Part shown: positions 1 through 55,280 of the stretch, one piece after another
How the letters are laid out: each line of letters begins with the position of its first letter
Numbering within the stretch: the stretch's first letter is position 1
DNA from: Candidatus Omnitrophota bacterium
Lineage (GTDB): Bacteria; Omnitrophota; Gorgyraeia; 2-01-FULL-45-10
Assembly: GCA_018823705.1 (NCBI GenBank)
Contig: JAHJHP010000009.1
Coordinates: 1-55,280 of the forward strand
Length of the DNA: 55,280 bases
Direction: 5' to 3'
Notes under the pieces: model-generated
Databases searched by the model: none
What the model was told of the DNA's origin: nothing
What the model saw: the letters and a program-made list of their open reading frames with translations, nothing else
Made by a program: the position numbers and the translations under genes

Positions 1-1500
1 AGTATTTAAACTGGTTATTACAGCTTGTAGAGCTTGCTCGGCTGTTATCTTACTATTTAAAACAGACTCTTTTGCGGCTAATGCCATCTGCGCGGCTATG
101 AGATCCTGACCGATTTTTTCTTCGAGCAGCCTGGCTGCGCTTAATGCCTTATCCGCGATATCATAATCGTTCTCGGATGCCAAATACAGGGCATAGAGAG
201 CGGTGTATTCTGCTTGCTTATCATTATTTGAGATTTGGGCGTCATTCAATACTCGAATGGCTGTATCAAGGTCAGCGTATGCCTGATCTTTCGCGGTGGC
301 CTTAGTCATAAGATCCTCGCTTGCCTCATCAAGACTGACCTGATATACTTCCCGGAGATGTTTATTATCTTCATATATCTTAGATGCCGCCTCGAACTCT
401 CTTTGCGCCCCACTTATCAGATCATCTGTTATGACTTCCCCGTCTTTGATTATGCTTAATAGGGCTCCTTCCTTATTATAGGCAGCTATACCACCGTCTT
501 TTTCCACTGTGACAGATGACATAGAGTAATCTTCACCTACGATATACCTATATATAGTGCCATCGGCGGCTATACATTGGGTAAGGGTGGAGCTTGCCGT
601 TCCGTCAGCATTATTCTCTATATCAAATGTAAAGACGTTATTATCGGAAGTTGTGACTTTTGATATAACGCCATTCTGATATTCAACCTTTTTATTACTC
701 GCCCTAAATTCCACCTTCGTTAATTTATTATCACGTCCGTAATAGGACCACTTTTCCGGATCCTTAAGAACCGTCTCTATAACAGCCCCTTCAGTATCCT
801 TTATATATAAGAAGTCGACGGTCTTATTATCAGGGTATGAAATCGACGAAATAGTCTTATCCTCATTATAATTAAAGGTAACGCCATCGGGTTTAGTTAT
901 TAAGACGACTTTACCGTTTGCGACGACCTCAATAGACCCGTCCGAATATGCTATATTTGCAGCGAGTAGATTACCGGCTTCATCTATTAAGAGATCCCGC
1001 AAGACCGTGCCGTCTTCCTGCTCTATGCGATCTATCTTATTATTCAGATAATAGATAATATCCCCGGATTGTGTAGTCACTGAAAGAACTGAATCGGCAT
1101 TACCTGATGGCGCGGCGCTATTCGCGGGCGCCATAGCCGCGGAAGGATCCACGGTGGGTTCCACAGAATAACTTCCCTTAGGTCCCTGAAGCTCAATAGA
1201 CTCATCCGGATCAATGTCGCTTGTTTCTGAGGTTGAGGCGCTTGTAACCAGTGACTGTGTGTTCATGATATCTTCCACGAACTGCTTCTGGTCTATCATG
1301 CTTTCATGGATGGCCTGCTGATCCTGGATATAGCCCGGGGCAAACGTCTGCGATTGCTCTATGCTCAATTTTTCGATTGAATTGTCAATCGAACTTATCG
1401 GCATATCAGCCCCCCACATTATCTGCTGCATAAAAAAAGAAAAGGCCACGATACCTGCTGTGGCCTTAAAACCTATCCCCGTCTTCAGTTTAGTTATCAT
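1..1500 (-). CDS. Large secreted/surface protein, N-terminal 500 aa only (runs off the left edge; absent from the ORF track)
   Basis: Hand translation from ATG at 1500 (SD-like GAGGCGG upstream) is open to base 1. It shows a signal-peptide-like start MITKLKTGIGFKATAGIVAFSFFMQQIMWGA, an acidic Ser/Thr/Pro linker, beta-hairpin YD-like units (ITKPDGVTFNYNEDKTISSISYPDNKTVDFLY), then an Ala/Leu/Glu-rich coiled-coil-like region. Confidence 0.88.
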   Translation of the reverse strand, partial: MITKLKTGIGFKATAGIVAFSFFMQQIMWGADMPISSIDNSIEKLSIEQSQTFAPGYIQDQQAIHESMIDQKQFVEDIMNTQSLVTSASTSETSDIDPDESIELQGPKGSYSVEPTVDPSAAMAPANSAAPSGNADSVLSVTTQSGDIIYYLNNKIDRIEQEDGTVLRDLLIDEAGNLLAANIAYSDGSIEVVANGKVVLITKPDGVTFNYNEDKTISSISYPDNKTVDFLYIKDTEGAVIETVLKDPEKWSYYGRDNKLTKVEFRASNKKVEYQNGVISKVTTSDNNVFTFDIENNADGTASSTLTQCIAADGTIYRYIVGEDYSMSSVTVEKDGGIAAYNKEGALLSIIKDGEVITDDLISGAQREFEAASKIYEDNKHLREVYQVSLDEASEDLMTKATAKDQAYADLDTAIRVLNDAQISNNDKQAEYTALYALYLASENDYDIADKALSAARLLEEKIGQDLIAAQMALAAKESVLNSKITAEQALQAVITSLNT

Positions 1501-1528
1501 ATACCGCCTCACTTTCTATCGTGAAACG

Positions 1529-1557
1529 AGTATATCACACTATTTGCGATTTGTCAA
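1529..1557 (-). promoter_or_regulatory. Sigma70-type promoter for the large secreted protein
   Basis: Minus strand reads TTGACA (1557-1552), 17 bp, then TATACT (1534-1529) with extended -10 TGn, about 30 bp upstream of the ATG. Confidence 0.8.
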
Positions 1558-1579
1558 CTTTTATTTGATGATTTGTCAA
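1541..1579. promoter_or_regulatory. Direct repeat overlapping the -35 box, possible operator
   Basis: GATTTGTCAA at 1548-1557 and 1570-1579 (22 bp period), each preceded by TATTTG (1541, 1562). Confidence 0.45.
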
Positions 1580-1626
1580 ATCCTCCTTTTAAGATAAACA
1601 CATCGTAGTTCGTAAAAAATGGTTTT

Positions 1627-2565
1627 CTATGCTAACCTATCGCCGATACCGAGCTTATGTCCACGCAGGAAAGAATCGGTGTCAAGGATCTTGCCGCCCT
1701 CAAGCTGAAGATATTTTATCACAATAGCGCCGGAACCGGTATTCACCACTATGCCCATATTTTTGATGATATCCAGCACCTCTCCGGGTTTCGCCTCACT
1801 ACCGTCCGGATATGTGATAAGCTCTGTATGTAGTATCTTTAATGTCTTTCCCGCGCACCTGGTGTATGCGCCTGGCCACGGTAATAAGCCTTTCACTCTG
1901 TTATGGATGGTCGCAGCGGGTAAACTCCAGTCGATAACGCCGTCCTCCTTCTTCAGCTTAGGGGCCGGTGTGGCCTGGGTTTTGTCCTGTTTCTGATAGG
2001 TCGCTCTTCCGGACTCTATCAGCTCTAAGGCATCCATCAATACTTGGGCACCGAGAGCGGATAACGCTTCGCTGAGCGTAATATTAGTGTCATCAGCGTC
2101 TATCGCAGCCTCACTCTTCAGTATTATATCTCCTTCATCCATCTGTTCATTCATCCTGATGATAGTGACGCCGCTCGACTTGTCGCCGTTCATGATCGCC
2201 CAATTAGTCGGCGCGGCTCCGCGGTATCTTGGAAGGAGCGAACCGTGCAGGTTTATAGCCGATAGTTTAGGGATGCCGAGCGCTTCCTGCTTCAGTATCT
2301 GACCGAATGCTATTACCACGAATAAATCGGCACCCAGCTTCTTCAGGTATTCGATCGACTCCCTACCGGAGGCGTCCTCCGGCTGATAAACGGGGATGCC
2401 GTGCGTCTCAGCCACAACTTTAGTCGGCGGGGGCTGAATCTTGAGGTTACGCCCGCGCTTCCTGTCCGGCTGAGTAACAAGCGCCAGCACCCTGTGCTTC
2501 GAGGCGATAAGCGCCCTAAACGCCGGGATCGCGAACTCCGCAGTACCGAAAAAGACTATAATCAT
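1627..2565 (-). CDS. fmt: Methionyl-tRNA formyltransferase
   Basis: IVFFGTAEFA start, VTQPDRKRGR, INLHGSLLPRYRGAAP signature, MDEGDII, PWPGAY; AAGGAG SD. Confidence 0.97.
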   Translation of the reverse strand: MIIVFFGTAEFAIPAFRALIASKHRVLALVTQPDRKRGRNLKIQPPPTKVVAETHGIPVYQPEDASGRESIEYLKKLGADLFVVIAFGQILKQEALGIPKLSAINLHGSLLPRYRGAAPTNWAIMNGDKSSGVTIIRMNEQMDEGDIILKSEAAIDADDTNITLSEALSALGAQVLMDALELIESGRATYQKQDKTQATPAPKLKKEDGVIDWSLPAATIHNRVKGLLPWPGAYTRCAGKTLKILHTELITYPDGSEAKPGEVLDIIKNMGIVVNTGSGAIVIKYLQLEGGKILDTDSFLRGHKLGIGDRLA

Positions 2566-2583
2566 CTACGCTCCTTTATAGTT

Positions 2584-2715
2584 TAAGGGGACGTGTCACT
2601 TTGGGACACTCCACTTTTTAAATTAACTCTAAGTAGCCCGAGCTTAAGCCTAGGCTACTACTAATTAGCTATTGGTTCTCTTATGTGGAGTGTCCCAAAG
2701 TGACACGTCCCCTTA
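2584..2715. repeat. 132-bp REPIN/MITE-like element with perfect 31-bp terminal inverted repeats and a nested 26-bp GTAG-type palindrome
   Basis: TAAGGGGACGTGTCACTTTGGGACACTCCAC (2584-2614) is the exact reverse complement of 2685-2715. Each arm holds a GTGTC/GACAC mini-hairpin. Internal GTAGCCCGAGCTTAAGCCTAGGCTAC lies at 2633-2658. Confidence 0.85.
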
Positions 2716-2723
2716 TCGTCTGC

Positions 2724-4724
2724 TCACATAGAGATCGGGTCGACGTCGACCGCGATCAGGACGCCGTGCGGTTTACGGAAACTACCCAGGACTTTCTTCA
2801 GAAACGCGCACATGGCGACCTTGTCCTTGCCCTTCAATAATATATTGTACCTGAAGTATCCGCGCATCCTCGCCATTGGAGCGGGAGCCGGCCCAGCGAT
2901 CATAGCGTCCTTATCTTCAGCCCTCAGCGCCTCCGCCAACTCTACCGCCGCCTGCCGGGTCATCTCATCGTTCCTGGCCCTCACCACTACTTTCACAAGA
3001 CTGACAAATGGCGGAAATAGAAGCTCCTTCCGCGATATTATCTCCTCATCATAGAACTTATCGTAATCATGCTTGGCCGCTGCCAGTATCGCGTAATGGC
3101 TCGGCGCATAGGTCTGCACTATGACCTCTCCGCCGTCCTCGCCGCGGCCTGCCCGGCCTCCCACCTGAGTAAGCAGGTTAAAAGTCCTCTCGCTCGAACG
3201 GAAGTCCGGTATATTGAGTGTCACATCCGCCGAGACGACACCAACGAGCGTAACCTGCGGAAAGTCAAGGCCCTTAGCGATCATCTGAGTGCCTACGAGC
3301 ATCTTCACTTCACCCGACTTGAATTTACTCAGTATCCTGTCGTGAGACCCCTTCTTGGCGGTCGTATCCGAATCCATCCTCGCCATCTTAACATGCGAAA
3401 AGGCATGGCTGAGCTCCGACTCCACTTTCTCCGTGCCGAGGCCGGAATACCGTATGTAGCCGGATTTGCATTTCGGACAGATGTCGGGCGGAGCCTGATG
3501 ATAATTGCAATAGTGGCAGATCAGCTTCTTCTCTTCGAAATGGTAGACCATGACCGCATCGCACCGCCTGCACTTAACTACGAGCCCGCACTTCTTACAA
3601 TTGATAAATGTCGAAAAGCCGCGCCTGTTCAGGAATATTATCACCTGTTTGCCCGCTTTGAGGGCATTATCCACGGCATCGAGCAGGACCCTTGAGAATA
3701 TCGTAAGCTTCTTTCTTGTGGCCAGGTCCATCCTCATGTCGACTATCTTCACTTTAGGCAGCAGCCTGTCATCAACACGCCTGGTAAGCCGTATAAGCTT
3801 ATAGTCGCCCCGCTTAGCCTTGTAGTAAGATTCGAGTGAGGGGGTCGCGCTTCCCAGGATGAGCGGGCATTTGTTGAGCCTGGACCTCTCCTCGGCGACA
3901 TCGCGGGCGTGATAGCGCGGCACATCATCCTGCTTATACGTCGTCTCGTGCTCTTCATCTATTATTATGAGGCCGAGCCTCGACATGGGCGCGAATATAG
4001 CCGAACGCGCGCCCACAACTATATCGGCCTTGCCGTCCTTTATCTTCTTCCATTCCAGGAATCTCTTAGCCGGAGTGAGATGCGAATGCGTTACCGCGAC
4101 GCGGTGGCCGAACCTGGCGACGAAGCGTTCTATCGTCTGTGGCGTAAGCGCTATTTCCGGGACGAGCATGATCGCCTGCTTTCCCATTTGCAATATGGCA
4201 TCTATAGCCTGTAAGTAGACCTCCGTCTTGCCGCTCGAAGTTATGCCGTGAAGCAGGAATGTCCTGGCCTCGCCCTTATCGACACACTCCACTATCTCCT
4301 TCAACGCCTTATCCTGCTCCTCCATCAGAACGTGCGGATCCGTTATGACAAAGTCTTCGGCTCTTATCTCCGGTACCTTGATCCTCGATCCTATACTCTC
4401 CTTACCCTTCTTTATCCCGCCCGGTATGACGGCGCCTATCGCTTCACCCCACGAACAGAAGTAATTTTCACCTATCCACTTCGTCAGCTTGAGCAACTCC
4501 TCCGTCAGGATCGGCTCTTTATCGATAACTCCCATTACCCCCTTCACATCCCTCACTTCAGGGGCATCACTGAATCCCACGACATATCCGACGGTGGTCC
4601 TGGGGCCGAACGGCACAAAGACCCGCGCGCCGATCTTGACGTTGCTAGAAAGCTCTTCCGGTATGCTGTACTGGAAGAGCTTGTCTATGGGCAGTGAAAT
4701 AGCTACTTCTGCGAATTTAGTCAT
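2724..4724 (-). CDS. priA: Primosomal protein N' (replication restart helicase)
   Basis: VPFG N-terminal domain, Walker A GITSSGKTEVY, LVPEIALTPQ, DEEH, four CxxC pairs, GTQMIAKGLDFP, QVGGRAGR, terminal DVDP. Confidence 0.97.
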   Translation of the reverse strand: MTKFAEVAISLPIDKLFQYSIPEELSSNVKIGARVFVPFGPRTTVGYVVGFSDAPEVRDVKGVMGVIDKEPILTEELLKLTKWIGENYFCSWGEAIGAVIPGGIKKGKESIGSRIKVPEIRAEDFVITDPHVLMEEQDKALKEIVECVDKGEARTFLLHGITSSGKTEVYLQAIDAILQMGKQAIMLVPEIALTPQTIERFVARFGHRVAVTHSHLTPAKRFLEWKKIKDGKADIVVGARSAIFAPMSRLGLIIIDEEHETTYKQDDVPRYHARDVAEERSRLNKCPLILGSATPSLESYYKAKRGDYKLIRLTRRVDDRLLPKVKIVDMRMDLATRKKLTIFSRVLLDAVDNALKAGKQVIIFLNRRGFSTFINCKKCGLVVKCRRCDAVMVYHFEEKKLICHYCNYHQAPPDICPKCKSGYIRYSGLGTEKVESELSHAFSHVKMARMDSDTTAKKGSHDRILSKFKSGEVKMLVGTQMIAKGLDFPQVTLVGVVSADVTLNIPDFRSSERTFNLLTQVGGRAGRGEDGGEVIVQTYAPSHYAILAAAKHDYDKFYDEEIISRKELLFPPFVSLVKVVVRARNDEMTRQAAVELAEALRAEDKDAMIAGPAPAPMARMRGYFRYNILLKGKDKVAMCAFLKKVLGSFRKPHGVLIAVDVDPISM

Positions 4725-4760
4725 TTGATTATAAGCAATGGTTCATTTGTATAGTAAGCT

Positions 4761-4851
4761 GTCATTGCGAGGAGGTTATTGTTTTCGTATTTACCGACGA
4801 AGCAATCTCGTTTTTGAGATTGCTTCGGATGCTTCGCATCCTCGCAATGAC
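4761..4851. repeat. Intergenic multi-stem palindromic element (GTCATTGCGAG...CTCGCAATGAC type; REP/RPE-like)
   Basis: Outer 13-bp IR GTCATTGCGAGGA/TCCTCGCAATGAC. Inner 12-bp IR CGAAGCAATCTC (4798-4809)/GAGATTGCTTCG (4816-4827). Small hairpin GGATGC-TTC-GCATCC. Confidence 0.85.
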
Positions 4852-4862
4852 GAAGGTTATAA

Positions 4863-5543
4863 TCACAACAGCTTTTTGATCTTCTTCATGTCTTTCCAGA
4901 CTAATTTTTTATCGTGCGGGTTTCTTAACAGATACGCCGGATGGTACGTCGGCATCACTTTTATGCCTTCATACTCATAAAGGTTACCGCGCAGTTCGCC
5001 GATCGTCGTTTCCGTCTTTAGCAGCATCTGGCTCGCGAACTTACCGAGAGTGCATATTACTTTTGGCTTGATGATGGCTATCTGGCGCCTCACATTTTCC
5101 CGGCAGGCCTGTATCTCCTCCGGAAGCGGCGGGCGGTTTTCGGGCGGACGGCACTTCAATAAATTGGCGATATAGACGTCTTCCCGCCTCAAATCCATAG
5201 CCTCTATGATCTTTGTCAGGAGCTGCCCTGCCCGTCCGACGAACGGCAGGCCCTGCTTATCCTCTTCCGAGCCCGGAGCCTCTCCTACGAACATGAGGCC
5301 GGCCCTCGGGTTACCTGCTCCGAAGACGACGTTGAGCCTCGTCTTCGCCAGCTTGCACGCGTGACACTCGGAGACCTCCCTCTTAAGGCGTCCGAGTTCG
5401 CTGTCAACGCTAACAGCGTCGGCAGCGTTCGTCGCACATCGAGCCGCAGGTTCCGTGGAAAAGAACTCTTCCACCCCGGACTCGCGCTCGAGCCCGATAT
5501 AAGACTTTACCGACCTGATCATATCCTGAAGTTCTCCGCTCAT
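4863..5543 (-). CDS. Uracil-DNA glycosylase, family 4 (Fe-S)
   Basis: [46 protein letters not shown] motifs. Confidence 0.95.
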
Positions 5544-6673
5544 TTCGTTACCGCTGCCTCAAGGGCCAGTTTCGCTACGTCATAACAAGACGCGGGTTTC
5601 TTTATCTTCTGTATTTCACTTCTCATGCTGACCAATCGTTCGGGATGAGAAGTTAACTTCTCGAGCGCTTCACGAAGGTCATCGATCTTATCCACTTTGA
5701 TTGCCGCGCCGTGGCTTACCAGGAATGAGCTATTACGCGTCTCCTGTCCGATTATCGGAGCTATGACGACCATGGGCAGTTCCTTGGCCAGGCTCTCGCT
5801 CACCGTTATGCCTCCCGACTTGGAGATCAGGAGGTCCGCTATCTCCATATACTCGTATACGTTATTCACAAAACCGAACACGACCATCTTATCTTTGAAA
5901 TTCAATTTCAAAGCTTCGAGCCGCTTCACAAGTTCTTCGTTATGGCCGCATATCGCGATAATCTGCATCGGGCGGGATATGCTGTCTATTATCTTCACAA
6001 TAGCCTCGATCGGCCCCACACCGAACCCTCCTCCTATCACAAGCGCCGTGAGACGGTCATCCTTCATGCCCGTCTTATCCAATATCGCCTGGCCGTCCAG
6101 TGGCTTTGAAAATATCGGTTCGACCGGTATGCCGAGGACTTTTATCCGCGGCTCCTCCACTCCCCATTTTATGAGATCGCCCTTAGTATCTTCGCAGGCA
6201 ACTACGTAAGCGTCTGTCTTATCCGCGATCCACCATGAGTGCGACCCGTAATCGGTGATCACCGTGATAAGGCGGGATCTCAGTATCCCTTGTTTCTTCA
6301 TGTCGCCTATCACTTCGCTAGCGAAGAAATGAGTAGAGATTATTGCGTCCGGCTTCCACTCTAAGAGATATTCGCGCAGCTTTTTTGAGTTGAACCAGTT
6401 ATTGAGCCTTCTTAATTTTGAGACGAGTATATTAACAAGCGGATTATCCGTAAAATAATAGGATAGCCCCCAGAAGGTAGGCGTCTTATTCACCATGAAG
6501 AGGTACATCTGCAGATATAGCCATTTAAAGAACGGACCTGTATAGTCCAGCGCGTCTATTAGCCGGACTTCCGTGTCCGCAGGCGCCATCTCATCCAGCG
6601 CCGCTTTCACCGCCTGCGCCGCTTTCTTATGCCCTATACCGGCCGTCGCGTATGCTATCAGTATCTTTCTCAT
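5540..6673 (-). CDS. MGDG synthase/UgtP-like diacylglycerol glycosyltransferase (GT28)
   Basis: ATAGIGHKKAA, IISTHFF, TVITDY, GIPV, GGGFG, ISKSGGITVSE, PIIGQETRN. Confidence 0.85.
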   Translation of the reverse strand: MRKILIAYATAGIGHKKAAQAVKAALDEMAPADTEVRLIDALDYTGPFFKWLYLQMYLFMVNKTPTFWGLSYYFTDNPLVNILVSKLRRLNNWFNSKKLREYLLEWKPDAIISTHFFASEVIGDMKKQGILRSRLITVITDYGSHSWWIADKTDAYVVACEDTKGDLIKWGVEEPRIKVLGIPVEPIFSKPLDGQAILDKTGMKDDRLTALVIGGGFGVGPIEAIVKIIDSISRPMQIIAICGHNEELVKRLEALKLNFKDKMVVFGFVNNVYEYMEIADLLISKSGGITVSESLAKELPMVVIAPIIGQETRNSSFLVSHGAAIKVDKIDDLREALEKLTSHPERLVSMRSEIQKIKKPASCYDVAKLALEAAVTK

Positions 6674-7275
6674 CGTTTTCTGCCTTCCTTTTCTCTTCGC
6701 CTCGAGCGCTCAGTCTTTCTTCTCTCTTTTACGAGAAGCCACTTCACCGCTTCTAAAAAGTCTTTGAAGATATAGTCCGGCTTGACCTTCCAGGCCTTCA
6801 TCCCGTTCATATCGGTCTTGCCGGAAAGCACTAATATCGTACTCAGGCCCGCGAGCCTGCCCGCCAGAATATCCATCTCGCCATCCCCTATCATATAGGT
6901 ATCGCGGGCCGTCACGCTGTACTTCCTGATGGCTGCCTCGAGCATGCCCGGTTTCGGCTTCCTGCATTTACAGTTATCTTCGTTGGTGTGAGGACAGTAA
7001 AATACCTCGCTAATATTGCCGCCGCCCTTCTTTATTTCGGCCAGCATAGTGCTCGTTATCTCATTCAGCCTGTCTTTTGTAAAGAACCCCTTATTTATCC
7101 CGGCCTGGTTGGATACGACTATCACCTGTACCCGGTTGCGATTTAAGAGCGCCAGCGCCTCGATAGCGCCCGGCAGGAAGTGAAAGTCCTTCAGCTCGGT
7201 CACATACTCATGCCTGGTCCAGCCGCCCGGATCTTTATTGATGACACCGTCTCTATCGATGAATAACGTCTTCAT
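6670..7275 (-). CDS. gmhB: D-glycero-D-manno-heptose 1,7-bisphosphate phosphatase (HAD IIIA)
   Basis: FIDRDGVIN, VSNQAG, YCPH...CKCRKPKPGML, MIGD; LPS-type context. Confidence 0.8.
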   Translation of the reverse strand: MKTLFIDRDGVINKDPGGWTRHEYVTELKDFHFLPGAIEALALLNRNRVQVIVVSNQAGINKGFFTKDRLNEITSTMLAEIKKGGGNISEVFYCPHTNEDNCKCRKPKPGMLEAAIRKYSVTARDTYMIGDGEMDILAGRLAGLSTILVLSGKTDMNGMKAWKVKPDYIFKDFLEAVKWLLVKERRKTERSRRREKEGRKR

Positions 7276-8651
7276 ATTTTAATATCCTCTTTCAGCATAT
7301 GGGCGAGCCACAAGACAACGAGCGGCAGAAAATGCAGCATGAACCTACCCCACGTCTTGCTCGTGAAGAATACGACATCCACATAAGATACCATATAGAA
7401 TAGCACATATCCGCAGAAAGCCAGTATAAGCGATATTGAAATATATCTCTGCTCGGGGGCGAATATCTTCCTGGAGTGGAATATCGCGGCATATATCGCG
7501 ATCGGCCATAACAGTATCCACTTCTTCGGCCCGAATAACTGTTTCTGGAACTCATAAAGTATGGGCCCCATTTTATACAGCTGTTTAAACAGGTAAACCG
7601 GGTTCAGGTTGAAAAGGTTGATCTCGTCATTCACGATCCCGAACCTCTGTTTTACCCATATCCACGGGGCAAGTATCAGGGCTATTATAAAGACATACAT
7701 TACCGGAGCTATGGTAACTTTCCACGACGTATCTTTACGCGCCAGGACTGAAACAAAGAGCACTATCGAAGCATTTATAACGCAATAAAGCATGCCTTCG
7801 TTCTTGGTCCATCCGGCGAGCGCGACGAGTACAGCCGACAATCCCAGAATATGCAGGTCCTTCTTCTCTTTTATCCAGGCAAAGAGGAATATGGCGCTCG
7901 CGAAATAATAGAATGCAAGCGGCAGCTCCTGATACGCATTAGCCGCATAGGCATTGAACATCGGAATGCTCGCCAGCAGGAATGTGAAGAGCAGCGCGTA
8001 TGCGCGGCTCGCGAACCGGCGTATAGCGAAGTAGAGGATACAGAGTATTCCCACGAAGAAGAGCGGAAATATTAGCTTCACAAGCTGGTCATTCAGGTTT
8101 CTCATGGCCAAGTATAAAAAAGTCTCGCTAAGCGGTATATTCAGAGGATAGTCCGGGTGCGGAAAACCGTGGACCAGGCCCGGAAAATAGTTCTGCGGTA
8201 TGGCTTTTGCCAGAAAGAAGATCTTCGACTTTATCGCATATATAGCTACTGCGTCATACGCTTCAATGGGTTTTATGAGCGCCCTGAAAAAAGCGTAGGC
8301 CACTTCGAGCGTTATGCCGCACGTCAGGAAGATACTCAATGCTCTGTTCTTTTCTTTCGGAATGGTAGATCGTTCGCTGAAAGTGAACCCATCGCCGTAC
8401 TTCATATGCCGGTACACATTAATTGTAACGAGGATAGTCCACGGGATCAAAATTACCGGCACGCTGAACGTCAGGCCGAGTAAATAGAATATGAGCATCT
8501 CGAGCGATATGGTTCCGAGGCCGAGGGCGAACGAAATGAAGACCGCCTCCGAGAAAGATAGTTTATCGAACTTACCGAGCACTATGTACAGGACGTTAAA
8601 TCCGATAAATGTGGCCACCATCAGGGTGGCAATTAAGCTGATAAGTTCCAC
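7272..8651 (-). CDS. Multi-pass membrane glycosyltransferase, GT-C/ArnT-PMT-like
   Basis: About 12 hydrophobic segments; acidic first-loop motif YDAVAIYAIKSK, HPDYPL, WTKNEG; GTG start. Confidence 0.65.
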   Translation of the reverse strand: MELISLIATLMVATFIGFNVLYIVLGKFDKLSFSEAVFISFALGLGTISLEMLIFYLLGLTFSVPVILIPWTILVTINVYRHMKYGDGFTFSERSTIPKEKNRALSIFLTCGITLEVAYAFFRALIKPIEAYDAVAIYAIKSKIFFLAKAIPQNYFPGLVHGFPHPDYPLNIPLSETFLYLAMRNLNDQLVKLIFPLFFVGILCILYFAIRRFASRAYALLFTFLLASIPMFNAYAANAYQELPLAFYYFASAIFLFAWIKEKKDLHILGLSAVLVALAGWTKNEGMLYCVINASIVLFVSVLARKDTSWKVTIAPVMYVFIIALILAPWIWVKQRFGIVNDEINLFNLNPVYLFKQLYKMGPILYEFQKQLFGPKKWILLWPIAIYAAIFHSRKIFAPEQRYISISLILAFCGYVLFYMVSYVDVVFFTSKTWGRFMLHFLPLVVLWLAHMLKEDIKI

Positions 8652-8656
8652 AGGCG

Positions 8657-9058
8657 CTACTCCTCTACTCTCTTGATCGTATATTGAGAGATATCGATTA
8701 TAAAATCGGGATCCGCGGTTTTAACATTCGGATATAGATAGTAAACGGCCTTTCTCGATTCCAGGGCTCCCTCGTCCATTCCTATTATATTATATGCGCT
8801 ATTTTCAGGCATCGTCGTCTTGCAATAAGTTAAAAAATCGTACAGCCTGTCGCCTGTTACATAGGAGTGTTTACCTTCAAGCGTCCTGGTCAGTAGATTT
8901 TTATAATCACGGATATTATTCTTTACGAAGAGCTCTCTCGCCAGGAATCCTATCCATAGGACAACCCAGACGATAAATAATATCTTTAAGATTGCTTCGG
9001 GCCTTCGGCCCTCGCAATGACGGTGTATTTTGTCCTTATACCACATTTTCAACGACAT
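8657..9058 (-). CDS. Small membrane-anchored hypothetical protein with a palindrome-derived N-terminal peptide
   Basis: TGATG overlap with the upstream stop, one TM segment (ILFIVWVVLWIGFLA), and a YYLYP motif like the soluble tails of GT-C proteins. Confidence 0.75.
   Translation of the reverse strand: MSLKMWYKDKIHRHCEGRRPEAILKILFIVWVVLWIGFLARELFVKNNIRDYKNLLTRTLEGKHSYVTGDRLYDFLTYCKTTMPENSAYNIIGMDEGALESRKAVYYLYPNVKTADPDFIIDISQYTIKRVEE
8989..9022. repeat. Half copy of the 4761-4851 palindromic element, in frame within a CDS
   Basis: AGATTGCTTCGG-GCCTTCGGCC-CTCGCAATGACG matches the right half of the intergenic element. The minus strand encodes RHCEGRRPEAI. Confidence 0.85.
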
Positions 9059-10455
9059 CAGTTTGCCACTATCCAGCGCATAAAACGCCTCGCTAAAAAA
9101 CCGAAATGTTTTGCCGACTGTATCGACTTTAACTGGTACATTATAATATGCGGCCGTAAATAAAATTTAGCAAAGGCGAGGCGATGCAGGCTCTTCAGCT
9201 CTTTTCTCGTTATCCCCGTGGGCACGTAAGCGGCATTGGTAAAATAAAACCTCTCCCAGTCTACATCCTTAAGTTCACCGCTGGCAAGTAATTTCGCATA
9301 GCTTTCCGTTCCCGGAAAAGGCAGATACGTGAAGAAGTTGGCCCTCTTTAGCGGAAGCTCAGCGGCAAAGTCGATCGTCTGCCTGATAGATTCCGGCGTC
9401 TCTCCGGGAAAGCCCAGTATAAAGAAACCGGCTATATCTATACCCGCCCTATCGATCTTATTGACGCATTCCCTTATCCTGGCCACGGTGATGCCTTTTC
9501 TCATCTCACTCAACACTTCATCCGAGCCGGACTCGATCCCAAGCGAAATCATATAAAGCCCCGTCTCTTTCATCAGGCCCAGGAGCTCATCATCCAGCGT
9601 ATCCATCCTGACACCGTTTGGAACAGCCCATGTCATGCCGAGATTCAGGGCCTTCAGCTTCCGTAAGAAATCCTTTACGTACTCCTTGTCCATTGTAAAA
9701 TTGTCATCAATGATATGAAATTCTCTTATTCCGAAATCATTATTGAGCATCTTTAACTCGCCCAGCACATTATCGATAGACCTGCGCCGTATCTTCTTTC
9801 CGGAGACCAAACTGCCCGCGCAGAAAGTGCATGGGTAAGGACAGCCCCTCGTCACCATGATCGGCGCTATCGGAAACTGTTTAAAGAACGCGCCGTGCTG
9901 AGACTCCGGATACTCCTGAGGCTTGATAAGGTCCCAGGCCGCGAGCCCCAGGCCATCGAGGTCATCCTGTATGACATTCGGATTGATCTTTATTGTCTGG
10001 CCATCTCTGAATGCGAGTCCGGGGATGTCGGAAAAGTCTTTCACGTCGGTTTTGTTCGCGCCACGTTCAATCGCTTTGACAAGCCGTGGAAACCCTGTCT
10101 CCGCTTCGCCTACGAATAGAAAATCGAGATCCTTCTCCGCTTTAAGCGTCTCTTCCGGCAGAGCCGAGGAATGCGGCCCGCCGATGACGGTCACGATATC
10201 CTTATTGAAAGCTTTTGCCGCCTTGAGAGCCTGCCTTATAAAAGGAAGGTCGAATGTATAGCATTGCAGCCCGAGGATCTCCGGGTTATACTCTTTAAGG
10301 AGAGCCATAAATTTATCTATGGTGAGATCGTCCTTAATGCAATCGACCAGCCTGACCTCATGTTCCTTCCGGATAGCGCTAGCCAGATACCCAAGCCCTA
10401 TCGACGGCTGGATATGGTCGCTCATATTGAAAGGTTTGGCTAGCAGTACTTTCAT
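9058..10455 (-). CDS. Cobalamin-binding radical SAM protein (class B-like)
   Basis: N-terminal B12-binding-type domain (PSIGLGYLASA, GGPH, GEAE), RGCPYPCTFC, IIDDNF, GIESGS, GFPGET. Confidence 0.9.
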   Translation of the reverse strand: MKVLLAKPFNMSDHIQPSIGLGYLASAIRKEHEVRLVDCIKDDLTIDKFMALLKEYNPEILGLQCYTFDLPFIRQALKAAKAFNKDIVTVIGGPHSSALPEETLKAEKDLDFLFVGEAETGFPRLVKAIERGANKTDVKDFSDIPGLAFRDGQTIKINPNVIQDDLDGLGLAAWDLIKPQEYPESQHGAFFKQFPIAPIMVTRGCPYPCTFCAGSLVSGKKIRRRSIDNVLGELKMLNNDFGIREFHIIDDNFTMDKEYVKDFLRKLKALNLGMTWAVPNGVRMDTLDDELLGLMKETGLYMISLGIESGSDEVLSEMRKGITVARIRECVNKIDRAGIDIAGFFILGFPGETPESIRQTIDFAAELPLKRANFFTYLPFPGTESYAKLLASGELKDVDWERFYFTNAAYVPTGITRKELKSLHRLAFAKFYLRPHIIMYQLKSIQSAKHFGFLARRFMRWIVAN

Positions 10456-11153
10456 TAATCGATAAACCTGTATTTGAGGATCGTCCAGAGCGCGCCAAAA
10501 CCGTCTTTCCAGGATATCTTCTTCCCTTCGGCATAGCTCCTGCCATAGTAGGATATCGGTATCTCGTAGATCCTCAGGGATTTATCTTTCAGTATCTTCG
10601 CGGTAAGTTCAGGCTCGACAGAAAAATCTTTTGACCGTATGTTGATACGGGCGATGACTTCTTTACGGAACATCTTATAACAGGTCTCGATGTCGGATAG
10701 AGTAGAATTATACAGTAAGTTCATCGTGAATGTCAGCAGGGTATTTCCGGCCTTATGCCAGAACATATGCACGCGCTGCGGCTTACCTCCGGAGAGCCTC
10801 GAGCCGTAGACGACGTCAGCCATACCGTCCTCTATGGGCTTTGCCATCTCCATAAATTCATTCGGGTCATATTCGAGGTCCGCGTCCTGCACAGTGACTA
10901 TCTCACCCGTAGCAGCCTTGAAGCCGGTACTGAGCGCCGCGCCCTTGCCGCTATTCTTTTCATGGAGCAGAACTTTTACTCTGGGATCGAGCTTGGTGTT
11001 TTTCAGGATATCCTTCGTCCCATCAGTAGATCCGTCATCTACTACTATGAGCTCTTTCACCATCTCGAGCTTCAGGACCTTTTCTATTATCTTTAAGACT
11101 GTATTCTTCTCATTGTAGACAGGCATGACGACCGACAGGATACCTTTTCGCAT
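10455..11153 (-). CDS. GT2, DPM1-like polyprenol-phosphate sugar synthase
   Basis: VVMPVYNE, VDDGSTDGT, NSGKGAA, QDADLEYDP, VVYGSR, DIETCYK, EGKKISWKDG. Confidence 0.88.
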   Translation of the reverse strand: MRKGILSVVMPVYNEKNTVLKIIEKVLKLEMVKELIVVDDGSTDGTKDILKNTKLDPRVKVLLHEKNSGKGAALSTGFKAATGEIVTVQDADLEYDPNEFMEMAKPIEDGMADVVYGSRLSGGKPQRVHMFWHKAGNTLLTFTMNLLYNSTLSDIETCYKMFRKEVIARINIRSKDFSVEPELTAKILKDKSLRIYEIPISYYGRSYAEGKKISWKDGFGALWTILKYRFID

Positions 11154-11170
11154 AATTCACATCCTTTAGA

Positions 11171-12244
11171 TTAAAAAACTTTAGACTTCTCGGCCAAAAT
11201 CTTTAGCAGTCCTTCGCTATCCGGGTTAATGACAACATCCGCTCCATGGAGAGGCCTTGTCATCTTCAATAATTTACCGAAAAACTCGTTATCCGTCAAT
11301 AGCACTTCCAGCTTCTTTTTCTTCTTACGCTTAAAAATCTTGTAGATCGATGCGATGCCAAAGAGCGCAGGCCGGAGATCTACCCGCCTTATATCGAAAT
11401 GATCTATAACTACAGGCCAGTTCAATCCCTTCTTCATGAATACTATGATCTGGTGTCCATTCCTGGCCACGCTCGTAGCGATCTGGTCCACTTTGTTATC
11501 GAACTTTTGCGTATCTATAAAATATCCCACTCTCACATGCCTTCCCCACCGCTTGAAGAATATCTTCTCATTATCGCTGAAGAGGTCCTGGTTATTCTCC
11601 AGCGCCTTGAAACTTACGTTCTCCTTGTGATATACGTACGCCGCCTTGGCGCGGGCCGTCTTATATCCGAGCTTCTGGGCTCTCTTGCAGTAATCCGTAT
11701 CGTCAAAATATCCCACGTGGTAGATCTCGTCCAATAGCCCGACGCGCTTGATCACGTCTCTCGTCAGTACCATGCAGAATCCCCGGCATGTGTAGAGCTC
11801 CTGGATCTGCCGTTTGAGCGGTTTCAGAGTAAGAGCGTAATCTTCTATCGACTTATCTTCGGGATACTGCCCGGAGGTATTGCTCGATGGGTTCAATAAC
11901 CCTATGGACGGGTTCGCCTCCATGACGTCTATCATCTCCTCGAGCCAGCCCGCGGCGGCTATGGTATCGTTATTCATGATACAGAGATACGGCGCATCGG
12001 ATACGACGAGGCCCTGATTCACGGCCTTCACGAATCCGAGGTTCCTATCGTTACGTATCAATAGGAAATCCAGGTCCTTATTATCTTTAAGGCCGGCCAG
12101 ATAATCTCGTGCGGGAGCATCGCTCCCGTTATCGATCACTATGAGCCTGTAAGGATACCCCGTATTCTTCACTATGGACTCGACGCATTCACGCGTTACT
12201 TCAGGCTGATTCCAGACAGGGATGATTATATCGCACTTACTCAT
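11171..12244 (-). CDS. GT2 glycosyltransferase with unknown C-terminal domain (paralog 1 of 4)
   Basis: CDIIIPVWNQ, IDNGS, NLGFVKAVNQG, MNNDT, GFC, GYFDDTDY; FKRWG junction followed by about 115 aa. Confidence 0.88.
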   Translation of the reverse strand: MSKCDIIIPVWNQPEVTRECVESIVKNTGYPYRLIVIDNGSDAPARDYLAGLKDNKDLDFLLIRNDRNLGFVKAVNQGLVVSDAPYLCIMNNDTIAAAGWLEEMIDVMEANPSIGLLNPSSNTSGQYPEDKSIEDYALTLKPLKRQIQELYTCRGFCMVLTRDVIKRVGLLDEIYHVGYFDDTDYCKRAQKLGYKTARAKAAYVYHKENVSFKALENNQDLFSDNEKIFFKRWGRHVRVGYFIDTQKFDNKVDQIATSVARNGHQIIVFMKKGLNWPVVIDHFDIRRVDLRPALFGIASIYKIFKRKKKKKLEVLLTDNEFFGKLLKMTRPLHGADVVINPDSEGLLKILAEKSKVF

Positions 12245-13004
12245 CTTTTTTTACCAGCTCCCAATATTTTGCCCATTTAAAGAAATTGATGGACGCGAAT
12301 AGGACTCCGAAGATAAGCCCGTAGGCTCCGTCTTTATATCCCTGTTTCTTCACATATGACTTCCAGAATACTTTGAACGTTCTTTTTATCAGCCCTTTTC
12401 TGATCTCACGTTCGCTCAAAACTCCATCGGTATCGAGCATCTTCTTTGCGGCGATCCCAGCGTATCTATTCTGTCTCTCTATAAATTGATTTATCGAATC
12501 GAACGGATAGTGGTCTATATCCGCGTCGATCATGCCGATGTTACCTTTGTAAACCGGCATCTCGTGGACATCGCCTTCATACTTTACATGCTTTTTATTT
12601 ACCAGATTGGGTATATAGTGGTGGAATCCTCCGTGATCCATAGAATGGCCCAGGAAGAAGTTCCTTCTCCTGAATTTATAGATGACCGCGGCCCCATCCG
12701 TGGCGAGCATGGCGGCAAGCTTATCCCTAAAACCTTCTGTTACGACGTCATCGGCATCAATATGCAGGACCCAGTCATATTTGGCGTTTTCGTTGCCTAC
12801 ATTCCGTTCATCGGCAAAAGACCCGCTGAATTTATGCTCTATGACTCGCGCGCCCCTGGACTTCGCTATCTCGGCCGTTTTGTCAGTACTGAATCCGTCG
12901 ACCAAGACTACATCATCCGCCCAGGTGATACTTTCAAGGCACCTGGCTATGCGCTTTTCTTCGTTCTTTGTGATGATCGCTACTGTGACTTTAATCTTTT
13001 CCAT
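12237..13004 (-). CDS. GT2, KdtX/WaaE-like LPS core glycosyltransferase
   Basis: IITKNEE, VDGFSTDKT, HIDADD, GDVHE, GYKDG. Start moved to the ATG at 13004 (MEKIKVTV) by comparison with the adjacent paralog. Confidence 0.85.
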   Translation of the reverse strand: MEKIKVTVAIITKNEEKRIARCLESITWADDVVLVDGFSTDKTAEIAKSRGARVIEHKFSGSFADERNVGNENAKYDWVLHIDADDVVTEGFRDKLAAMLATDGAAVIYKFRRRNFFLGHSMDHGGFHHYIPNLVNKKHVKYEGDVHEMPVYKGNIGMIDADIDHYPFDSINQFIERQNRYAGIAAKKMLDTDGVLSEREIRKGLIKRTFKVFWKSYVKKQGYKDGAYGLIFGVLFASINFFKWAKYWELVKKDE

Positions 13005-13809
13005 GCCCGCACTCGCACCCGCATTTTTCTTTTTTAGGTTCCGCCGTAAGCTCAGCATTGTATAGCATCTCTTTATATTTAACAAAGCTCATAAGCTGGT
13101 AGAGCCCCCCTGCCCATGAGATCGTAAATCCGAGAAGCCCGTCTTTAAATCCGCCCTTCTGGACATACCCTTTCAGGAATCTGCTGCACGCTTTTCGATA
13201 CATCTTTATGAAATTCACATTGCGGCGCTCTTTAAACCATTTTTTCGCCTCGAGCGTCGTCTGGTTATTTATGCTGACGAAGAAATCATGGAAATCCCTG
13301 TATGAATAGTGAATGATATCTTTCTTGAGATGTCCGCATGACCCATCGATAAATATCCTCGGATGGACCTCGGCTTCTTCATATTTGAACGCATCTTTAT
13401 CAAATAGGCGCACCTTTGGGGCAGGATACCAGCCGCTATGCCGTATCCACCTTTTACCGATAAAACTCTTGATGGGGATCGTATAGTGATTATCCTTCAT
13501 CTCGGTCTTTAGCAGGATCGTGATCTCTTCAGCGAGTTCCGGGGTGACACGCTCATCTGCGTCAAGAGAAAGGACCCACTTATTCTTTGCCAGGCTATAT
13601 GCGTAATTACGATGCCTGCCTTCATTGTCCATCTTTCTCGAGAAGACCTTACCGGTATGCTGCTTAGCGATGTTGACTGTATTATCTGTACTGGCATCGT
13701 CGAGCACAACTATCTCGTCTGCCCATGCGGCACTCCGCAGGCAGTCCGCTATATTATTTTCCTCGTTCTTCGTAATGACAACTATGGAAACAGGCGCTTT
13801 ATCGGACAT
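12991..13809 (-). CDS. GT2, KdtX/WaaE-like LPS core glycosyltransferase
   Basis: VITKNEE, LDDASTDNT, SLDADERVT, GWYP, VHP, GFKDGLLG. Confidence 0.88.
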   Translation of the reverse strand: MSDKAPVSIVVITKNEENNIADCLRSAAWADEIVVLDDASTDNTVNIAKQHTGKVFSRKMDNEGRHRNYAYSLAKNKWVLSLDADERVTPELAEEITILLKTEMKDNHYTIPIKSFIGKRWIRHSGWYPAPKVRLFDKDAFKYEEAEVHPRIFIDGSCGHLKKDIIHYSYRDFHDFFVSINNQTTLEAKKWFKERRNVNFIKMYRKACSRFLKGYVQKGGFKDGLLGFTISWAGGLYQLMSFVKYKEMLYNAELTAEPKKEKCGCECGHGKD

Positions 13810-13810
13810 C

Positions 13811-14833
13811 TTAATAGTACCTCACTTTCGCTTTATGGATAAATGAAAGAGCCTCTAGTGATCTCTTGAACTTCTCTCCTCCTACAAATATTTCGCTGAA
13901 ACGTTTCTTCTTTGTCAATACCCTGAATGTCGTATTTAAATAGAAATTGCCCTTATCTGAAGCCACCGTTATTATATTCGAATGAATAGGGATTTGCTCA
14001 CCATTTTTTGTAAAGAACCATATCCAGTTACCTCCTCTGGCAAGCTTCAGGGAATCGGCTTCGAGCCTCTTCAGGATATTGGCGTCATACAGGTCGAGAA
14101 TATAGGCGATCCTCCCGGGTTTGCCCCACCTGAATTCGAATATCTCCTTATTCCTTTTAAAGTCGTTATCAAATGTCCTGACTTTGCTGAACGATGAATT
14201 TTCCCTGTGATAAACATACGCGCCGCATGCCCTGACGCACTTATAGCCTTCCTTTACCGCTTTACGCGAAAAGTCCGTGTCCTCGAAATTACCCATCCCA
14301 TACACTTCATCAAATAGCCCTACTTTGCTTATCAGGTCCCTTTTGATGAGCATGCAGAACCCTATTGCGGCGCCAAGCTCGACAGATTGTCCGGAATTCT
14401 GCCTGATCTTTTCGGCGTACAGAGCTACCGGCTCGCCATCTGCCGGCTTCTGGCCCAGGTTGTTGCTCGATGGATTGACAATCCCTATGTCGGTGGAGCT
14501 ATTGGCTACAGCTATCATCTCTTCGAGCCAGCCCTTTGTGACCAGGGTGTCATTATTTAAAAGGCATAGAAGCGGCGCATCCGAGGCGCTCAGTCCCTGG
14601 TTAACAGCCTTAACGAAACCTTTGTTCTCTTCGTTTCGTATTAATTTTATAGGCAGAGCGGCGGACGCTTTTAGCGTTTCGAGATACTTTTTAGTCTCAT
14701 CATCGCTTGCGTTATCTATTACTATGATCCCGTATTTGCCGGACGTATTCTTCTTTATCGAGTCGATACAGTCTTTTGTGAAAGCCGGCTGATTCCAGAC
14801 CGGTATTATTATATCGCACTTCATATAGTCCAT
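13811..14833 (-). CDS. GT2 glycosyltransferase with unknown C-terminal domain (paralog 2 of 4)
   Basis: CDIIIPVWNQ, IDNAS, GFVKAVNQG, LNNDT, GNFEDTDF, FRWGK junction. The start may be the ATG at 14824. Confidence 0.88.
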   Translation of the reverse strand: MDYMKCDIIIPVWNQPAFTKDCIDSIKKNTSGKYGIIVIDNASDDETKKYLETLKASAALPIKLIRNEENKGFVKAVNQGLSASDAPLLCLLNNDTLVTKGWLEEMIAVANSSTDIGIVNPSSNNLGQKPADGEPVALYAEKIRQNSGQSVELGAAIGFCMLIKRDLISKVGLFDEVYGMGNFEDTDFSRKAVKEGYKCVRACGAYVYHRENSSFSKVRTFDNDFKRNKEIFEFRWGKPGRIAYILDLYDANILKRLEADSLKLARGGNWIWFFTKNGEQIPIHSNIITVASDKGNFYLNTTFRVLTKKKRFSEIFVGGEKFKRSLEALSFIHKAKVRYY

Positions 14834-14940
14834 ATTATAGTTTAGTTATAGCTAAATTGCATGATGTTTTTTTGCCATTTTTGATCATATCCGGAAGGTA
14901 ACTTTATCGGTGGGTAGCGCTATTTATTATCTTCTAAAAC

Positions 14941-15243
14941 TTACACATTGGCCAGAAATTGTTTAACCTGGTTATGGTTCCCGACTAGCATTGCTATGCA
15001 CTTTTCATCCTCTCGCCTTATAATCACTCGAATAGTTCCTTCAACGCCGGCTTCATGATAGGGCTTTCTTAGCTGTTTATAAAAAAATCGTGGGGAGATT
15101 TTTTGCGCTTCATATAGATCGCACCCACTAGAATAATAAACAGTTAAAGACTCAAGTATCAGCCCTACTATTTTTTTCTGTTCATACCCAAGGCGCTCGA
15201 GGCTTCTGTTAAAAGAAGGCCTGTAATAAAGATACAGGGGCAT
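14941..15243 (-). CDS. Putative RelE/ParE-superfamily toxin
   Basis: 100 aa, 3 bp downstream of an AbrB-type gene. The pattern YYRPSFNRSLERL...KQLRKPYHEAGV..IRVI...VGNHNQVKQFL resembles RelE-like folds. Confidence 0.55.
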   Translation of the reverse strand: MPLYLYYRPSFNRSLERLGYEQKKIVGLILESLTVYYSSGCDLYEAQKISPRFFYKQLRKPYHEAGVEGTIRVIIRREDEKCIAMLVGNHNQVKQFLANV

Positions 15244-15246
15244 TGG

Positions 15247-15504
15247 TTATGATTTCCCATTTTTTAAATTACCTATAAACTTTTTTGTCGCGCGCTTTTC
15301 TTTCCCAGCTTCCTTGGCGGCGAGGGTCTCTAATTTAGCATATTCCTCATCTGTAAAATGTCTCTCTTTTGTCTCTAGCGGAATAAGCTCTATTCCGTCC
15401 TTAGAAAACTCTACTTCAAACATAGACCCGCTTCTTAAGCCTAAAGCATCTGTGACCTTCTTAGGTATGGTTATTTGATTCTTAGCTGTCATCGTGATTG
15501 TCAT
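15247..15504 (-). CDS. AbrB/MazE/SpoVT-family DNA-binding protein (putative antitoxin)
   Basis: MTAKNQITIPKKVTDALGLRSGSMFEV...IELIP. Start placed at ATG 15504, after SD GGAGGTG and downstream of the promoter. Confidence 0.85.
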   Translation of the reverse strand: MTITMTAKNQITIPKKVTDALGLRSGSMFEVEFSKDGIELIPLETKERHFTDEEYAKLETLAAKEAGKEKRATKKFIGNLKNGKS

Positions 15505-15524
15505 CTTTCTCACCTCCCGCATGA

Positions 15525-15553
15525 AGTATACCACAAAGTAAGGAAATCGTCAA
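15525..15553 (-). promoter_or_regulatory. Sigma70-type promoter of the AbrB/toxin pair
   Basis: TTGACG (15553-15548), 17 bp, TATACT (15530-15525), with extended TGn. Confidence 0.75.
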
Positions 15554-15672
15554 GGACGAAAGTCTGAATTACGGATATGCGCATCAATCAACCGTAGAGC
15601 ACATTATCATTTCTTTATTTAATCAAAAATGATTAATTACAGAAATAGGGGTGCTCTAAGCGTCTAATCCTG

Positions 15673-16731
15673 TCAACAGGCTTTGGTCTTAGCCGTGGAA
15701 TCGACTATCTGAGATATCTTATCAGCATCCCGATCGACGTCAACGCAATGGACTGCCGGGTGTTTTTTGGATAATTTTGAGCCGAGGCGGGGATCGTCAA
15801 CGAAGACCAGGTCATAACGCTTAACCGCTTTCTTCCCCGCGTTAAAATATAAGGTCAGAGCGAATATCGCCGATGAAAAGATCCCGGGGACACTTCTCTC
15901 CCTTATGTTGGTATGTTTTATACCTAGAGGTTTCGTCAAATTCCACAGATAGACTATGTGCTGCCTTCTGGCGAGAAGCAGCAGTGCGCGCTTAAGGCTC
16001 TCACGATTCGAGTCCTTAGTCACGATGAATACGATCTTCAGCCTCCTGCCCCACTTCTCGTAAAATAGCTGCTTATTCTTCTCGTGCAGAGTTTTTCTTT
16101 CATTATCCTCGAATATAGCAGAAAAAGTCGTATCCTTCAGGTGTTCAACCACAACATCGTTAGCTCGCACGCATATGAAGCCGGCGCGCATAGCCCTGAC
16201 CGAGAGATCGTCATCGTCATAATATCCGAGGCCATAGGCCTCATCCAGCCCTCCCACCTTTATTATAACAGTCCTCTTTATCAGGACACAGTAACCCCGG
16301 CAAAAATCGATCTCGATATACGGTTCACCTGGTTCACCTTTTGCCGTACCGGGATTGGAATCAAAACACGGGTTCACAAGACCGATATCACCTGCTGTCT
16401 CGACAACAGCTATCATTTTAGCAAGCCATCCGGACGTCTTTACGACCGTATCGTTATTCATTATACAGACGTAGGGGCTTGATGACAGCCCTATGCCCTG
16501 ATTAACGGCCTTGACCCATCCGAGGTTCGTTTTGTTACTAATAAGCGCGACATTATTATTGGAACGCGCGAAGTTTTGGAGGAATATTCTCGTCTCATCG
16601 GCGCTCGCGTTATCTATCAGTATAAAACGATAGGGCGTATCAGACTTTGCGGCTATGCTGTCGATACAATTCTTAGTCAGGATAGTTTCGTTATAAACAG
16701 GTATTATGATATCGACGTAATTATCTTCCAT
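15673..16731 (-). CDS. GT2 glycosyltransferase with unknown C-terminal domain (paralog 3 of 4)
   Basis: VDIIIPVYNE, IDNAS, NLGWVKAVNQG, MNNDT, GYYDDDDL, EKWGRRLKI junction. Confidence 0.88.
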   Translation of the reverse strand: MEDNYVDIIIPVYNETILTKNCIDSIAAKSDTPYRFILIDNASADETRIFLQNFARSNNNVALISNKTNLGWVKAVNQGIGLSSSPYVCIMNNDTVVKTSGWLAKMIAVVETAGDIGLVNPCFDSNPGTAKGEPGEPYIEIDFCRGYCVLIKRTVIIKVGGLDEAYGLGYYDDDDLSVRAMRAGFICVRANDVVVEHLKDTTFSAIFEDNERKTLHEKNKQLFYEKWGRRLKIVFIVTKDSNRESLKRALLLLARRQHIVYLWNLTKPLGIKHTNIRERSVPGIFSSAIFALTLYFNAGKKAVKRYDLVFVDDPRLGSKLSKKHPAVHCVDVDRDADKISQIVDSTAKTKAC

Positions 16732-17908
16732 CGCGGGCCTCTTTTATTCCTATAGCGGCAATGCGGCCTCTCTCAAACCAGTCGTAAGGCACCTTTAAAG
16801 GTGCCTTACAGATGCTGCCTGCCTTCGGCGAGGCGATCTTCATCACGCATGACTTGAGCAGTTTTGTAGTCATTTCCGTAAGGTGTCCGGCGTAACCATC
16901 GAAAAATACGATCGCGTCAAAGCGCTTGTCTCTCATTCTTTTGCGCATCCTCTCGACCAGCTTTCCGGATATGGTAAGGTCAAAGAGGAGCCGGGGGAGA
17001 TTGAAATAGTCTATCCTGATATTCTGGTGCGGCGCCAGGTTTTTTGCCCTCACAGCGTCATCTATCGAGCTTCTTATCGCGTCTTTGCCTAAAGCGGAGT
17101 TGATCCATATATGTACCCATGACCACTCCCTGGCGAGACCATAGATATACTCCGCAAGCCTGGCTATCTTAAGCGCATCGAGAGTATCGAGCGAAAATAG
17201 CACGCCTATACGCAAGTGCTTCCCCCACTTCTTGTAGTATATATCGCGATTTCTTTTTACCACCTCTTCGCGGTTGCCCGCCTCATCAAAGGAGCCATGG
17301 ATACGGTGATAAACGTAAGAATCTCTGATAGAGACGGATCTGTATCCCGCTTTATGAGCTCTTATCGAATAGTCCGTGTCATCGTAACCGCCTACACCAT
17401 AGGATTCATCCAGGACGCCTATCTTGTCTATCAGTTCTCTCTTTACGAGCATACAGAAGCCCTGGCACTGGTTCATCTCCATATACTCACCCTTATAGCG
17501 CTCGAGCGTCGCGGCATGAGGGTCGACCGAAGCACCGTCGTGGCCGCCGCATTGAGGATTTATAAGACCGACGTCAGTATGGCTCTCGGCAAACTCCACC
17601 ATGCGTTCAAGCCAGCCCGGCGCGGGAAGAGTATCGTTATTCATCATACACACATACGAGGCATCCGAGACCTTAAAGCCCTGATTGATCGCCTTGATAT
17701 ATCCTGCGTTATGCTCGTTCCTTATGAGCGTCGCCTTATCCGGATTATCCGAAGCAAATTTACCAAGATATTCTCTCGTATCCTTATCGCTCGCGTTATC
17801 GACCAGAATGAGCCTGTAGGGATAGCGCGTATTCTTCACTATATGCTCCAGACAATCTTTGGTGAAAGCAAGCTGGTTCCAGATGGGAATGATTATGTCG
17901 CACTTCAT
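16721..17908 (-). CDS. GT2 glycosyltransferase with unknown C-terminal domain (paralog 4 of 4)
   Basis: CDIIIPIWNQ, VDNAS, GYIKAINQG, MNNDT, GGYDDTDY, KKWGKHLRI junction. Confidence 0.88.
   Translation of the reverse strand: MKCDIIIPIWNQLAFTKDCLEHIVKNTRYPYRLILVDNASDKDTREYLGKFASDNPDKATLIRNEHNAGYIKAINQGFKVSDASYVCMMNNDTLPAPGWLERMVEFAESHTDVGLINPQCGGHDGASVDPHAATLERYKGEYMEMNQCQGFCMLVKRELIDKIGVLDESYGVGGYDDTDYSIRAHKAGYRSVSIRDSYVYHRIHGSFDEAGNREEVVKRNRDIYYKKWGKHLRIGVLFSLDTLDALKIARLAEYIYGLAREWSWVHIWINSALGKDAIRSSIDDAVRAKNLAPHQNIRIDYFNLPRLLFDLTISGKLVERMRKRMRDKRFDAIVFFDGYAGHLTEMTTKLLKSCVMKIASPKAGSICKAPLKVPYDWFERGRIAAIGIKEARDGR
16784..16834. repeat. Perfect 26-bp palindrome plus a GAA-loop hairpin inside the 3' end of a GT2 gene
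   Basis: GTAAGGCACCTTTAAAGGTGCCTTAC (16784-16809) is self-complementary. GCCTGCCTTCGGCGAGGC lies at 16817-16834. Together they encode ASPKAGSICKAPLKVPY. Confidence 0.75.
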
Positions 17909-19266
17909 GCTGCCAGCCCTATCTTCTTCTTGAATTTAATGACATGCTTCTTTATCTTCCGCTCTACAGTATGGTCGATCTTTCTTCTTATTTTTACTGA
18001 TAACGGGATCTTCTTCGACTCCTCGAGCACCTCTCTCAAGAAGAGATAATCTACGCCTTTTATCTTGGGGCTATCGGGAGATCTGGAATAATCGCTATGG
18101 CTCTTCATGAGGGAGAGGCCGTTCTCTTCGCAATATTTATACAGATCACTGCCCGGATGAGGGGTGAAGAAAGCGGGGCTGGCCCTATAAGGCTTGATCT
18201 TGCGTATCATGGCAAGCGTATCGAGCGCTTCCTCTTTAGTCTCTGTCGGGATCCCAAGCATATAATTTGCCCAGACACGGACGCCGTATCTCTTACATAT
18301 TTCCGCGGCCTTATAATTCTGCTCGACCTTCGTCCCTTTCCTTAAGAAATTCAGGACTCTCTGGTTCCCGCTCTCAAATCCTATGAGAAACATCGCAAGG
18401 CCCGAACACGCCATCATCTTTACCATATCTTCATTCTTACATATTATATCGGCCCTGGACTGGCAAATAAAAGGCTGTTTGAATCCGTTTTTCCTATATT
18501 GACCGCAGAAATCCATCACCCATGCCCTGTCTTCGGTAAGGCAATCATCGTGGATCATGAGGCTCTGGAAATTCGATCTCTCACGCAGAAGTTTCAGCTC
18601 GTCTATGACATTCTTTACGCTTCGCCTTCTCACCACAGGCCCGAATATCATCCTCTCCGCAGGCTGGCAGAAACTGCAATTATAGATGCATCCTCTCCCG
18701 GCTATTATCGTCACAAAAGGTATGCGTAGAAAATGATCAATGGGCATTTCGCCTGCGGCGAATATCTCCCTGTCGGCGAACGGAAGCGCATCCAGGTCCG
18801 GCTTTACACCATGTATCACCCGATTCACGGCTTTTCCGGACTCTATGTCGCCGAGCAATTCGACAAAACTTATTTCACCCTCGCCGAGCACAATGTGATC
18901 TATGTCAGTATTGGCCTTCACCTCTTCAAGCGCAAGGTTAGGGTGTGGGCCACCGACAACTACTTTTATACGCTTATCTATTTCTTTTATGAGTTCTATA
19001 GCCCGCGTAACCGTTTCATAGTCGACACTCATCATCGTAATGCCGACTACCTGAGGCGCATAGGCCGTAACCTTGGCTTTAAATTCATCCCAGGACGAGA
19101 GCTGCCTTAAGTCTATGAAATTTACTTCATGGCCGGCTTTCTTTACGGATCCGGCTATCGAGGCCAGGCCATGATTTATCCAGATAAGCTTCAGCTTTTG
19201 ACCGGAGCTATTAAATCCGGTTTCAGCAATACCGGCGAATACGAGTAATACTTTCATGGTGGTCAT
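17905..19266 (-). CDS. Cobalamin-binding radical SAM protein
   Basis: GLASIAGSVKKAGHEV, GGPHP, GEGE, RGCIYNCSFC, HDDC, GFESG, GIPTET. Confidence 0.9.
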   Translation of the reverse strand: MTTMKVLLVFAGIAETGFNSSGQKLKLIWINHGLASIAGSVKKAGHEVNFIDLRQLSSWDEFKAKVTAYAPQVVGITMMSVDYETVTRAIELIKEIDKRIKVVVGGPHPNLALEEVKANTDIDHIVLGEGEISFVELLGDIESGKAVNRVIHGVKPDLDALPFADREIFAAGEMPIDHFLRIPFVTIIAGRGCIYNCSFCQPAERMIFGPVVRRRSVKNVIDELKLLRERSNFQSLMIHDDCLTEDRAWVMDFCGQYRKNGFKQPFICQSRADIICKNEDMVKMMACSGLAMFLIGFESGNQRVLNFLRKGTKVEQNYKAAEICKRYGVRVWANYMLGIPTETKEEALDTLAMIRKIKPYRASPAFFTPHPGSDLYKYCEENGLSLMKSHSDYSRSPDSPKIKGVDYLFLREVLEESKKIPLSVKIRRKIDHTVERKIKKHVIKFKKKIGLAA

Positions 19267-20354
19267 CCGTTTTTTGACAGAAACCGGCCGGCCGCCTCCA
19301 GCACTTCTTCGGCCTTTATAGACTTAAGGCATGACCGGTCTTCGCAGATCTTGTATTTGAACTTTTTATAACAGGGCCTGCAAAGGATATCGTTTTTTGA
19401 TATCACGACATGACTTTTGGTCACAGGATACGGGCCGTATATCTTTTCATCTACCGGGCCGAATATCGATATGGTATTGAGCCCCAAACCTACCGCCATA
19501 TGGAGCGGCCCGCCGTCATTCGTTATTATGAGCTTACATCTATTGATGAGGCCTAAAAAATGCCTCAGGGTAGTCTTGCCGCAAGCCATTATGGCTCTGT
19601 TCTTCATCTTCTTCTGGATATCATCGCATATCTCTATCTCGTGAGAGTCACCTAGTAACACTATCTTAGCGCCATAACGCTCAGCCAGGCCATCGCAGAC
19701 CTTTGCGAATCCGGCGCGATCCCAGCGCCTGTGGCGCGCGTCTATCCCCCAGCTAGCGCCACAGCCCGGCACTACACCTATCAGCACGTCGTCATCGGCT
19801 ACCCCTTGAGGCTTTAAGTAATCATCCGCCCAGGCGATATCTTTCTCCGTGATATAAACTTTTGGGCTTAATTTGAAACCCCGCGGGTCTATGCCCAGGA
19901 ACTTCAGTATGTCGCAATAGTACTCTATAACGTGTTTTTCACTAAAACCGTCTATGTCTATCTTACCGGTAAGAAACTTGCCCCTCTTCCTGTAGTTAAA
20001 CCCGTATCTCTTCCTGATACCGATCAGGCTGAGCAGTAAACTATATTGGTATCCCAGAGAAAGATCGATCGCGATATCAAATCTCTCCCGCTTTATGGCC
20101 TTCAAAAAATCCCATATTAATTTAAGACACTCTATCTTTGACTTCTCCCAAGAGGTTCTATAATCGTCCTTCTCATATACGAAAAATTTATCAATTTTCG
20201 GATTTGATCTTATGACCTCGTAAGATCTCTTATTGCAAACATAGCCCATGAAGCAATCCGGGTGTTTTTCCTTAAGGATCTCTATGAGAGGAGTGGAAAA
20301 TATGACATCGCCAATGCCGAATGGATTAATTATAAGGATCTTTTTTTGGTTCAT
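19263..20354 (-). CDS. GT9 LPS heptosyltransferase (WaaF-like)
   Basis: PFGIGDVIFSTP, PGCGASWG..RRW, ITNDGGPLHMA, SIFGP, CRPC. Exact ortholog (WaaC/F/Q) not resolved. Confidence 0.88.
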   Translation of the reverse strand: MNQKKILIINPFGIGDVIFSTPLIEILKEKHPDCFMGYVCNKRSYEVIRSNPKIDKFFVYEKDDYRTSWEKSKIECLKLIWDFLKAIKRERFDIAIDLSLGYQYSLLLSLIGIRKRYGFNYRKRGKFLTGKIDIDGFSEKHVIEYYCDILKFLGIDPRGFKLSPKVYITEKDIAWADDYLKPQGVADDDVLIGVVPGCGASWGIDARHRRWDRAGFAKVCDGLAERYGAKIVLLGDSHEIEICDDIQKKMKNRAIMACGKTTLRHFLGLINRCKLIITNDGGPLHMAVGLGLNTISIFGPVDEKIYGPYPVTKSHVVISKNDILCRPCYKKFKYKICEDRSCLKSIKAEEVLEAAGRFLSKNG

Positions 20355-21583
20355 AAGCCGGTAGTCCTGGATACCCTGATAATGGCAAGGCTTGTGCCTA
20401 TAGCAAACCAGAATAAGGTTGCCAGGTTCAGTGAATAGAGGTTGGTATCAAAGAAACTATGCACTAAGAATGCAAAGACACCTATGGATATGCCCCATAG
20501 AGCCGTTCGGAAAAAATCATCATTGATAACCTTCAGAGCTCTTATCACCGCTCGGAAATAAGCGCCAATCAGGAACAGAAACCCGGCCAGGCCGATGATT
20601 CCCGTATCCGCAGCCATCTGTAGATAACAGTTATGCGCGTAGCTTCCCTTTTTGTCTTTCCACTTGTCATTCCTATGCTTCTTAAAGTTAACAAAGAAAG
20701 TATTGAGTCCGTTACCTATAATGGGATGCCTGGCGAATATCTGCCAGGAAGTGCCCAGCATGCTGACTCTGTCGCTAAAGCTGCCTGTTGCGAATATATC
20801 GCGCGTCATTTCAGTCTTTATTACGATGGAAGCGAATAGGACTATCACCAGCAGTAATACTATCCATATTTTGCGTTTTGAAAACGCTATGTATAACATC
20901 GATATGCCTAACCCTATCCAGGCGCCCCTGGCCTTGGCCAGGAAAAAGAGATAGAATAGCGCCACCGATACAAAACCTGTCAAATACCTGAATCCGGACT
21001 TCTTCATGTCGAATACTGTGACGCAGGCAAGCGGTAAGAGCATCAAGAGTATCCATGCCGCCAGATCGTTCGGATACGGGAAAGACGCTGTGGGGTAACC
21101 TCTAAAAAATCCAACCTCGGCGAAAATCGGACGCATACTGAAAGACGGATAATTATGCAAAAAATCAACCTGGACTCCATAGTGTTGAACGTAGCCATCG
21201 AGCGTTATAAGCATGATGGAGAGGAAAGCTATTACCAGGAGATCCTTCAGACGCTCCTTGGTCCTTATGGTGTCCGCCATGACAACACATAGAAATACAT
21301 ATTTTAAAACTTTGGAAAAAAAAGCTTTTATACTTAGAGCCGGATAGGCAGTATTAATAAATGAGGGCAAGATAGCGATAACAAATATTGCCAAAGCTAC
21401 GCCCAGCTCTATTTTTGCCGGATTCAGGTCTCTATTTAATAGTTTCTGCGCTATCCATACGGCAATGGCAAGCGTTATGCCGATCTCCGATATGGATTTT
21501 GAAAAAGGCGCGGCAAAGACTATCGCATAGAGACACCACTTAATAGTCTCATCAAAGATTATATTCAAGCGTTCTTTATTCAA
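20351..21583 (-). CDS. O-antigen ligase family protein (WaaL-like)
   Basis: Multi-pass; FPYPNDLAAW, KARGAW, HPIIGNGLNTF, YAHNCYLQMAADTGIIG. Likely TTG start at 21583 overlapping the upstream stop. Confidence 0.88.
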   Translation of the reverse strand: MNKERLNIIFDETIKWCLYAIVFAAPFSKSISEIGITLAIAVWIAQKLLNRDLNPAKIELGVALAIFVIAILPSFINTAYPALSIKAFFSKVLKYVFLCVVMADTIRTKERLKDLLVIAFLSIMLITLDGYVQHYGVQVDFLHNYPSFSMRPIFAEVGFFRGYPTASFPYPNDLAAWILLMLLPLACVTVFDMKKSGFRYLTGFVSVALFYLFFLAKARGAWIGLGISMLYIAFSKRKIWIVLLLVIVLFASIVIKTEMTRDIFATGSFSDRVSMLGTSWQIFARHPIIGNGLNTFFVNFKKHRNDKWKDKKGSYAHNCYLQMAADTGIIGLAGFLFLIGAYFRAVIRALKVINDDFFRTALWGISIGVFAFLVHSFFDTNLYSLNLATLFWFAIGTSLAIIRVSRTTGL

Positions 21584-22616
21584 ATTTCTTCTTCCCCTTG
21601 TTTCTGCCAAACCTGCCCGTATCGACGTAAGCAAGCCGTACTCCTAGCGTCACCATCGAAATGGTAACGCACCCTATCAGTATGAGAGCTGATTTAAGCG
21701 GCAGCCTCTGCACTAAGAGAGCCGATAGCCCAAGCATTGTGCATATACCGTATATAGCTATAACCGTTCTTCTCTTCCTGAATCCCAGGAGAGCTATTCT
21801 ATGCGACGAATGGTCACGGCCCCCCTGAAATACGGAGCGCCCCTCTATCGATCTCATGATAGTGACAAGCATTGTGTCGAATATAGGGTAAGCCAGTATA
21901 AGTATCGGCATAGCGAGTGACGTAGTAAGAAATCTTGTGCTCCAGCTTCCCATTACAGCGAGCGACGCCAGGACAAATCCCAGCACCAGGCTTCCCGTGT
22001 CCCCCATAAATATGCTTGCTTTAGGGAAGTTGTGCTTCAGGAAACCAAGGCCCGCGCCTGCAAGAGCAAACGCTACGATCGCGACGGATATCTGGTTGCT
22101 TGTGCACATAACAATTCCGAAAAATATCGAAGCTATAACAGCTATCCCTACCGACAAGCCGTTCATATTATCCAGAAGATTAAAGGCATTAGTGATCCCG
22201 ACTATCCACAAATACGTAAACAAGGTATCGAGGTAATAGTTATGTAAAAATTCGACTCTGACCCCTGACTTGATCACTATCATCGCCGCAAGAACCTGAC
22301 CGAGGAGTTTTACCTCGGGCATCATCCCCATCTTATCGTCCACAAGGCCGACGATCAGGAGAAATGTACATCCGATAATAATGCTTGTCAATTTAGCATC
22401 TAATGTAAAACCCACTGTCGTGAGAAGCCCGACTATAAATGAGACATAGATCGCTACACCTCCGAGAAGAGCCGTAGGATGAGCATGGACCTTATTGGTC
22501 TTGGGGTGGTCAAGATAGTTAAGGTTAATGGCTATATTTTTTACAACGGGCGTAATAATATAGGCAATGACCGTGGTGAGTATGAAAACTTCAACTACAT
22601 TTTTTATTCGCAACAT
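21576..22616 (-). CDS. WecA/TagO/MraY-family undecaprenyl-phosphate N-acetylhexosamine-1-phosphate transferase
   Basis: DHP..NKVH, LLGGVAI, GLVDD, NAFNLLDNMNG, NFPKASIFMGDTGS, RDHSSHR. Confidence 0.9.
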   Translation of the reverse strand: MLRIKNVVEVFILTTVIAYIITPVVKNIAINLNYLDHPKTNKVHAHPTALLGGVAIYVSFIVGLLTTVGFTLDAKLTSIIIGCTFLLIVGLVDDKMGMMPEVKLLGQVLAAMIVIKSGVRVEFLHNYYLDTLFTYLWIVGITNAFNLLDNMNGLSVGIAVIASIFFGIVMCTSNQISVAIVAFALAGAGLGFLKHNFPKASIFMGDTGSLVLGFVLASLAVMGSWSTRFLTTSLAMPILILAYPIFDTMLVTIMRSIEGRSVFQGGRDHSSHRIALLGFRKRRTVIAIYGICTMLGLSALLVQRLPLKSALILIGCVTISMVTLGVRLAYVDTGRFGRNKGKKKFE

Positions 22617-22632
22617 AAATTTACCTCAAATC

Positions 22633-23601
22633 TTACTTTTCAAAATACTTAATTATATTCATCAGCATCTCATCCAGGTCCACCTTCGGCTGGAAACCGA
22701 TCAATTCCTTTATCTTCGTAATATCAGGAGCTCTGTGCCTCATGTCCTCAAAACCTTTTTCATAGGCCTTCTCATACGGAATATGCATGATAGGCGAATC
22801 GGATTTAGTGAGCTTCTTTATCTTCTCCGCAAGATCCTGTATCGAGATAGCGCCAGGATTACCGATATTGAATATTTCTCCTACTGCTTTCTGGTTATTC
22901 GCGAGCCCCGTTATCGCCCGGACCGCGTCTGAGACATAGGTAAAGCTTCTCGTCTGCTTCCCGTCCCCGTATATCGTTATCGGTTGGCCAAGCAACGCAT
23001 GTTTGACAAAACGCGGCACCACCATGCCGTACATGCCGCTCTGGCGCGGGCCTACGGTATTGAAGAATCGCACAATAACTACCGGCAGTTTCTTCTCGCG
23101 CCAGTATGCGAGCGACAGGAATTCGTCCATCGCCTTGGCGCACGAGTAACTCCATCTCGATATAGTGGTGGGCCCCAGCACCCTATCGTCCTCTTCTTTA
23201 AATATCTTCTTCCCGGGCCTGTCCTTTCCGTATATCTCGGAGGTAGACGCTATTATCACTTTCTTCTTCCCTAGTGAATTTGCGAGCTCCAGGACAATCT
23301 CGGTGCCTTTCACATTCGTCTGCATCGATTCCAGGGGGTTATCTATTATATATTTAACGCCGACAGCCGCTGCCATGTGATAAACAACGTCACAGTTTTT
23401 TATCAACCGCTTCATCAGCTCTTCATTCATGATCGTATCTATATGGAATGAGAACTTGGGGTTTGATTTCAGATGCTCGATATTCTCCATGTTGCCGGTC
23501 GAGAGGTTATCGATAACGACAACCTCTTCGCCCTTTTTCAGAAGCTCTTCAACAAGATGCGAACCAATGAAGCCCGCTCCGCCTGTTATAAGAATTTTCA
23601 T
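22633..23601 (-). CDS. NAD-dependent nucleotide-sugar epimerase/dehydratase (extended SDR)
   Basis: ITGGAGFIGSHL, ASTSEIYG, WSYSCAK (YxxxK), RFFNTVGPRQ, GDGKQTRSF. Confidence 0.92.
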   Translation of the reverse strand: MKILITGGAGFIGSHLVEELLKKGEEVVVIDNLSTGNMENIEHLKSNPKFSFHIDTIMNEELMKRLIKNCDVVYHMAAAVGVKYIIDNPLESMQTNVKGTEIVLELANSLGKKKVIIASTSEIYGKDRPGKKIFKEEDDRVLGPTTISRWSYSCAKAMDEFLSLAYWREKKLPVVIVRFFNTVGPRQSGMYGMVVPRFVKHALLGQPITIYGDGKQTRSFTYVSDAVRAITGLANNQKAVGEIFNIGNPGAISIQDLAEKIKKLTKSDSPIMHIPYEKAYEKGFEDMRHRAPDITKIKELIGFQPKVDLDEMLMNIIKYFEK

Positions 23602-23602
23602 G

Positions 23603-25048
23603 TCACTCTCCCTGTTTTATTTTAAAAACACCCTTTATGCAGCTCGTTAAAAAACTTAGGCCTCCTCTGATCCAGTAAATCACCTCTTCCGGACTCCTCA
23701 TCTTGCGAAGCATCCTGAAGACATAGGAAGGCCTGAAATAGAAATTGAGCAACATCTTCCTCTGGAGCGACATAAGTTCCCCTGAAGAGAAGTTCTCGGT
23801 ACGCCACGACGGCTCTCTGCCGTAAAGTATGAAAGAGTCCCAGTTACTGGACTTTGAAATAAGCCCTTTCTCTTTCATCATTCTATAAAGCTCAGTACCG
23901 GGATACGGTACCACGATCGAGGGCATCACTATGTCCGGATTTATCCTGGCTAAAAGTCGTCTCGTCAGCCTTATATCATCCTTCGTTTCGGAAGGATGAC
24001 TTCCTATGATCACATCCGCTTCCACTAGTTTTATTCCGGCTTCCTTAGCCCACATGAAAGCGTCTTCCACCTGTGACACGGTTATATTCTTTTTGATCAG
24101 TTCGAGAATGCGCGGGCTGCCCGACTCTACTCCAAAAGTAATGCCTGTGCACCCTGCTCCGGCAAGCATCTCGAGCATTTTTTTGGACAACGGCCAAACA
24201 CGACCGTAGCAATTCCAGGTGATCTTTCGCCTGGCGAACTCATCACATATTTCATATAATCTTTCTTCCTTGAGCGTAAACGTATCGTCCATGACAGCAA
24301 AATGGTTAAAACCGAACTTTTCAACGCATTCGGTTATCTCTCCCTTGACGGAAACGGCCGATCTGAACCTTACCCCGCTGCCGATCGCGACATCGGAAGC
24401 GCAGAATATACACCTATTCGGACAACCGCGCGAAGTGATGATCTCTGTTATCTTAAGGAAACTACGGGAAAACCCACGATGCGACTGGCCTCTATACAAA
24501 GGAATGTTCAAAAGGCCTCTCGCGGGAAAGGGCAGCCTATCGAGATCTTTTATCGGGCCGCGTTTAACCGTAAACTGCGGAACCCCTCCCTTCCTGTAAA
24601 CAATCCCCTCTATGTTCTCTACGCCGGCGCCTTGCGATATCCTGTCCGCCAATTCTATGATCGTGTCATCGCCTTCGCCTATAACCCCTATGTCAAAATA
24701 CTTAAATTCATTAAGGCTCGCTTCGGGCAGCGCAGATATATGCGGGCCTCCTGTTATGACAACAACGTCCTTTAAATGCTTTTTAACGAGAGCGGCCACC
24801 TTGTTGGCGCTTATGATAGTGGGGGTGTAACAGCTTATGGCGACTATTAAAGGAGAAAGATCTTTTATCCGCCTTTCGAACACACTTTCATCGAAAGGTT
24901 CCACTTCAAAGTCCCATATCCGGACGTCATAACCTCTATTCAGTAATCCCGCGGCCATGCCGGCTATATTGAGAGGGAACTGAGTCGCGATAAAAGACGT
25001 TCCCTTCATAATAGTCGGCGGCCTTATAAAAAGTATCTTATGTTTCAT
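23603..25048 (-). CDS. Cobalamin-binding radical SAM protein
   Basis: FPLNIAGMAAGL, GGPH, GEGD, SRGCPNRCIFC, MDDTFT, GVESGS. Confidence 0.9.
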   Translation of the reverse strand: MKHKILFIRPPTIMKGTSFIATQFPLNIAGMAAGLLNRGYDVRIWDFEVEPFDESVFERRIKDLSPLIVAISCYTPTIISANKVAALVKKHLKDVVVITGGPHISALPEASLNEFKYFDIGVIGEGDDTIIELADRISQGAGVENIEGIVYRKGGVPQFTVKRGPIKDLDRLPFPARGLLNIPLYRGQSHRGFSRSFLKITEIITSRGCPNRCIFCASDVAIGSGVRFRSAVSVKGEITECVEKFGFNHFAVMDDTFTLKEERLYEICDEFARRKITWNCYGRVWPLSKKMLEMLAGAGCTGITFGVESGSPRILELIKKNITVSQVEDAFMWAKEAGIKLVEADVIIGSHPSETKDDIRLTRRLLARINPDIVMPSIVVPYPGTELYRMMKEKGLISKSSNWDSFILYGREPSWRTENFSSGELMSLQRKMLLNFYFRPSYVFRMLRKMRSPEEVIYWIRGGLSFLTSCIKGVFKIKQGE

Positions 25049-25051
25049 CTG

Positions 25052-25978
25052 CTATTGTATGTTCACTTTCTCTTTAACCAGAAATAGCGGCCGTTTTTTA
25101 GACTGCTCATATATCCTCGCTATATATTCACCCAGTATTCCTATCGTGATCAGCTGAACGCCGCCCAGAAACAGTATAAGCACGGTAATGGTCGTCGTTC
25201 CGTATATAGGCATTCTTTTGAAACATAAAAGCAATATCAGCAGAAAGGCAAAACCGGAAACAACAAAACCCGATATGGCCGCAAGCCTTAGCGGAATATA
25301 TGAGAATGACACAAGGCCGTCCAGAGCAAGCCTGAAGAGCTTCAGGAATGAGTACTTAGTCTTTCCGCCGAACCTTTCCTGTCTGTCGTATTCGACGCCT
25401 ATCTGATCATACCCGACCCAGCTGCGCAGTCCCCGCATGAAAGGGTCGGACTCAGGCATCGATGACAGGATCTTTACAATGCTCTTATCCATAAGGCAGA
25501 AATCGCCGGCGTCCAGGGGCATATCCGTATTCGCCATGATCTTGAGCAGCCTGTAGAACGTAGCGTACAGAAATCTCAGCAAAAGCCCCTCTTTTCTCGT
25601 CTTTCTGATAGCATAAACGACATGGTATCCTTCCTTCCAGCTGGCTATCATGTCGATCACCACCTCCGGGGGGTCCTGAAGATCCGCATCCATGATAGCG
25701 ACCGCGTCACCGGATGCGAATTCAATGCCGGCCCGGATCGCCATCTGATGGCCGAAATTCCGCGACAGATCCACAACTTTCACCTGTTTGTCCGATACGC
25801 CCAGCGCCTTCAGCATCGAAAAAGAAGAGTCACTGCTGCCGTCATTAACGAATACCAGCTCGAGTTTCGTGGAAAGCTCTTTACCTATTTTGATAAGTCT
25901 CGAGTACAACTCGTTTATGTTGTCTTTCTCATTACAAATAGGTATAACAACAGAAAGTAGCTTTAGCTCCCGAGCCAT
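25052..25978 (-). CDS. GT2, GtrB/ArnC/YkoT-like polyprenol-phosphate sugar synthase
   Basis: VNDGSSD, LSRNFGHQ, MDADLQDPP, AGDFCL, two C-terminal TMs, GILGEYIARIY..KKRP. Start placed at ATG 25978 after GGAGG. Confidence 0.9.
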   Translation of the reverse strand: MARELKLLSVVIPICNEKDNINELYSRLIKIGKELSTKLELVFVNDGSSDSSFSMLKALGVSDKQVKVVDLSRNFGHQMAIRAGIEFASGDAVAIMDADLQDPPEVVIDMIASWKEGYHVVYAIRKTRKEGLLLRFLYATFYRLLKIMANTDMPLDAGDFCLMDKSIVKILSSMPESDPFMRGLRSWVGYDQIGVEYDRQERFGGKTKYSFLKLFRLALDGLVSFSYIPLRLAAISGFVVSGFAFLLILLLCFKRMPIYGTTTITVLILFLGGVQLITIGILGEYIARIYEQSKKRPLFLVKEKVNIQ

Positions 25979-25995
25979 GTGTGCCTCCGTCATTT

Positions 25996-26967
25996 TTATG
26001 CTGACTTCATCCTCTTTCTGACAATAAGCGCCAATCCTGAAATACCACCCAGAATCGTTGAAACCGACAGTATCATATAAGTGACTATGGCCCTCGCCAG
26101 AAACCATGGCGACTCTCTCTTAATAACCAACACGAAGAAGTTCCGGTTAAGATAAAAGAAGGCGGCGAAGATACAGGCCCAGAGAGCGTAAAGCTTAAAT
26201 ACGACACATAACGGTAGTGATACAATCGAGATAAATCCTAATAGCCGTCCCGCTCCTCCGGATACCGATGTGCAATGATTATCAAATTTTCGATACTCGT
26301 CAAACATCTCGACCCACTTCATGGTAGAATAATAATCCGTATAGAGCGCCTTTTTGAATGAGTTGATCTTGACCCTGACAACGAGATCAGGATAAAAATA
26401 TATCGCGCACTGTTCTCTCAGTGCATAGCTGAATTTGACATACTCCACGGTAGCCCCTCTTATGGACTCATCGAATCCGCCGCACTTGAGAAGAGCCTCT
26501 TTTCTGATACCACCAACCGCCGGCGTGAATACAGTCGAAACATTCTCTCTGGGAAGCCACGAATTGAACATTATAGCCTTATATTTTGGAAAGAAACCCT
26601 CATTTTGAGGAGTAATATCAAGATGGCCTATGAACGCCTTCACATCTTCATTCTCGAAATACTTTTTGGCTTTCGATATGGTATCGGGAAAGACGATAAC
26701 GTCGGAATCCAGATACAGGAGCGAATCGAACCTGGCAATTTTCGCTCCGGTGTTCCTGGCTACCGCCGCGCCGCCATTCTTTTCCAAACGTATACAGCGG
26801 GCAAAATCGTAGGCCTCAACTACTCTTTCTATCGCGCGATCGGCCGAGCCATCGTCCACGATTATGGCCTCAAACACAAAATCGATACCTTCGCTCTTTT
26901 TGATCGATTCAAGAAGGCTTTTGACCTCATCCGGATTATTATAAGCCGGCGCTATGATCGATATCAT
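25996..26967 (-). CDS. GT2 glycosyltransferase with C-terminal TM segments
   Basis: IIAPAYN, VDDGSAD, GAAVARNTG, YLDSDV, GGFDE; hydrophobic C-terminus. Confidence 0.85.
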   Translation of the reverse strand: MISIIAPAYNNPDEVKSLLESIKKSEGIDFVFEAIIVDDGSADRAIERVVEAYDFARCIRLEKNGGAAVARNTGAKIARFDSLLYLDSDVIVFPDTISKAKKYFENEDVKAFIGHLDITPQNEGFFPKYKAIMFNSWLPRENVSTVFTPAVGGIRKEALLKCGGFDESIRGATVEYVKFSYALREQCAIYFYPDLVVRVKINSFKKALYTDYYSTMKWVEMFDEYRKFDNHCTSVSGGAGRLLGFISIVSLPLCVVFKLYALWACIFAAFFYLNRNFFVLVIKRESPWFLARAIVTYMILSVSTILGGISGLALIVRKRMKSA

Positions 26968-26968
26968 C

Positions 26969-27727
26969 CTACTTCTTCCTGCAGTATACGAGATACGAAT
27001 AACCGATATCGGCGTTCAAAAATGCCTTTTCAATGAAGAGAATGGCTTCATAAAACCTGGATGCTACAGGATAGAGCGCCTTCCATATGCCCGGAAACTT
27101 CAGGATACCGCTATCTTTTGTCCTGGATGCCGCATCATCATTACGCTTATTTCGTTCATAAAATCCCCTGAACAGAAGATGCTGACAAATTAGGTGCACA
27201 GGCAGCAACCCGAAACTCCAGAATATGACAGGGGTAAGGCCGGCCTTCTCCAGCTTTTCCTTAAGATCTTTCTTTTCATATCGTCTTAAATGACCGTAAT
27301 GCTTGTCCGCTTTAGAATAAAGCCGCTGTTTAGCCGGCACCGATATGAAAAAAGCGCCGCCATCCTTTAACAGATCGCCCGAGATATGTTTCAGCAGCTT
27401 CTGATCCTCCCCGACATGCTCCAGGACCTCAAACATAAAGACGGCATCGAACTTATCCTTCAAGCTATCGATCGTCTGATTTTTTACCGATATGAGCTCC
27501 GATGACCTGAATCGTCCGGACGCTATCCTGATCGCCTCTTCTGAAGTATCGATGCCGACTGCCCTGAAACCGCGTTTTTCAAGTTCGGACAAAAATATGC
27601 CGGTACCGCAACCTATCTCGCAACAGCAGGTTCCCGTCGATAATCCCGCGCGGGCAAGCATACGATCAAGAAGCCGGTATTTTGACCAATCGGTCGGTGT
27701 TGTATAGCGTTCCTGCTCCGTCAACAT
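26969..27727 (-). CDS. Class I SAM-dependent methyltransferase
   Basis: EIGCGTG, GIDTS, FEVLEH, SVPA...DKHYGHLRRY. Confidence 0.88.
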   Translation of the reverse strand: MLTEQERYTTPTDWSKYRLLDRMLARAGLSTGTCCCEIGCGTGIFLSELEKRGFRAVGIDTSEEAIRIASGRFRSSELISVKNQTIDSLKDKFDAVFMFEVLEHVGEDQKLLKHISGDLLKDGGAFFISVPAKQRLYSKADKHYGHLRRYEKKDLKEKLEKAGLTPVIFWSFGLLPVHLICQHLLFRGFYERNKRNDDAASRTKDSGILKFPGIWKALYPVASRFYEAILFIEKAFLNADIGYSYLVYCRKK

Positions 27728-27751
27728 AGCTTATTATTTTCCAATGCTTAT

Positions 27752-29191
27752 TTAATTCAGAAACTCTTTGCGAAACATGAAAAGGAACGTATTAATAGCG
27801 TCCCGTTTCCTGCCGCGCGCCAGGTGAGACAGCAACCTAAAAGACTCTTTTTTATTCTTAAATGAGAGCTTTAGCATATCGCATATGAACGCCGGATTCA
27901 ACATGTATCCCAGGGCGCTGGTCTTATTATATTTCTGCATATCCTCGAACTCTCTTTTAAGCTCATCTCCCGTAAGAGTCGCCGTCATCACCGGAGATTC
28001 CATAGTCTGCCAGTTTATGGGCGCCGTGGGATCGATCCATCTGTTCTTCACCGCAACATCATATAGCTCAGTGCCCGGAAACGGTGTTGAAAAGAAACAC
28101 CCGAGGAACGCCGGCTTGATCTGGTCAAGAAGCGCCCTCGTCATCGCGATATCTTCCCTGGTTTCGCCGGGAGATCCAACCATGACCGTAGCGACCGGAC
28201 GGATGCCATGCCTTTTGCATATTTCGAACGCCCGCTTAGTCTCATCCAGCTTTATCCCCTTATGGAGGCTGTCCAATACCCGTTGCGAACCTGATTCGAC
28301 TCCAAAATCTATCTGGACACAACCCGATGAGCGCATAGACCGGGCCATAACGTCAGTAAATGTGTCTACGCGTGCCTGGCAGGCCCATGTAAGATCAAGC
28401 TTGCGCGCATTAAGTCCGTCGCAAAATTCCACAACACGCTTTTCTTTGATAGAAAAAGTATCGTCGATTATCCAAAGGCCCTCTATGTCGTATATTTTTT
28501 TAAGCCACTCCACCTCATCCAGCACCCTGGATATGCCAAATTCTCTGACGACCCTGCCATGCACCGCCCTGCAGCAGAACGTGCATCGGGCGGGACATCC
28601 TCTTGCCGTCATAACGAGTCCGCACCTAAGCCAAAGCCCGCGGATCGCATAAGTCCTTCTGGCAAACCTGCGGCTATCAATGAGGTGATATGCCGGAAAT
28701 GGTAAGGCGTCAAGGTTAGTGATAAAAGGCCTTTGGCCGGTCAGGATCGGAAAGCCATCCTTGACATGCGCTATGCCTTTTATGCCGCTAATATCGGCGT
28801 CGCTACACATCGCATTAGCCAACTCAAGCATCGTATTCTCGCCCTCACCTACACAGACAACGTCCGCCCCCCATGAAAGAGCATCACCATACATAAGCGT
28901 CGGGTGTACGCCTCCTGCGATGATCTTTATATCCTTAAATTTACTTTTTATGAACCCTATCAGGCCTTTTGATATCTCAGCCTGAGGAGTCATAAACGTT
29001 ATGCCGATAGCGTCCGGCAAGTATCCGCTGATCTCCCTCTCCGCCAATATATTTCTTGCCTCTTCATCCATCATGTAAGGTATCTCTAATACCTTCACTT
29101 CATGTCCGTTATGTTCCAGGACCGCTGCGATATACAAAATGCCGAAAGGCGGCTGTGTAAGACGTTCGGGATTGATAAATAGAAATCTCAT
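27752..29191 (-). CDS. Cobalamin-binding radical SAM protein
   Basis: Start ATG 29191 (ATGA overlap, MRFLFINP); PPFGILYIAAVL, GGVHPT, GEGE, RGCPARCTFC, IIDDTF, GVESGS. Confidence 0.92.
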   Translation of the reverse strand: MRFLFINPERLTQPPFGILYIAAVLEHNGHEVKVLEIPYMMDEEARNILAEREISGYLPDAIGITFMTPQAEISKGLIGFIKSKFKDIKIIAGGVHPTLMYGDALSWGADVVCVGEGENTMLELANAMCSDADISGIKGIAHVKDGFPILTGQRPFITNLDALPFPAYHLIDSRRFARRTYAIRGLWLRCGLVMTARGCPARCTFCCRAVHGRVVREFGISRVLDEVEWLKKIYDIEGLWIIDDTFSIKEKRVVEFCDGLNARKLDLTWACQARVDTFTDVMARSMRSSGCVQIDFGVESGSQRVLDSLHKGIKLDETKRAFEICKRHGIRPVATVMVGSPGETREDIAMTRALLDQIKPAFLGCFFSTPFPGTELYDVAVKNRWIDPTAPINWQTMESPVMTATLTGDELKREFEDMQKYNKTSALGYMLNPAFICDMLKLSFKNKKESFRLLSHLARGRKRDAINTFLFMFRKEFLN

Positions 29192-31083
29192 GCTATCTTC
29201 TCTTTTGCGTTCTTTAGCGCCGAGGATATAAATACCCATATCGTGTAGACACAGAACGACATAATTATGTATAGGAATGGCCTCATGGGAGCGCCGTAGC
29301 GAGGCCCTATTGTTAGAAAAAGTATCCCGTGAAAGAACGTATAAAACATTATGACAAGAAGCGCTAGCACCTTTAGATATGTCTTTCTCTTAGAAAAAAT
29401 AAATACAAAAAAGCTGGCAAAGAGGATCAGTATGCTGTAGAACTCCAATTTTGACGCGTACCTATTGGGGCATTGCGAACTGTTCATAAGGAATACGGGA
29501 TCAAAACTGCCAAACTTCGGCCAGAGATAAAGATTTCGCAAGCGCTTTGGCACTATCCGGCCATACGCTATCAGGATATCTTTTGGCTTTGCAAGGACTG
29601 CCCTGACGCTTCCGCCAAAATCTGTTACAGGATCCCTCATGCCAAGCTCGATGAGTCTTTTGTTGCTGGGAACCATCTGTTCTCCCCATGCCGCGGAACC
29701 GCACGCCCATAAAAGCGAACCTGTCCTGTAGACAAGAACGAACTTATGCGTATTTATGTAATTTACACAGGTGATGGGGGCTATCGCCAGAAACGTGATC
29801 ATGACAAATAAAGCCGCATCGCGCAATCTCTTCATTATAAGGCCCCTGCCGTACACTCTGCCCCAAATAGCGATCCACGGTAACGCAAAGATAATAAGCA
29901 CTAAGCCGAGCATCCTCATGATAGTCGCGAGGGCTAGTGAAATACCTGCCAAAAGCAAAAACGCGATTGCTTTCAAATCTTTAGCGCACTCTCTATAAAA
30001 TAGAAGAAAAAGGATCGTCAATGTGATAAGCGGTATATAAAGCGCTTCTGTATTCAAAGTAGCCGTAAGATGGATCAGGGCTGTATCCGACGCGGCGCCG
30101 AGAGCGGCAAGAAAAGAAACCGCGACACTACCGGTTATTCTTTTTGACAATACGAATACGGCGCAACACAACAAGGCCCCTATGGCAGACTGGACGATGC
30201 CGATAGCCATGTAACTATGGCCAAAGACCTTATATACGGCCGATATCAGCACCGAATAAAATAACATCCACTGATGCGGTGATTCTCTCAGGAAACTCAT
30301 CGGATCAGCAGCTCCTTTTAATCCCCACGCATTGTATGCGTCTCCGTCATCGCTGGCCAGTGGATACCTGGGCCCCTCGATCCTTAAGAGATTGATCAAA
30401 AAGACCACCCTCGCCACAAACGCCAGGATAAATATCAACTTCAAAAGTCTGTCCTCTCTTGACAGCCACTTCACTGCGCGCGCGAATGCGTCTCTTATCC
30501 CGGGAATTGGATTTTTTTGGATCATGACGCATAGCGATATTATGAGAGCAGTATCCAGAGCGATAGCCGTGCCAATATGACCGCATCGATAATAGAAGAA
30601 TATCGCATATAGCGCTAATAATGATACCGGCAGGAAAGCTATCTTTCCTAAAACCGTAACGCTCTCTCTTTTTAAAAACATGGATACGATAATATAAGCA
30701 CCCCACACAACTATGCACGACGTCACCACGAACACAAATATGTTTATATATAACACGTAGACGCCGGAGATCCGTACTCCCGCCCATACCTGTTTCTGAG
30801 TGTCAAGCATGGCAGGGTACATGTCCAATAAAAATCCCAGAATTATCCCGTATGCGCACGCTTTCTTCCAGGGTTCACGCGCCACATATCGCAGGGCCGC
30901 TATAAAGATGAGCGTAAGCGCCCATTGATAGGCAGGCAGTATGATGTCCCTGAATATGAGCTTGATGCTGAAGATATCGGCGTACGGCGATCCCTGCAAT
31001 AATAAAAAGACGATCGAATAAACGATCCCCACTACCGACACTACCAATGACCTGTGGGAAATTTTTCCGGATATAACCATCAT
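29188..31083 (-). CDS. Multi-pass membrane glycosyltransferase, GT-C/ArnT-like, with an extra N-terminal TM bundle
   Basis: Many TMs; SDDGDAY loop after 'FILAFVARV', LNTEALY, RYGAP near the C-terminus. Confidence 0.7.
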   Translation of the reverse strand: MMVISGKISHRSLVVSVVGIVYSIVFLLLQGSPYADIFSIKLIFRDIILPAYQWALTLIFIAALRYVAREPWKKACAYGIILGFLLDMYPAMLDTQKQVWAGVRISGVYVLYINIFVFVVTSCIVVWGAYIIVSMFLKRESVTVLGKIAFLPVSLLALYAIFFYYRCGHIGTAIALDTALIISLCVMIQKNPIPGIRDAFARAVKWLSREDRLLKLIFILAFVARVVFLINLLRIEGPRYPLASDDGDAYNAWGLKGAADPMSFLRESPHQWMLFYSVLISAVYKVFGHSYMAIGIVQSAIGALLCCAVFVLSKRITGSVAVSFLAALGAASDTALIHLTATLNTEALYIPLITLTILFLLFYRECAKDLKAIAFLLLAGISLALATIMRMLGLVLIIFALPWIAIWGRVYGRGLIMKRLRDAALFVMITFLAIAPITCVNYINTHKFVLVYRTGSLLWACGSAAWGEQMVPSNKRLIELGMRDPVTDFGGSVRAVLAKPKDILIAYGRIVPKRLRNLYLWPKFGSFDPVFLMNSSQCPNRYASKLEFYSILILFASFFVFIFSKRKTYLKVLALLVIMFYTFFHGILFLTIGPRYGAPMRPFLYIIMSFCVYTIWVFISSALKNAKEKIA

Positions 31084-31817
31084 CGCTCCTTTACCGCCAC
31101 CGCAAAGACACTGACCCCAAAAGGAAAACCTGTCGTTATGCTGATCCCATTCTCTATCTTCAGGAGGCGCGTCAGGAATGTATTTACCCCGGGATTGACA
31201 CTGTAGAATTGGTCTTTCTTATCACGTTTCTTACTGAAGAATAATCTCTGGAATATCCTTACTACACTTGTCGGAAAGAACAGGCTGAAATTCCAGTAAG
31301 ATCCCCTGCATACTCGAAAATTAGCTTCTTTTAAGAGCCGCGTGAGTCCGGGCCTGGAGTACCGCCTGCAATGATGGTTGACCTCATCGTGTTCGCTCCA
31401 TAAAAAACCGAAGGCAGGAACAAAGACGATCAACCTGCCGCCTGTTTTCAACACTCTATTCCATTCGGCCAACGCACGGGAATCTTCCCTGATATGCTCC
31501 AGAACATCCGATATTATCACCACGTCGAATTTATCATTGCCAAATCCAAGCCTGGCCCCGTCCATTACGAACGATAGGCCTTCGTTCCTTTCTCTGCAAA
31601 GGCCTATCGCCTTTTCGCTTATATCCACACCATAAAGGTCGTCATATCCGCATGCCTTCAAATCCTTAAGAAGAGCGCCTCCCGAACATCCTACATCCAG
31701 TATCCTGGAACTTTTATCGAAAGCGCCTACTATGCGGGTTATGATATCCCTGCGCCCCGCAAACCACCAGTAATCTTCCTCGATACGATGGCATTTAGTT
31801 TCGTAAGCTTTATCCAT
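31080..31817 (-). CDS. Class I SAM-dependent methyltransferase
   Basis: EEDYWWFAGRR, LDVGCSGG, DVLEHI, FVPAFGFLWSEHDEVNHHCRRY. Confidence 0.9.
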   Translation of the reverse strand: MDKAYETKCHRIEEDYWWFAGRRDIITRIVGAFDKSSRILDVGCSGGALLKDLKACGYDDLYGVDISEKAIGLCRERNEGLSFVMDGARLGFGNDKFDVVIISDVLEHIREDSRALAEWNRVLKTGGRLIVFVPAFGFLWSEHDEVNHHCRRYSRPGLTRLLKEANFRVCRGSYWNFSLFFPTSVVRIFQRLFFSKKRDKKDQFYSVNPGVNTFLTRLLKIENGISITTGFPFGVSVFAVAVKER

Positions 31818-31823
31818 AGCGGT

Positions 31824-32840
31824 TCACCTCTTCCTGCCGATCATAACGAAAAACCCGCCTTCGTTCTTCCCGGTTAAAAGCAACTGAGCCTGAACGCAAA
31901 AATGGTCAAACCGGCTACCCTTCGGATTAGGCTTAAAGAGCTTCTCATCCTGATGAAAACCGGACAAGGCTCGTGACTTCGGTATGCTGTTTACGAAATC
32001 AAATCCCGTATCGTCAAACCACCTCATAACCTCGCCGATCGTATGCTTCGATTCATGCGGATTTTTATACTGATCCATGAACCAGGTAAACTTTTTCAGA
32101 TCCCCGATACTTGATTTTCTGAGGTATGGATCTAAAAACGTCAACCTGTCTCCTAAAAGATTGAACACGATTCGTCTCGCGTCAGTCGTAAGCCGTCCGT
32201 ACTTATTGTAGAGGCCTATTATAATATACCCGCCCTTCCTGACGAGCCTCGCTATCGACTTAAAACCGCCGAATGGGTCACTCGTATGATGGAGAACTCC
32301 ATTGGATATGACAAGTGAGAAGCTCTCTTTTTTGAATATCGGACTAAAAAGATTCATCTGATAAAAACCCGTTCTATCTATCCTGTTCTTCTCCCTGAAA
32401 TCATTTGCGAGTTTCAATGAGTTAAAACACATATCCGCTCCGAAAAGAAATCTGTGCGCGATGCCCAGGTAGTTTGTGAGCTGGCCTGTACCGCAGCCTA
32501 CCTCGAGGACACGGGTATTGAAAGGTATCTGCTCGTTCAACAGCCGCGCAAATATGCCACTCTCGGCCTTTTCAATTAAATCCCCTGTCGTCTCCATCTT
32601 CTCGTAATTCGGGAACGGCGTCTTTTCGTAGAAAGACTTAACGACATGTGTCACATCGCGCTTTGAGGAATCCCATTCATTGGGCCAGAATAAAAGAGGT
32701 ATCCCGGATTCTGTTGAAAAAGTATTCTTGCAGCCGGCACAGGTTATCGTATCACCGCACACGGCGAGATCCTTGCCGCATGCCGGGCACACAAATATCT
32801 CCAGGTGATCGATCATGTGTTTTAGTAACAGTCCGGTCAT
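31824..32840 (-). CDS. Class I methyltransferase with N-terminal Trm112-like zinc knuckle
   Basis: CPAC...CAGC...GIP, FYEKTPFPNY, LEVGCGTG, GVLHHT. Confidence 0.85.
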   Translation of the reverse strand: MTGLLLKHMIDHLEIFVCPACGKDLAVCGDTITCAGCKNTFSTESGIPLLFWPNEWDSSKRDVTHVVKSFYEKTPFPNYEKMETTGDLIEKAESGIFARLLNEQIPFNTRVLEVGCGTGQLTNYLGIAHRFLFGADMCFNSLKLANDFREKNRIDRTGFYQMNLFSPIFKKESFSLVISNGVLHHTSDPFGGFKSIARLVRKGGYIIIGLYNKYGRLTTDARRIVFNLLGDRLTFLDPYLRKSSIGDLKKFTWFMDQYKNPHESKHTIGEVMRWFDDTGFDFVNSIPKSRALSGFHQDEKLFKPNPKGSRFDHFCVQAQLLLTGKNEGGFFVMIGRKR

Positions 32841-34036
32841 AGAAGAACCTCGTCATTGATGATATAATCCTTTATCTCCTTCGCCAGCGCATCAGCTATG
32901 ACTTCATTTCCCAACGCTGTGAGATGAGCCGTATCGTAAAAAACATCATCCGGTGTAAAGTTCGTCAATGCGATATGAAAATCCACGACCGGGACGGACA
33001 TCTCTCTGCCTATCTCATCCAATATATCGCGCGTTCGAGAATGCAGGTAGTAATAGGCATCCTCCCTCGCCACAGGCGCACCCGCCTCAAGCTTCTGCGC
33101 AATACTCCGCACCAGATCTTTGTCAAATGACATGTCATAGCCTTTAATGTATGCCCCTTGCTTTGCCAGAATGATCCCGATATTATTCTTCTTCGCGAGA
33201 GCAACTATCTTCCTCACGCTCTCTGAATAATTCGACAGTGAATTTCTCATGTCCGATATATTGTATATTTTCCTGATGTATAAACATCTCTTCTCCAGGA
33301 CTATCGCGAATAAAAGGCTCTTGTTATATAATAAACTCAGCAGGCGAGGTACCGCTCTGAAGATCTTGGCGACAGGGCCTAAACTGTCGAGGCTGTGATA
33401 ATCGTTAAAGGCTTCACAGAACGTTACCATATCCGGCTGATATTTTAAAATATCATACTTTAACAAGCTAAGCAGGGCCGCGGATGAACTGCCCATGAAG
33501 CCTGCGTTTATTACCTCTGCCTTTACAGGGAGATTGAAGGAGCTAAGTTTTCGCTGTAAAACCGAAGGGTAATCTTTACCGTCTTCCACCTCAAGCCCCT
33601 CGGTCGTCGACCCTCCCATGCAAAATATTCTATAAATACCTTTTGGTTTTATCTTCGAGAATTCGTTCCCTCTAAAACCCAGGCTGTTTATCCTGATCTT
33701 AAAATTATGAAAACCATAGTGCTGTTTGTAAACACCGGGCACAGATTTATAATATACGACATCTCCCGATGTAGTCACTACGCGATGCTTTACTGTGTCG
33801 TATACCACTATCCTATCTTTTCCCGCTGCCATCATATTTTCTCCCGCTGCCACGTTCGCCGATGCGGCGGTCACTCTACCTGTAGTGCTGCTTGCAAAAC
33901 CATACGTAAGAAAATGCGGCTTATGATATTTTATCGAAAAATATACCCTGCTTCCTAATTCAAGCGATAATAGCAGTAACAGCGCGGGAATTATGGAAAA
34001 TAACGCTATCTTTATCATTGAATATTTTCTCTTCAT
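32837..34036 (-). CDS. Membrane-anchored SGNH/GDSL hydrolase or acyltransferase
   Basis: N-terminal TM ending LELGSR, NSLGFRG, block I GGSTT, block II NAG, block III ND, block V DTAH. Confidence 0.85.
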   Translation of the reverse strand: MKRKYSMIKIALFSIIPALLLLLSLELGSRVYFSIKYHKPHFLTYGFASSTTGRVTAASANVAAGENMMAAGKDRIVVYDTVKHRVVTTSGDVVYYKSVPGVYKQHYGFHNFKIRINSLGFRGNEFSKIKPKGIYRIFCMGGSTTEGLEVEDGKDYPSVLQRKLSSFNLPVKAEVINAGFMGSSSAALLSLLKYDILKYQPDMVTFCEAFNDYHSLDSLGPVAKIFRAVPRLLSLLYNKSLLFAIVLEKRCLYIRKIYNISDMRNSLSNYSESVRKIVALAKKNNIGIILAKQGAYIKGYDMSFDKDLVRSIAQKLEAGAPVAREDAYYYLHSRTRDILDEIGREMSVPVVDFHIALTNFTPDDVFYDTAHLTALGNEVIADALAKEIKDYIINDEVLL

Positions 34037-34059
34037 ATAAAATAATTTCCTTGTTCGTA

Positions 34060-35235
34060 TTATTTTATTGTCTTACCGGCTATCAAATCACCGTACAATA
34101 ACCCTATATCCTTTGCGAGCCGCTCCTTTGAAAATCTGTTTATGACAAAACCCCTGCCCTTAGCGCCAAGCTCGGTCCTTAATTTATCGTCCATTAGAAG
34201 CGATGTGAGCCTATCTGAAAGAGATGCCGCGTCCCCGGATTTAACAAGTAGCCCATTCATCCCGTCCTCGATAAGGTCTCTAACGCCACCGACATCCGTG
34301 GATATCACCGCTCTTCCGGACGCCATCGCCTCTATTAAAGAGACTGGAGTGCCTTCGTTCAGAGATGTCAATGCGACCACATCCAGGTCCGCATAGACCG
34401 GCGCCAGATCCTCGATCCATCCGGTTAATATCAACCGATCCTTAATACCGAGTTTTTCGGCATAATCCTCTATATTGCCTCTCATCTCACCATCGCCGAC
34501 CACTACGAACTTTACGCGTGGCCATAAAGGAGAGTTTTTCATCTCAGCCGCCGCCTCAAGGAACATCCTATGGTTCTTTATCGGCACAAGCCTGCCGACT
34601 ATGCCCACGAGCAGCGTATCCGGCGAAACACCGAGGCGCTTCCTGAATGAACCCTTTTCGGATTCACAAGCCGCAAATCTGTCAAGCTCAAGCCCAAGCG
34701 GTATAACGACGCTTTTAGACTCGCTTACCACTTTAAGTCGATTCACTATATCAGCCCTGACACGCTCGCTTACCATGATCACTTTATCTGTGAATAACGC
34801 CAGGAGCTTTTCTATCAATACGAATATATTTGCCTTAACCGGATTGAAATAACCGTCAAAGACGTGGCCGTGGAAAGTGTGAACCTTTACAGGCACTCCT
34901 GCGATGATAGCTGCAAACCTTCCGAGCGTACCCGCTTTAGCCATGTGGGTATGAACGATATCGGGCCTTTCTTTCCTGATCAGCCGATAGATATCACGAA
35001 ACGCCCTAAAATCATTCTTGATTGATATCTCTCTCGTAAGTCCGGGGATAACTATGGGATCGATCCCTTTGCTTCTTGCAAAATCCGCCATGTCCCCCTC
35101 AGACTCGCTAACGCTTCCCGTAACCAGGATGTTCTTATAAACACCCCCGTCATTTAAAGAGCTGGATAGCAGTATCGCGTGTATAGCCGGCCCGCCTATA
35201 TTGAGCCTTGTTATTATCCTTAGCACCTTGACCAT
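34060..35235 (-). CDS. GT4 glycosyltransferase
   Basis: ITRLNIGGPA, HTHMAKAG, VGRLVPIKN, SLNEGTPVSLIEAMA (Ex7E). Confidence 0.92.
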   Translation of the reverse strand: MVKVLRIITRLNIGGPAIHAILLSSSLNDGGVYKNILVTGSVSESEGDMADFARSKGIDPIVIPGLTREISIKNDFRAFRDIYRLIRKERPDIVHTHMAKAGTLGRFAAIIAGVPVKVHTFHGHVFDGYFNPVKANIFVLIEKLLALFTDKVIMVSERVRADIVNRLKVVSESKSVVIPLGLELDRFAACESEKGSFRKRLGVSPDTLLVGIVGRLVPIKNHRMFLEAAAEMKNSPLWPRVKFVVVGDGEMRGNIEDYAEKLGIKDRLILTGWIEDLAPVYADLDVVALTSLNEGTPVSLIEAMASGRAVISTDVGGVRDLIEDGMNGLLVKSGDAASLSDRLTSLLMDDKLRTELGAKGRGFVINRFSKERLAKDIGLLYGDLIAGKTIK

Positions 35236-35246
35236 TTTAACCTGAC

Positions 35247-35657
35247 CTATATCCTTTTATTGATAAGCCTGGATATGTAGGAATAAGAATATATTGAAGC
35301 AAAATGTTTGATCACACCCTTCTTGACAAGATAAATCACAAATAATGCGGCACAAAACAATGATATGGGTATGTAATTGACTTCACCGAGTGTAAGGAGG
35401 CCTATGAAAATATGGCATAGTAAAATTGATATGGCGGACGCCAGTATAAAATATCGCGCCTTACCTCTGCACGCCGAGTAGCTCGATATAAACAGGCGCC
35501 GGCTGTCTGAATTGTGTATAATCTCTCCGGATATGCGGTATATGCTCCGCGCAGAGCCGGCAAAGATCTTGAAGAAGAGGCTTGCAATAAAACAGCTATA
35601 CAGGTCCCTGGTCGCCTTATAACACAAACTCTCTTCCATGAACGCATCGCATTGCAT
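35247..35657 (-). CDS. Hypothetical membrane protein
   Basis: Exactly fills the gap between co-oriented genes; two C-terminal hydrophobic segments; no recognised motif. Confidence 0.55.
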   Translation of the reverse strand: MQCDAFMEESLCYKATRDLYSCFIASLFFKIFAGSARSIYRISGEIIHNSDSRRLFISSYSACRGKARYFILASAISILLCHIFIGLLTLGEVNYIPISLFCAALFVIYLVKKGVIKHFASIYSYSYISRLINKRI

Positions 35658-36191
35658 CTACTTATCTCCGGTACTTATGATTTTACGTACGCTGAATTGG
35701 AGTAAATATTTTTTCGTTTTTAACCCTACGGTGGTCCCAACCCGTATGGGAGTGCCCGAGCCCGCAAGAACAGCATAGACATCGCCTTTTCTTTCGTATG
35801 ATAACAAATCCACCTGAATGGACATGATAATAGCTGTAACGCTTGCGTCTGAGCTGAAGAACAGTTTCTCGCCGTTCTTGGATGTATAAACAACCGCTCC
35901 GGGCCGCCGCTCTTCCTTTTTAATCGAAACTTTTTCGACCCTGGCTACGACAAGTCCGTCATCATTGTATGCCTCGTCGCCCTCTTTCACAAGATCGGCC
36001 AGGTAAGGAGGAAGTTCTGCTACCGCAATGCAGCGTGTGTGCAAAATTTTTACATTGACCCATGATGGATCTTCGGCCATCCGGATCCATTTATACACAA
36101 AGAATATGGACAGTACCAGCATCAGAATAACAAACAGGTCAAAAACGTTTATCATCCCGAACAACTTTCCCTTTTTATCGATAAATTTCAT
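35658..36191 (-). CDS. DUF4330-family protein
   Basis: Characteristic start MKFIDKKGKLFGMINVFDL plus TM, and a C-terminal IRVG...KT beta domain. Confidence 0.75.
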   Translation of the reverse strand: MKFIDKKGKLFGMINVFDLFVILMLVLSIFFVYKWIRMAEDPSWVNVKILHTRCIAVAELPPYLADLVKEGDEAYNDDGLVVARVEKVSIKKEERRPGAVVYTSKNGEKLFFSSDASVTAIIMSIQVDLLSYERKGDVYAVLAGSGTPIRVGTTVGLKTKKYLLQFSVRKIISTGDK

Positions 36192-36215
36192 GTTTAACCT
36201 CGTTTGTTGATGGTC

Positions 36216-38063
36216 TCATATATACTTTCTGAGCTTATAGTAAAATATCGCCGCATATTCCTGAATTATACCCTCGATCTGTTTAAACGTAACACGAGGG
36301 CCTTTCGCATAATATTCGCTCTCCTCGACCGGAATATAGAGAACTTTGGAATCGCTTAGATATTTATCGCACAGAAACTTCAGTCTCAGCATGTGATAGG
36401 GAGAGCTTATCACTATGATCTTCTTCCATCCGTTCTTTCCCGCAAGATCCTTAAGGTGTAGAATCATTTCATACGTATTATGCGATGCATCATCTATGCT
36501 GATAGCTTGATTGCTTACTCCCATGTTAACGGAGAGCGCTTTCATAACATGGGCTTCCTGCATCAAATATTTGTATCCACTTGAATACAGGATATGATCC
36601 GCAAAATGCTGATTATACAGCTTCACCGCCGTCTCTACACGCTCCTGATACCCCTGGCCTACTTTACCTGATTCTCCCACACCGCCTCCCAGGGCGATTA
36701 TGACATCTGAGCGCTGGGGCACGCTCGAGATCTGCAGTGGTTTTGCAATGAACCATATGAATGGAGAGTGGAACATCACAACGTAAATAATGCCAAAGGC
36801 TATCACGACAGGCATGAGCCTGTTCTTCGTCCGCTTATAGAGTCGTGACAGGTTCACCTTCCAGTTTGTCTCTCTTTGTTCCGCCTTTTTACGCTCAACG
36901 ACCTCTATCAGCGATGACATCTGTTCGATCCTGGTCGACCAGGAATTTTTCTTAGCCGCATCGATCGCAAGCGCCGCCTCTTCTTCTCCGGCAGGACGGT
37001 CTATCGCCTGTCTTACATTTTTGGAAAAATCATCCCGTGAGCCGGATATCCTGATTATACCGTTGTTTTCTTTATTGAATTTTCTCACTTCAGGAAGATC
37101 CGTTGAAACAACCGTCTTACCTACCGCAAGATATTCATTGAGCTTGGTCGGATACACATTTTTTGTGTACTCTGTCAGCTTATACGGAATCAGCGCGACA
37201 TCAAATTCCTTTACATACATCGGCAGCTCTTCCGCCTTCTTCTGTCCCAAAAAAAAGACGTTGGGCAGATCCCCCAGCATCTTGATATCGGACTGAATCG
37301 GTCCGCAAAAGACAAACGATACGTCTCGGTTTGCTTTCGCGATATGCCGCACAAGCTCAAAGTCTATCCATTTATGGATCCCGCCGATATATCCGGCTAT
37401 TGGCCTTATAATTTTTTTTATGTCGGACGGCGTCGGATGTGTCCCGTGAAGAACACCCTTGAACTTTTCAATATCGACACCGAAAGGAAAATAGTGCACT
37501 TTGTCGTCATGCCGCGAACAATGCTTAAAAAGCGCTTCGCTTGTAACGAAAACAAGATCTGCTTTGTTTATTAGAAGGCTTTCCGTCTCCCTTATCTTCC
37601 TTGCATCACGAGAGCTCGCCTGAAATGAGTCTATGCAGTAATACACCAGGACCTTCGGCTCTATCTTCTCTATGAGGTCAAGGCTAAGGCCCGTAGGAAG
37701 AAATGCCCATACTATCGGCTCGGAAAAACCCACTGTCCTCAGCCACTTAAAAAGGACGGAGAACATCAGCTTTTTATTTATGAATCTGGCTATCCTCAAA
37801 TACGGGAACGGCAGCACAAGCGGAGAGTACACATATAGCCCGTCCTCTATCTTTCTGATGCCGTGAAGTCCCCTTTTCCAGTTGGCGATGCGCCTCTTGA
37901 TCCTTCCGAGATCTCTTATCCGTGGGGCACGCACACCGGTATTCTCAATGAAAAGGACTCTGTTACCGTTCCTGGCAAACCGCGTCATTATCTCCTGATG
38001 GCCCTGCCACAAGAAATCCCAATCGATACTGGATACGCAAATTATATCCTGGTTCTTAAGCAT
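36216..38063 (-). CDS. Fusion: TuaH-like GT-B glycosyltransferase + TM + DUF218 (ElyC/SanA/YdcF) domain
   Basis: GT part SSIDWDFLWQGHQ, YYCID, YPTKLNEYLAVG; TM LMPVVIAFGIIYVVMF; DUF218 motifs DVIIALGGG, ERV, SGY, SHNTYE, ISSPYHMLR, EYAAI. Confidence 0.85.
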   Translation of the reverse strand: MLKNQDIICVSSIDWDFLWQGHQEIMTRFARNGNRVLFIENTGVRAPRIRDLGRIKRRIANWKRGLHGIRKIEDGLYVYSPLVLPFPYLRIARFINKKLMFSVLFKWLRTVGFSEPIVWAFLPTGLSLDLIEKIEPKVLVYYCIDSFQASSRDARKIRETESLLINKADLVFVTSEALFKHCSRHDDKVHYFPFGVDIEKFKGVLHGTHPTPSDIKKIIRPIAGYIGGIHKWIDFELVRHIAKANRDVSFVFCGPIQSDIKMLGDLPNVFFLGQKKAEELPMYVKEFDVALIPYKLTEYTKNVYPTKLNEYLAVGKTVVSTDLPEVRKFNKENNGIIRISGSRDDFSKNVRQAIDRPAGEEEAALAIDAAKKNSWSTRIEQMSSLIEVVERKKAEQRETNWKVNLSRLYKRTKNRLMPVVIAFGIIYVVMFHSPFIWFIAKPLQISSVPQRSDVIIALGGGVGESGKVGQGYQERVETAVKLYNQHFADHILYSSGYKYLMQEAHVMKALSVNMGVSNQAISIDDASHNTYEMILHLKDLAGKNGWKKIIVISSPYHMLRLKFLCDKYLSDSKVLYIPVEESEYYAKGPRVTFKQIEGIIQEYAAIFYYKLRKYI

Positions 38064-38089
38064 GTTCCTCTCCGTTATCTGAAGGAAGT

Positions 38090-38118
38090 ATTATATTATA
38101 TAATGGGCGGTATTACAA
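38090..38118 (-). promoter_or_regulatory. Internal sigma70-type promoter
   Basis: TTGTAA (38118-38113), 17 bp, TATAAT (38095-38090) in an 81-bp intergenic gap, followed by SD GGAGAGG. Confidence 0.55.
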
Positions 38119-38144
38119 TACAGAAGGCGCAGAAAGGTGGGATT

Positions 38145-39038
38145 TCATATCTTTAACAATCCGCTGACAAAACCAGCCAAAGCGCCCTTTGCCCTGTTTA
38201 AATATCGCTTATCCATACCCATAAAACCTCTGACGATATTATTCATGAGTATACCAAAAAGCGCCCAATAGCAAAGAGGCAGCGACAATTCCGGGTTCTT
38301 ACGCACAAAGTATAATCTATTTACAAATTCCATCTTTCCCAACGTGAAGCTGAAGTCCGGATCTTCTAACTTATTAAGATGTAAGACTTTAGCTCCGGAT
38401 ACGACATACATCTTATACTTCTTACTTACCCTGTAACTGAAGTCGACGTCCTCATAACGCGAATAACCGGAGAACCATTCATCGAAAAAGAATTCACTAA
38501 ATACCTCTCTACGGTAAACCATAGCGCACCCCGCAAGCCAATCCGCCGGCAAGGTTTCATTCACAAATGAGACCTTGCCCTGAAATCCCGAGCGAAGTAT
38601 CTTGTTGGGCTTGTTTGTATTGACAAAAAAGAAGCGCTCGAAAAATGTCGGGGCCTTATATATCTCGCTCACCAGATTAAATGATGCGCCGCCGACCTCC
38701 GCCAACGCGCCCTCCCAAAACTTCATCATGTTTCTTAGGCATCCCTCTTCGAGAATAATATCATCGTCGAAGAACGCGATAAGCGTCACGTCTTTAATAA
38801 GATGCCGTATACCCGCATTCCTTTGGACAGTCAATGATGGGGGGAATATTCTCAGGTATTCCACTTTAAAGCCTCGAAAATTATCGATGAGATCCTTGAT
38901 AGGAGCAGCGCCGCCGTCTACAACAACTACTCTATCCGGATGGTAATCCTGTTCCGAAATGCTTTTTAAGGCGCGTATAAGGTCGTCCGGCCTGTCTTTT
39001 GTAGGTATGATTATCCCCAGCTTCTCTTCCCGTGGCAT
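38145..39038 (-). CDS. GT2 glycosyltransferase
   Basis: IIPTKDRP, VVDGG, QRNAGI, FFDDDI, GCAMVYR, YEDVDFSYR. Confidence 0.9.
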   Translation of the reverse strand: MPREEKLGIIIPTKDRPDDLIRALKSISEQDYHPDRVVVVDGGAAPIKDLIDNFRGFKVEYLRIFPPSLTVQRNAGIRHLIKDVTLIAFFDDDIILEEGCLRNMMKFWEGALAEVGGASFNLVSEIYKAPTFFERFFFVNTNKPNKILRSGFQGKVSFVNETLPADWLAGCAMVYRREVFSEFFFDEWFSGYSRYEDVDFSYRVSKKYKMYVVSGAKVLHLNKLEDPDFSFTLGKMEFVNRLYFVRKNPELSLPLCYWALFGILMNNIVRGFMGMDKRYLNRAKGALAGFVSGLLKI

Positions 39039-39042
39039 TAAC

Positions 39043-40149
39043 TTATCCTTTCAATGCGGTTCGAACATTTACTATAAAACCTTTCATTATAAGGCCGGGT
39101 GTATGCCACACGTTGAACATATAACCGCAGGAGCATCCCGGGCATTTTTTATAAAACATCTTTTTCTTAGCGCTCCTGTATCGATCGGTCTTTTTCAGGC
39201 GGCCGAACGGCATCTCCCTCAGGTTACCGAACGTCCCCATAGAAAGACACCCTCCAAATACATTGCCATACGGGTCTACATATATCCTGTCCTGTGAAAC
39301 AACGCAGGGTATATTCTCCTGACGCGGATCTGTGAAATATCTGGCTATAAAATCTACGCCCGGGTAGTTCAGGATGAGCGAATGGGGCTTCCGGACCATC
39401 TCGTTTTTTACATATTCAAGCAACGCTGCAAGCCGCTTCATGTCCTCTGAACCATATATCCATAACCTCTGCTCATTCTCCGGCAGGTTAAATATCGCGG
39501 ATGTCTTGTCCAGTGGACATATCGCGACAGGTAGCCCGATCGACTCCGCGAACTCCTTCACATCCCTGAAAAGATCTATATTCTCTTTCATCAGTGTAAA
39601 GTTAATGTAGGCGTCTATCCCTCGTGTCTTCTTTGCTTCCGCAATCGCCGCGGCCGCGCTTTGCAACTTCTTAAATGAGCCAGGCGCCCCTCTTATCTTC
39701 TCATAGCGCTCACCCAGAGCATCTATCGACAACGCCACGGACCTCAGGCCGGCATCGATCATGCCGCATAGCGTACCGCTATCAAGAAGCATGCCGTTTG
39801 TAGTCATCCCGACAGTAAACCCTTTTATGGCGCAATAAGAGATCAGATCCTTAAGATCCCCGCGCAGCAGCGGCTCACCTCCTGTAAAATGTATATTCCT
39901 GAAACCATTCTTCTGTAAATCGTCCACTATCTTCTTCCAACCCGCAAGGTTCAGCTCCTCGCCCGGCTTCTCTCTCCACTGCTTACACATTAAGCACTTC
40001 AGGTTGCAGCGGTTAGTAATCATTATATTGCAGGAGCTTGGCTTGATTTCGAAAACGTGATAGAGCGCCGGCATAGCGCATAATAACCCTGTCTTCGCAA
40101 CGTCAGGCATATATTTTAAAATAAGTTTCCTGAGACGCCTAAATATCAT
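39043..40149 (-). CDS. Radical SAM protein with SPASM/twitch-type C-terminal domain
   Basis: NRCNLKCLMC, FTGGEP, TTNG, SIDA; C-terminal C...VDPYGNV..C...GNL...CPGCSC. Confidence 0.9.
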   Translation of the reverse strand: MIFRRLRKLILKYMPDVAKTGLLCAMPALYHVFEIKPSSCNIMITNRCNLKCLMCKQWREKPGEELNLAGWKKIVDDLQKNGFRNIHFTGGEPLLRGDLKDLISYCAIKGFTVGMTTNGMLLDSGTLCGMIDAGLRSVALSIDALGERYEKIRGAPGSFKKLQSAAAAIAEAKKTRGIDAYINFTLMKENIDLFRDVKEFAESIGLPVAICPLDKTSAIFNLPENEQRLWIYGSEDMKRLAALLEYVKNEMVRKPHSLILNYPGVDFIARYFTDPRQENIPCVVSQDRIYVDPYGNVFGGCLSMGTFGNLREMPFGRLKKTDRYRSAKKKMFYKKCPGCSCGYMFNVWHTPGLIMKGFIVNVRTALKG

Positions 40150-40186
40150 CCGCTGGCCTCGTATATGAAGAATTTGATCGAGAACA

Positions 40187-41707
40187 CTATTTTCTTAACG
40201 CAACTTTCCTGAATCCGGTATTAAAGAATGACGACATCATTCTGATTGTCGAAAACACATTGCAATCGAACGAAATAAAGATCATGACTATCCATACGAA
40301 TGGTTCCACTATAAATAGTGCTGGTAAAAATACCAGATTTATACAAAAAGAGAGCTTCCCTTTTCTGTTATTAACTAGCCACATAATAAATCTGCCGGGC
40401 AGCAGCGGAGTTAACCTGATGACCTTATTTAAATATGTATTAGAATATTTTGTATAGCTCTTCTTTCTCGGGTCTTCGAACAGTATTCTGTCTTTTGATG
40501 CCTTTTCGTATATCTCTGTACCGTAATAAAAACACAGTGAAAATAATTGCAGCATGAAAGGCCTGGGTATCTTCAGGAGAACTTTTATCGTCTCAATAAC
40601 ATCACTTTCTGTTTCGTAAGGATTGTCAAGAATAACGTCATAAAGACAGGGGATATTGAATTTCTTTATTTGCAGCGCTGCCGTAACGAATGTCTCGTTC
40701 GACATAAATCTTCTGTAAATTTCCCGATTGATTTTTTGAGATCCCGTCTGAAGCCCCATGGTGATCCAGGACAACCCTATCTTCCTGAGCATAGATAACT
40801 TTTCTTCATTTACGTTATTTGGAGCAGTGCTGCAAACAAATCCTTTACCGCCTATCGCTTTCTTATACTGATCCGCAAAGTCTTGCATCCATTTGATATC
40901 CGAGTAAAAGAAGTTTTCATCCTGTATACTAATGTAGATAATATCCGGATATGCCGCGACCGCCATCGTTAATTCTTCGATGATATTGTGAACCGAGCGA
41001 TGTCTTACCTTGCTCGTTCCATATAGTTTGGCATAAAAGCTGTTGCTGCAATACGAACATGAAAAAGGGCACCCCCTCGACGATAATAAGCTATAAAATT
41101 TTCCGGAATACCTGGCGTATTTCTCAAAAATTGATTTATTCATCTCGCGAATTCGATTTTTATGCAGAATAAATGAGTCAGACGGCATATGCTCGGGGAA
41201 AGGCAGAATATCAAGATCATCGATATAGGGACGCGCCTCATTAATGACGATTTTATCCCCTGTTTTATAAGCCAGGTTTAAGATACTCAATGTTGGTTTA
41301 TTCGCGAATACCGCTTCTACATACTCCATAAATGCAACCTCAGATTCCCCCATAAAAACAAAATCGGCATATTCCAGGCATTGGGCAGGAGCAATAGACG
41401 GATGTATGCCGCCCCACACGACGGTTAGTCCCGGGAATTCATTTTTGATAAAAGACGTGAATTCTTTTGCATAAAAAAATTCGTCAGACATCAAACTGAT
41501 ACCCATAACGGCAGGGTTAATATCTTTTATGAATTTTGCTATCTTGTAATTATCATTCTCCCTGTAATGAGGCAGAAGCAGCATATAGGACTCGATTTTG
41601 TGCCCTCTTAAATATGAGTGAATGTATTTTAATCCGACTACGTCTGTATTGTCCTGAAATGTTACCAGGAGCACTTTATTTGTTTTATTGTTCATTGGAT
41701 TATTCAT
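40187..41707 (-). CDS. Cobalamin-binding radical SAM protein
   Basis: VGLKYIHSYL, WGGIHP, GESE, SRGCPFSCSYC, QDENF, GLQTGS. Confidence 0.88.
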   Translation of the reverse strand: MNNPMNNKTNKVLLVTFQDNTDVVGLKYIHSYLRGHKIESYMLLLPHYRENDNYKIAKFIKDINPAVMGISLMSDEFFYAKEFTSFIKNEFPGLTVVWGGIHPSIAPAQCLEYADFVFMGESEVAFMEYVEAVFANKPTLSILNLAYKTGDKIVINEARPYIDDLDILPFPEHMPSDSFILHKNRIREMNKSIFEKYARYSGKFYSLLSSRGCPFSCSYCSNSFYAKLYGTSKVRHRSVHNIIEELTMAVAAYPDIIYISIQDENFFYSDIKWMQDFADQYKKAIGGKGFVCSTAPNNVNEEKLSMLRKIGLSWITMGLQTGSQKINREIYRRFMSNETFVTAALQIKKFNIPCLYDVILDNPYETESDVIETIKVLLKIPRPFMLQLFSLCFYYGTEIYEKASKDRILFEDPRKKSYTKYSNTYLNKVIRLTPLLPGRFIMWLVNNRKGKLSFCINLVFLPALFIVEPFVWIVMIFISFDCNVFSTIRMMSSFFNTGFRKVALRK

Positions 41708-43563
41708 CAGTCACTGATCTCGTGTATGAAAAATTTCTCACCGGGGGTCCTGCGATATCCTATTCCACTGTCGTCAAACACTTTTATCAGCCGCAACTTC
41801 TTCTCCGGCAACACCGTTTCGATATCAAATGCACCGACTGTGCCATCCGGAGTCTTTCTGTGATATATATATCGCGGGCTATATTCGCGAATTAACTTTC
41901 GCAGCTGAGCCTCCTCATCCTTCCCGTTCCAGTGAAGTCTCCTTACGTTCTTATATTCCTCCGGCACGTAAACTTGCATATGATGCTGAGCGACGATCCT
42001 GGCGTCGGGGGGAACGTTCACCCTCCACCATCGCGCTATGGTAAAAACCGTGTCTTCACGTTGTCGGACTTTGTACAGATTGGATCGCGCCATATCAATA
42101 CCATAAACGCCTATATCGGCCAATAGTATTATGTACACGAGCAAACACAAATACTTTCTATTTATCTTTGTAAATATTTCGGCTGCCTGGACAGCCAGTA
42201 TCGCTGCAACCATAAAGAACGGGAGCATGTGATGGCCCGCAAGCCTGCCCATGGTGAATATCGAAGCAAAAAACGGCAGAAGAAATATAAGTAAAACGCA
42301 TCTCTTGTAGCGTCCTGCTCTATCGATAGCGCCGCCTCTCTCAAAAAGGCGCGTCTCGTTAATGATATATAGCCCGATAAACGTAAATATTACCGGATCG
42401 AACGAAATGATCTTTTCCCAGACACCTTTAAAAAATACCGTAAAGAACTCCGCCGCGGAGCGGATGCCCTGCACAACCTCGCCGCCGCTGAAGTCCATCC
42501 CGTTATATACGTAGGTATCAATGAAATGGCGTGGCATGGTAAACCATCTGGCTCCGAATACAGCGAAGGATACGCTGAAGACCGCGCCGACGATTATAGC
42601 GTAGGAATTTATACGATTGACATGTTGCATCACTTTGATGACCAAACGATTCTTTGATCGGTTCATGGTAAACATAAGAAATGAGACCGCTATGAGAGCG
42701 GCTGCCGCAAACCATACCAGATAGACGATCTTGTAGAGCGACATGCTTTGAACAAGGCCGTATTCCTGGTACAGGGTAAGGCCGTTGTGGCGCCTGACAT
42801 AAAAGAATATGGCAAGGAAAGGCGCCGCAATCATCGGGATAGACAATAACATCGGGAAGGTCCACGCAAACTTGGCCTCGGCTCTGGTAGTGACAAGTCC
42901 TTTGCCGGGTGCCGCGCGATAAATGTCACCGAGGTAAAGCGCTCCGACAATAACAGGCAGTAGAAAGATCCCTGAAAATTTCACAACCATAGCCGCGGCA
43001 GCGCACGCGACCGCAATCACGACATTACTTCGCGCGGGCTTTTCAACTATCCTGAGGGTATAGTCAAGTCCAACAATAATCAAAAGAAGGACCAGTGGTT
43101 CGGGCTTCAGGCTATTCATGAAATACAGCAACGCCGGCCTCACCGCCAGCAAGGCCACCGCGATAGCCTGACCCCACCCTTTTCCGAAATGTCGTCCTAT
43201 GAGCAGCCATAATGCAACGAGCGCGCCAAGCCACGACAGGAGGTGGATCCAGCGTAATATCAGGACCAGCGTACCCGGTCCTATCTTCATGAATTTTGAC
43301 AATACGGCGCGCGACAGGTCGGCAACATAGACCATCTCGAGTCCGTAATCGATATCCCACTGAAAGCTGTCACGCTTTTCGCCCGAATAGTAATACCACG
43401 CCTCATCCATGAGGCCGCCCTCATCGGCGCTAAAATATGTTATCAGGTCGGGATTCGAGCTGTTATTCGCGATGGTTGGAAATGTAATAGCGAGACTTCC
43501 AATGCATATCAATATCAGTGCTGCCAGGCTAAATTTTGAAGAGATCGAATTATTAGCTTTCAT
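41707..43563 (-). CDS. Multi-pass membrane glycosyltransferase, GT-C type, with soluble C-terminal domain
   Basis: First-loop ADEG, LKPEP, VKFSG, many TMs, tail WWRVNVPPDARI. Start placed at ATG 43563 to avoid the overlap. Confidence 0.65.
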   Translation of the reverse strand: MKANNSISSKFSLAALILICIGSLAITFPTIANNSSNPDLITYFSADEGGLMDEAWYYYSGEKRDSFQWDIDYGLEMVYVADLSRAVLSKFMKIGPGTLVLILRWIHLLSWLGALVALWLLIGRHFGKGWGQAIAVALLAVRPALLYFMNSLKPEPLVLLLIIVGLDYTLRIVEKPARSNVVIAVACAAAAMVVKFSGIFLLPVIVGALYLGDIYRAAPGKGLVTTRAEAKFAWTFPMLLSIPMIAAPFLAIFFYVRRHNGLTLYQEYGLVQSMSLYKIVYLVWFAAAALIAVSFLMFTMNRSKNRLVIKVMQHVNRINSYAIIVGAVFSVSFAVFGARWFTMPRHFIDTYVYNGMDFSGGEVVQGIRSAAEFFTVFFKGVWEKIISFDPVIFTFIGLYIINETRLFERGGAIDRAGRYKRCVLLIFLLPFFASIFTMGRLAGHHMLPFFMVAAILAVQAAEIFTKINRKYLCLLVYIILLADIGVYGIDMARSNLYKVRQREDTVFTIARWWRVNVPPDARIVAQHHMQVYVPEEYKNVRRLHWNGKDEEAQLRKLIREYSPRYIYHRKTPDGTVGAFDIETVLPEKKLRLIKVFDDSGIGYRRTPGEKFFIHEISD

Positions 43564-43573
43564 GCGCCAGGCC

Positions 43574-44401
43574 TTATCCGTCTTTTTTCTTCCTGCATAC
43601 GACCGTTTGAAGTATACCAAAGCGCGACGGAAACGCAAAGAGCGCCCCTGCCCCGCACATGTAGGCGACCCTCATCAGCGTTCCGCACGACGGATAATTT
43701 ATAGCCCGGAGAGGATAGTTATGGTTCTTCCGGCTAATAACTTCAAGGCCGTGACATTCCAGCAGTTTTCGGAGAGAAGTATTCGTGAAATGATGGAGAT
43801 GCGCCAGCTCATACAGGCCTTCATAGGGGGCCTTGATGCCCATTTTTTTGAGCAAACGGGCCGCGCTATAAAATACTCCACCGGTATTATCGGTCATTAT
43901 CACGAGTATGCCGCCGGGAGCCAGAAGTTCCTTAATATTTTCAATAAATAGGTTAATATCGTCGACATGCTCTATCGCCGCAAGGCTGGTAACAGCATCT
44001 AACTTCATTCCGATATTTTCCCGCAGGATATCTCCCCGCACAAACGCAATGCCGGGATAGCTGTTGGGCCGTAAGTCTATGCCATAGAGATCAAGAGACG
44101 GGTCTTTCTTTCTCAAATATTTGAGGAAGTCCCCCGTACCGCATCCAACGTCAATGAGCTTTAAACCGTCCTTCCTGATCCGCGAGATTACCTGAGAGTG
44201 GATGAAATCGAATAGCCGATAATTGGGGTGATTGAACCAGTTGGCGTGGGTCTCGTAGTAGTCATCAGTATAACGGGTGCGCTGCTCTTCTGTCACAACG
44301 GTGAACGAATGATGGCATTTATTACACCCGTATCTGTTAAGAACACTGTCTTGCAGAACAACGTCTTTATCACTGTTGCAGATGGAGCAGGTTTTCCCCA
44401 T
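43574..44401 (-). CDS. Class I methyltransferase with N-terminal Zn-binding CxxC pairs
   Basis: CSIC...CNKC, IDVGCGTG, AAIEHV, HLHHF. Confidence 0.88.
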   Translation of the reverse strand: MGKTCSICNSDKDVVLQDSVLNRYGCNKCHHSFTVVTEEQRTRYTDDYYETHANWFNHPNYRLFDFIHSQVISRIRKDGLKLIDVGCGTGDFLKYLRKKDPSLDLYGIDLRPNSYPGIAFVRGDILRENIGMKLDAVTSLAAIEHVDDINLFIENIKELLAPGGILVIMTDNTGGVFYSAARLLKKMGIKAPYEGLYELAHLHHFTNTSLRKLLECHGLEVISRKNHNYPLRAINYPSCGTLMRVAYMCGAGALFAFPSRFGILQTVVCRKKKDG

Positions 44402-44423
44402 GGCGGAGCCTTTCGCAAAAGAT

Positions 44424-46385
44424 CTAATAGAGCTTAGGAATCTCGTTTATGCGCAGCAGTACCTCTTCAAGATTGAAGCCTATCAGCTGGCCAAACTCCT
44501 GCAGCATCTCTAGACGCGGTTTATTATCCTCCTCGGTAAGCTTCATTGCCTCATCCCGAGTGATAAGGCCTTCGCGGACCTGGTTGCTGCGAAAATTGTC
44601 AAATTCGGAGAACCCCGCGACCGTGTGATAAATATAATCTATAAAAGCGGTATGGCCGTCTCCCATCCGCCACTGGTTCTTGCCGTATCTTTCATTAGCC
44701 TCCCAGCCGTATTCTTCTTTTAGGGTCCGCTCTATAAGTTTCTCATCCCACGGAAGATAACGGAACAAGTACACATAGTCATCCTTGCTTATAAAGCTCG
44801 CGTAATACGCAAAAATGCTGTCGAGGAAAGACTCGTTGATATAGGCCGGATTCGTGACATATTCTTTTATGTACCAGAGAGCGATACGGGCCTTTACCAT
44901 CGTGTTATAATTATACAACTTGGTATTATTAACAAGATCCTGGTCTACCCCGCAAAATCCGATTTTGAACTCCATCTGCTCCAGCTGCTGCCCCGCGGCA
45001 AACACGGTAAGCTTTATACCCGTCTCCTTTCGAAGCTGTCTTCCATAATAATAAAACATCTTATCGCCTGCCATAAAGAGCGGCACCATGCCGAGCGAGG
45101 GCTTCTTAAGCCATGCGTATATGTTCTTTCTGATATATCGGCGTTTGGCGTGGATATCCGCGGCGCGGATAAGGTGCTCCACGCCAAGTTTACCGGTTAT
45201 TCTCGCCTGATTCCGCCTGGCAAGGTCAGTTACCATCGCCCAATCATATGTATACGCGATCGGGTGCATATTAAATTCTGTCTTCAGCACATGCAGGCCA
45301 TATGAACTGTCCCTGCCCCCGCTAAATCCTACGATACAATCCGGCTCGCCATTCTTTGACCGGTATCTGGCCAGGACTTCCTCGAGAGCTTCTTTGCCCA
45401 GAAATTCCTGTTTTTTGTACTTTCTGCAGTAGTTACATACACCATCTTCATCGAACGTAATGAATGGGTATGTATGCGGTAGTACGCACTTCGTGCAGCG
45501 GCGCAGCGCCGTATGGGTCACGCTCAGGTCGATGATATCGTAGATCTTTATATTGCTGCTTATCATCGGCGATTCCGCATGATCATCAGATAACTTAAAG
45601 ACTTGCGGCGCCAGGTCTTCGGCATTTATGACAGCGGCGGTGAACGGTTCCAGCTGTCTGACGCTCTTCACATCATAAATGAGCTTAAGAGAATTTTTCC
45701 GCAAGAATCCCTCGACGATGAACCGTTCTGACCCAAACACAAAGACACCCTGTCTGGCGTCGGACCAATAATACAGGGCCCCCATATTGGTGGCAATAAC
45801 CATAGAGGCGGACAGATCACATAAAAATCCTATGGAAGCAGAGCCTTCTACTTCTCGATAGATACGCCTTATAGCCCCAGGGACACCTTTTTCTATTTCG
45901 TAATATTTATTAAGCAGATTATATAATACCCATGTGTCGGATCCCGAATGACTGCCCGGCAGGTCTTTAAGCTCAGGGTGTTGCTGCCGCAGATACTCAT
46001 CGTTGGTGATGATACCATTATGAACTCCCACCATATGGCCGGCGTTTATAGGCTGGTTGTTCTCGGCAATAGCCTGGGAGCCATTCGTGACAAGCCGTGT
46101 GTGGCCGATAGCGATAATGGGCGCTGTTATGATCATCTTCCCGGAGCGTGGCGCGTCGACAACGCTGGAATCTATATAACTCTTAAATGACGCGCTCTTA
46201 AGCATAGCAGTCGGATTTTTCGCTTTTTTATAGACCGATATTTTGCTCCCCGAAAGGATGGAAAATCCGGCAGCCTCACATCCGCGCCTCTGCGAGAGCT
46301 TGACCAGACTCCCGAGCGCGCCCGTAAGCTCTCCCTTAGTTATGTCAGCGTTATTGTTCGCTATGAAACCGAATATTCCACACAT
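44424..46385 (-). CDS. Fusion: class II glutamine amidotransferase + WbpG/WbuX/PseA-like N-acetyl-sugar amidotransferase
   Basis: MCGIFG (Ntn Cys), RRG, GHTRLVT, NNQP, VHNGII, SDT; then RCTKCVLP...FDEDGVCNYC, PP-loop FSGGRDSS, VREGLITRDEA. Confidence 0.85.
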   Translation of the reverse strand: MCGIFGFIANNNADITKGELTGALGSLVKLSQRRGCEAAGFSILSGSKISVYKKAKNPTAMLKSASFKSYIDSSVVDAPRSGKMIITAPIIAIGHTRLVTNGSQAIAENNQPINAGHMVGVHNGIITNDEYLRQQHPELKDLPGSHSGSDTWVLYNLLNKYYEIEKGVPGAIRRIYREVEGSASIGFLCDLSASMVIATNMGALYYWSDARQGVFVFGSERFIVEGFLRKNSLKLIYDVKSVRQLEPFTAAVINAEDLAPQVFKLSDDHAESPMISSNIKIYDIIDLSVTHTALRRCTKCVLPHTYPFITFDEDGVCNYCRKYKKQEFLGKEALEEVLARYRSKNGEPDCIVGFSGGRDSSYGLHVLKTEFNMHPIAYTYDWAMVTDLARRNQARITGKLGVEHLIRAADIHAKRRYIRKNIYAWLKKPSLGMVPLFMAGDKMFYYYGRQLRKETGIKLTVFAAGQQLEQMEFKIGFCGVDQDLVNNTKLYNYNTMVKARIALWYIKEYVTNPAYINESFLDSIFAYYASFISKDDYVYLFRYLPWDEKLIERTLKEEYGWEANERYGKNQWRMGDGHTAFIDYIYHTVAGFSEFDNFRSNQVREGLITRDEAMKLTEEDNKPRLEMLQEFGQLIGFNLEEVLLRINEIPKLY

Positions 46386-46403
46386 ACCGTAACCCCTCTC
46401 TCC

Positions 46404-47819
46404 TTAGGCGGCGGGATAAAATAGTTTTTTGTAATCAACCGTAGAATGCGTCAATCCGAACCTCTCCTTTGCCTCATCCTGTTTTACCGGATCATCAAAA
46501 GACCGCAAAAGCTCATCTGTTAATTCGTCATAAGCGACATGCATAACGCCGCTCATCCCATCGAGATCAATATAAGAAAGATAGTCGGGATGGTTTAGCT
46601 GGACGACAGGGCGTCCGATCAAAAGAGCTTCCTCCAAAACCGTGGTGCTCATTCCTATAACCGATACGGCTCCCGCTATATCCGAGCGCAAAGAAGTATC
46701 GCCCGAGACCTCGATGGCCCCGGAGCTCCTGCTCTGATCCACCCATCTCCGCAATTCTCTGCCTGGTTCCGCGTGTGAATGCATCCGTAACCTTAATGGC
46801 AATGATACGTTGCTTTTTTTCAGGAGATCGCGCAACGAACCGATCACCGCCTCATTGTCAAAACGCGCCAGTCCCGAAACAAACAGATAGTAATGGCCGT
46901 CTTTGCCGGCAGGCTCCGGCCGAGACGACTTCCACTGGCTGTATCTACAACTGCACCCCATCAAAAAAGTCGTCTTTGGAAAATACGGCTTGAGAAGACG
47001 AATAACCCTTTCTTCAAATGCATAAAAAACGTCGGGTAATGCCAGGCCCTGCAAAGTTTCCTCCGGATAAGAAAAATACCAGAGTTTACCGCTTGAAACG
47101 GACGCATGTTGTACGGTATATGTTCTTATGTCATGTTTTGAGGCGATGTGCCAAACCACCCTCGCATATGAATGCATCTCATGGATACATCCGATCTTTT
47201 TTATCCGGCGATGCTCTATGATCTCGTTCAGTATCCGCTGCAAGTATAAATTGCGTTGCCATTGCAAACTAAAAACCCATGAATACCATTCCAATAAAAT
47301 CAATGCTCTACTGACAATGCTGCCCCGGATCTTAAAAAAAGCGTATATACCGCAGACCGTCATTATACAGACGATCCTCAGGGAAGCAAGAGCCGATATC
47401 GGTATAAAAAGTTTCGCGCGGCTGCCGCATTGTTGAACAGGCCCGACAACCAGCATTGCATCATCATCGTCGGTATCTACGTATTTTGTCTTGTAACTAT
47501 CACCTGCAGCCGCATATCCACATTCAGAAGTTACGATCAGAATGCTATCTTTTATCGTTCCGTACAAGCCATAGCCAAACCTGGGCGGCCGCAGTGTCCG
47601 CATCAATCCCTTTAACAGGCCCGTTACCGATGCGATCAGCAACTGAAAAAACAATTTGAAGAGATGCCGCTGCCTGTATCCGCTGTGCCACAAATTTGAC
47701 GCGTCGGGGCTCCTGACACTTACGCTGGACGAAAAGATAAGCGGAACCAGATCCCGTGAAGCCGCTCCGACCGCGGCGCCGACAAATCTGGCGGCAAGCC
47801 GCTGGAAATCAGTACCCAT
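46404..47819 (-). CDS. Hypothetical surface-carbohydrate protein, probable GT-B fold transferase
   Basis: HEMHSYAR..., TVQHA, LPD, RMH, STTVLEEALLIGRPV resemble capsule/nonulosonate transferase-like folds; family not confirmed. Confidence 0.5.
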   Translation of the reverse strand: MGTDFQRLAARFVGAAVGAASRDLVPLIFSSSVSVRSPDASNLWHSGYRQRHLFKLFFQLLIASVTGLLKGLMRTLRPPRFGYGLYGTIKDSILIVTSECGYAAAGDSYKTKYVDTDDDDAMLVVGPVQQCGSRAKLFIPISALASLRIVCIMTVCGIYAFFKIRGSIVSRALILLEWYSWVFSLQWQRNLYLQRILNEIIEHRRIKKIGCIHEMHSYARVVWHIASKHDIRTYTVQHASVSSGKLWYFSYPEETLQGLALPDVFYAFEERVIRLLKPYFPKTTFLMGCSCRYSQWKSSRPEPAGKDGHYYLFVSGLARFDNEAVIGSLRDLLKKSNVSLPLRLRMHSHAEPGRELRRWVDQSRSSGAIEVSGDTSLRSDIAGAVSVIGMSTTVLEEALLIGRPVVQLNHPDYLSYIDLDGMSGVMHVAYDELTDELLRSFDDPVKQDEAKERFGLTHSTVDYKKLFYPAA

Positions 47820-47851
47820 TATACAATATCCCCGCTTGACACGACTTTCGA

Positions 47852-49405
47852 TTACCGTGATTTAAAGATCCTGTGCAAAACGTTAAAAAGCTTATCTCTC
47901 CATGGGCCATCTTTCTCACATAGCCTGACAAGAGGATAGGCGATCTTAGGGACTTTTCTATAAAGGCTAAAGGTCTTAGCGAGCCCTACGATCTCCGCCG
48001 GAGGTAACTGCGGCATATTCAGATAGCTCTCAGTGTAGCGATAGTTTTCGCATTCATCTGGCAGAAAACCGGCTTCTACAGCCATCTTGCGGATAGCCGT
48101 GCCCTCCCATGGCTGCAGGATCATAACGCTCGAATTCTGCGCCCTGGCCTTTCGATTCAGCTCAATAGTCTCAAACACGTTACCTCTTGTCTCAAAAGGC
48201 ATACCTACCATATTAAGTGTACTCGTGCGGATACCATACTTATTGAGAATGCTTATGCCTCTGATTATCTGGCTGTTCGTCATCTTCCTGTTCAGCACCC
48301 TTCTACGGATATCCTCGCTTCCGGATTCAATTCCGGCAGACACGTTTACACAACCCATCTCCTTAAGAAGCTTTGCCTTGTGCTCGGTAACCATATCGAG
48401 CCTGGCGGCAATAAGAAATGGAAGGGCTATCTTTTTATAGCCCTGAGCAAACTCCTCCATCTCCTTATCGCTATATAGAAAAAATTCCTCATCCCAGAAT
48501 TTCATCATCTCAAGGTCGTATTTATCTTTAAGAAAAGATATCTCCTCTATAGCGCGCGGAATGCTCTTTTTACGAAAATAGCGCCCCTTCCCTTTGTATA
48601 GTTCCTGCAGCCGGTCGTTATTGCAATAGGAGCACCTGTGAGGGCAGCCTCTCGAGAGCTCGAGATGTCCATAGCGATATACTTTACCGCAAAAAGGCTT
48701 GTAAAAATGGCGTTTATCAAAAAGTGTCCAGTCAGGAAAAGGTAGCGCGTCAAGGTCTTCGATAAGCCTGATATCATTCTTCACCACCCCCGAAGAAGTC
48801 TTGACCCAAAGGTTACGGACAGCATCATAGGGTTTCCCCTCCCGGATGCGCAGGCACAGGTCTCGAAACGGCGCCTCCCCCTCACCAACGCATACGATAT
48901 CAACGTTCGCATTTTTTATGAACTTTTCAGGATTCATCGTCACGCATTTTCCGCCGATAATCAATGGGCAGTTTTTTCGGGAAATACCGTCCACGAGAGC
49001 CATGGCCAGAGGATAATTGTAAGAGGTCGGGACTGTAACGGCTATGATATCCGGATCAAACTCCTTTATCTTAGCGTTAAGATCGCCTATATGATCCCGC
49101 TCCTCACGGACAACGCCGTATTTTGTCATGTCAGCCGGCAGGAATTCTCCCACTTTCTCGTTTTTCTGTCGGTCTTCATAATTGGTTATCTTGTAGTATG
49201 TTGTATCGAATATATCGACCGTACACTGTTCCTTCCGCGCTATAGCGATAAGCGATGAAAGCCCTATCGGCAAGAAACCCTCAATGCCTGACATGGGGTT
49301 TACAAATAGTATCTTTATATTAACGATATTCCGGGACTCATCCGCGGCGCCTGGAATTCCGGATACTTCTTCATTGGAATTGATCATGCTCTGTTCTCCT
49401 TGCAT
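47852..49405 (-). CDS. Cobalamin-binding radical SAM protein
   Basis: LPIGLSSLIA, IIGG, GEGE, SRGCPHRCSYC, WDEEF, GIESGS, GMPFET; TAATG overlap at the start. Confidence 0.9.
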   Translation of the reverse strand: MQGEQSMINSNEEVSGIPGAADESRNIVNIKILFVNPMSGIEGFLPIGLSSLIAIARKEQCTVDIFDTTYYKITNYEDRQKNEKVGEFLPADMTKYGVVREERDHIGDLNAKIKEFDPDIIAVTVPTSYNYPLAMALVDGISRKNCPLIIGGKCVTMNPEKFIKNANVDIVCVGEGEAPFRDLCLRIREGKPYDAVRNLWVKTSSGVVKNDIRLIEDLDALPFPDWTLFDKRHFYKPFCGKVYRYGHLELSRGCPHRCSYCNNDRLQELYKGKGRYFRKKSIPRAIEEISFLKDKYDLEMMKFWDEEFFLYSDKEMEEFAQGYKKIALPFLIAARLDMVTEHKAKLLKEMGCVNVSAGIESGSEDIRRRVLNRKMTNSQIIRGISILNKYGIRTSTLNMVGMPFETRGNVFETIELNRKARAQNSSVMILQPWEGTAIRKMAVEAGFLPDECENYRYTESYLNMPQLPPAEIVGLAKTFSLYRKVPKIAYPLVRLCEKDGPWRDKLFNVLHRIFKSR

Positions 49406-50250
49406 TACCTTTTTCGGGCTATTATATACATGATATCGTATAAGTTCAAATAGAATTGCGCTCTACCCAATCCGCTCTTGCGCAAAATATCACAAAACCA
49501 TCTTCCTCCCTTATTGGCAAGCGATATCCTGTGCAAAGTCATATCGATACTGCGATAGAATCCGCAATAACCGCTATATATAACGTCAAATCCGTTATTA
49601 TCGAGCAGTTTACTGAGCGTCTGCTTGGAAAAATAATGAATGTGCGTAGGCGCATTCATAATGCGCCATTTATTCTTTTTCATGCGGGCGTTCAGGCTTC
49701 CGACATCACCGGTTGTTATAGCTACCAGCGCACCCTTATCCATCATATTCTTTGATATCTTAGATAAGCACCCGGCAGGGTCGCTCAAATGCTCTATCGT
49801 GTCCCACAGGCAAACGACGTCGAACTTCTGCCCATTAAAATCGTGTGGCAAAAAGTCGTCGGTTACCACGTCAAGTCCGAGCTCATCCCTGGCGTACGCG
49901 ACGCCGTCCGCTGTAACATCAATGCCCTTGAGAGTGCCAAAGTAAGATCTGGCGACATCAAGAAAAAATCCGTAAGCACAGCCGATTTCAAGAAGTCTCT
50001 TGTGCCTCATGGGATCTAAGAATTTGCGCAACTTCTTAAGGCGTAGCTTAAAATTATCCCGGGTGATCTTTTTATCGGCAAGATAATCGCTATATTCACC
50101 ACCGAAAAAGTAGTTCTTACCGTATAATTCCGACAGCTTATTATTCTGCGATGGCATATTACAAAATACGTGACCACACCCCAAACAGCGCAAGATACCC
50201 GGATAGGCCTGTTCCACATCGACGCGGTCACATATGATGCATCTGTTCAT
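49405..50250 (-). CDS. Class I methyltransferase with N-terminal CxxC pairs
   Basis: CIIC...CLGC, LEIGCAYGFF, WDTIEHL, PTHIHYF. Confidence 0.9.
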   Translation of the reverse strand: MNRCIICDRVDVEQAYPGILRCLGCGHVFCNMPSQNNKLSELYGKNYFFGGEYSDYLADKKITRDNFKLRLKKLRKFLDPMRHKRLLEIGCAYGFFLDVARSYFGTLKGIDVTADGVAYARDELGLDVVTDDFLPHDFNGQKFDVVCLWDTIEHLSDPAGCLSKISKNMMDKGALVAITTGDVGSLNARMKKNKWRIMNAPTHIHYFSKQTLSKLLDNNGFDVIYSGYCGFYRSIDMTLHRISLANKGGRWFCDILRKSGLGRAQFYLNLYDIMYIIARKR

Positions 50251-51191
50251 TTTACAGCCGCCTCCGTTACTATGAATGGCGGGCGCCCTTTAGTCTGATC
50301 ATAGATTCTGCCGACGTATTCGCTCAATATGCCTATTGCAACCAATTGAACGCTACCCAGGAAACAGACAGCCATGACAATATCTGTGTATCCTGGCGGC
50401 ACCGGTATATTTACTATTCCAAGCACTTTAAGGACCCATATAGTTAATACCATGATTATATACGCTGAAGAGCAACCTAGTATCACAAGAGCGAAGAGCA
50501 TCACCAGGTGCAGGGGATATCTTCCGAAGGAGAATATACCATCGAGGGCAAGCCTGGAGAGGGATCGAAATGAATATTTAGGAAGACCGCTATGCCTCTT
50601 TCCGACATTGTAAGGTATCCCCTGCTGCCTGAAACCGATCCAACTTACCTGACCGCGCAAGAATTTGTGGCACTCAGGCATATCGAGTAATACGCTAAGG
50701 ACTTTTTTGTCGAGAAGCCTGAAGTCAGACTGACCGAAACTCAAACTTAACCCCGATACTTTTGAGATGAACCGGTATGAGGCCTTGACGATCAGATTTT
50801 TAAGGAAAGGTAAATTAGCGTTTTCCTTCGTCGTATAGACAACCTCTGCGCCATTACGCCACATCTCAACCATCTTAGGTATCAGTGAAGGCGGGTGCTG
50901 CAAATCCGCATCCATGGTTATGCAAGCATCGCCTGCAGCCTTGGTCATCCCCGCGAAGATCGCACACTGATGCCCGAAGCTTCGCGAAAGTGAAAGATAG
51001 CCGACCTTCGGGTCCGCATTACGCAACCTCTTTACCGCGTCCAGCGACCTATCGGTGCTTCCGTCATCGACGTATATCATCTCGTAATCTACGCCTGCTT
51101 CAGAGCATGCCTGTTTCACCTGATTATAAAGCTCTTCTATGTTGCTCTCTTCATTATGCACAGGGAAAACTATCGATATTATATTCTTCAT
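50247..51191 (-). CDS. GT2, GtrB/ArnC/YkoT-like polyprenol-phosphate sugar synthase
   Basis: FPVHNEE, VDDGSTD, LSRSFGHQ, MDADLQHPP, SDFRL, two TMs, EYVGRIY..KGRP. Start placed at ATG 51191. Confidence 0.9.
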   Translation of the reverse strand: MKNIISIVFPVHNEESNIEELYNQVKQACSEAGVDYEMIYVDDGSTDRSLDAVKRLRNADPKVGYLSLSRSFGHQCAIFAGMTKAAGDACITMDADLQHPPSLIPKMVEMWRNGAEVVYTTKENANLPFLKNLIVKASYRFISKVSGLSLSFGQSDFRLLDKKVLSVLLDMPECHKFLRGQVSWIGFRQQGIPYNVGKRHSGLPKYSFRSLSRLALDGIFSFGRYPLHLVMLFALVILGCSSAYIIMVLTIWVLKVLGIVNIPVPPGYTDIVMAVCFLGSVQLVAIGILSEYVGRIYDQTKGRPPFIVTEAAVK

Positions 51192-51193
51192 AT

Positions 51194-51376
51194 TCAGCTT
51201 GCCTTTCTGCGCGGTAATACCGCGCATGATTTTTCAATATCATCTGCCTCTATATCCAGCAACTCAACGCAATGACTGTGATCCTTGATTTCATGAGCGG
51301 TATAGGCCATTCTGAATAAAGGAAAGAGATGTTCCATATCACCCAGCATCATAGGATTTATCAATAATACGTTCAT
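51194..51376 (-). pseudogene. Remnant of a B12-binding radical SAM gene (about the first 50 codons)
   Basis: MNVLLINP...FPLFRMAYTAHEIKDHSHCVELLD parallels the starts of neighbours (MRFLFINP...PPFGILYIAAVLEHNGHEVKVLE), then breaks off at a 19-bp palindrome. Confidence 0.65.
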
Positions 51377-52422
51377 ATCAACTTATCCAAAAGCCCTTCT
51401 GCGTAGTCATCAATATCGCTTAAATGATTCACGCCATCCATATATTGGCAATCTGCACATGGTGAAATCATATGCTTTTTATTGGTAAGATGCAAAACCC
51501 TGAATTCGCGCATTTTACCGCCGTTCCAGATATCAACAAGGCTATCCTGTTTTGCGTCTCCAATGACTGTTCCGAAACTCCAGTCAACACAACACACTGA
51601 GACTGTGCCATCAAAATTTACCGACATGGTCTTGAACGGCTGGGGGCAAACTTTTCTGCCAATTTTTAGAGGCGTTATCCCATCCATGCCAGTTGTAGGC
51701 AAAAGTCCCATTTTGAAGTCTTTTTTCCCGGAAAGGCTCCATCCTATCACTGTATCCACGCCTACTGAGTCCGATATCGGACTAAAATCAGATAGAAAGC
51801 GCTTTTTCTCATCGGCCGTCAGGTTGATATCAAGGATCTTGGCATGAATTTTAAGACTGCTATTCCTTTTGCACTTGAGCTTATAGAGAAATGCGACATT
51901 CTTCCGTATCTTTTTGTAATCAGAGAAAGTCTTTGTAAATTTTTTGTAGCCTGAATCACTTACATGTTCGACGGATATCCTGATTGCGTCGAGACCGGCA
52001 TCGACAACCTCCCTTGCGCGCTCTTTTGTGATCAGGGAACCGTTTGATGTTGTTTCGACTGATCGAGCTATTTTCATCTTCTTCGCATACGCGACCATTT
52101 TGCTAAAGTCTTCATTGACGAACGGCTCCCCGTCCTTGTAGAGATATAATTTTTCGATCTTACCCTTAAAACCGATGACGCCGTCTACGACGTGCTTGAA
52201 GATTGGGAAAGGCATGATTCCGACCTTTCTGCCTACGGAGCTCAATAAGCTTCTGTCTCCGGTCGGGCAGAATGAACACATGAAATTGCACACACTTGAC
52301 GGGTCTATTATAAGAGATAGCGGAGCCTCTAGGGGCAATATCTCCGAAAGCTTCTTATAGCCTTCATTGCCTGTCTGCCCCGTACACCGTATCCTATTTT
52401 TTGATCTTTTGATCGATCTCAT
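51373..52422 (-). CDS. Radical SAM protein with SPASM/twitch domain
   Basis: DPSSVCNFMCSFC, YKDGEP, TSNG; CPQPF...DGTVSVCC...IG...IWNG...CADC. Confidence 0.9.
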   Translation of the reverse strand: MRSIKRSKNRIRCTGQTGNEGYKKLSEILPLEAPLSLIIDPSSVCNFMCSFCPTGDRSLLSSVGRKVGIMPFPIFKHVVDGVIGFKGKIEKLYLYKDGEPFVNEDFSKMVAYAKKMKIARSVETTSNGSLITKERAREVVDAGLDAIRISVEHVSDSGYKKFTKTFSDYKKIRKNVAFLYKLKCKRNSSLKIHAKILDINLTADEKKRFLSDFSPISDSVGVDTVIGWSLSGKKDFKMGLLPTTGMDGITPLKIGRKVCPQPFKTMSVNFDGTVSVCCVDWSFGTVIGDAKQDSLVDIWNGGKMREFRVLHLTNKKHMISPCADCQYMDGVNHLSDIDDYAEGLLDKLI

Positions 52423-53182
52423 ATAGAAGAAAAGGATCTTCTTTCATTTTCTTAACGGTAAATCTGTACAATTCATCCGCGTTTAGCAGCTTCACAAAAC
52501 TTCCGTTAGGGAATATAGTCATTTTAACGAATCCGGCCTGTTCAAAAAGCTTACTCATCGGTTCTACATTCGTTTTCACCCCAAGTTCCAATTTTCTAAC
52601 AAAAATGGAATATGTTTTCGAGGATAACTTGCCATTTTCGTCAGTATAGAGGCCTCTAAAATCCTTATGATACCTATAGTCGACATGCAGCATCTCTTCT
52701 ATATGATGAAAAAACGTCATGCTACGTTGAATGGAAATATCTATCAGCATGATCTTCCCGTTGCGCCTTCTTAATTCACCAAAGATGGATTCGTCGGAAT
52801 AAGCGCTTTCATTGTCTATCTTCGCAAAATCCTCTTTCAGTCTTCCAATAACAGCGAATGAATAGACGGGATGCTTCGTCCTCACAGACTCCGGCAGTTT
52901 CATAGCATACGTAGTCAAGCTACCCATCTGGCTCTTTGTTTCCTTGATTGAAAAAGACTCACCGGAACAAAAGCCAAAGTTAAAGGTTGGAAAAATCAGC
53001 GTGCCCGACTCTCCTACTTTGTTAAGCATATATTTATAGAATATTTCGCAAAAATCTTCCGGCCTGCCAGGCGATATAACTTGTGAAATTAGAGTAATAT
53101 CGCTATGTATAAGGACAACATCACCCTTTTTTATTCCTAGGATATCTAGCGATTCAATCGTAGTCATTCTCTGCCACCCCAC
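52394..53182 (-). CDS. AAC(3)-family (Antibiotic_NAT) N-acyltransferase
   Basis: GIKKGDVVLIHSD, GTLIFPTFN, RTKHPVYSF, TFFHHIEE, YRY. Confidence 0.88.
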   Translation of the reverse strand: MGWQRMTTIESLDILGIKKGDVVLIHSDITLISQVISPGRPEDFCEIFYKYMLNKVGESGTLIFPTFNFGFCSGESFSIKETKSQMGSLTTYAMKLPESVRTKHPVYSFAVIGRLKEDFAKIDNESAYSDESIFGELRRRNGKIMLIDISIQRSMTFFHHIEEMLHVDYRYHKDFRGLYTDENGKLSSKTYSIFVRKLELGVKTNVEPMSKLFEQAGFVKMTIFPNGSFVKLLNADELYRFTVKKMKEDPFLLYEIDQKIKK

Positions 53183-53189
53183 AATCGGC

Positions 53190-54497
53190 TCATCTGCTTA
53201 CCAATCCGCAAGCTATGAACCTCTCAATGTAATCCCTCGTCTTCCAATATTCGAGGTCCAGCTTTTCCGCTATATTGAAAACACTGTTTTTGCCGTCAAA
53301 ATGCTGCATGATCAAGTATATGTTCGCATTGATGGCCGCATCTTCTTTAGGGCTAACCCATAGGCCATACCGGGTTAAGAATGCTGGCCCCGTAAACTTA
53401 CGTCGAGGGATGTAATCAGACGCAAAGATGCGCGCGATCTCCTCTACCACATCCACTGTCTTTTGAAGCCTGTCTTCATGGATAATATCCATGTTGTCCG
53501 CGCTGGTATGATACTCCTTATAAGGATAACGGCTTATCGAGATACAGGGAACATCAACACCAGGCCCGTTTATGACCTTTTCATCATTTCCTACAACCTT
53601 CAGAAATGCGCCCTCCCTGAAACCTGGTTCAAGCCTTCTTAGCACATAGCGCGCTATTCTATCTATTTTATGATCGCCCTGCCAGGACTTTTGAAGGACT
53701 AGAGAATTCCTGTTCCCCGCCATTTCAATAAATATACCCGCCTTGAGACGTTTAACAACTTCTTTGTGATGACTTAGATAACATATACTGCCTATCGTTT
53801 CCGGGCAAAAAAGAAAGCGGATCGCGCTGCTTCCTTCCGGTAACGGTCTGGAAACAAGTCTTCGCGCGATCTCAACGGCAACAGCAACTCCTGATAGCCC
53901 ATCGTTCGCCTGGTACGGGTGATCTATGTGGCCGCATATTATGAGATCTCCGGACTGCTTATCGTGCCGCGGACCTGAAGAAAGGCGTGCAATACCGACT
54001 TTAAGCCCCTTTTTTGCCGCGGTAATGAACTTGGCGCGAATGACTACATGAAACCGCCCCTTCCTGGGCAACCTGTCATATTCGTTCTTTGTAAGAGAGA
54101 ACCCCCACTCCTTCACGTAGTATGCATACTGCCATGGTATCGCGGATGGGATCTTTTCTGAATAATGCAGGTGTGTCTTTAATTCATCCCATGTCATTCG
54201 TTTTTGTATCGGAACTGAGTAGGATACAAGATGCATAGGGTTCAAGTTGAAATCCGCCACTCGCCTGCCATCCTCAAGCTCTATATATGCCTCGTCGACC
54301 TCATAGCGTGGAGGTACCTGCCATGTCCACGCGCGCGACATCGGGGCATAGCATTCGATCGAATATTTTGCCGAGGCCGGTATGCGGCTACCGATCATTT
54401 TTAGCGCCTTATCGGTATCATTATGGACCAAAGTCCGGTAAAGAGGATATAGCTCTCTAACTATTTCTTTTATCATATGTTTTCTACTTTTCACCAT
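53190..54497 (-). CDS. DUF4910/DUF2172 aminopeptidase-like protein with C-terminal winged helix (Cj1295-like)
   Basis: WQVP, HLVSYS, AIPW..YY..WGF, HIDHP..ANDGLSG, PETIGS, YHTSADN, DGKNSVFNIA. Confidence 0.85.
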   Translation of the reverse strand: MVKSRKHMIKEIVRELYPLYRTLVHNDTDKALKMIGSRIPASAKYSIECYAPMSRAWTWQVPPRYEVDEAYIELEDGRRVADFNLNPMHLVSYSVPIQKRMTWDELKTHLHYSEKIPSAIPWQYAYYVKEWGFSLTKNEYDRLPRKGRFHVVIRAKFITAAKKGLKVGIARLSSGPRHDKQSGDLIICGHIDHPYQANDGLSGVAVAVEIARRLVSRPLPEGSSAIRFLFCPETIGSICYLSHHKEVVKRLKAGIFIEMAGNRNSLVLQKSWQGDHKIDRIARYVLRRLEPGFREGAFLKVVGNDEKVINGPGVDVPCISISRYPYKEYHTSADNMDIIHEDRLQKTVDVVEEIARIFASDYIPRRKFTGPAFLTRYGLWVSPKEDAAINANIYLIMQHFDGKNSVFNIAEKLDLEYWKTRDYIERFIACGLVSR

Positions 54498-54508
54498 TAT
54501 TACACCTC

Positions 54509-55280
54509 CTATCGCTTAAGATCTTCGGATATTGATACCGTCCCTTTATCATTTAACACGATTCTAGTCGACTCGTCCCGGAACCGTGCAAACAATAACC
54601 CGCATATCTTCCTCAGAACGAAATAGGTTTCGTACACAAGCGGCGTAATAATATGTATCATGACAAATTTATACGGTGCTAATTTGGATGCCTTACCCGC
54701 TCGAAACAAGTTCTTATCAAGCTCTTTAAGAACCATCATCCTCATCAACTTTACAACAATATCCGGGTATTTCGTAAAGTTGATCGTTAAGACCATCGCG
54801 TCACGATTCGCCACTATCTCGAGATACCGAACGGTATTTTTTATCAGTCCCTGCTCAGTGCACCACCTAAACAACCTGGACCCGGGATAAGGCGTGGTAA
54901 AAAATACAGCGCTATCGGTAATTCCGGCCTCCTTTATCGCGTTAATCGTATTCCGCAGCGTATCCCGCGTCTCCCCGGGCGTTCCTACCATAAACGAGCA
55001 GGCCGGCGTAATGGCTGTATCGCTTATCAATTGATATGCCTTGATGTTGGTCGAGCGCGACATACGCTTCCCTAAAATTTTCAAAATTGTGTCGTCCCCG
55101 GATTCAAAACCATAGGCAAGATAATAGCAATTGGAACCCTCAAGCGCCTCGAGAAGTTCATGCGTAACGTAATCCGCCCTTATTGAACAGGAAAAGTAGG
55201 CATCCGGAAAATTGTTGGTCATCATCGCCGAAAATTCGCGCGCCTGTTTTGGATTATAAAGAAAAAGGTCTTCCCCCATG
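54509..55280 (-). CDS. Radical SAM protein, probably cobalamin-binding class; C-terminal part only
   Basis: EDLF, SIRAD, YGFESG, FMVGTPGET, TPYPGS match the C-terminal halves of the six complete paralogs. The CxxxCxxC motif and B12 domain would lie beyond the window. Confidence 0.8.
   Translation of the reverse strand, partial: MGEDLFLYNPKQAREFSAMMTNNFPDAYFSCSIRADYVTHELLEALEGSNCYYLAYGFESGDDTILKILGKRMSRSTNIKAYQLISDTAITPACSFMVGTPGETRDTLRNTINAIKEAGITDSAVFFTTPYPGSRLFRWCTEQGLIKNTVRYLEIVANRDAMVLTINFTKYPDIVVKLMRMMVLKELDKNLFRAGKASKLAPYKFVMIHIITPLVYETYFVLRKICGLLFARFRDESTRIVLNDKGTVSISEDLKR

Follow-up and report, generated by a model that had tools for sequence, protein, structure and literature searches.

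Candidate lipid-carrier glycosylation units and B12-type radical SAM enzymes in a surface-glycan locus of an Omnitrophota bacterium

The stretch of DNA analyzed here, 55,280 nucleotides from the small genome of a groundwater Candidatus Omnitrophota bacterium (the window; assembly GCA_018823705.1, contig JAHJHP010000009.1, positions 1–55,280), brings three candidate lipid-carrier sugar-transfer units together with a swarm of B12-type radical SAM enzymes (rSAMs) in a surface-glycan cluster, a combination not previously described. The GT2/GT-C pairs are credible as lipid-carrier glycosylation units of the Gtr/Arn/Pgf kind. For the B12-rSAMs a sugar-tailoring role is very probable, given their synthase-coupled positions, the enrichment of GT-C genes near them, and their fusions to carbohydrate-active and methyltransferase domains. 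We give an even chance to the fuller reading, in which a slot for radical-SAM tailoring is built into Gtr/Arn-type glycosylation: three side-branch units, with the B12-rSAMs as exchangeable tailoring enzymes of the branch sugar.

The window could represent most of an LPS-type surface-glycan super-locus, a proposal that we regard as evenly balanced. The conserved arm would comprise block A, a GT2 array, and GT9, ligase-like, WecA-like, and epimerase genes, and the strain-variable arm would span 23.6–55.3 kb. LpxC and a corrinoid salvage cluster are encoded in the genome. Within the window, Pfam finds 11 GT2 genes (PF00535); three GT2s are polyprenyl-phosphate-sugar synthases (10455–11153, 25052–26107, and 50247–51227), and there are three GT-C membrane proteins (GT-C_A, GT-C_B, and GT-C_C). 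The original prediction had placed synthase, rSAM, and GT-C genes together in three blocks, A–C, and every gene it named is found at its coordinates on the minus strand, as are all features described below. Pfam and NCBIfam profiles identify two SPASM rSAMs and seven B12-rSAMs rather than the five B12-rSAMs that had been implied. Five match PF02310 and PF04055 above cut-off, as expected (9058–10455, 23603–25048, 27752–29239, 40187–41707, and 47852–49405); the additional two lie outside all blocks (17905–19266) and at the contig end (54509–55279).

Three GT2/GT-C pairs

Block A (7272–11153) begins with a DPM1-type polyprenyl-phosphate sugar synthase (10455–11153), a GT2 of 232 residues with no TM segment (PF00535, 1.4e-39). 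Its best solved relatives are DPMS (5mlz, 2.5e-17), ArnC (3e-13), and GtrB (5e-11), and synthases of this kind make up the top seven of its 11 solved-structure matches; it falls below NCBIfam equivalog cut-offs (AglJ, 118 bits versus 325). The B12-binding rSAM that follows (9058–10455; 465 residues, CxxxCxxC motif) overlaps its neighbor by 1 nt at either end; the junctions of block A are as tight as those of B and C. Next is a bitopic protein of 133 residues (8657–9058) with a single N-terminal TM segment and an invariant YYLYP motif, for which no Pfam or NCBIfam family was matched, and then GT-C_A (7272–8651), an ArnT-like transferase of 459 residues consisting of the membrane domain only. 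The AF2 model of GT-C_A (pLDDT 85, pTM 0.90) matches ArnT (5f15) with a Z of 21.4 and an rmsd of 3.9 over 311 aligned residues; the 47 top entries in the structure comparison all belong to the GT-C superfamily, and the next entry has a Z of 5.3. Its PMT_2 score of 23.0 bits is below the Pfam cut-off of 26.1 bits, and the first core loop carries an invariant D133. The modeled complex of the 133-residue protein with GT-C_A scores 0.86 (best control, 0.00), and in 14 of 16 loci its gene immediately precedes that of GT-C_A; we predict that the small protein is a GT-C_A subunit. Downstream, a GmhB-like heptose-bisphosphate phosphatase gene (6670–7275; NF006506, 170 bits versus a cut-off of 178) is syntenic with block A in relatives.

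In block B (23603–31083), GT-C_B (29188–31083; 631 residues, PMT_2 30.8 bits) has a GT-C core at about residues 200–628 and an extra N-terminal membrane domain. Its AF2 model (pLDDT 76.5) matches Pmt4 with a Z of 24.6 and an rmsd of 3.4 over 327 aligned residues, and ArnT with a Z of 22.5. The 50 structure matches listed all belong to the GT-C superfamily, and S244 and D246 are invariant. The rSAM at 27752–29239 is translationally coupled to it through an ATGA overlap, in which the GT-C_B stop occupies 29190–29188 and the in-frame rSAM ATG 29191–29189. A class I methyltransferase (26969–27727), a TM-bearing GT2 (25996–26967; PF00535), a GtrB/ArnC-type synthase (25052–26107), and a second B12-rSAM (23603–25048) complete the block. 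The synthase carries C-terminal TM segments (265–325) and matches PgfS (245 bits) and ArnC (166 bits), both under equivalog cut-offs.

Block C (40187–51227) has a class I methyltransferase and a GtrB-type synthase at 49405–51227. The synthase itself (50247–51227; TM 231–301) is 39% identical to that of block B and matches GtrB (5ekp) over its full length (4.3e-64), and all seven of its solved-structure matches are polyprenyl-phosphate-sugar synthases; the DPM1/GtrB assignments of the original prediction are thus borne out. These genes are followed by a B12-rSAM of 517 residues (47852–49405; PF04055 7.7e-24, PF02310 5.5e-11), by a methyltransferase, a GATase-WbuX amidotransferase, and a 471-residue protein without an assigned family (43574–47819), and by the PMT/ArnT-like GT-C_C (41707–43638; 643 residues, PMT_2 26.4 bits). 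The assignment of GT-C_C to the GT-C fold is based on its Atlas feature score (0.99) and its TM to PMT/PMT_2 clusters (0.73), completing the predicted set of three; hhalign to A1/A3 gives a probability of only 3–6%. D72–E73 is invariant in the three sequences compared. The GT-C_C stop overlaps the start of the next B12-rSAM (40187–41707) in a TGATG at 41707, so that the overlaps foreseen for B and C are both present. This rSAM has a hydrophobic C-terminal tail (19-mer 458–476, score 2.43), as does its clade mate L025_1813, and at one related locus (L052) a SPASM rSAM takes the place of the B12-rSAM after GT-C_C.

The three blocks are not copies of one module, as had been proposed. BLASTP among the three GT-Cs gives no mutual match at E≤1e-5, the rSAMs share 23–32% identity (BLASTP), and conservation in related genomes differs widely (GT-C_A 30/41, GT-C_B 19/41, GT-C_C 4/41). 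What survives of a radical-tailored, lipid-carrier glycosylation system is a set of credible units and very probable sugar-tailoring rSAMs, but not a single module.

In the Arn pathway (ArnC, ArnD, ArnE/F, and ArnT), which modifies lipid A with aminoarabinose, a GT2 loads a sugar onto undecaprenyl phosphate (Und-P), the lipid-linked sugar is edited by an enzyme in the cytoplasm and then flipped, and a GT-C of the ArnT type carries out the transfer. All three window synthases have ArnC among their best solved relatives, and in structure GT-C_A matches ArnT best. However, the synthases score 152–166 bits against an ArnC equivalog cut-off of 529, GT-C_A lacks the periplasmic domain of ArnT and is paired with the 133-residue protein, and the candidate editing enzyme is a B12-type rSAM instead of a deformylase. 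The Gtr system (GtrA/GtrB/GtrC) glucosylates O-antigen, and Pgf is a streptococcal system. The window shares with them a GT-C and a GtrB-type GT2 that carries a TM hairpin at its C-terminus, and PgfS is the top NCBIfam match of both GtrB-type genes, although at 245–260 bits against a cut-off of 500. The window also differs in its intercalated rSAM and methyltransferase genes, and a search of the genome found no GtrA-family flippase.

Genomic positions of the B12-rSAMs

B12-rSAMs are expanded in this Omnitrophota lineage, with 17 matches in the 1.7 Mb of the window genome and up to at least 26 in relatives. Two orthogroups, those of the 9058 and 23603 genes, are fixed directly behind a GT2 of the polyprenyl-phosphate-sugar-synthase type at distances from genera to classes. 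The order synthase–[rSAM]–133-residue protein–GT-C_A–GmhB recurs in 16 loci, with the synthase staying adjacent to the GT-C_A unit in relatives. Orthologs of the 9058 rSAM (64–85% identity) fill the slot between synthase and 133-residue protein in eight of these loci and, where present, never sit elsewhere; all eight rows of this clade are directly upstream of the 133-residue protein gene and seven are behind the synthase, the eighth ending at a contig end. In the other eight loci the rSAM is missing and the rest of the unit persists, so the rSAM is dispensable to the unit; in three of them (L042, L046, and L047), methyltransferases lie beside the unit. Orthologs of the 23603 rSAM (63–67% identity) follow a synthase-type GT2 in all five distinct loci with a visible upstream gene, the synthase being GtrB-type in the window and DPM1-type elsewhere. 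In the clade of the 27752 rSAM, two of three rows are directly behind a GT-C_B homolog. The trees of GT-C_B and its neighboring rSAM are congruent in three of four testable cases.

Five genomes from other families contain 36 PMT_2 genes, of which 14 are no more than 3 kb away from an rSAM (2.2 expected) and 18 no more than 5 kb (2.9 expected), a roughly six-fold enrichment of GT-C genes against a null that ignores clustering inside glycan loci. In 100,000 gene-order shuffles of the 43 cluster genes of the window, by contrast, the direct adjacency of two of three GT-Cs to an rSAM (p = 0.21), the placement of all three within two genes of one (p = 0.14), and the direct adjacency of two of three synthases (p = 0.21) are singly not beyond chance; jointly, p = 0.03. 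Support for GT-C/rSAM linkage comes from other genomes and not from the window alone. Pairing with a GT-C is also not the rule: among 57 rSAM rows from related loci, most of them retrieved through GT-C queries, 12 adjoin a GT-C and 30 have neither a GT-C nor a synthase neighbor, and these counts overstate independence because the loci are kin.

That shuffling reproduces the window adjacency would fit a different explanation, which we consider somewhat unlikely: that the B12-rSAMs are general main-chain tailors acting on nucleotide sugars or Und-PP-oligosaccharide alongside Leloir GT2s and GT4s, with no dedicated module and with GT-C proximity merely reflecting the dense filling of the locus by rSAMs. 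Half of the 36 PMT_2 genes lack an rSAM within 5 kb; the 17905 rSAM sits among GT9/GT2 genes, and its clade (three rows) never adjoins a GT-C; and own-genome paralogs on contigs C14, C17, and C32 stand beside epimerases, methyltransferases, and Wzx-like genes where GT-C is absent. Some relatives are rSAM-GT4 fusions (L018 and L020), and one protein joins B12-rSAM, GT2, and GT4 (P0004); its GT2, the sole rSAM-fused GT2 outside the phylum, is nearest to Leloir-type GT2s and not to the DPM1/GtrB type. The rSAM-GT4 fusions favor action at the level of the NDP-sugar or the Und-PP-glycan over action on the lipid-P-sugar. A main-chain role is harder to reconcile with two orthogroups that keep their post-synthase position over deep divergence, one despite a swap of synthase subtype, with the stop/start overlaps joining GT-C and rSAM genes, and with the six-fold enrichment, subject to its null.

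Stage and chemistry of the proposed tailoring step

Beyond the folds, families, synteny, and fusions that were observed directly, we infer the substrate, stage, chemistry, and acceptor of the side-branch units; the acceptor may be LPS or protein. The cytoplasmic GT2 of each would load a sugar onto polyprenyl phosphate, and the GT-C would transfer it at the outer face of the inner membrane. The B12-rSAMs, proposed cytoplasmic sugar tailors drawn from the lineage-wide expansion, could modify the branch sugar as an NDP-sugar or, more likely, as the polyprenyl-phosphate sugar between loading and transfer, a position like that of ArnD and of HpnK/HpnJ; at least four of the seven (9058, 23603, 27752, and 40187) would serve side branches.

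GenK and GenD1 are class B rSAMs that tailor sugars in aminoglycosides. Together with AprD4 they resemble the proposed enzymes as B12-domain radical SAMs acting on unactivated sugar carbons, but their substrates are soluble pseudo-oligosaccharides of antibiotic pathways, whereas those in the window would belong to a cell-envelope glycan on lipid carriers, and the window family has expanded to at least 17 members per genome. Precedents for an rSAM on a lipid-linked sugar are HpnI/HpnK/HpnJ and Cds, in which a lipid receives a sugar from a GT2 and the lipid-linked sugar is then remodeled by a radical SAM enzyme (PMC13459092). These make bacteriohopanetetrol cyclitol ether and calditol, respectively; the context in the window is an LPS-type glycan and not a hopanoid, the carrier is presumably polyprenyl phosphate with the product passed on by a GT-C, and the rSAMs score at most one third of the HpnJ cut-off (188 versus 577 bits).

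The tailoring slot appears to be exchangeable, with class I methyltransferases filling it elsewhere, and by this analogy C-methylation is the most likely rSAM chemistry. Fusions of rSAM to methyltransferase (L019) and of methyltransferases to DPM1-like synthases in either order (MT-GT2 or GT2-MT; L015, L016, and L051) also occur in relatives. It is improbable, in our estimation, that the rSAMs instead rearrange, ring-contract, dehydrate, or epimerize branch sugars in the manner of HpnJ, OxsB, or AprD4 to give carbocyclic or deoxy sugars. In NCBIfam, HpnJ is the top match of 9058, 23603, 47852, and the 54509 fragment, BchE that of two others of the seven, and the MJ_1487 family that of one; AprD4, a dehydratase that is not known to use B12, is the nearest solved structure (2.3e-44), OxsB is matched as well, and class I methyltransferases already provide methylation in the same loci. 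Yet all NCBIfam matches are far under equivalog cut-offs, the methylases TokK, TsrM, and CysS are also among the solved enzymes matched, most characterized B12-rSAMs are methylases, and methyltransferases take the slot in loci that lack the rSAM, which hints at methylation as a common theme.

We consider it very improbable that the rSAMs have non-sugar substrates (for example lipid A, membrane lipid chains, the polyprenol carrier, cofactors, or peptides) and are merely co-located with glycan genes. Weak NCBIfam matches to lipid-modifying and RiPP families (TIGR04072, ApyD, and HpnR) and hydrophobic tails in eight of the 57 rSAM rows are in keeping with such roles, but relatives are fused to carbohydrate-active GT4, GT2, and GH123 domains (the last in P0005), a sugar-pathway gene is present within 3 kb of at least 12 of the 19 paralogs in the same genome, and Pfam and NCBIfam show neither precursor-peptide nor lipid-synthesis genes in the window.

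Other genes of the locus

Between block A and the 17905 rSAM (17905–19266; PF02310 9.5e-23, PF04055) lies an array of six Leloir-type GT2 genes (11171–12244, 12237–13085, 12991–13809, 13811–14833, 15673–16731, and 16721–17908; PF00535) with a 100-residue ORF (11171–17908 overall). Four of the genes are paralogs with 34–45% identity, and the array is retained in relatives. At the far end, 51373–55279 encodes a SPASM rSAM, an AAC(3)-like N-acetyltransferase, a DUF4910/M28-like protein, and the seventh B12-rSAM, which is incomplete at the contig end and matches HpnJ model positions 254–440. The region 31080–40149 holds two methyltransferases, GDSL/SGNH, GT4, a 136-residue TM protein, DUF4330, GT4-DUF218, GT2, and a SPASM rSAM; its GT4, DUF4330, and GT4-DUF218 genes recur in relatives. 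The four-gene core at 19263–23601 (GT9 heptosyltransferase-like, Wzy_C ligase-like, WecA/MraY-like, and NDP-sugar epimerase/dehydratase) is covered by contigs from other populations and has an identical order in Omnitrophota loci L011, L013, L014, L023, and L027.

Gene content and the three-block arrangement

The window spans one entire contig; the genome to which it belongs measures 1.70 Mb and is 99% complete. The genes of the window are tightly packed. Every ORF of at least 200 aa in its 55,280 bases is on the minus strand, bar three nested plus-strand ORFs (208–277 aa). The original prediction described three blocks (A, B, and C), each combining a polyprenyl-phosphate-sugar synthase, B12-dependent radical SAM (rSAM) genes, and a GT-C membrane transferase, and all the genes and domains that it named are borne out by Pfam and NCBIfam. 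It counted five B12-rSAMs in the blocks; the window has seven, plus two SPASM-type rSAMs. On the minus strand, B12-binding and Radical_SAM domains (Pfam) are found together at 9058–10455 (block A), 23603–25048 and 27752–29239 (block B), and 40187–41707 and 47852–49405 (block C), and we refer to each rSAM by its left coordinate. A sixth full-length minus-strand gene lies outside all three blocks (17905–19266), and a seventh is truncated by the contig end (54509–55279). Also on this strand are the SPASM-type rSAMs (39043–40149 and 51373–52422), a short DPM1-like GT2 in block A (10455–11153), GtrB/ArnC-like GT2s with C-terminal hydrophobic segments in blocks B (25052–26107) and C (50247–51227), and three genes matching Pfam PMT_2: GT-C_B (29188–31083, 30.8 bits), GT-C_C (41707–43638, 26.4 bits against a cut-off of 26.1), and GT-C_A (7272–8651, 23.0 bits, below that cut-off).

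By Pfam and NCBIfam, the glycosyltransferases of the window comprise eleven PF00535 GT2s, two GT4s, and one GT9, accompanied by five class I methyltransferases, a WecA/MraY-like gene, a Wzy_C ligase-like gene, an NDP-sugar epimerase/dehydratase, a GATase-WbuX amidotransferase, and a GmhB-like phosphatase. At 44424–46385, a class II glutamine amidotransferase domain is fused N-terminally to a WbuX-type N-acetyl-sugar amidotransferase, an arrangement that suggests an acetamidino sugar. A trio at 51373–54497, consisting of a SPASM rSAM, an AAC(3)-like N-acetyltransferase, and a DUF4910/DUF2172/M28-like protein, is probably a further sugar-tailoring set. The SPASM rSAMs of the window have a moderate match to BlsE (3.5e-15) and a weak one to DesII (8e-6), both sugar-modifying rSAM families.

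The overlapping GT-C/rSAM junctions claimed for blocks B and C are present (ATGA and TGATG, respectively), and block A is equally tight: neighbouring genes overlap by 1 nt at 10455 and at 9058, 5 nt separate GT-C_A from the gene before it, and GT-C_A overlaps GmhB by 4 nt. Longest-ORF calls overlap by 112 nt (25996–26107) and 95 nt (12991–13085). Because the GT2 domains begin at residue 52 of 25052–26107 and residue 34 of 12237–13085, these two genes probably use later start codons.

The blocks do not repeat a single cassette: their GT-Cs have no mutual BLASTP match at E ≤ 1e-5, and their rSAMs are 23–32% identical. When gene order was shuffled, with seven rSAMs among 43 cluster genes, the observed adjacency of an rSAM to two of three GT-Cs had p = 0.21, placement of all three GT-Cs within two genes of an rSAM p = 0.14, and adjacency of an rSAM to two of three synthases p = 0.21 (joint p 0.03). 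Thus, the window alone does not establish a module. The three-block pattern is real but was drawn too regularly, and its interpretation as a module is supported in part.

GT-C transferases, their synthases, and a small predicted partner protein

The assignment of the membrane proteins to the GT-C superfamily holds for all three, by fold comparison of models for GT-C_A and GT-C_B and by Atlas and Pfam matches for GT-C_C. A model of GT-C_A built from 17 orthologs (pLDDT 85, pTM 0.90) aligns with ArnT over 311 residues (Z 21.4, rmsd 3.9); its best 47 structure entries all belong to the GT-C superfamily, and the next entry falls to Z 5.3. The GT-C_B model (pLDDT 76.5) aligns with Pmt4 over 327 residues (Z 24.6, rmsd 3.4) and with ArnT at Z 22.5, and all of the 50 entries listed are GT-C proteins. 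Fold comparison was required because the sequence profiles of GT-C_B and GT-C_C gave no match to the PDB at E ≤ 1; Foldseek alone did no better than E values of 3e-3 to 6e-3. GT-C_C falls in PMT/PMT_2 clusters of the ESM Atlas (feature score 0.99, TM 0.73), and hhalign relates it weakly to the GT-C_A and GT-C_B families (3–6% probability). In all three proteins, the loop that follows the first core helix holds an acidic residue that is invariant: D133 in 17 GT-C_A sequences, D246 in 12 GT-C_B sequences (in which S244 is also invariant), and D72-E73 across three GT-C_C sequences. An acidic residue in the first extracytoplasmic core loop is what we take to define the GT-C (ArnT/PMT-like, PF13231) family.

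The predicted donor of the GT-Cs is a polyprenyl-phosphate-linked sugar, a synthase-type GT2 being encoded in the same unit. The synthase assignments of the three GT2s stand, with DPMS, GtrB, or ArnC as the nearest characterised relatives. DPMS, ArnC, and GtrB make up the top 7 of 11 solved matches of 10455–11153, and the match of 50247–51227 to solved GtrB is full-length (4e-64), with polyprenyl-phosphate sugar synthases accounting for all seven of its matches. The synthases miss the NCBIfam equivalog cut-offs for AglJ (118 against 325), PgfS (245 and 260 against 500), and ArnC (166 and 152 against 529), and none reaches that for PpgS; thus, no named synthase is orthologous to them.

In the three-component Gtr system, a small GtrA-family flippase accompanies GtrB and GtrC. 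Here, by contrast, the GtrA family (PF04138) was not found anywhere in the 99%-complete genome, in a search whose control was positive in 8 of 14 genomes. Both GT-C_A (residues 1–100) and GT-C_B (residues 1–200) carry conserved additional membrane helices at the N-terminus, beyond the GT-C core, which spans residues ∼200–628 in the GT-C_B model; the first 101 aa of GT-C_A and 215 aa of GT-C_B match no Pfam family. As no GtrA-family flippase was found, these extensions may help to handle the lipid-linked donor.

In the GT-C_A model, residues 103–459 alone align, to ArnT 26–364, so GT-C_A is a membrane domain that lacks the periplasmic domain of ArnT. The gene next to it in block A (8657–9058) encodes a 133-aa protein with a single N-terminal transmembrane segment and an invariant YYLYP motif. 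This protein matches no known family at E ≤ 5, which, together with its one transmembrane segment instead of four, rules out a GtrA/ArnE-like flippase. Its two nearest Atlas clusters are mostly from Omnitrophota. A complex model of GT-C_A with the 133-aa protein scored 0.86, against 0.00 for the best of three controls; in calibration, solved complexes attain that mark in 58 of 80 cases and mismatched pairs in 2 of 110, counts that hold only roughly here, as our own alignments were used. The runs share at least 98% of contacts, with a partner pLDDT of at least 82. In the model, the transmembrane segment packs on GT-C_A helices ∼221–230 and 375–391, and conserved residues 102–113 sit on GT-C_A 126–147, the loop with invariant D133; the YYLYP region rests on that loop. 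Binding of the 133-aa protein to GT-C_A is thereby backed, not proven, and it is possible that the small protein substitutes for the missing periplasmic domain. Such a two-subunit enzyme would be a new architecture among ArnT-like enzymes.

An exchangeable position for the radical SAM gene

Related genomes show which parts of the arrangement are kept. Across 16 block A loci, the 133-aa gene directly precedes GT-C_A in 14, and in the 12 nearest loci all or part of the set GmhB, MGDG-synthase-like gene, UDG, PriA, and Fmt comes after GT-C_A. Eight of the 16 loci hold the B12-rSAM, which always separates the DPM1-like synthase from the 133-aa gene. Four loci have the synthase, 133-aa, and GT-C_A genes side by side with no rSAM, and in three other rSAM-less loci a class I methyltransferase adjoins the unit. 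The slot is thus fixed, and its occupation by an rSAM is optional.

Deep orthogroups whose gene neighbours are conserved emerge from a tree of 57 rSAMs. In the clade of 9058, all eight members lie upstream of the 133-aa gene and seven lie behind the synthase. A synthase-type GT2 precedes the rSAM in all three tree members of the 23603 clade and in 5/5 distinct loci when two metagenome loci are included (the metagenome scan gave five loci, one duplicating L015); the partner is GtrB-type in the window and DPM1-type in the other loci. Two of three members of the 27752 clade lie behind a GT-C_B homolog, as does the rSAM pair of L017 and L018 (2/2). The 17905 clade is found among GT9 and GT2 genes, never adjoining a GT-C. 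Overall, the immediate neighbour is a GT-C in 12/57 and a synthase-type GT2 in 15/57, shares that are inflated because most loci were retrieved via GT-C queries. GT-C_B relatives were retrieved with a 4-sequence alignment, the 12-sequence profile being too divergent.

Recurrence of GT-C/rSAM adjacency elsewhere was assessed in an unbiased sample of five well-assembled genomes from other families, picked on assembly quality and rSAM count. Fourteen of 36 PMT_2 genes have one of the 86 rSAM matches no more than 3 kb away (2.2 expected), and 18 have one no more than 5 kb away (2.9 expected), but the random-placement null ignores the residence of both families in glycan loci. In phylogeny, GT-C_B and its neighbouring rSAM are congruent in three of four testable cases. 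No rSAM lies within 10 kb of eight distant GT-C_B-like genes from other phyla. The window's own genome holds a fourth set on another contig (C59:13711–30875), with a GT-C_B-like gene, three epimerase/dehydratases, a GtrB-type GT2, a methyltransferase, and a B12-rSAM. One related locus, L026, comes from a record titled Planctomycetia, yet it is syntenic with Omnitrophota loci and its genome belongs to the window's class; the record is probably mislabelled.

Domain fusions in relatives bear on the substrate. B12-rSAM and GT4 share single frames in L018 (904 aa) and L020 (976 aa), B12-rSAM and a class I methyltransferase share one in L019 (719 aa), and the DPM1-like GT2 is fused with a methyltransferase, in both orders, in L015, L016, and L051. 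In a large protein collection, P0004 (1271 aa; from a Deltaproteobacteria MAG according to its source) joins B12-rSAM, GT2, and GT4, and P0005 joins B12-rSAM to a GH123-type domain. These fusions argue strongly that the substrates are sugars. The rSAM-GT4 fusions point to NDP-sugar or Und-PP-glycan steps, and the GT2 of P0004 is closest to the window's Leloir-type GT2s, not the DPM1/GtrB type; hence, the lipid-phosphate-sugar stage is not specifically indicated by the fusions. Fusions of rSAM to PMT_2 or to DPM1/GtrB were not seen among the six proteins scored of 8000 candidates, which is weak evidence of absence.

Proposed radical SAM chemistry and variability of the locus

All six full-length B12-rSAMs have both Pfam domains above cut-off, and the RGCxxxCxxC motif is invariant. 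None is HpnJ, BchE, or another named B12-rSAM equivalog, every curated cut-off being missed (best scores, HpnJ 188.7 against 577.6 and BchE 175.3 against 481). The 40187 enzyme bears a hydrophobic C-terminal tail. In the window's own genome, 19 ORFs match the window-rSAM profile at E < 1e-25, at least 12 of them with a sugar-pathway gene within 3 kb, and contig C13 (30746–36478) encodes CobS, CbiB, and a BtuF-like binding protein in a cluster for corrinoid salvage and assembly. Within the window's class, one or more such rSAMs (E ≤ 1e-30) are present in 50 of 61 genomes, and counts reach at least 26 per genome in genomes of 1–2.7 Mb; four genomes from other phyla have 2, 0, 4, and 3 matches. 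Tandem forms also occur, with three rSAM modules in one 1565-aa frame of a relative (G059:C15:320–4342) and tandem rSAMs in the proteins P0001 and P0003. In another relative, a B12-rSAM module (G063:C1:1248224–1249597) sits inside a 45,379-aa open frame.

Taken together, the system is a variant of lipid-carrier (Gtr/Arn-type) envelope glycosylation with an exchangeable radical-SAM tailoring slot, amid a lineage-wide expansion of B12-rSAMs in the glycan loci of Omnitrophota. In the mechanism with most support, many Leloir glycosyltransferases would assemble an LPS-type glycan on a carrier primed by WecA, and the three GT-C enzymes would add single sugars from polyprenyl-phosphate-sugar donors. 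The B12-rSAMs would be cytoplasmic tailoring enzymes, each tied to one particular step, with at least 9058 and 23603, and probably also the GT-C-coupled 27752 and 40187, serving the GT-C branches. The fixed place of block A beside GmhB and the closeness of GT-C_A to ArnT suggest lipid A or inner core as the acceptor.

The window rSAMs may bind cobalamin and transfer methyl groups, and methylation is the likeliest theme since methyltransferases alternate with the rSAM in its slot or are fused to the synthase. Rearrangement or dehydration is also conceivable: among solved enzymes, the sugar dehydratase AprD4, which is not known to use cobalamin, comes nearest, ahead of TokK, TsrM, OxsB, and CysS, and HpnJ is the top NCBIfam model for four of the seven rSAMs, far beneath its cut-off.

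More tentatively, and with real doubt, we consider that Omnitrophota could practise combinatorial radical editing of polyprenyl-phosphate-bound sugars, in which dozens of B12-rSAMs carry out C-methylation or rearrangement, two-subunit or N-extended GT-Cs install the products, and the exchangeable rSAM/methyltransferase slot gives rise to a hypervariable locus. To our knowledge, a polyprenyl-phosphate-bound sugar has never been shown to be a substrate for a radical SAM enzyme. If this reading holds, radical SAM chemistry would join the bacterial envelope glycosylation toolkit, and the very small bacteria of this widespread, uncultured phylum would be predicted to bear C-methylated or carbocyclic sugars on their surface. 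It would also offer concrete, testable synthase and rSAM pairs for many class B radical SAM enzymes without known substrate and might explain why genomes of 1–2.7 Mb retain as many as 26 or more oxygen-sensitive, B12-demanding enzymes.

As had been supposed, a literature search found no described pathway joining B12-rSAMs to GT-C, polyprenyl-phosphate-sugar, or O-antigen pathways, although supplementary tables of Omnitrophota papers may list such genes. The HpnI/HpnK/HpnJ and Cds systems are cases in which a radical SAM enzyme remodels a lipid-linked sugar (PMC13459092). A preprint describes an Omnitrophota strain swarm with a hyper-variable O-antigen cassette (10.64898/2026.05.20.726742); the word "radical" is absent from its text. 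In the available portions of two other Omnitrophota preprints, radical SAM is mentioned only as a domain in giant proteins.

The window's locus is variable as well, and its DNA is also present in groundwater metagenomes of three studies. Contigs of other groundwater populations, one of them related at ∼90% identity, cover a conserved core at 19.0–23.6 kb, and several pass into unlike sequence at 23.55–23.60 kb (23548–23601), the border between the epimerase and rSAM genes. A kept core with a variable arm beyond it agrees with synteny in related loci. Cover in run X4 is low over 23.7–39 kb, which does not equate to absence.

The genome encodes LpxC and has Wzx-like genes on contigs C3, C14, and C32. 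At its right end, the window has no nucleotide overlap with any contig, C14 included. The end of C14 carries an rSAM N-terminal fragment (C14:11970–12755) that stops ∼10 residues before the window's truncated rSAM begins, and its Wzx-like gene lies at 10777–11574; with these two genes, the locus may continue on C14. The left end of the window overlaps contig C29 by 35 nt.

Follow-up and report, generated by a model that had tools for sequence, protein, structure and literature searches.

Nearly all B12-type radical SAM enzymes of a groundwater Omnitrophota bacterium are encoded in one giant cell-surface-sugar cluster

Radical SAM genes in a surface-glycan locus

The window analyzed here is an entire contig of 55,280 nt from the 1.70-Mb genome of an uncultured groundwater Omnitrophota bacterium, and the genes of its surface-sugar locus are all on one strand (minus for every window feature below). 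A Pfam search of the window identified six open reading frames with both a B12-binding domain (PF02310, 42.8-80.8 bits against a cut-off of 32.1) and a Radical_SAM domain (PF04055), termed rS1 to rS6 (9058-10455, 17905-19266, 23603-25048, 27752-29239, 40187-41707 and 47852-49405). As the original prediction had it, these class-B enzymes are complete and contain the motifs RGCPYPCTFC, RGCIYNCSFC, RGCPNRCIFC, RGCPARCTFC, RGCPFSCSYC and RGCPHRCSYC, each present in one copy; the reading frames are open and the cluster motif and the GGxHP, GxESG and GxPGET-type columns are retained. The predicted seventh enzyme, rS7 (54509-55279), is a class-B-type protein cut by the contig end, of which the C-terminal 256 aa match PF04055 (38.1 bits, profile positions 60-165) and an HMM built from 15 paralogs (113 bits, positions 245-416).

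Two further radical SAM proteins are of SPASM type. One (51373-52422; CNFMCSFC) carries a SPASM domain at 57.7 bits (cut-off 21.5) with PF04055 at 54.7 bits; the other (39043-40149; PF04055 86 bits; CNLKCLMC) has no B12 domain, meets no NCBIfam cut-off and has a SPASM-like C-terminus at 20.2 bits, just below the cut-off. The paralog HMM, run unfiltered over all 920 stop-to-stop segments of at least 30 aa, also matched a 62-aa segment (51197-51382) in the gap between a GT2 gene and the SPASM gene. About 50 aa of it align weakly with the N-terminus of the B12-binding domain (HMM positions 1-49; E 2.4e-4, 15.8 bits), a match that tblastn at E<=1e-3 missed and that fits the remnant proposed earlier. 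Five class I SAM methyltransferases were likewise recovered by Pfam: 26969-27727 (PF13489, 87.2 bits), 31080-31817 and 31824-32840 (PF08241, 75 and 60.3 bits), 43574-44401 (PF13489, 76 bits) and 49405-50250 (PF13489, 78.3 bits), the last with start/stop overlaps to both neighbors.

In total, radical SAM enzymes account for 9 of the 42 open reading frames between 9058 and 55280, set against 19 PF02310 and 42 PF04055 matches in the whole genome, a clustering that far exceeds an even spread. The extreme density claimed beforehand thus holds, and its extent is larger still (a super-locus of ~100 kb). Among the genome's 15 full-length class-B genes, 14 lie among sugar-nucleotide and glycan genes (contigs C94, C32, C14, C17, C77 and C59), and the surroundings of the remaining one (contig C43) are ambiguous; nearly all of the ~18 B12-type radical enzymes sit in one giant cell-surface-sugar cluster. 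Pairwise identity among the class-B paralogs is 23-37%, which indicates, as predicted, that they are not recent duplicates, and their intactness at this divergence argues for long-term selection.

The accompanying genes comprise 11 GT2, two GT4 and three GT-C-like glycosyltransferases, a GT9 protein, a Wzy_C (WaaL-type) protein, a WecA-type transferase and a GmhB-like phosphatase, on a single strand and with stop codons overlapping start codons. LpxC and a Kdo transferase are encoded in the genome. This gene content supports the predicted assignment as a surface-glycan locus, of LPS type. We found no published description of such a locus in the literature. By the original prediction, well-studied LPS/O-antigen loci would typically carry few or none of these enzymes; in the main text of a survey of E. 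coli surface polysaccharides the terms "radical", "cobalamin" and "methyltransferase" each occur zero times (PMC10072801).

A conserved core and a mosaic variable part

The locus has two parts: rS1 and rS2 lie in a conserved core (1.6-23.6 kb), rS3 to rS7 in a mosaic variable part (23.6-55.3 kb). rS1 (PF02310 67.3, PF04055 97.1 bits) is the conserved core enzyme of the lineage, with at least 59% identity in 15 of 40 relatives and 59-86% across families of the class; the best 120 database homologs listed are 61-100% identical. Its start overlaps the stop of a GT2 gene (10455-11153; PF00535 136 bits) of the polyprenyl-phosphate sugar synthase type, whose NCBIfam matches to AglJ (118 bits), PpgS (64) and ArnC (62) are each under their cut-offs, and an ArnC-like GT2 is found directly upstream of rS1 in all seven relatives with a contig extending that far. 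On the other side of rS1 lie a 133-aa protein with one membrane segment (8657-9058), which had no match in Pfam and NCBIfam searches, and a polytopic, ArnT/PMT_2-like GT-C protein with ~9 hydrophobic segments (7272-8651; PMT_2 23 bits, below the cut-off of 26.1). The order of rS1, the small membrane protein and the GT-C gene is kept in 8/8 relatives, with the GT-C protein at 32-75% identity, and in the same eight the GT-C gene adjoins the final gene of the operon, a GmhB-like heptose-1,7-bisphosphate phosphatase of the HAD-IIIA type (6670-7275; NF006506, 170.1 bits against 178). This operon resembles a pathway of the Arn/Gtr type to which a radical step has been added.

Six more GT2 genes (11171-12244, 12237-13085, 12991-13809, 13811-14833, 15673-16731 and 16721-17908; PF00535 70-94 bits each) are collinear in a same-genus relative (G004) at 67-84% identity. 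They are interrupted by a two-gene insertion (14941-15534) that is missing from the collinear G004 region and looks like a toxin-antitoxin pair, in which a 95-aa protein, AbrB/SpoVT-like when its sequence is read by eye, has a 100-aa partner; 14941-15243 had no Pfam match at E<=1e-3, and 15247-15534 had none at E<=1e-15 in NCBIfam, the sole scan for it. The semi-conserved rS2 (PF02310 80.8, PF04055 58.9 bits) reaches at least 50% identity in 15 of 40 relatives and 85% in G004, while two other same-genus genomes (G001 and G003) have matches at paralog level only. Beyond it are an LPS-core heptosyltransferase-like GT9 protein (19263-20354; PF01075 103 bits; heptosyltransferase II model 124.1 against 134.6), a Wzy_C membrane protein of the O-antigen ligase/polymerase type with ~10 hydrophobic segments (20351-21634; PF04932 70.2 bits, cut-off 31.7) and, as initiating enzyme, a WecA/MraY-type polyprenyl-phosphate sugar-1-phosphate transferase (21576-22616; PF00953 121 bits; WecA model 97.5, below its cut-off). 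The final core gene, an NAD-dependent sugar-nucleotide dehydratase/epimerase (22633-23601; PF16363 217.7 bits), is 89% identical in G004, where collinearity stops, and contigs of a related population diverge from the window at the same 23.6-kb boundary (~23583).

The radical SAM enzymes of the variable part are without close orthologs in relatives. rS3 (PF04055 71, PF02310 66.3 bits), which opens this part, reaches at least 60% identity in just three of the 40 relatives, all outside its own family, and the best same-genus match is 37%. Directly upstream is a PgfS/ArnC-like GT2 with C-terminal membrane segments by hydropathy (25052-26107; PgfS 245 bits against a cut-off of 500, ArnC 166), followed by another GT2 (25996-26967; PF00535 85.6 bits), the first methyltransferase and rS4 (PF04055 76.3, PF02310 73.4 bits), which has top matches of 50% and 40% among the 40 relatives and none in its own family. 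Directly upstream of rS4 is a polytopic GT-C-like protein with ~14 hydrophobic segments (29188-31083; PMT_2 30.8 bits, cut-off 26.1). Past the next two methyltransferases lies a semi-conserved island (32837-38063) encoding a GDSL esterase, a GT4 protein, a 136-aa membrane protein, a DUF4330 protein and a GT4/TuaH-like protein with DUF218, as identified by Pfam and NCBIfam, with identities of 51%, 60%, 38% and 62% to G004.

A GT2 gene (38145-39038; PF00535 49.8 bits) and the SPASM-like gene precede rS5 (PF04055 66.8, PF02310 61.1 bits), which has a hydrophobic C-terminal tail. Its top match in the 40 relatives is 38%, its named database relatives at 46-56% identity belong to an archaeon, Patescibacteria, Aureabacteria and Woesearchaeota, and GC drops to 0.401 at 40-42 kb; rS5 was probably acquired horizontally. 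Its start abuts the stop of a further polytopic GT-C-like gene (41707-43638; ~12 hydrophobic segments; PMT_2 26.4 bits, cut-off 26.1). After the fourth methyltransferase come a glutamine amidotransferase fused to a WbuX-like N-acetyl-sugar amidotransferase (44424-46385; PF13522 45.4 bits; TIGR03573 140.2 against 203.2) and a 471-aa protein (46404-47819) with no Pfam or NCBIfam match. rS6 (PF04055 85.2, PF02310 42.8 bits), with an N-terminal extension, has top matches of 34-42% in relatives. Two genes upstream of it, beyond the last methyltransferase, is a second PgfS/ArnC-like GT2 with C-terminal membrane segments (50247-51227; PgfS 259.6 bits, cut-off 500; ArnC 151.9), 39% identical to the one near rS3 and bordering the gap that holds the remnant. 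The SPASM gene, an AAC(3)-family N-acetyltransferase-like gene (52394-53182; PF02522 98.8 bits) and a DUF4910/DUF2172/M28-like gene (53190-54497; PF16254 177.4 bits) complete the contig up to rS7.

Related genomes and corrinoid supply

Comparison with relatives places the window at the conserved end of a ~100-kb single-strand super-locus, from which it reaches into the variable body. In G004, 14 class-B genes occur within 85 kb, and 70 of the 72 annotated open reading frames of this region are on the same strand, including ~19 methyltransferases, GT2, GT4 and PMT_2 proteins, NeuB, DegT and CMP-transferases; its far end matches contig C32 of the source genome. Comparable loci of ~100 kb are found in 1.4- to 2.2-Mb genomes throughout a whole class, and B12-domain matches per genome range from 0 to 24 in the 40 relatives, with at least 10 in half of them (20/40). 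The variable part appears to be a mosaic that has been exchanged horizontally. Its lack of close orthologs in relatives, together with the divergence of the related population at 23.6 kb, is indirect evidence of diversifying pressure; phage or predator evasion and host contact, raised in the original prediction, are conjectural roles. For the wider rS5 subfamily in other phyla the glycan link fails: a glycosyltransferase-type neighbor was present at only 3 of the 14 annotated loci (those at 35-42% identity among 80 fetched), and at three Desulfobacterota loci the common neighbor is instead a thymidylate-synthase-like gene, accompanied at two of these loci by a metallophosphoesterase.

A check for B12 uptake or salvage genes, suggested with the original prediction, identified a cobalamin riboswitch (99.8 bits) followed by CobC, CobU, CobT, CobS, CobD, CobQ, CbiB, BtuF, BtuC, BtuD, CobA and a TonB-dependent receptor. 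For synthesis of the corrin ring, CbiC was not found in the genome and there are only two TP_methylase matches, and the genome is predicted to salvage and import corrinoids without making the ring. Of the 40 relatives, 35 have the riboswitch, and the sole relative with no B12 domains has none; CobS was detected in just 14 of the 40 and not in several enzyme-rich relatives, such as those with 24 (G008) and 17 (G026) matches.

Proposed role of the radical enzymes and alternatives

Gene content, domains, synteny, patchy distribution and corrinoid genes together favor, somewhat better than evenly, the reading that the class-B enzymes tailor the surface glycan. In this model a 5'-deoxyadenosyl radical, generated by each enzyme from SAM with its [4Fe-4S] cluster, would take hydrogen off an unactivated carbon of the sugar; the radical so formed on the substrate would then be methylated from methylcobalamin or, by some paralogs, rearranged, dehydrated or epimerized instead. 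The cofactor would be imported corrinoids completed by the cell. For rS1 at least, and probably for rS3 to rS6, the substrate may be a sugar on polyprenyl phosphate: a GtrB/ArnC-type GT2 would put the sugar on the carrier lipid, it would then be altered by the radical enzyme, in some cases together with a class I methyltransferase, and a polytopic GT-C enzyme would attach it, outside the cytoplasm, to the growing glycan. Each of the four ArnC/PgfS-like GT2 genes detected genome-wide is at most three genes upstream of a class-B gene, all three GT-C-like genes of the window are within one gene of one, and the hydrophobic tail of rS5 also fits a membrane-bound substrate; the window yielded no flippase of the GtrA or ArnE/F type. 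We put the chance that rS1 acts by this carrier-lipid route at about even. The route cannot cover all class-B genes, because G004 has one ArnC-like GT2 for 14 of them.

The original prediction of a heavily C- and O-methylated, cobalamin-dependent glycan stands as to the glycan locus, the B12-binding domains and the corrinoid genes; C-methylation as the main chemistry is a tentative proposal that falls slightly short of even odds. The class-B enzymes of the window reach no curated NCBIfam cut-off, with scores far below. For rS1 (188.7 bits against 577.6), rS3, rS6 and rS7, four of the seven, the closest curated model is HpnJ, a ring-contracting enzyme and no methylase. Among solved structures the paralog profile matches AprD4 best; the match covers the radical SAM half only, and AprD4 is a dehydratase that binds no cobalamin.

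Among the alternatives, the least improbable, though still unlikely, is that these enzymes alter lipids rather than sugars (the polyprenyl carrier, lipid A acyl chains or membrane-spanning lipids), on the model of HpnP/HpnR, a ladderane-associated enzyme or tetraether lipid enzymes. Partial matches to HpnJ, HpnR and a "lipid biosynthesis B12-binding/radical SAM" model, the membrane tail of rS5, a UbiA prenyltransferase adjoining one class-B gene in G004, a KAS III and an SDR near the class-B gene on C59, and the mention of both Omnitrophota and radical SAM in papers on tetraether lipid producers all fit this view. The scores are nevertheless far under the cut-offs (HpnR <=106 against 650, the ladderane model <=131 against 360) and the immediate neighbors are overwhelmingly glycosyltransferases and sugar-nucleotide enzymes. 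Membership among the hopanoid or lipid methylases, which had been named as an outcome counting against the glycan reading, was rejected on these NCBIfam scores and on the absence of a squalene-hopene cyclase in a search of the genome. Modification of a peptide or protein (a RiPP, S-layer protein or pilin glycoprotein), with the SPASM enzymes as maturases and the PMT_2-like proteins as protein O-glycosyltransferases, is considerably less probable. Peptide maturases commonly carry SPASM domains, the name PMT_2 derives from protein mannosyltransferases, and there are partial matches to ApyD and a "RiPP maturation radical SAM C-methyltransferase" model, but these stay far under their cut-offs (ApyD <=152.5 against 750), the window yielded no Pfam call for a precursor peptide, an RRE, a protease or a peptide exporter, and the genome's one clear peptide-modifying radical SAM, CbpB (683 bits), lies elsewhere, behind the cobalamin riboswitch.

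We give marginally less credence to the variable part making a glycosylated small molecule for secretion, similar in type to an aminoglycoside or a phosphoglycolipid, instead of a cell-surface polymer. AprD4 belongs to apramycin biosynthesis, the characterized sugar-acting class-B enzymes GenK, GenD1, MoeK5 and Fms7 listed in a review are all from antibiotic pathways (PMC12931638, section 17), and an AAC(3)-like gene is present; yet all AAC(3) NCBIfam models score far under their cut-offs (<=50 against >=270), the Pfam calls for the window include neither a 2-deoxy-scyllo-inosose synthase nor a cyclitol or prenyl-phosphoglycerate gene, there is no strand switch between the variable genes and the LPS core genes (GT9, Wzy_C and WecA-type), and such ~100-kb loci recur across the class in small genomes. 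Least credible of all is that many paralogs are decaying or non-functional copies retained by chance in a fast-evolving locus: the remnant and the internal stops in one rS2-like and three rS6-like matches of relatives fit this view, but the six full-length genes are open with their motif columns kept, and rS1 is conserved across families. Returning to the favored role in glycan tailoring, the locus points to an unstudied radical chemistry that, as we infer it, would act on the surface sugars of these bacteria.

Class-B radical SAM genes in a surface-glycan locus

The window, of 55,280 bases, is one of the 97 contigs of a 1.70-Mb genome that is 99% complete, and all of its sizeable genes lie on the minus strand, with stop and start codons overlapping in many of them. 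Pfam searches identified a B12-binding domain together with a Radical_SAM domain (class-B architecture) in six full-length genes on this strand, referred to here as rS1 (9058-10455), rS2 (17905-19266), rS3 (23603-25048), rS4 (27752-29239), rS5 (40187-41707) and rS6 (47852-49405). In all six, the N-terminal B12-binding Rossmann domain (PF02310) scored 42.8-80.8 bits against a cut-off of 32.1, and a CxxxCxxC motif resides inside a Radical_SAM domain (PF04055) above the Pfam cut-off; the six cluster motifs quoted in the original prediction were each found once, inside rS1 to rS6. The seventh, edge-cut gene that had been proposed, rS7 (54509-55279, minus strand), codes for 256 C-terminal residues of a protein of this type and is truncated by the contig end, retaining a PF04055 domain (38.1 bits) with the motif region lying beyond the contig.

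Two further radical SAM genes without a B12 domain had been described as SPASM enzymes (PF13186); this held for 51373-52422 (57.7 bits against 21.5), while the call for 39043-40149 is weak, at 20.2 bits just under the cut-off. The proposed remnant was recovered at 51197-51382, in the gap preceding the first of these SPASM genes, as a weak match of 62 residues to profile positions 1-49 (E 2.4e-4) in an unfiltered search with an HMM built from 15 paralogs of the same genome. All five class I methyltransferases were found in the window using Pfam. A tblastn search of the window with the nine radical SAM proteins yielded nothing beyond the nine genes at E<=1e-3 and noise alone at E<=50. CxxxCxxC strings at 24189 and 47460 are out of frame and were rejected as chance motifs. 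The original observation is thus confirmed item by item, with the remnant and one SPASM call weak, and the finding is both real and larger than first stated. The divergence noted by eye also holds, as the paralogs share 23-37% identity, by which they are old rather than recent duplicates. Open reading frames were called from the first possible start, and three pairs (12237-13085/12991-13809, 25052-26107/25996-26967 and 27752-29239/29188-31083) share 95, 112 and 52 bases, respectively; in these pairs, the downstream gene probably has its true start later than listed.

The surrounding genes encode 11 GT2, two GT4-type and one GT9 heptosyltransferase-like glycosyltransferases, a Wzy_C protein, a WecA-type initiating transferase and three polytopic GT-C-like membrane proteins, in addition to a GmhB-like phosphatase, a sugar-nucleotide dehydratase, a WbuX-like amidotransferase, a GDSL esterase and an AAC(3)-family acetyltransferase-like protein. 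Marks of LPS core and O-antigen synthesis in the window include the GT9 (103 bits), Wzy_C (70.2 bits) and an initiating phosphoglycosyltransferase (PF00953, GT4-family, 121 bits), and LpxC (289 bits) and a Kdo transferase (196.5 bits) are encoded elsewhere in the genome. With heptosyltransferase, Wzy_C and initiating enzyme in the window and lipid A and Kdo genes in the genome, the assignment to a surface glycan was upheld, and this is an LPS-type surface-glycan locus. Pfam detected no Wzx or Wzm/Wzt export or flipping gene in the window; Wzx-type genes are located on two other contigs of the genome (C32 and C14) and an ABC exporter in the corresponding stretch of a same-genus genome (G004), whose synteny is the basis for the presumed linkage of these contigs.

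At 52394-54497, the AAC(3)-family N-acetyltransferase-like gene lies beside a DUF4910/DUF2172/M28-peptidase-like gene within the glycan locus. Because all AAC(3) models score far under their cut-offs, it probably serves the N-acylation of amino sugars rather than drug resistance. A 504-aa open reading frame (1-1512, minus strand) running off the window start matched no Pfam or NCBIfam family and had no counterpart within the searched G004 region.

Extent, conservation and turnover of the locus

Across the source genome there are 19 B12-domain and 42 Radical_SAM matches. Our own HMM detected 15 class-B genes at full length, together with fragments at five contig ends, including a 127-aa piece on C77. 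Since five contig ends (C14, C77, C35, C95 and the window itself, C94) break inside class-B genes, the true number is about 18 rather than the 15 seen at full length. Strain variation is perhaps the reason why the assembly appears to break up within this locus. Blastn of both window ends against all contig ends returned no partner for the cut rS7 end. Within window positions 1-600, the first 35 bases are the reverse complement of the start of contig C29 and a further 189 bases are 81% alike, which may mark a junction in the assembly or a repeat.

The other contigs with class-B genes carry glycan-type genes in most cases: rml-type genes, UDP-glucose dehydrogenases, DegT, AsnB-like, Wzx and PMT_2-like genes on C32; DegT, NeuB and Wzx on C14; GT2, a TPP-dependent E1 pair, a GHMP kinase and a nucleotidyltransferase on C17; GT9 and one methyltransferase on C77; and PseB-like, DegT, CMP-transferase, deacetylase and GT2 genes on C59. 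The context on C43 is ambiguous. A YgiQ-like gene on C70 is of another kind. In the far less fragmented G004, one contig carries 14 class-B genes within 85 kb, with 70 of the 72 annotated open reading frames on one strand and with about 19 methyltransferases, three more radical SAMs, GT2, GT4 and PMT_2 genes, NeuB, DegT, CMP-transferases and an ABC exporter. The far end of this stretch is matched by contig C32; therefore, by synteny, the window and C32 probably form opposite ends of a single super-locus of approximately 100 kb. Directly upstream of one class-B gene in G004, a protein (L021:9057-10436) fuses a class I methyltransferase to a GT2, and in an unrelated uncultured bacterium a fusion in the reverse order, GT2 then methyltransferase (L028:9526-10986), lies two genes from a class-B radical SAM.

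Across 40 relatives, the most distant sharing only the class, the number of B12-domain matches, which does not equal the exact copy number, ranged from 0 to 24 per genome, with 20 of the 40 having at least ten. Among the matches listed, close homologs bearing a name are all labelled as Candidatus Omnitrophota or Omnitrophica. Window DNA recurs in groundwater metagenome runs; for the region 23603-33600, no RNA runs were listed, and the matching run contigs are DNA.

Conservation is uneven along the window. Positions 1627-23601 are collinear with G004 at 67-89% protein identity, while from rS3 onwards the similarity to G004 is at paralog level only, save for an island at 32837-38063. A homolog of rS1 with at least 59% identity occurs in 15 of the 40 relatives, as does one of rS2 with at least 50%, the latter being matched only at paralog level in two of the four same-genus genomes. 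Further along, rS3 reaches at least 60% in three of the 40, all outside its own family, and the best matches of rS4, rS5 and rS6 in these genomes are 50%, 38% and 42%, respectively. One groundwater run contains a contig, diverged by about 9%, that spans the conserved part, and another that leaves for unlike sequence at approximately 23,583, the boundary between conserved and variable parts. Between the fifth and sixth GT2 genes of the conserved array, small open reading frames of 100 and 95 aa (14941-15534, minus strand) are absent from the collinear G004 region. By eye, the 95-aa product resembles an AbrB/SpoVT-type antitoxin and the pair reads like a toxin-antitoxin system. This insertion, along with the remnant gene, argues for turnover of the locus.

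At rS5, the GC content dips to 0.401. Among the named database relatives of this gene, the nearest (46-56% identity) belong to an archaeon, Patescibacteria, Aureabacteria and Woesearchaeota, and this affiliation with an archaeon, Patescibacteria and Woesearchaeota suggests cross-domain exchange. The protein has a hydrophobic C-terminal tail that is retained in the family consensus. A single-protein query for rS5-related loci returned no relative, and an alignment query returned 80 loci. In the 14 of these loci whose flanks were annotated, the rS5-like genes of other phyla have neighbors mostly unrelated to glycans, with a glycosyltransferase-type neighbor in three. A general glycan link for such genes outside the phylum is thus unsupported, and the glycan link therefore rests on the Omnitrophota contexts. 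Three Desulfobacterota loci (L027, L032 and L041) have a thymidylate-synthase-like gene near an rS5-like class-B radical SAM, the first two with a metallophosphoesterase gene as well, and no glycosyltransferase-type gene is found near any of the three; this is a conserved neighborhood distinct from the glycan context.

Comparison with known enzymes and carrier-lipid pathways

An identity as hopanoid or lipid methylases, which the original prediction had named as the competing outcome, was weighed against curated family models. All seven proteins fell short of every curated NCBIfam cut-off (0/7), with the best-scoring models, HpnJ or BchE, at 68-189 bits against cut-offs of 481-578. The best HpnJ (TIGR03471) score was 188.7 against 577.6 and the best HpnR (TIGR04367) score 105.6 against 650; the highest BchE score was 175 against 481 and the highest AprD4 score 107 against 500, and the cut-offs for PhpK, BzaD, KedN5 and TsrM-type enzymes were likewise unreached. 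The squalene-hopene cyclase family (PF13243) had no match in the 99%-complete genome. With scores this far under the cut-offs and no squalene-hopene cyclase, a hopanoid or lipid methylase identity is unlikely, and by these models the proteins do not cluster with those enzymes.

A profile of the 15 paralogs aligned over both the B12 and radical SAM domains to the solved class-B structures QCMT (9ccb), TokK (7kdx), OxsB (5ul2), TsrM (6wte) and CysS (9n1b), at E values of 2.6e-47 to 2e-33; these five enzymes act on a protein glutamine, a carbapenem, a nucleoside, tryptophan and a cystobactamid, respectively, none of which is a glycan. The top match of the profile, AprD4 (6fd2), covered the radical SAM half only. 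Cobalamin binding and catalytic use are predicted from the presence of the B12 domain, and related domains may not bind, as AprD4 and ArsL bind no cobalamin (PMC12931638). Members that do not methylate are also indistinguishable from methylases by sequence, and the class-B family spans 83,589 sequences in over 100 groups, of which the biggest are unexplored (PMC12931638); the words polysaccharide, glycan and sugar are absent from the main text of that source.

The organization of the rS1 module is deeply conserved. The order GT-C, 133-aa membrane protein, rS1 is kept in 8/8 relatives, which range from members of the same genus to one of a different family within the class, as is the GmhB-like gene after the GT-C gene, and an ArnC-like GT2 lies directly upstream of rS1 in all seven relatives with a contig that extends to this point. 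In the window, three GT2 proteins resemble polyprenyl-phosphate sugar synthases, each encoded either immediately upstream of a class-B gene or two genes upstream of one, and a fourth on C59 is encoded three genes upstream of one; all three GT-C-like genes lie within one gene of a class-B gene. The synthase-type GT2 scores are under the cut-offs (PgfS 245-260 against 500, ArnC 62-166 against 529, AglJ 118 against 325), as is a PpgS-like match, and two of the three have C-terminal membrane segments. The GT-C-like proteins have 9-14 hydrophobic segments, with PMT_2 scores of 23, 30.8 and 26.4 bits against a cut-off of 26.1. Polytopic GT-C proteins are thus encoded alongside the class-B genes, and for the rS1 module the adjacency is kept in 8/8 relatives.

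Arn and Gtr systems combine a GT2-type polyprenyl-phosphate sugar synthase and a polytopic GT-C in one operon, with ArnD tailoring the carrier-bound sugar in between. Like ArnC/ArnD/ArnEF/ArnT and GtrA/GtrB/Gtr-type GT-C, the rS1 operon comprises a GT2 (a candidate synthase), a putative tailoring enzyme and a GT-C, and it reads like Arn/Gtr-type periplasmic glycosylation with a putative radical step on the carrier-bound sugar. Where Arn employs a deformylase, the putative tailoring enzyme here is a B12-binding radical SAM. Unlike in both systems, Pfam found no small flippase of the GtrA or ArnE/F type among window open reading frames of at least 100 aa, and the ArnC and PgfS models are under their cut-offs. 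A single membrane segment is seen in the 133-aa protein. As G004 has one ArnC-like GT2 for 14 class-B genes, the carrier-lipid route cannot cover all paralogs; the others adjoin sugar-nucleotide enzymes or class I methyltransferases.

Most of the large class-B radical SAM family is uncharacterized. To our knowledge, the sugar-acting class-B members studied so far all come from antibiotic pathways or hopanoid biosynthesis. In the hopanoid branch, HpnI is assigned to GlcNAc-BHT, HpnK to glucosaminyl-BHT and HpnJ to the BHT cyclitol ether (PMC12324291). In this branch, a GT2 attaches the sugar to a lipid, and the lipid-bound sugar is then remodeled by a B12-binding radical SAM. The likeness extends to HpnJ being the top curated model for rS1, rS3, rS6 and rS7 (68-189 bits against 577.6); unlike HpnJ, the window genes sit beside genes for LPS and glycans, and polyprenyl phosphate, not a hopanoid, would serve as the acceptor lipid. 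GenK, GenD1, MoeK5 and Fms7 are characterized Csp3-methyltransferases (PMC12931638, section 17). GenK, GenD1/GntE, MoeK5 and Fms7 are class-B radical SAMs that methylate unactivated sugar carbons in antibiotic pathways, and GenK, GenD1, MoeK5 and Fms7 serve secreted small molecules with one or two copies per cluster; no curated model of the GenK, GenD1, MoeK5 and Fms7 families matched the window proteins. The closest systems are thus HpnI/HpnK/HpnJ, the Arn/Gtr pathways and the GenK/MoeK5-type methylases, and the locus belongs to none of them, the last being both compared and set apart by description.

Corrinoid supply and proposed function

Genes for B12 salvage and import, which bear on the dependence on cobalamin in the original prediction, were found on contig C13, where a cobalamin riboswitch (99.8 bits) heads a cluster of 15 genes. 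The cluster includes a CbpB-type radical SAM, CobC, CobU, CobT, CobS, threonine-phosphate decarboxylase, cobyric acid synthase and CbiB, in addition to a Dph6-like ATP pyrophosphatase-type gene, BtuF, BtuC, BtuD, CobA and a TonB-dependent receptor. PduO-type adenosyltransferase (PF01923) had no match, and a CobA-type enzyme is present instead. As CbiC is absent from the genome and there are only two TP_methylase genes, the gene content indicates that the organism takes in corrinoids and completes them, with no ring building. The first gene after the riboswitch (C13 approximately 27100-28480; L011:3100-4479) belongs to the CbpB family (TIGR04163, 683 bits against 375), such that a peptide-modifying radical SAM precedes the corrinoid salvage and import genes. 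The cobalamin riboswitch is present in 35 of the 40 relatives and CobS in 14, and the sole relative without a B12 domain is missing both. A co-occurrence of CobS with radical SAM richness is unsupported, many rich genomes among the 40 being without CobS.

Gene content and context are best explained by a lineage-wide and partly mobile set of class-B enzymes that would tailor the glycan, at least one of them probably within a conserved carrier-lipid module. By precedent, C-methylation is the most likely chemistry, as one of several possible. Going further, a radical version of the Arn/Gtr pathway in Omnitrophota and in ultra-small anaerobes sharing their gene pool is a tentative proposal that we hold, as a whole, to be rather doubtful. 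In this pathway, a B12-dependent radical SAM would C-alkylate or ring-contract a sugar on polyprenyl phosphate, and the GT-C enzyme would then transfer this sugar, unnatural in appearance, to LPS. At least a dozen steps of this type would make up a combinatorial kit, encoded by the 100-kb locus and traded across phyla; the resulting carbon-branched or carbocyclic glycan residues would be uncut by ordinary glycosidases and phage depolymerases; and the cell envelope of a corrinoid auxotroph would be tied to B12 made by its neighbors.

No published description of such a locus was found in the retrieved parts of the literature on Omnitrophota radical SAM or on cobalamin radical SAM and O-antigen, nor any literature on B12-binding radical SAMs in polysaccharide biosynthesis gene clusters. 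The retrieved parts of the Omnitrophota literature mention radical SAM merely as a domain of giant proteins, and the main text of Seymour et al. 2023 (PMC10066038) contains "radical", "glycosyltransferase" and "lipopolysaccharide" 0 times, although its supplements may list such genes.

Should the phylum as a whole, with its abundant groundwater nanobacteria, devote approximately 1% of its genes to class-B enzymes within the LPS locus, this would imply a large reservoir of new sugar chemistry, for which the conserved four-gene rS1 operon would provide a tractable entry point for enzymology. Envelope synthesis would then depend ecologically on imported corrinoids, which would bear on the resistance of these organisms to cultivation and on their dealings with hosts, phages and prey.
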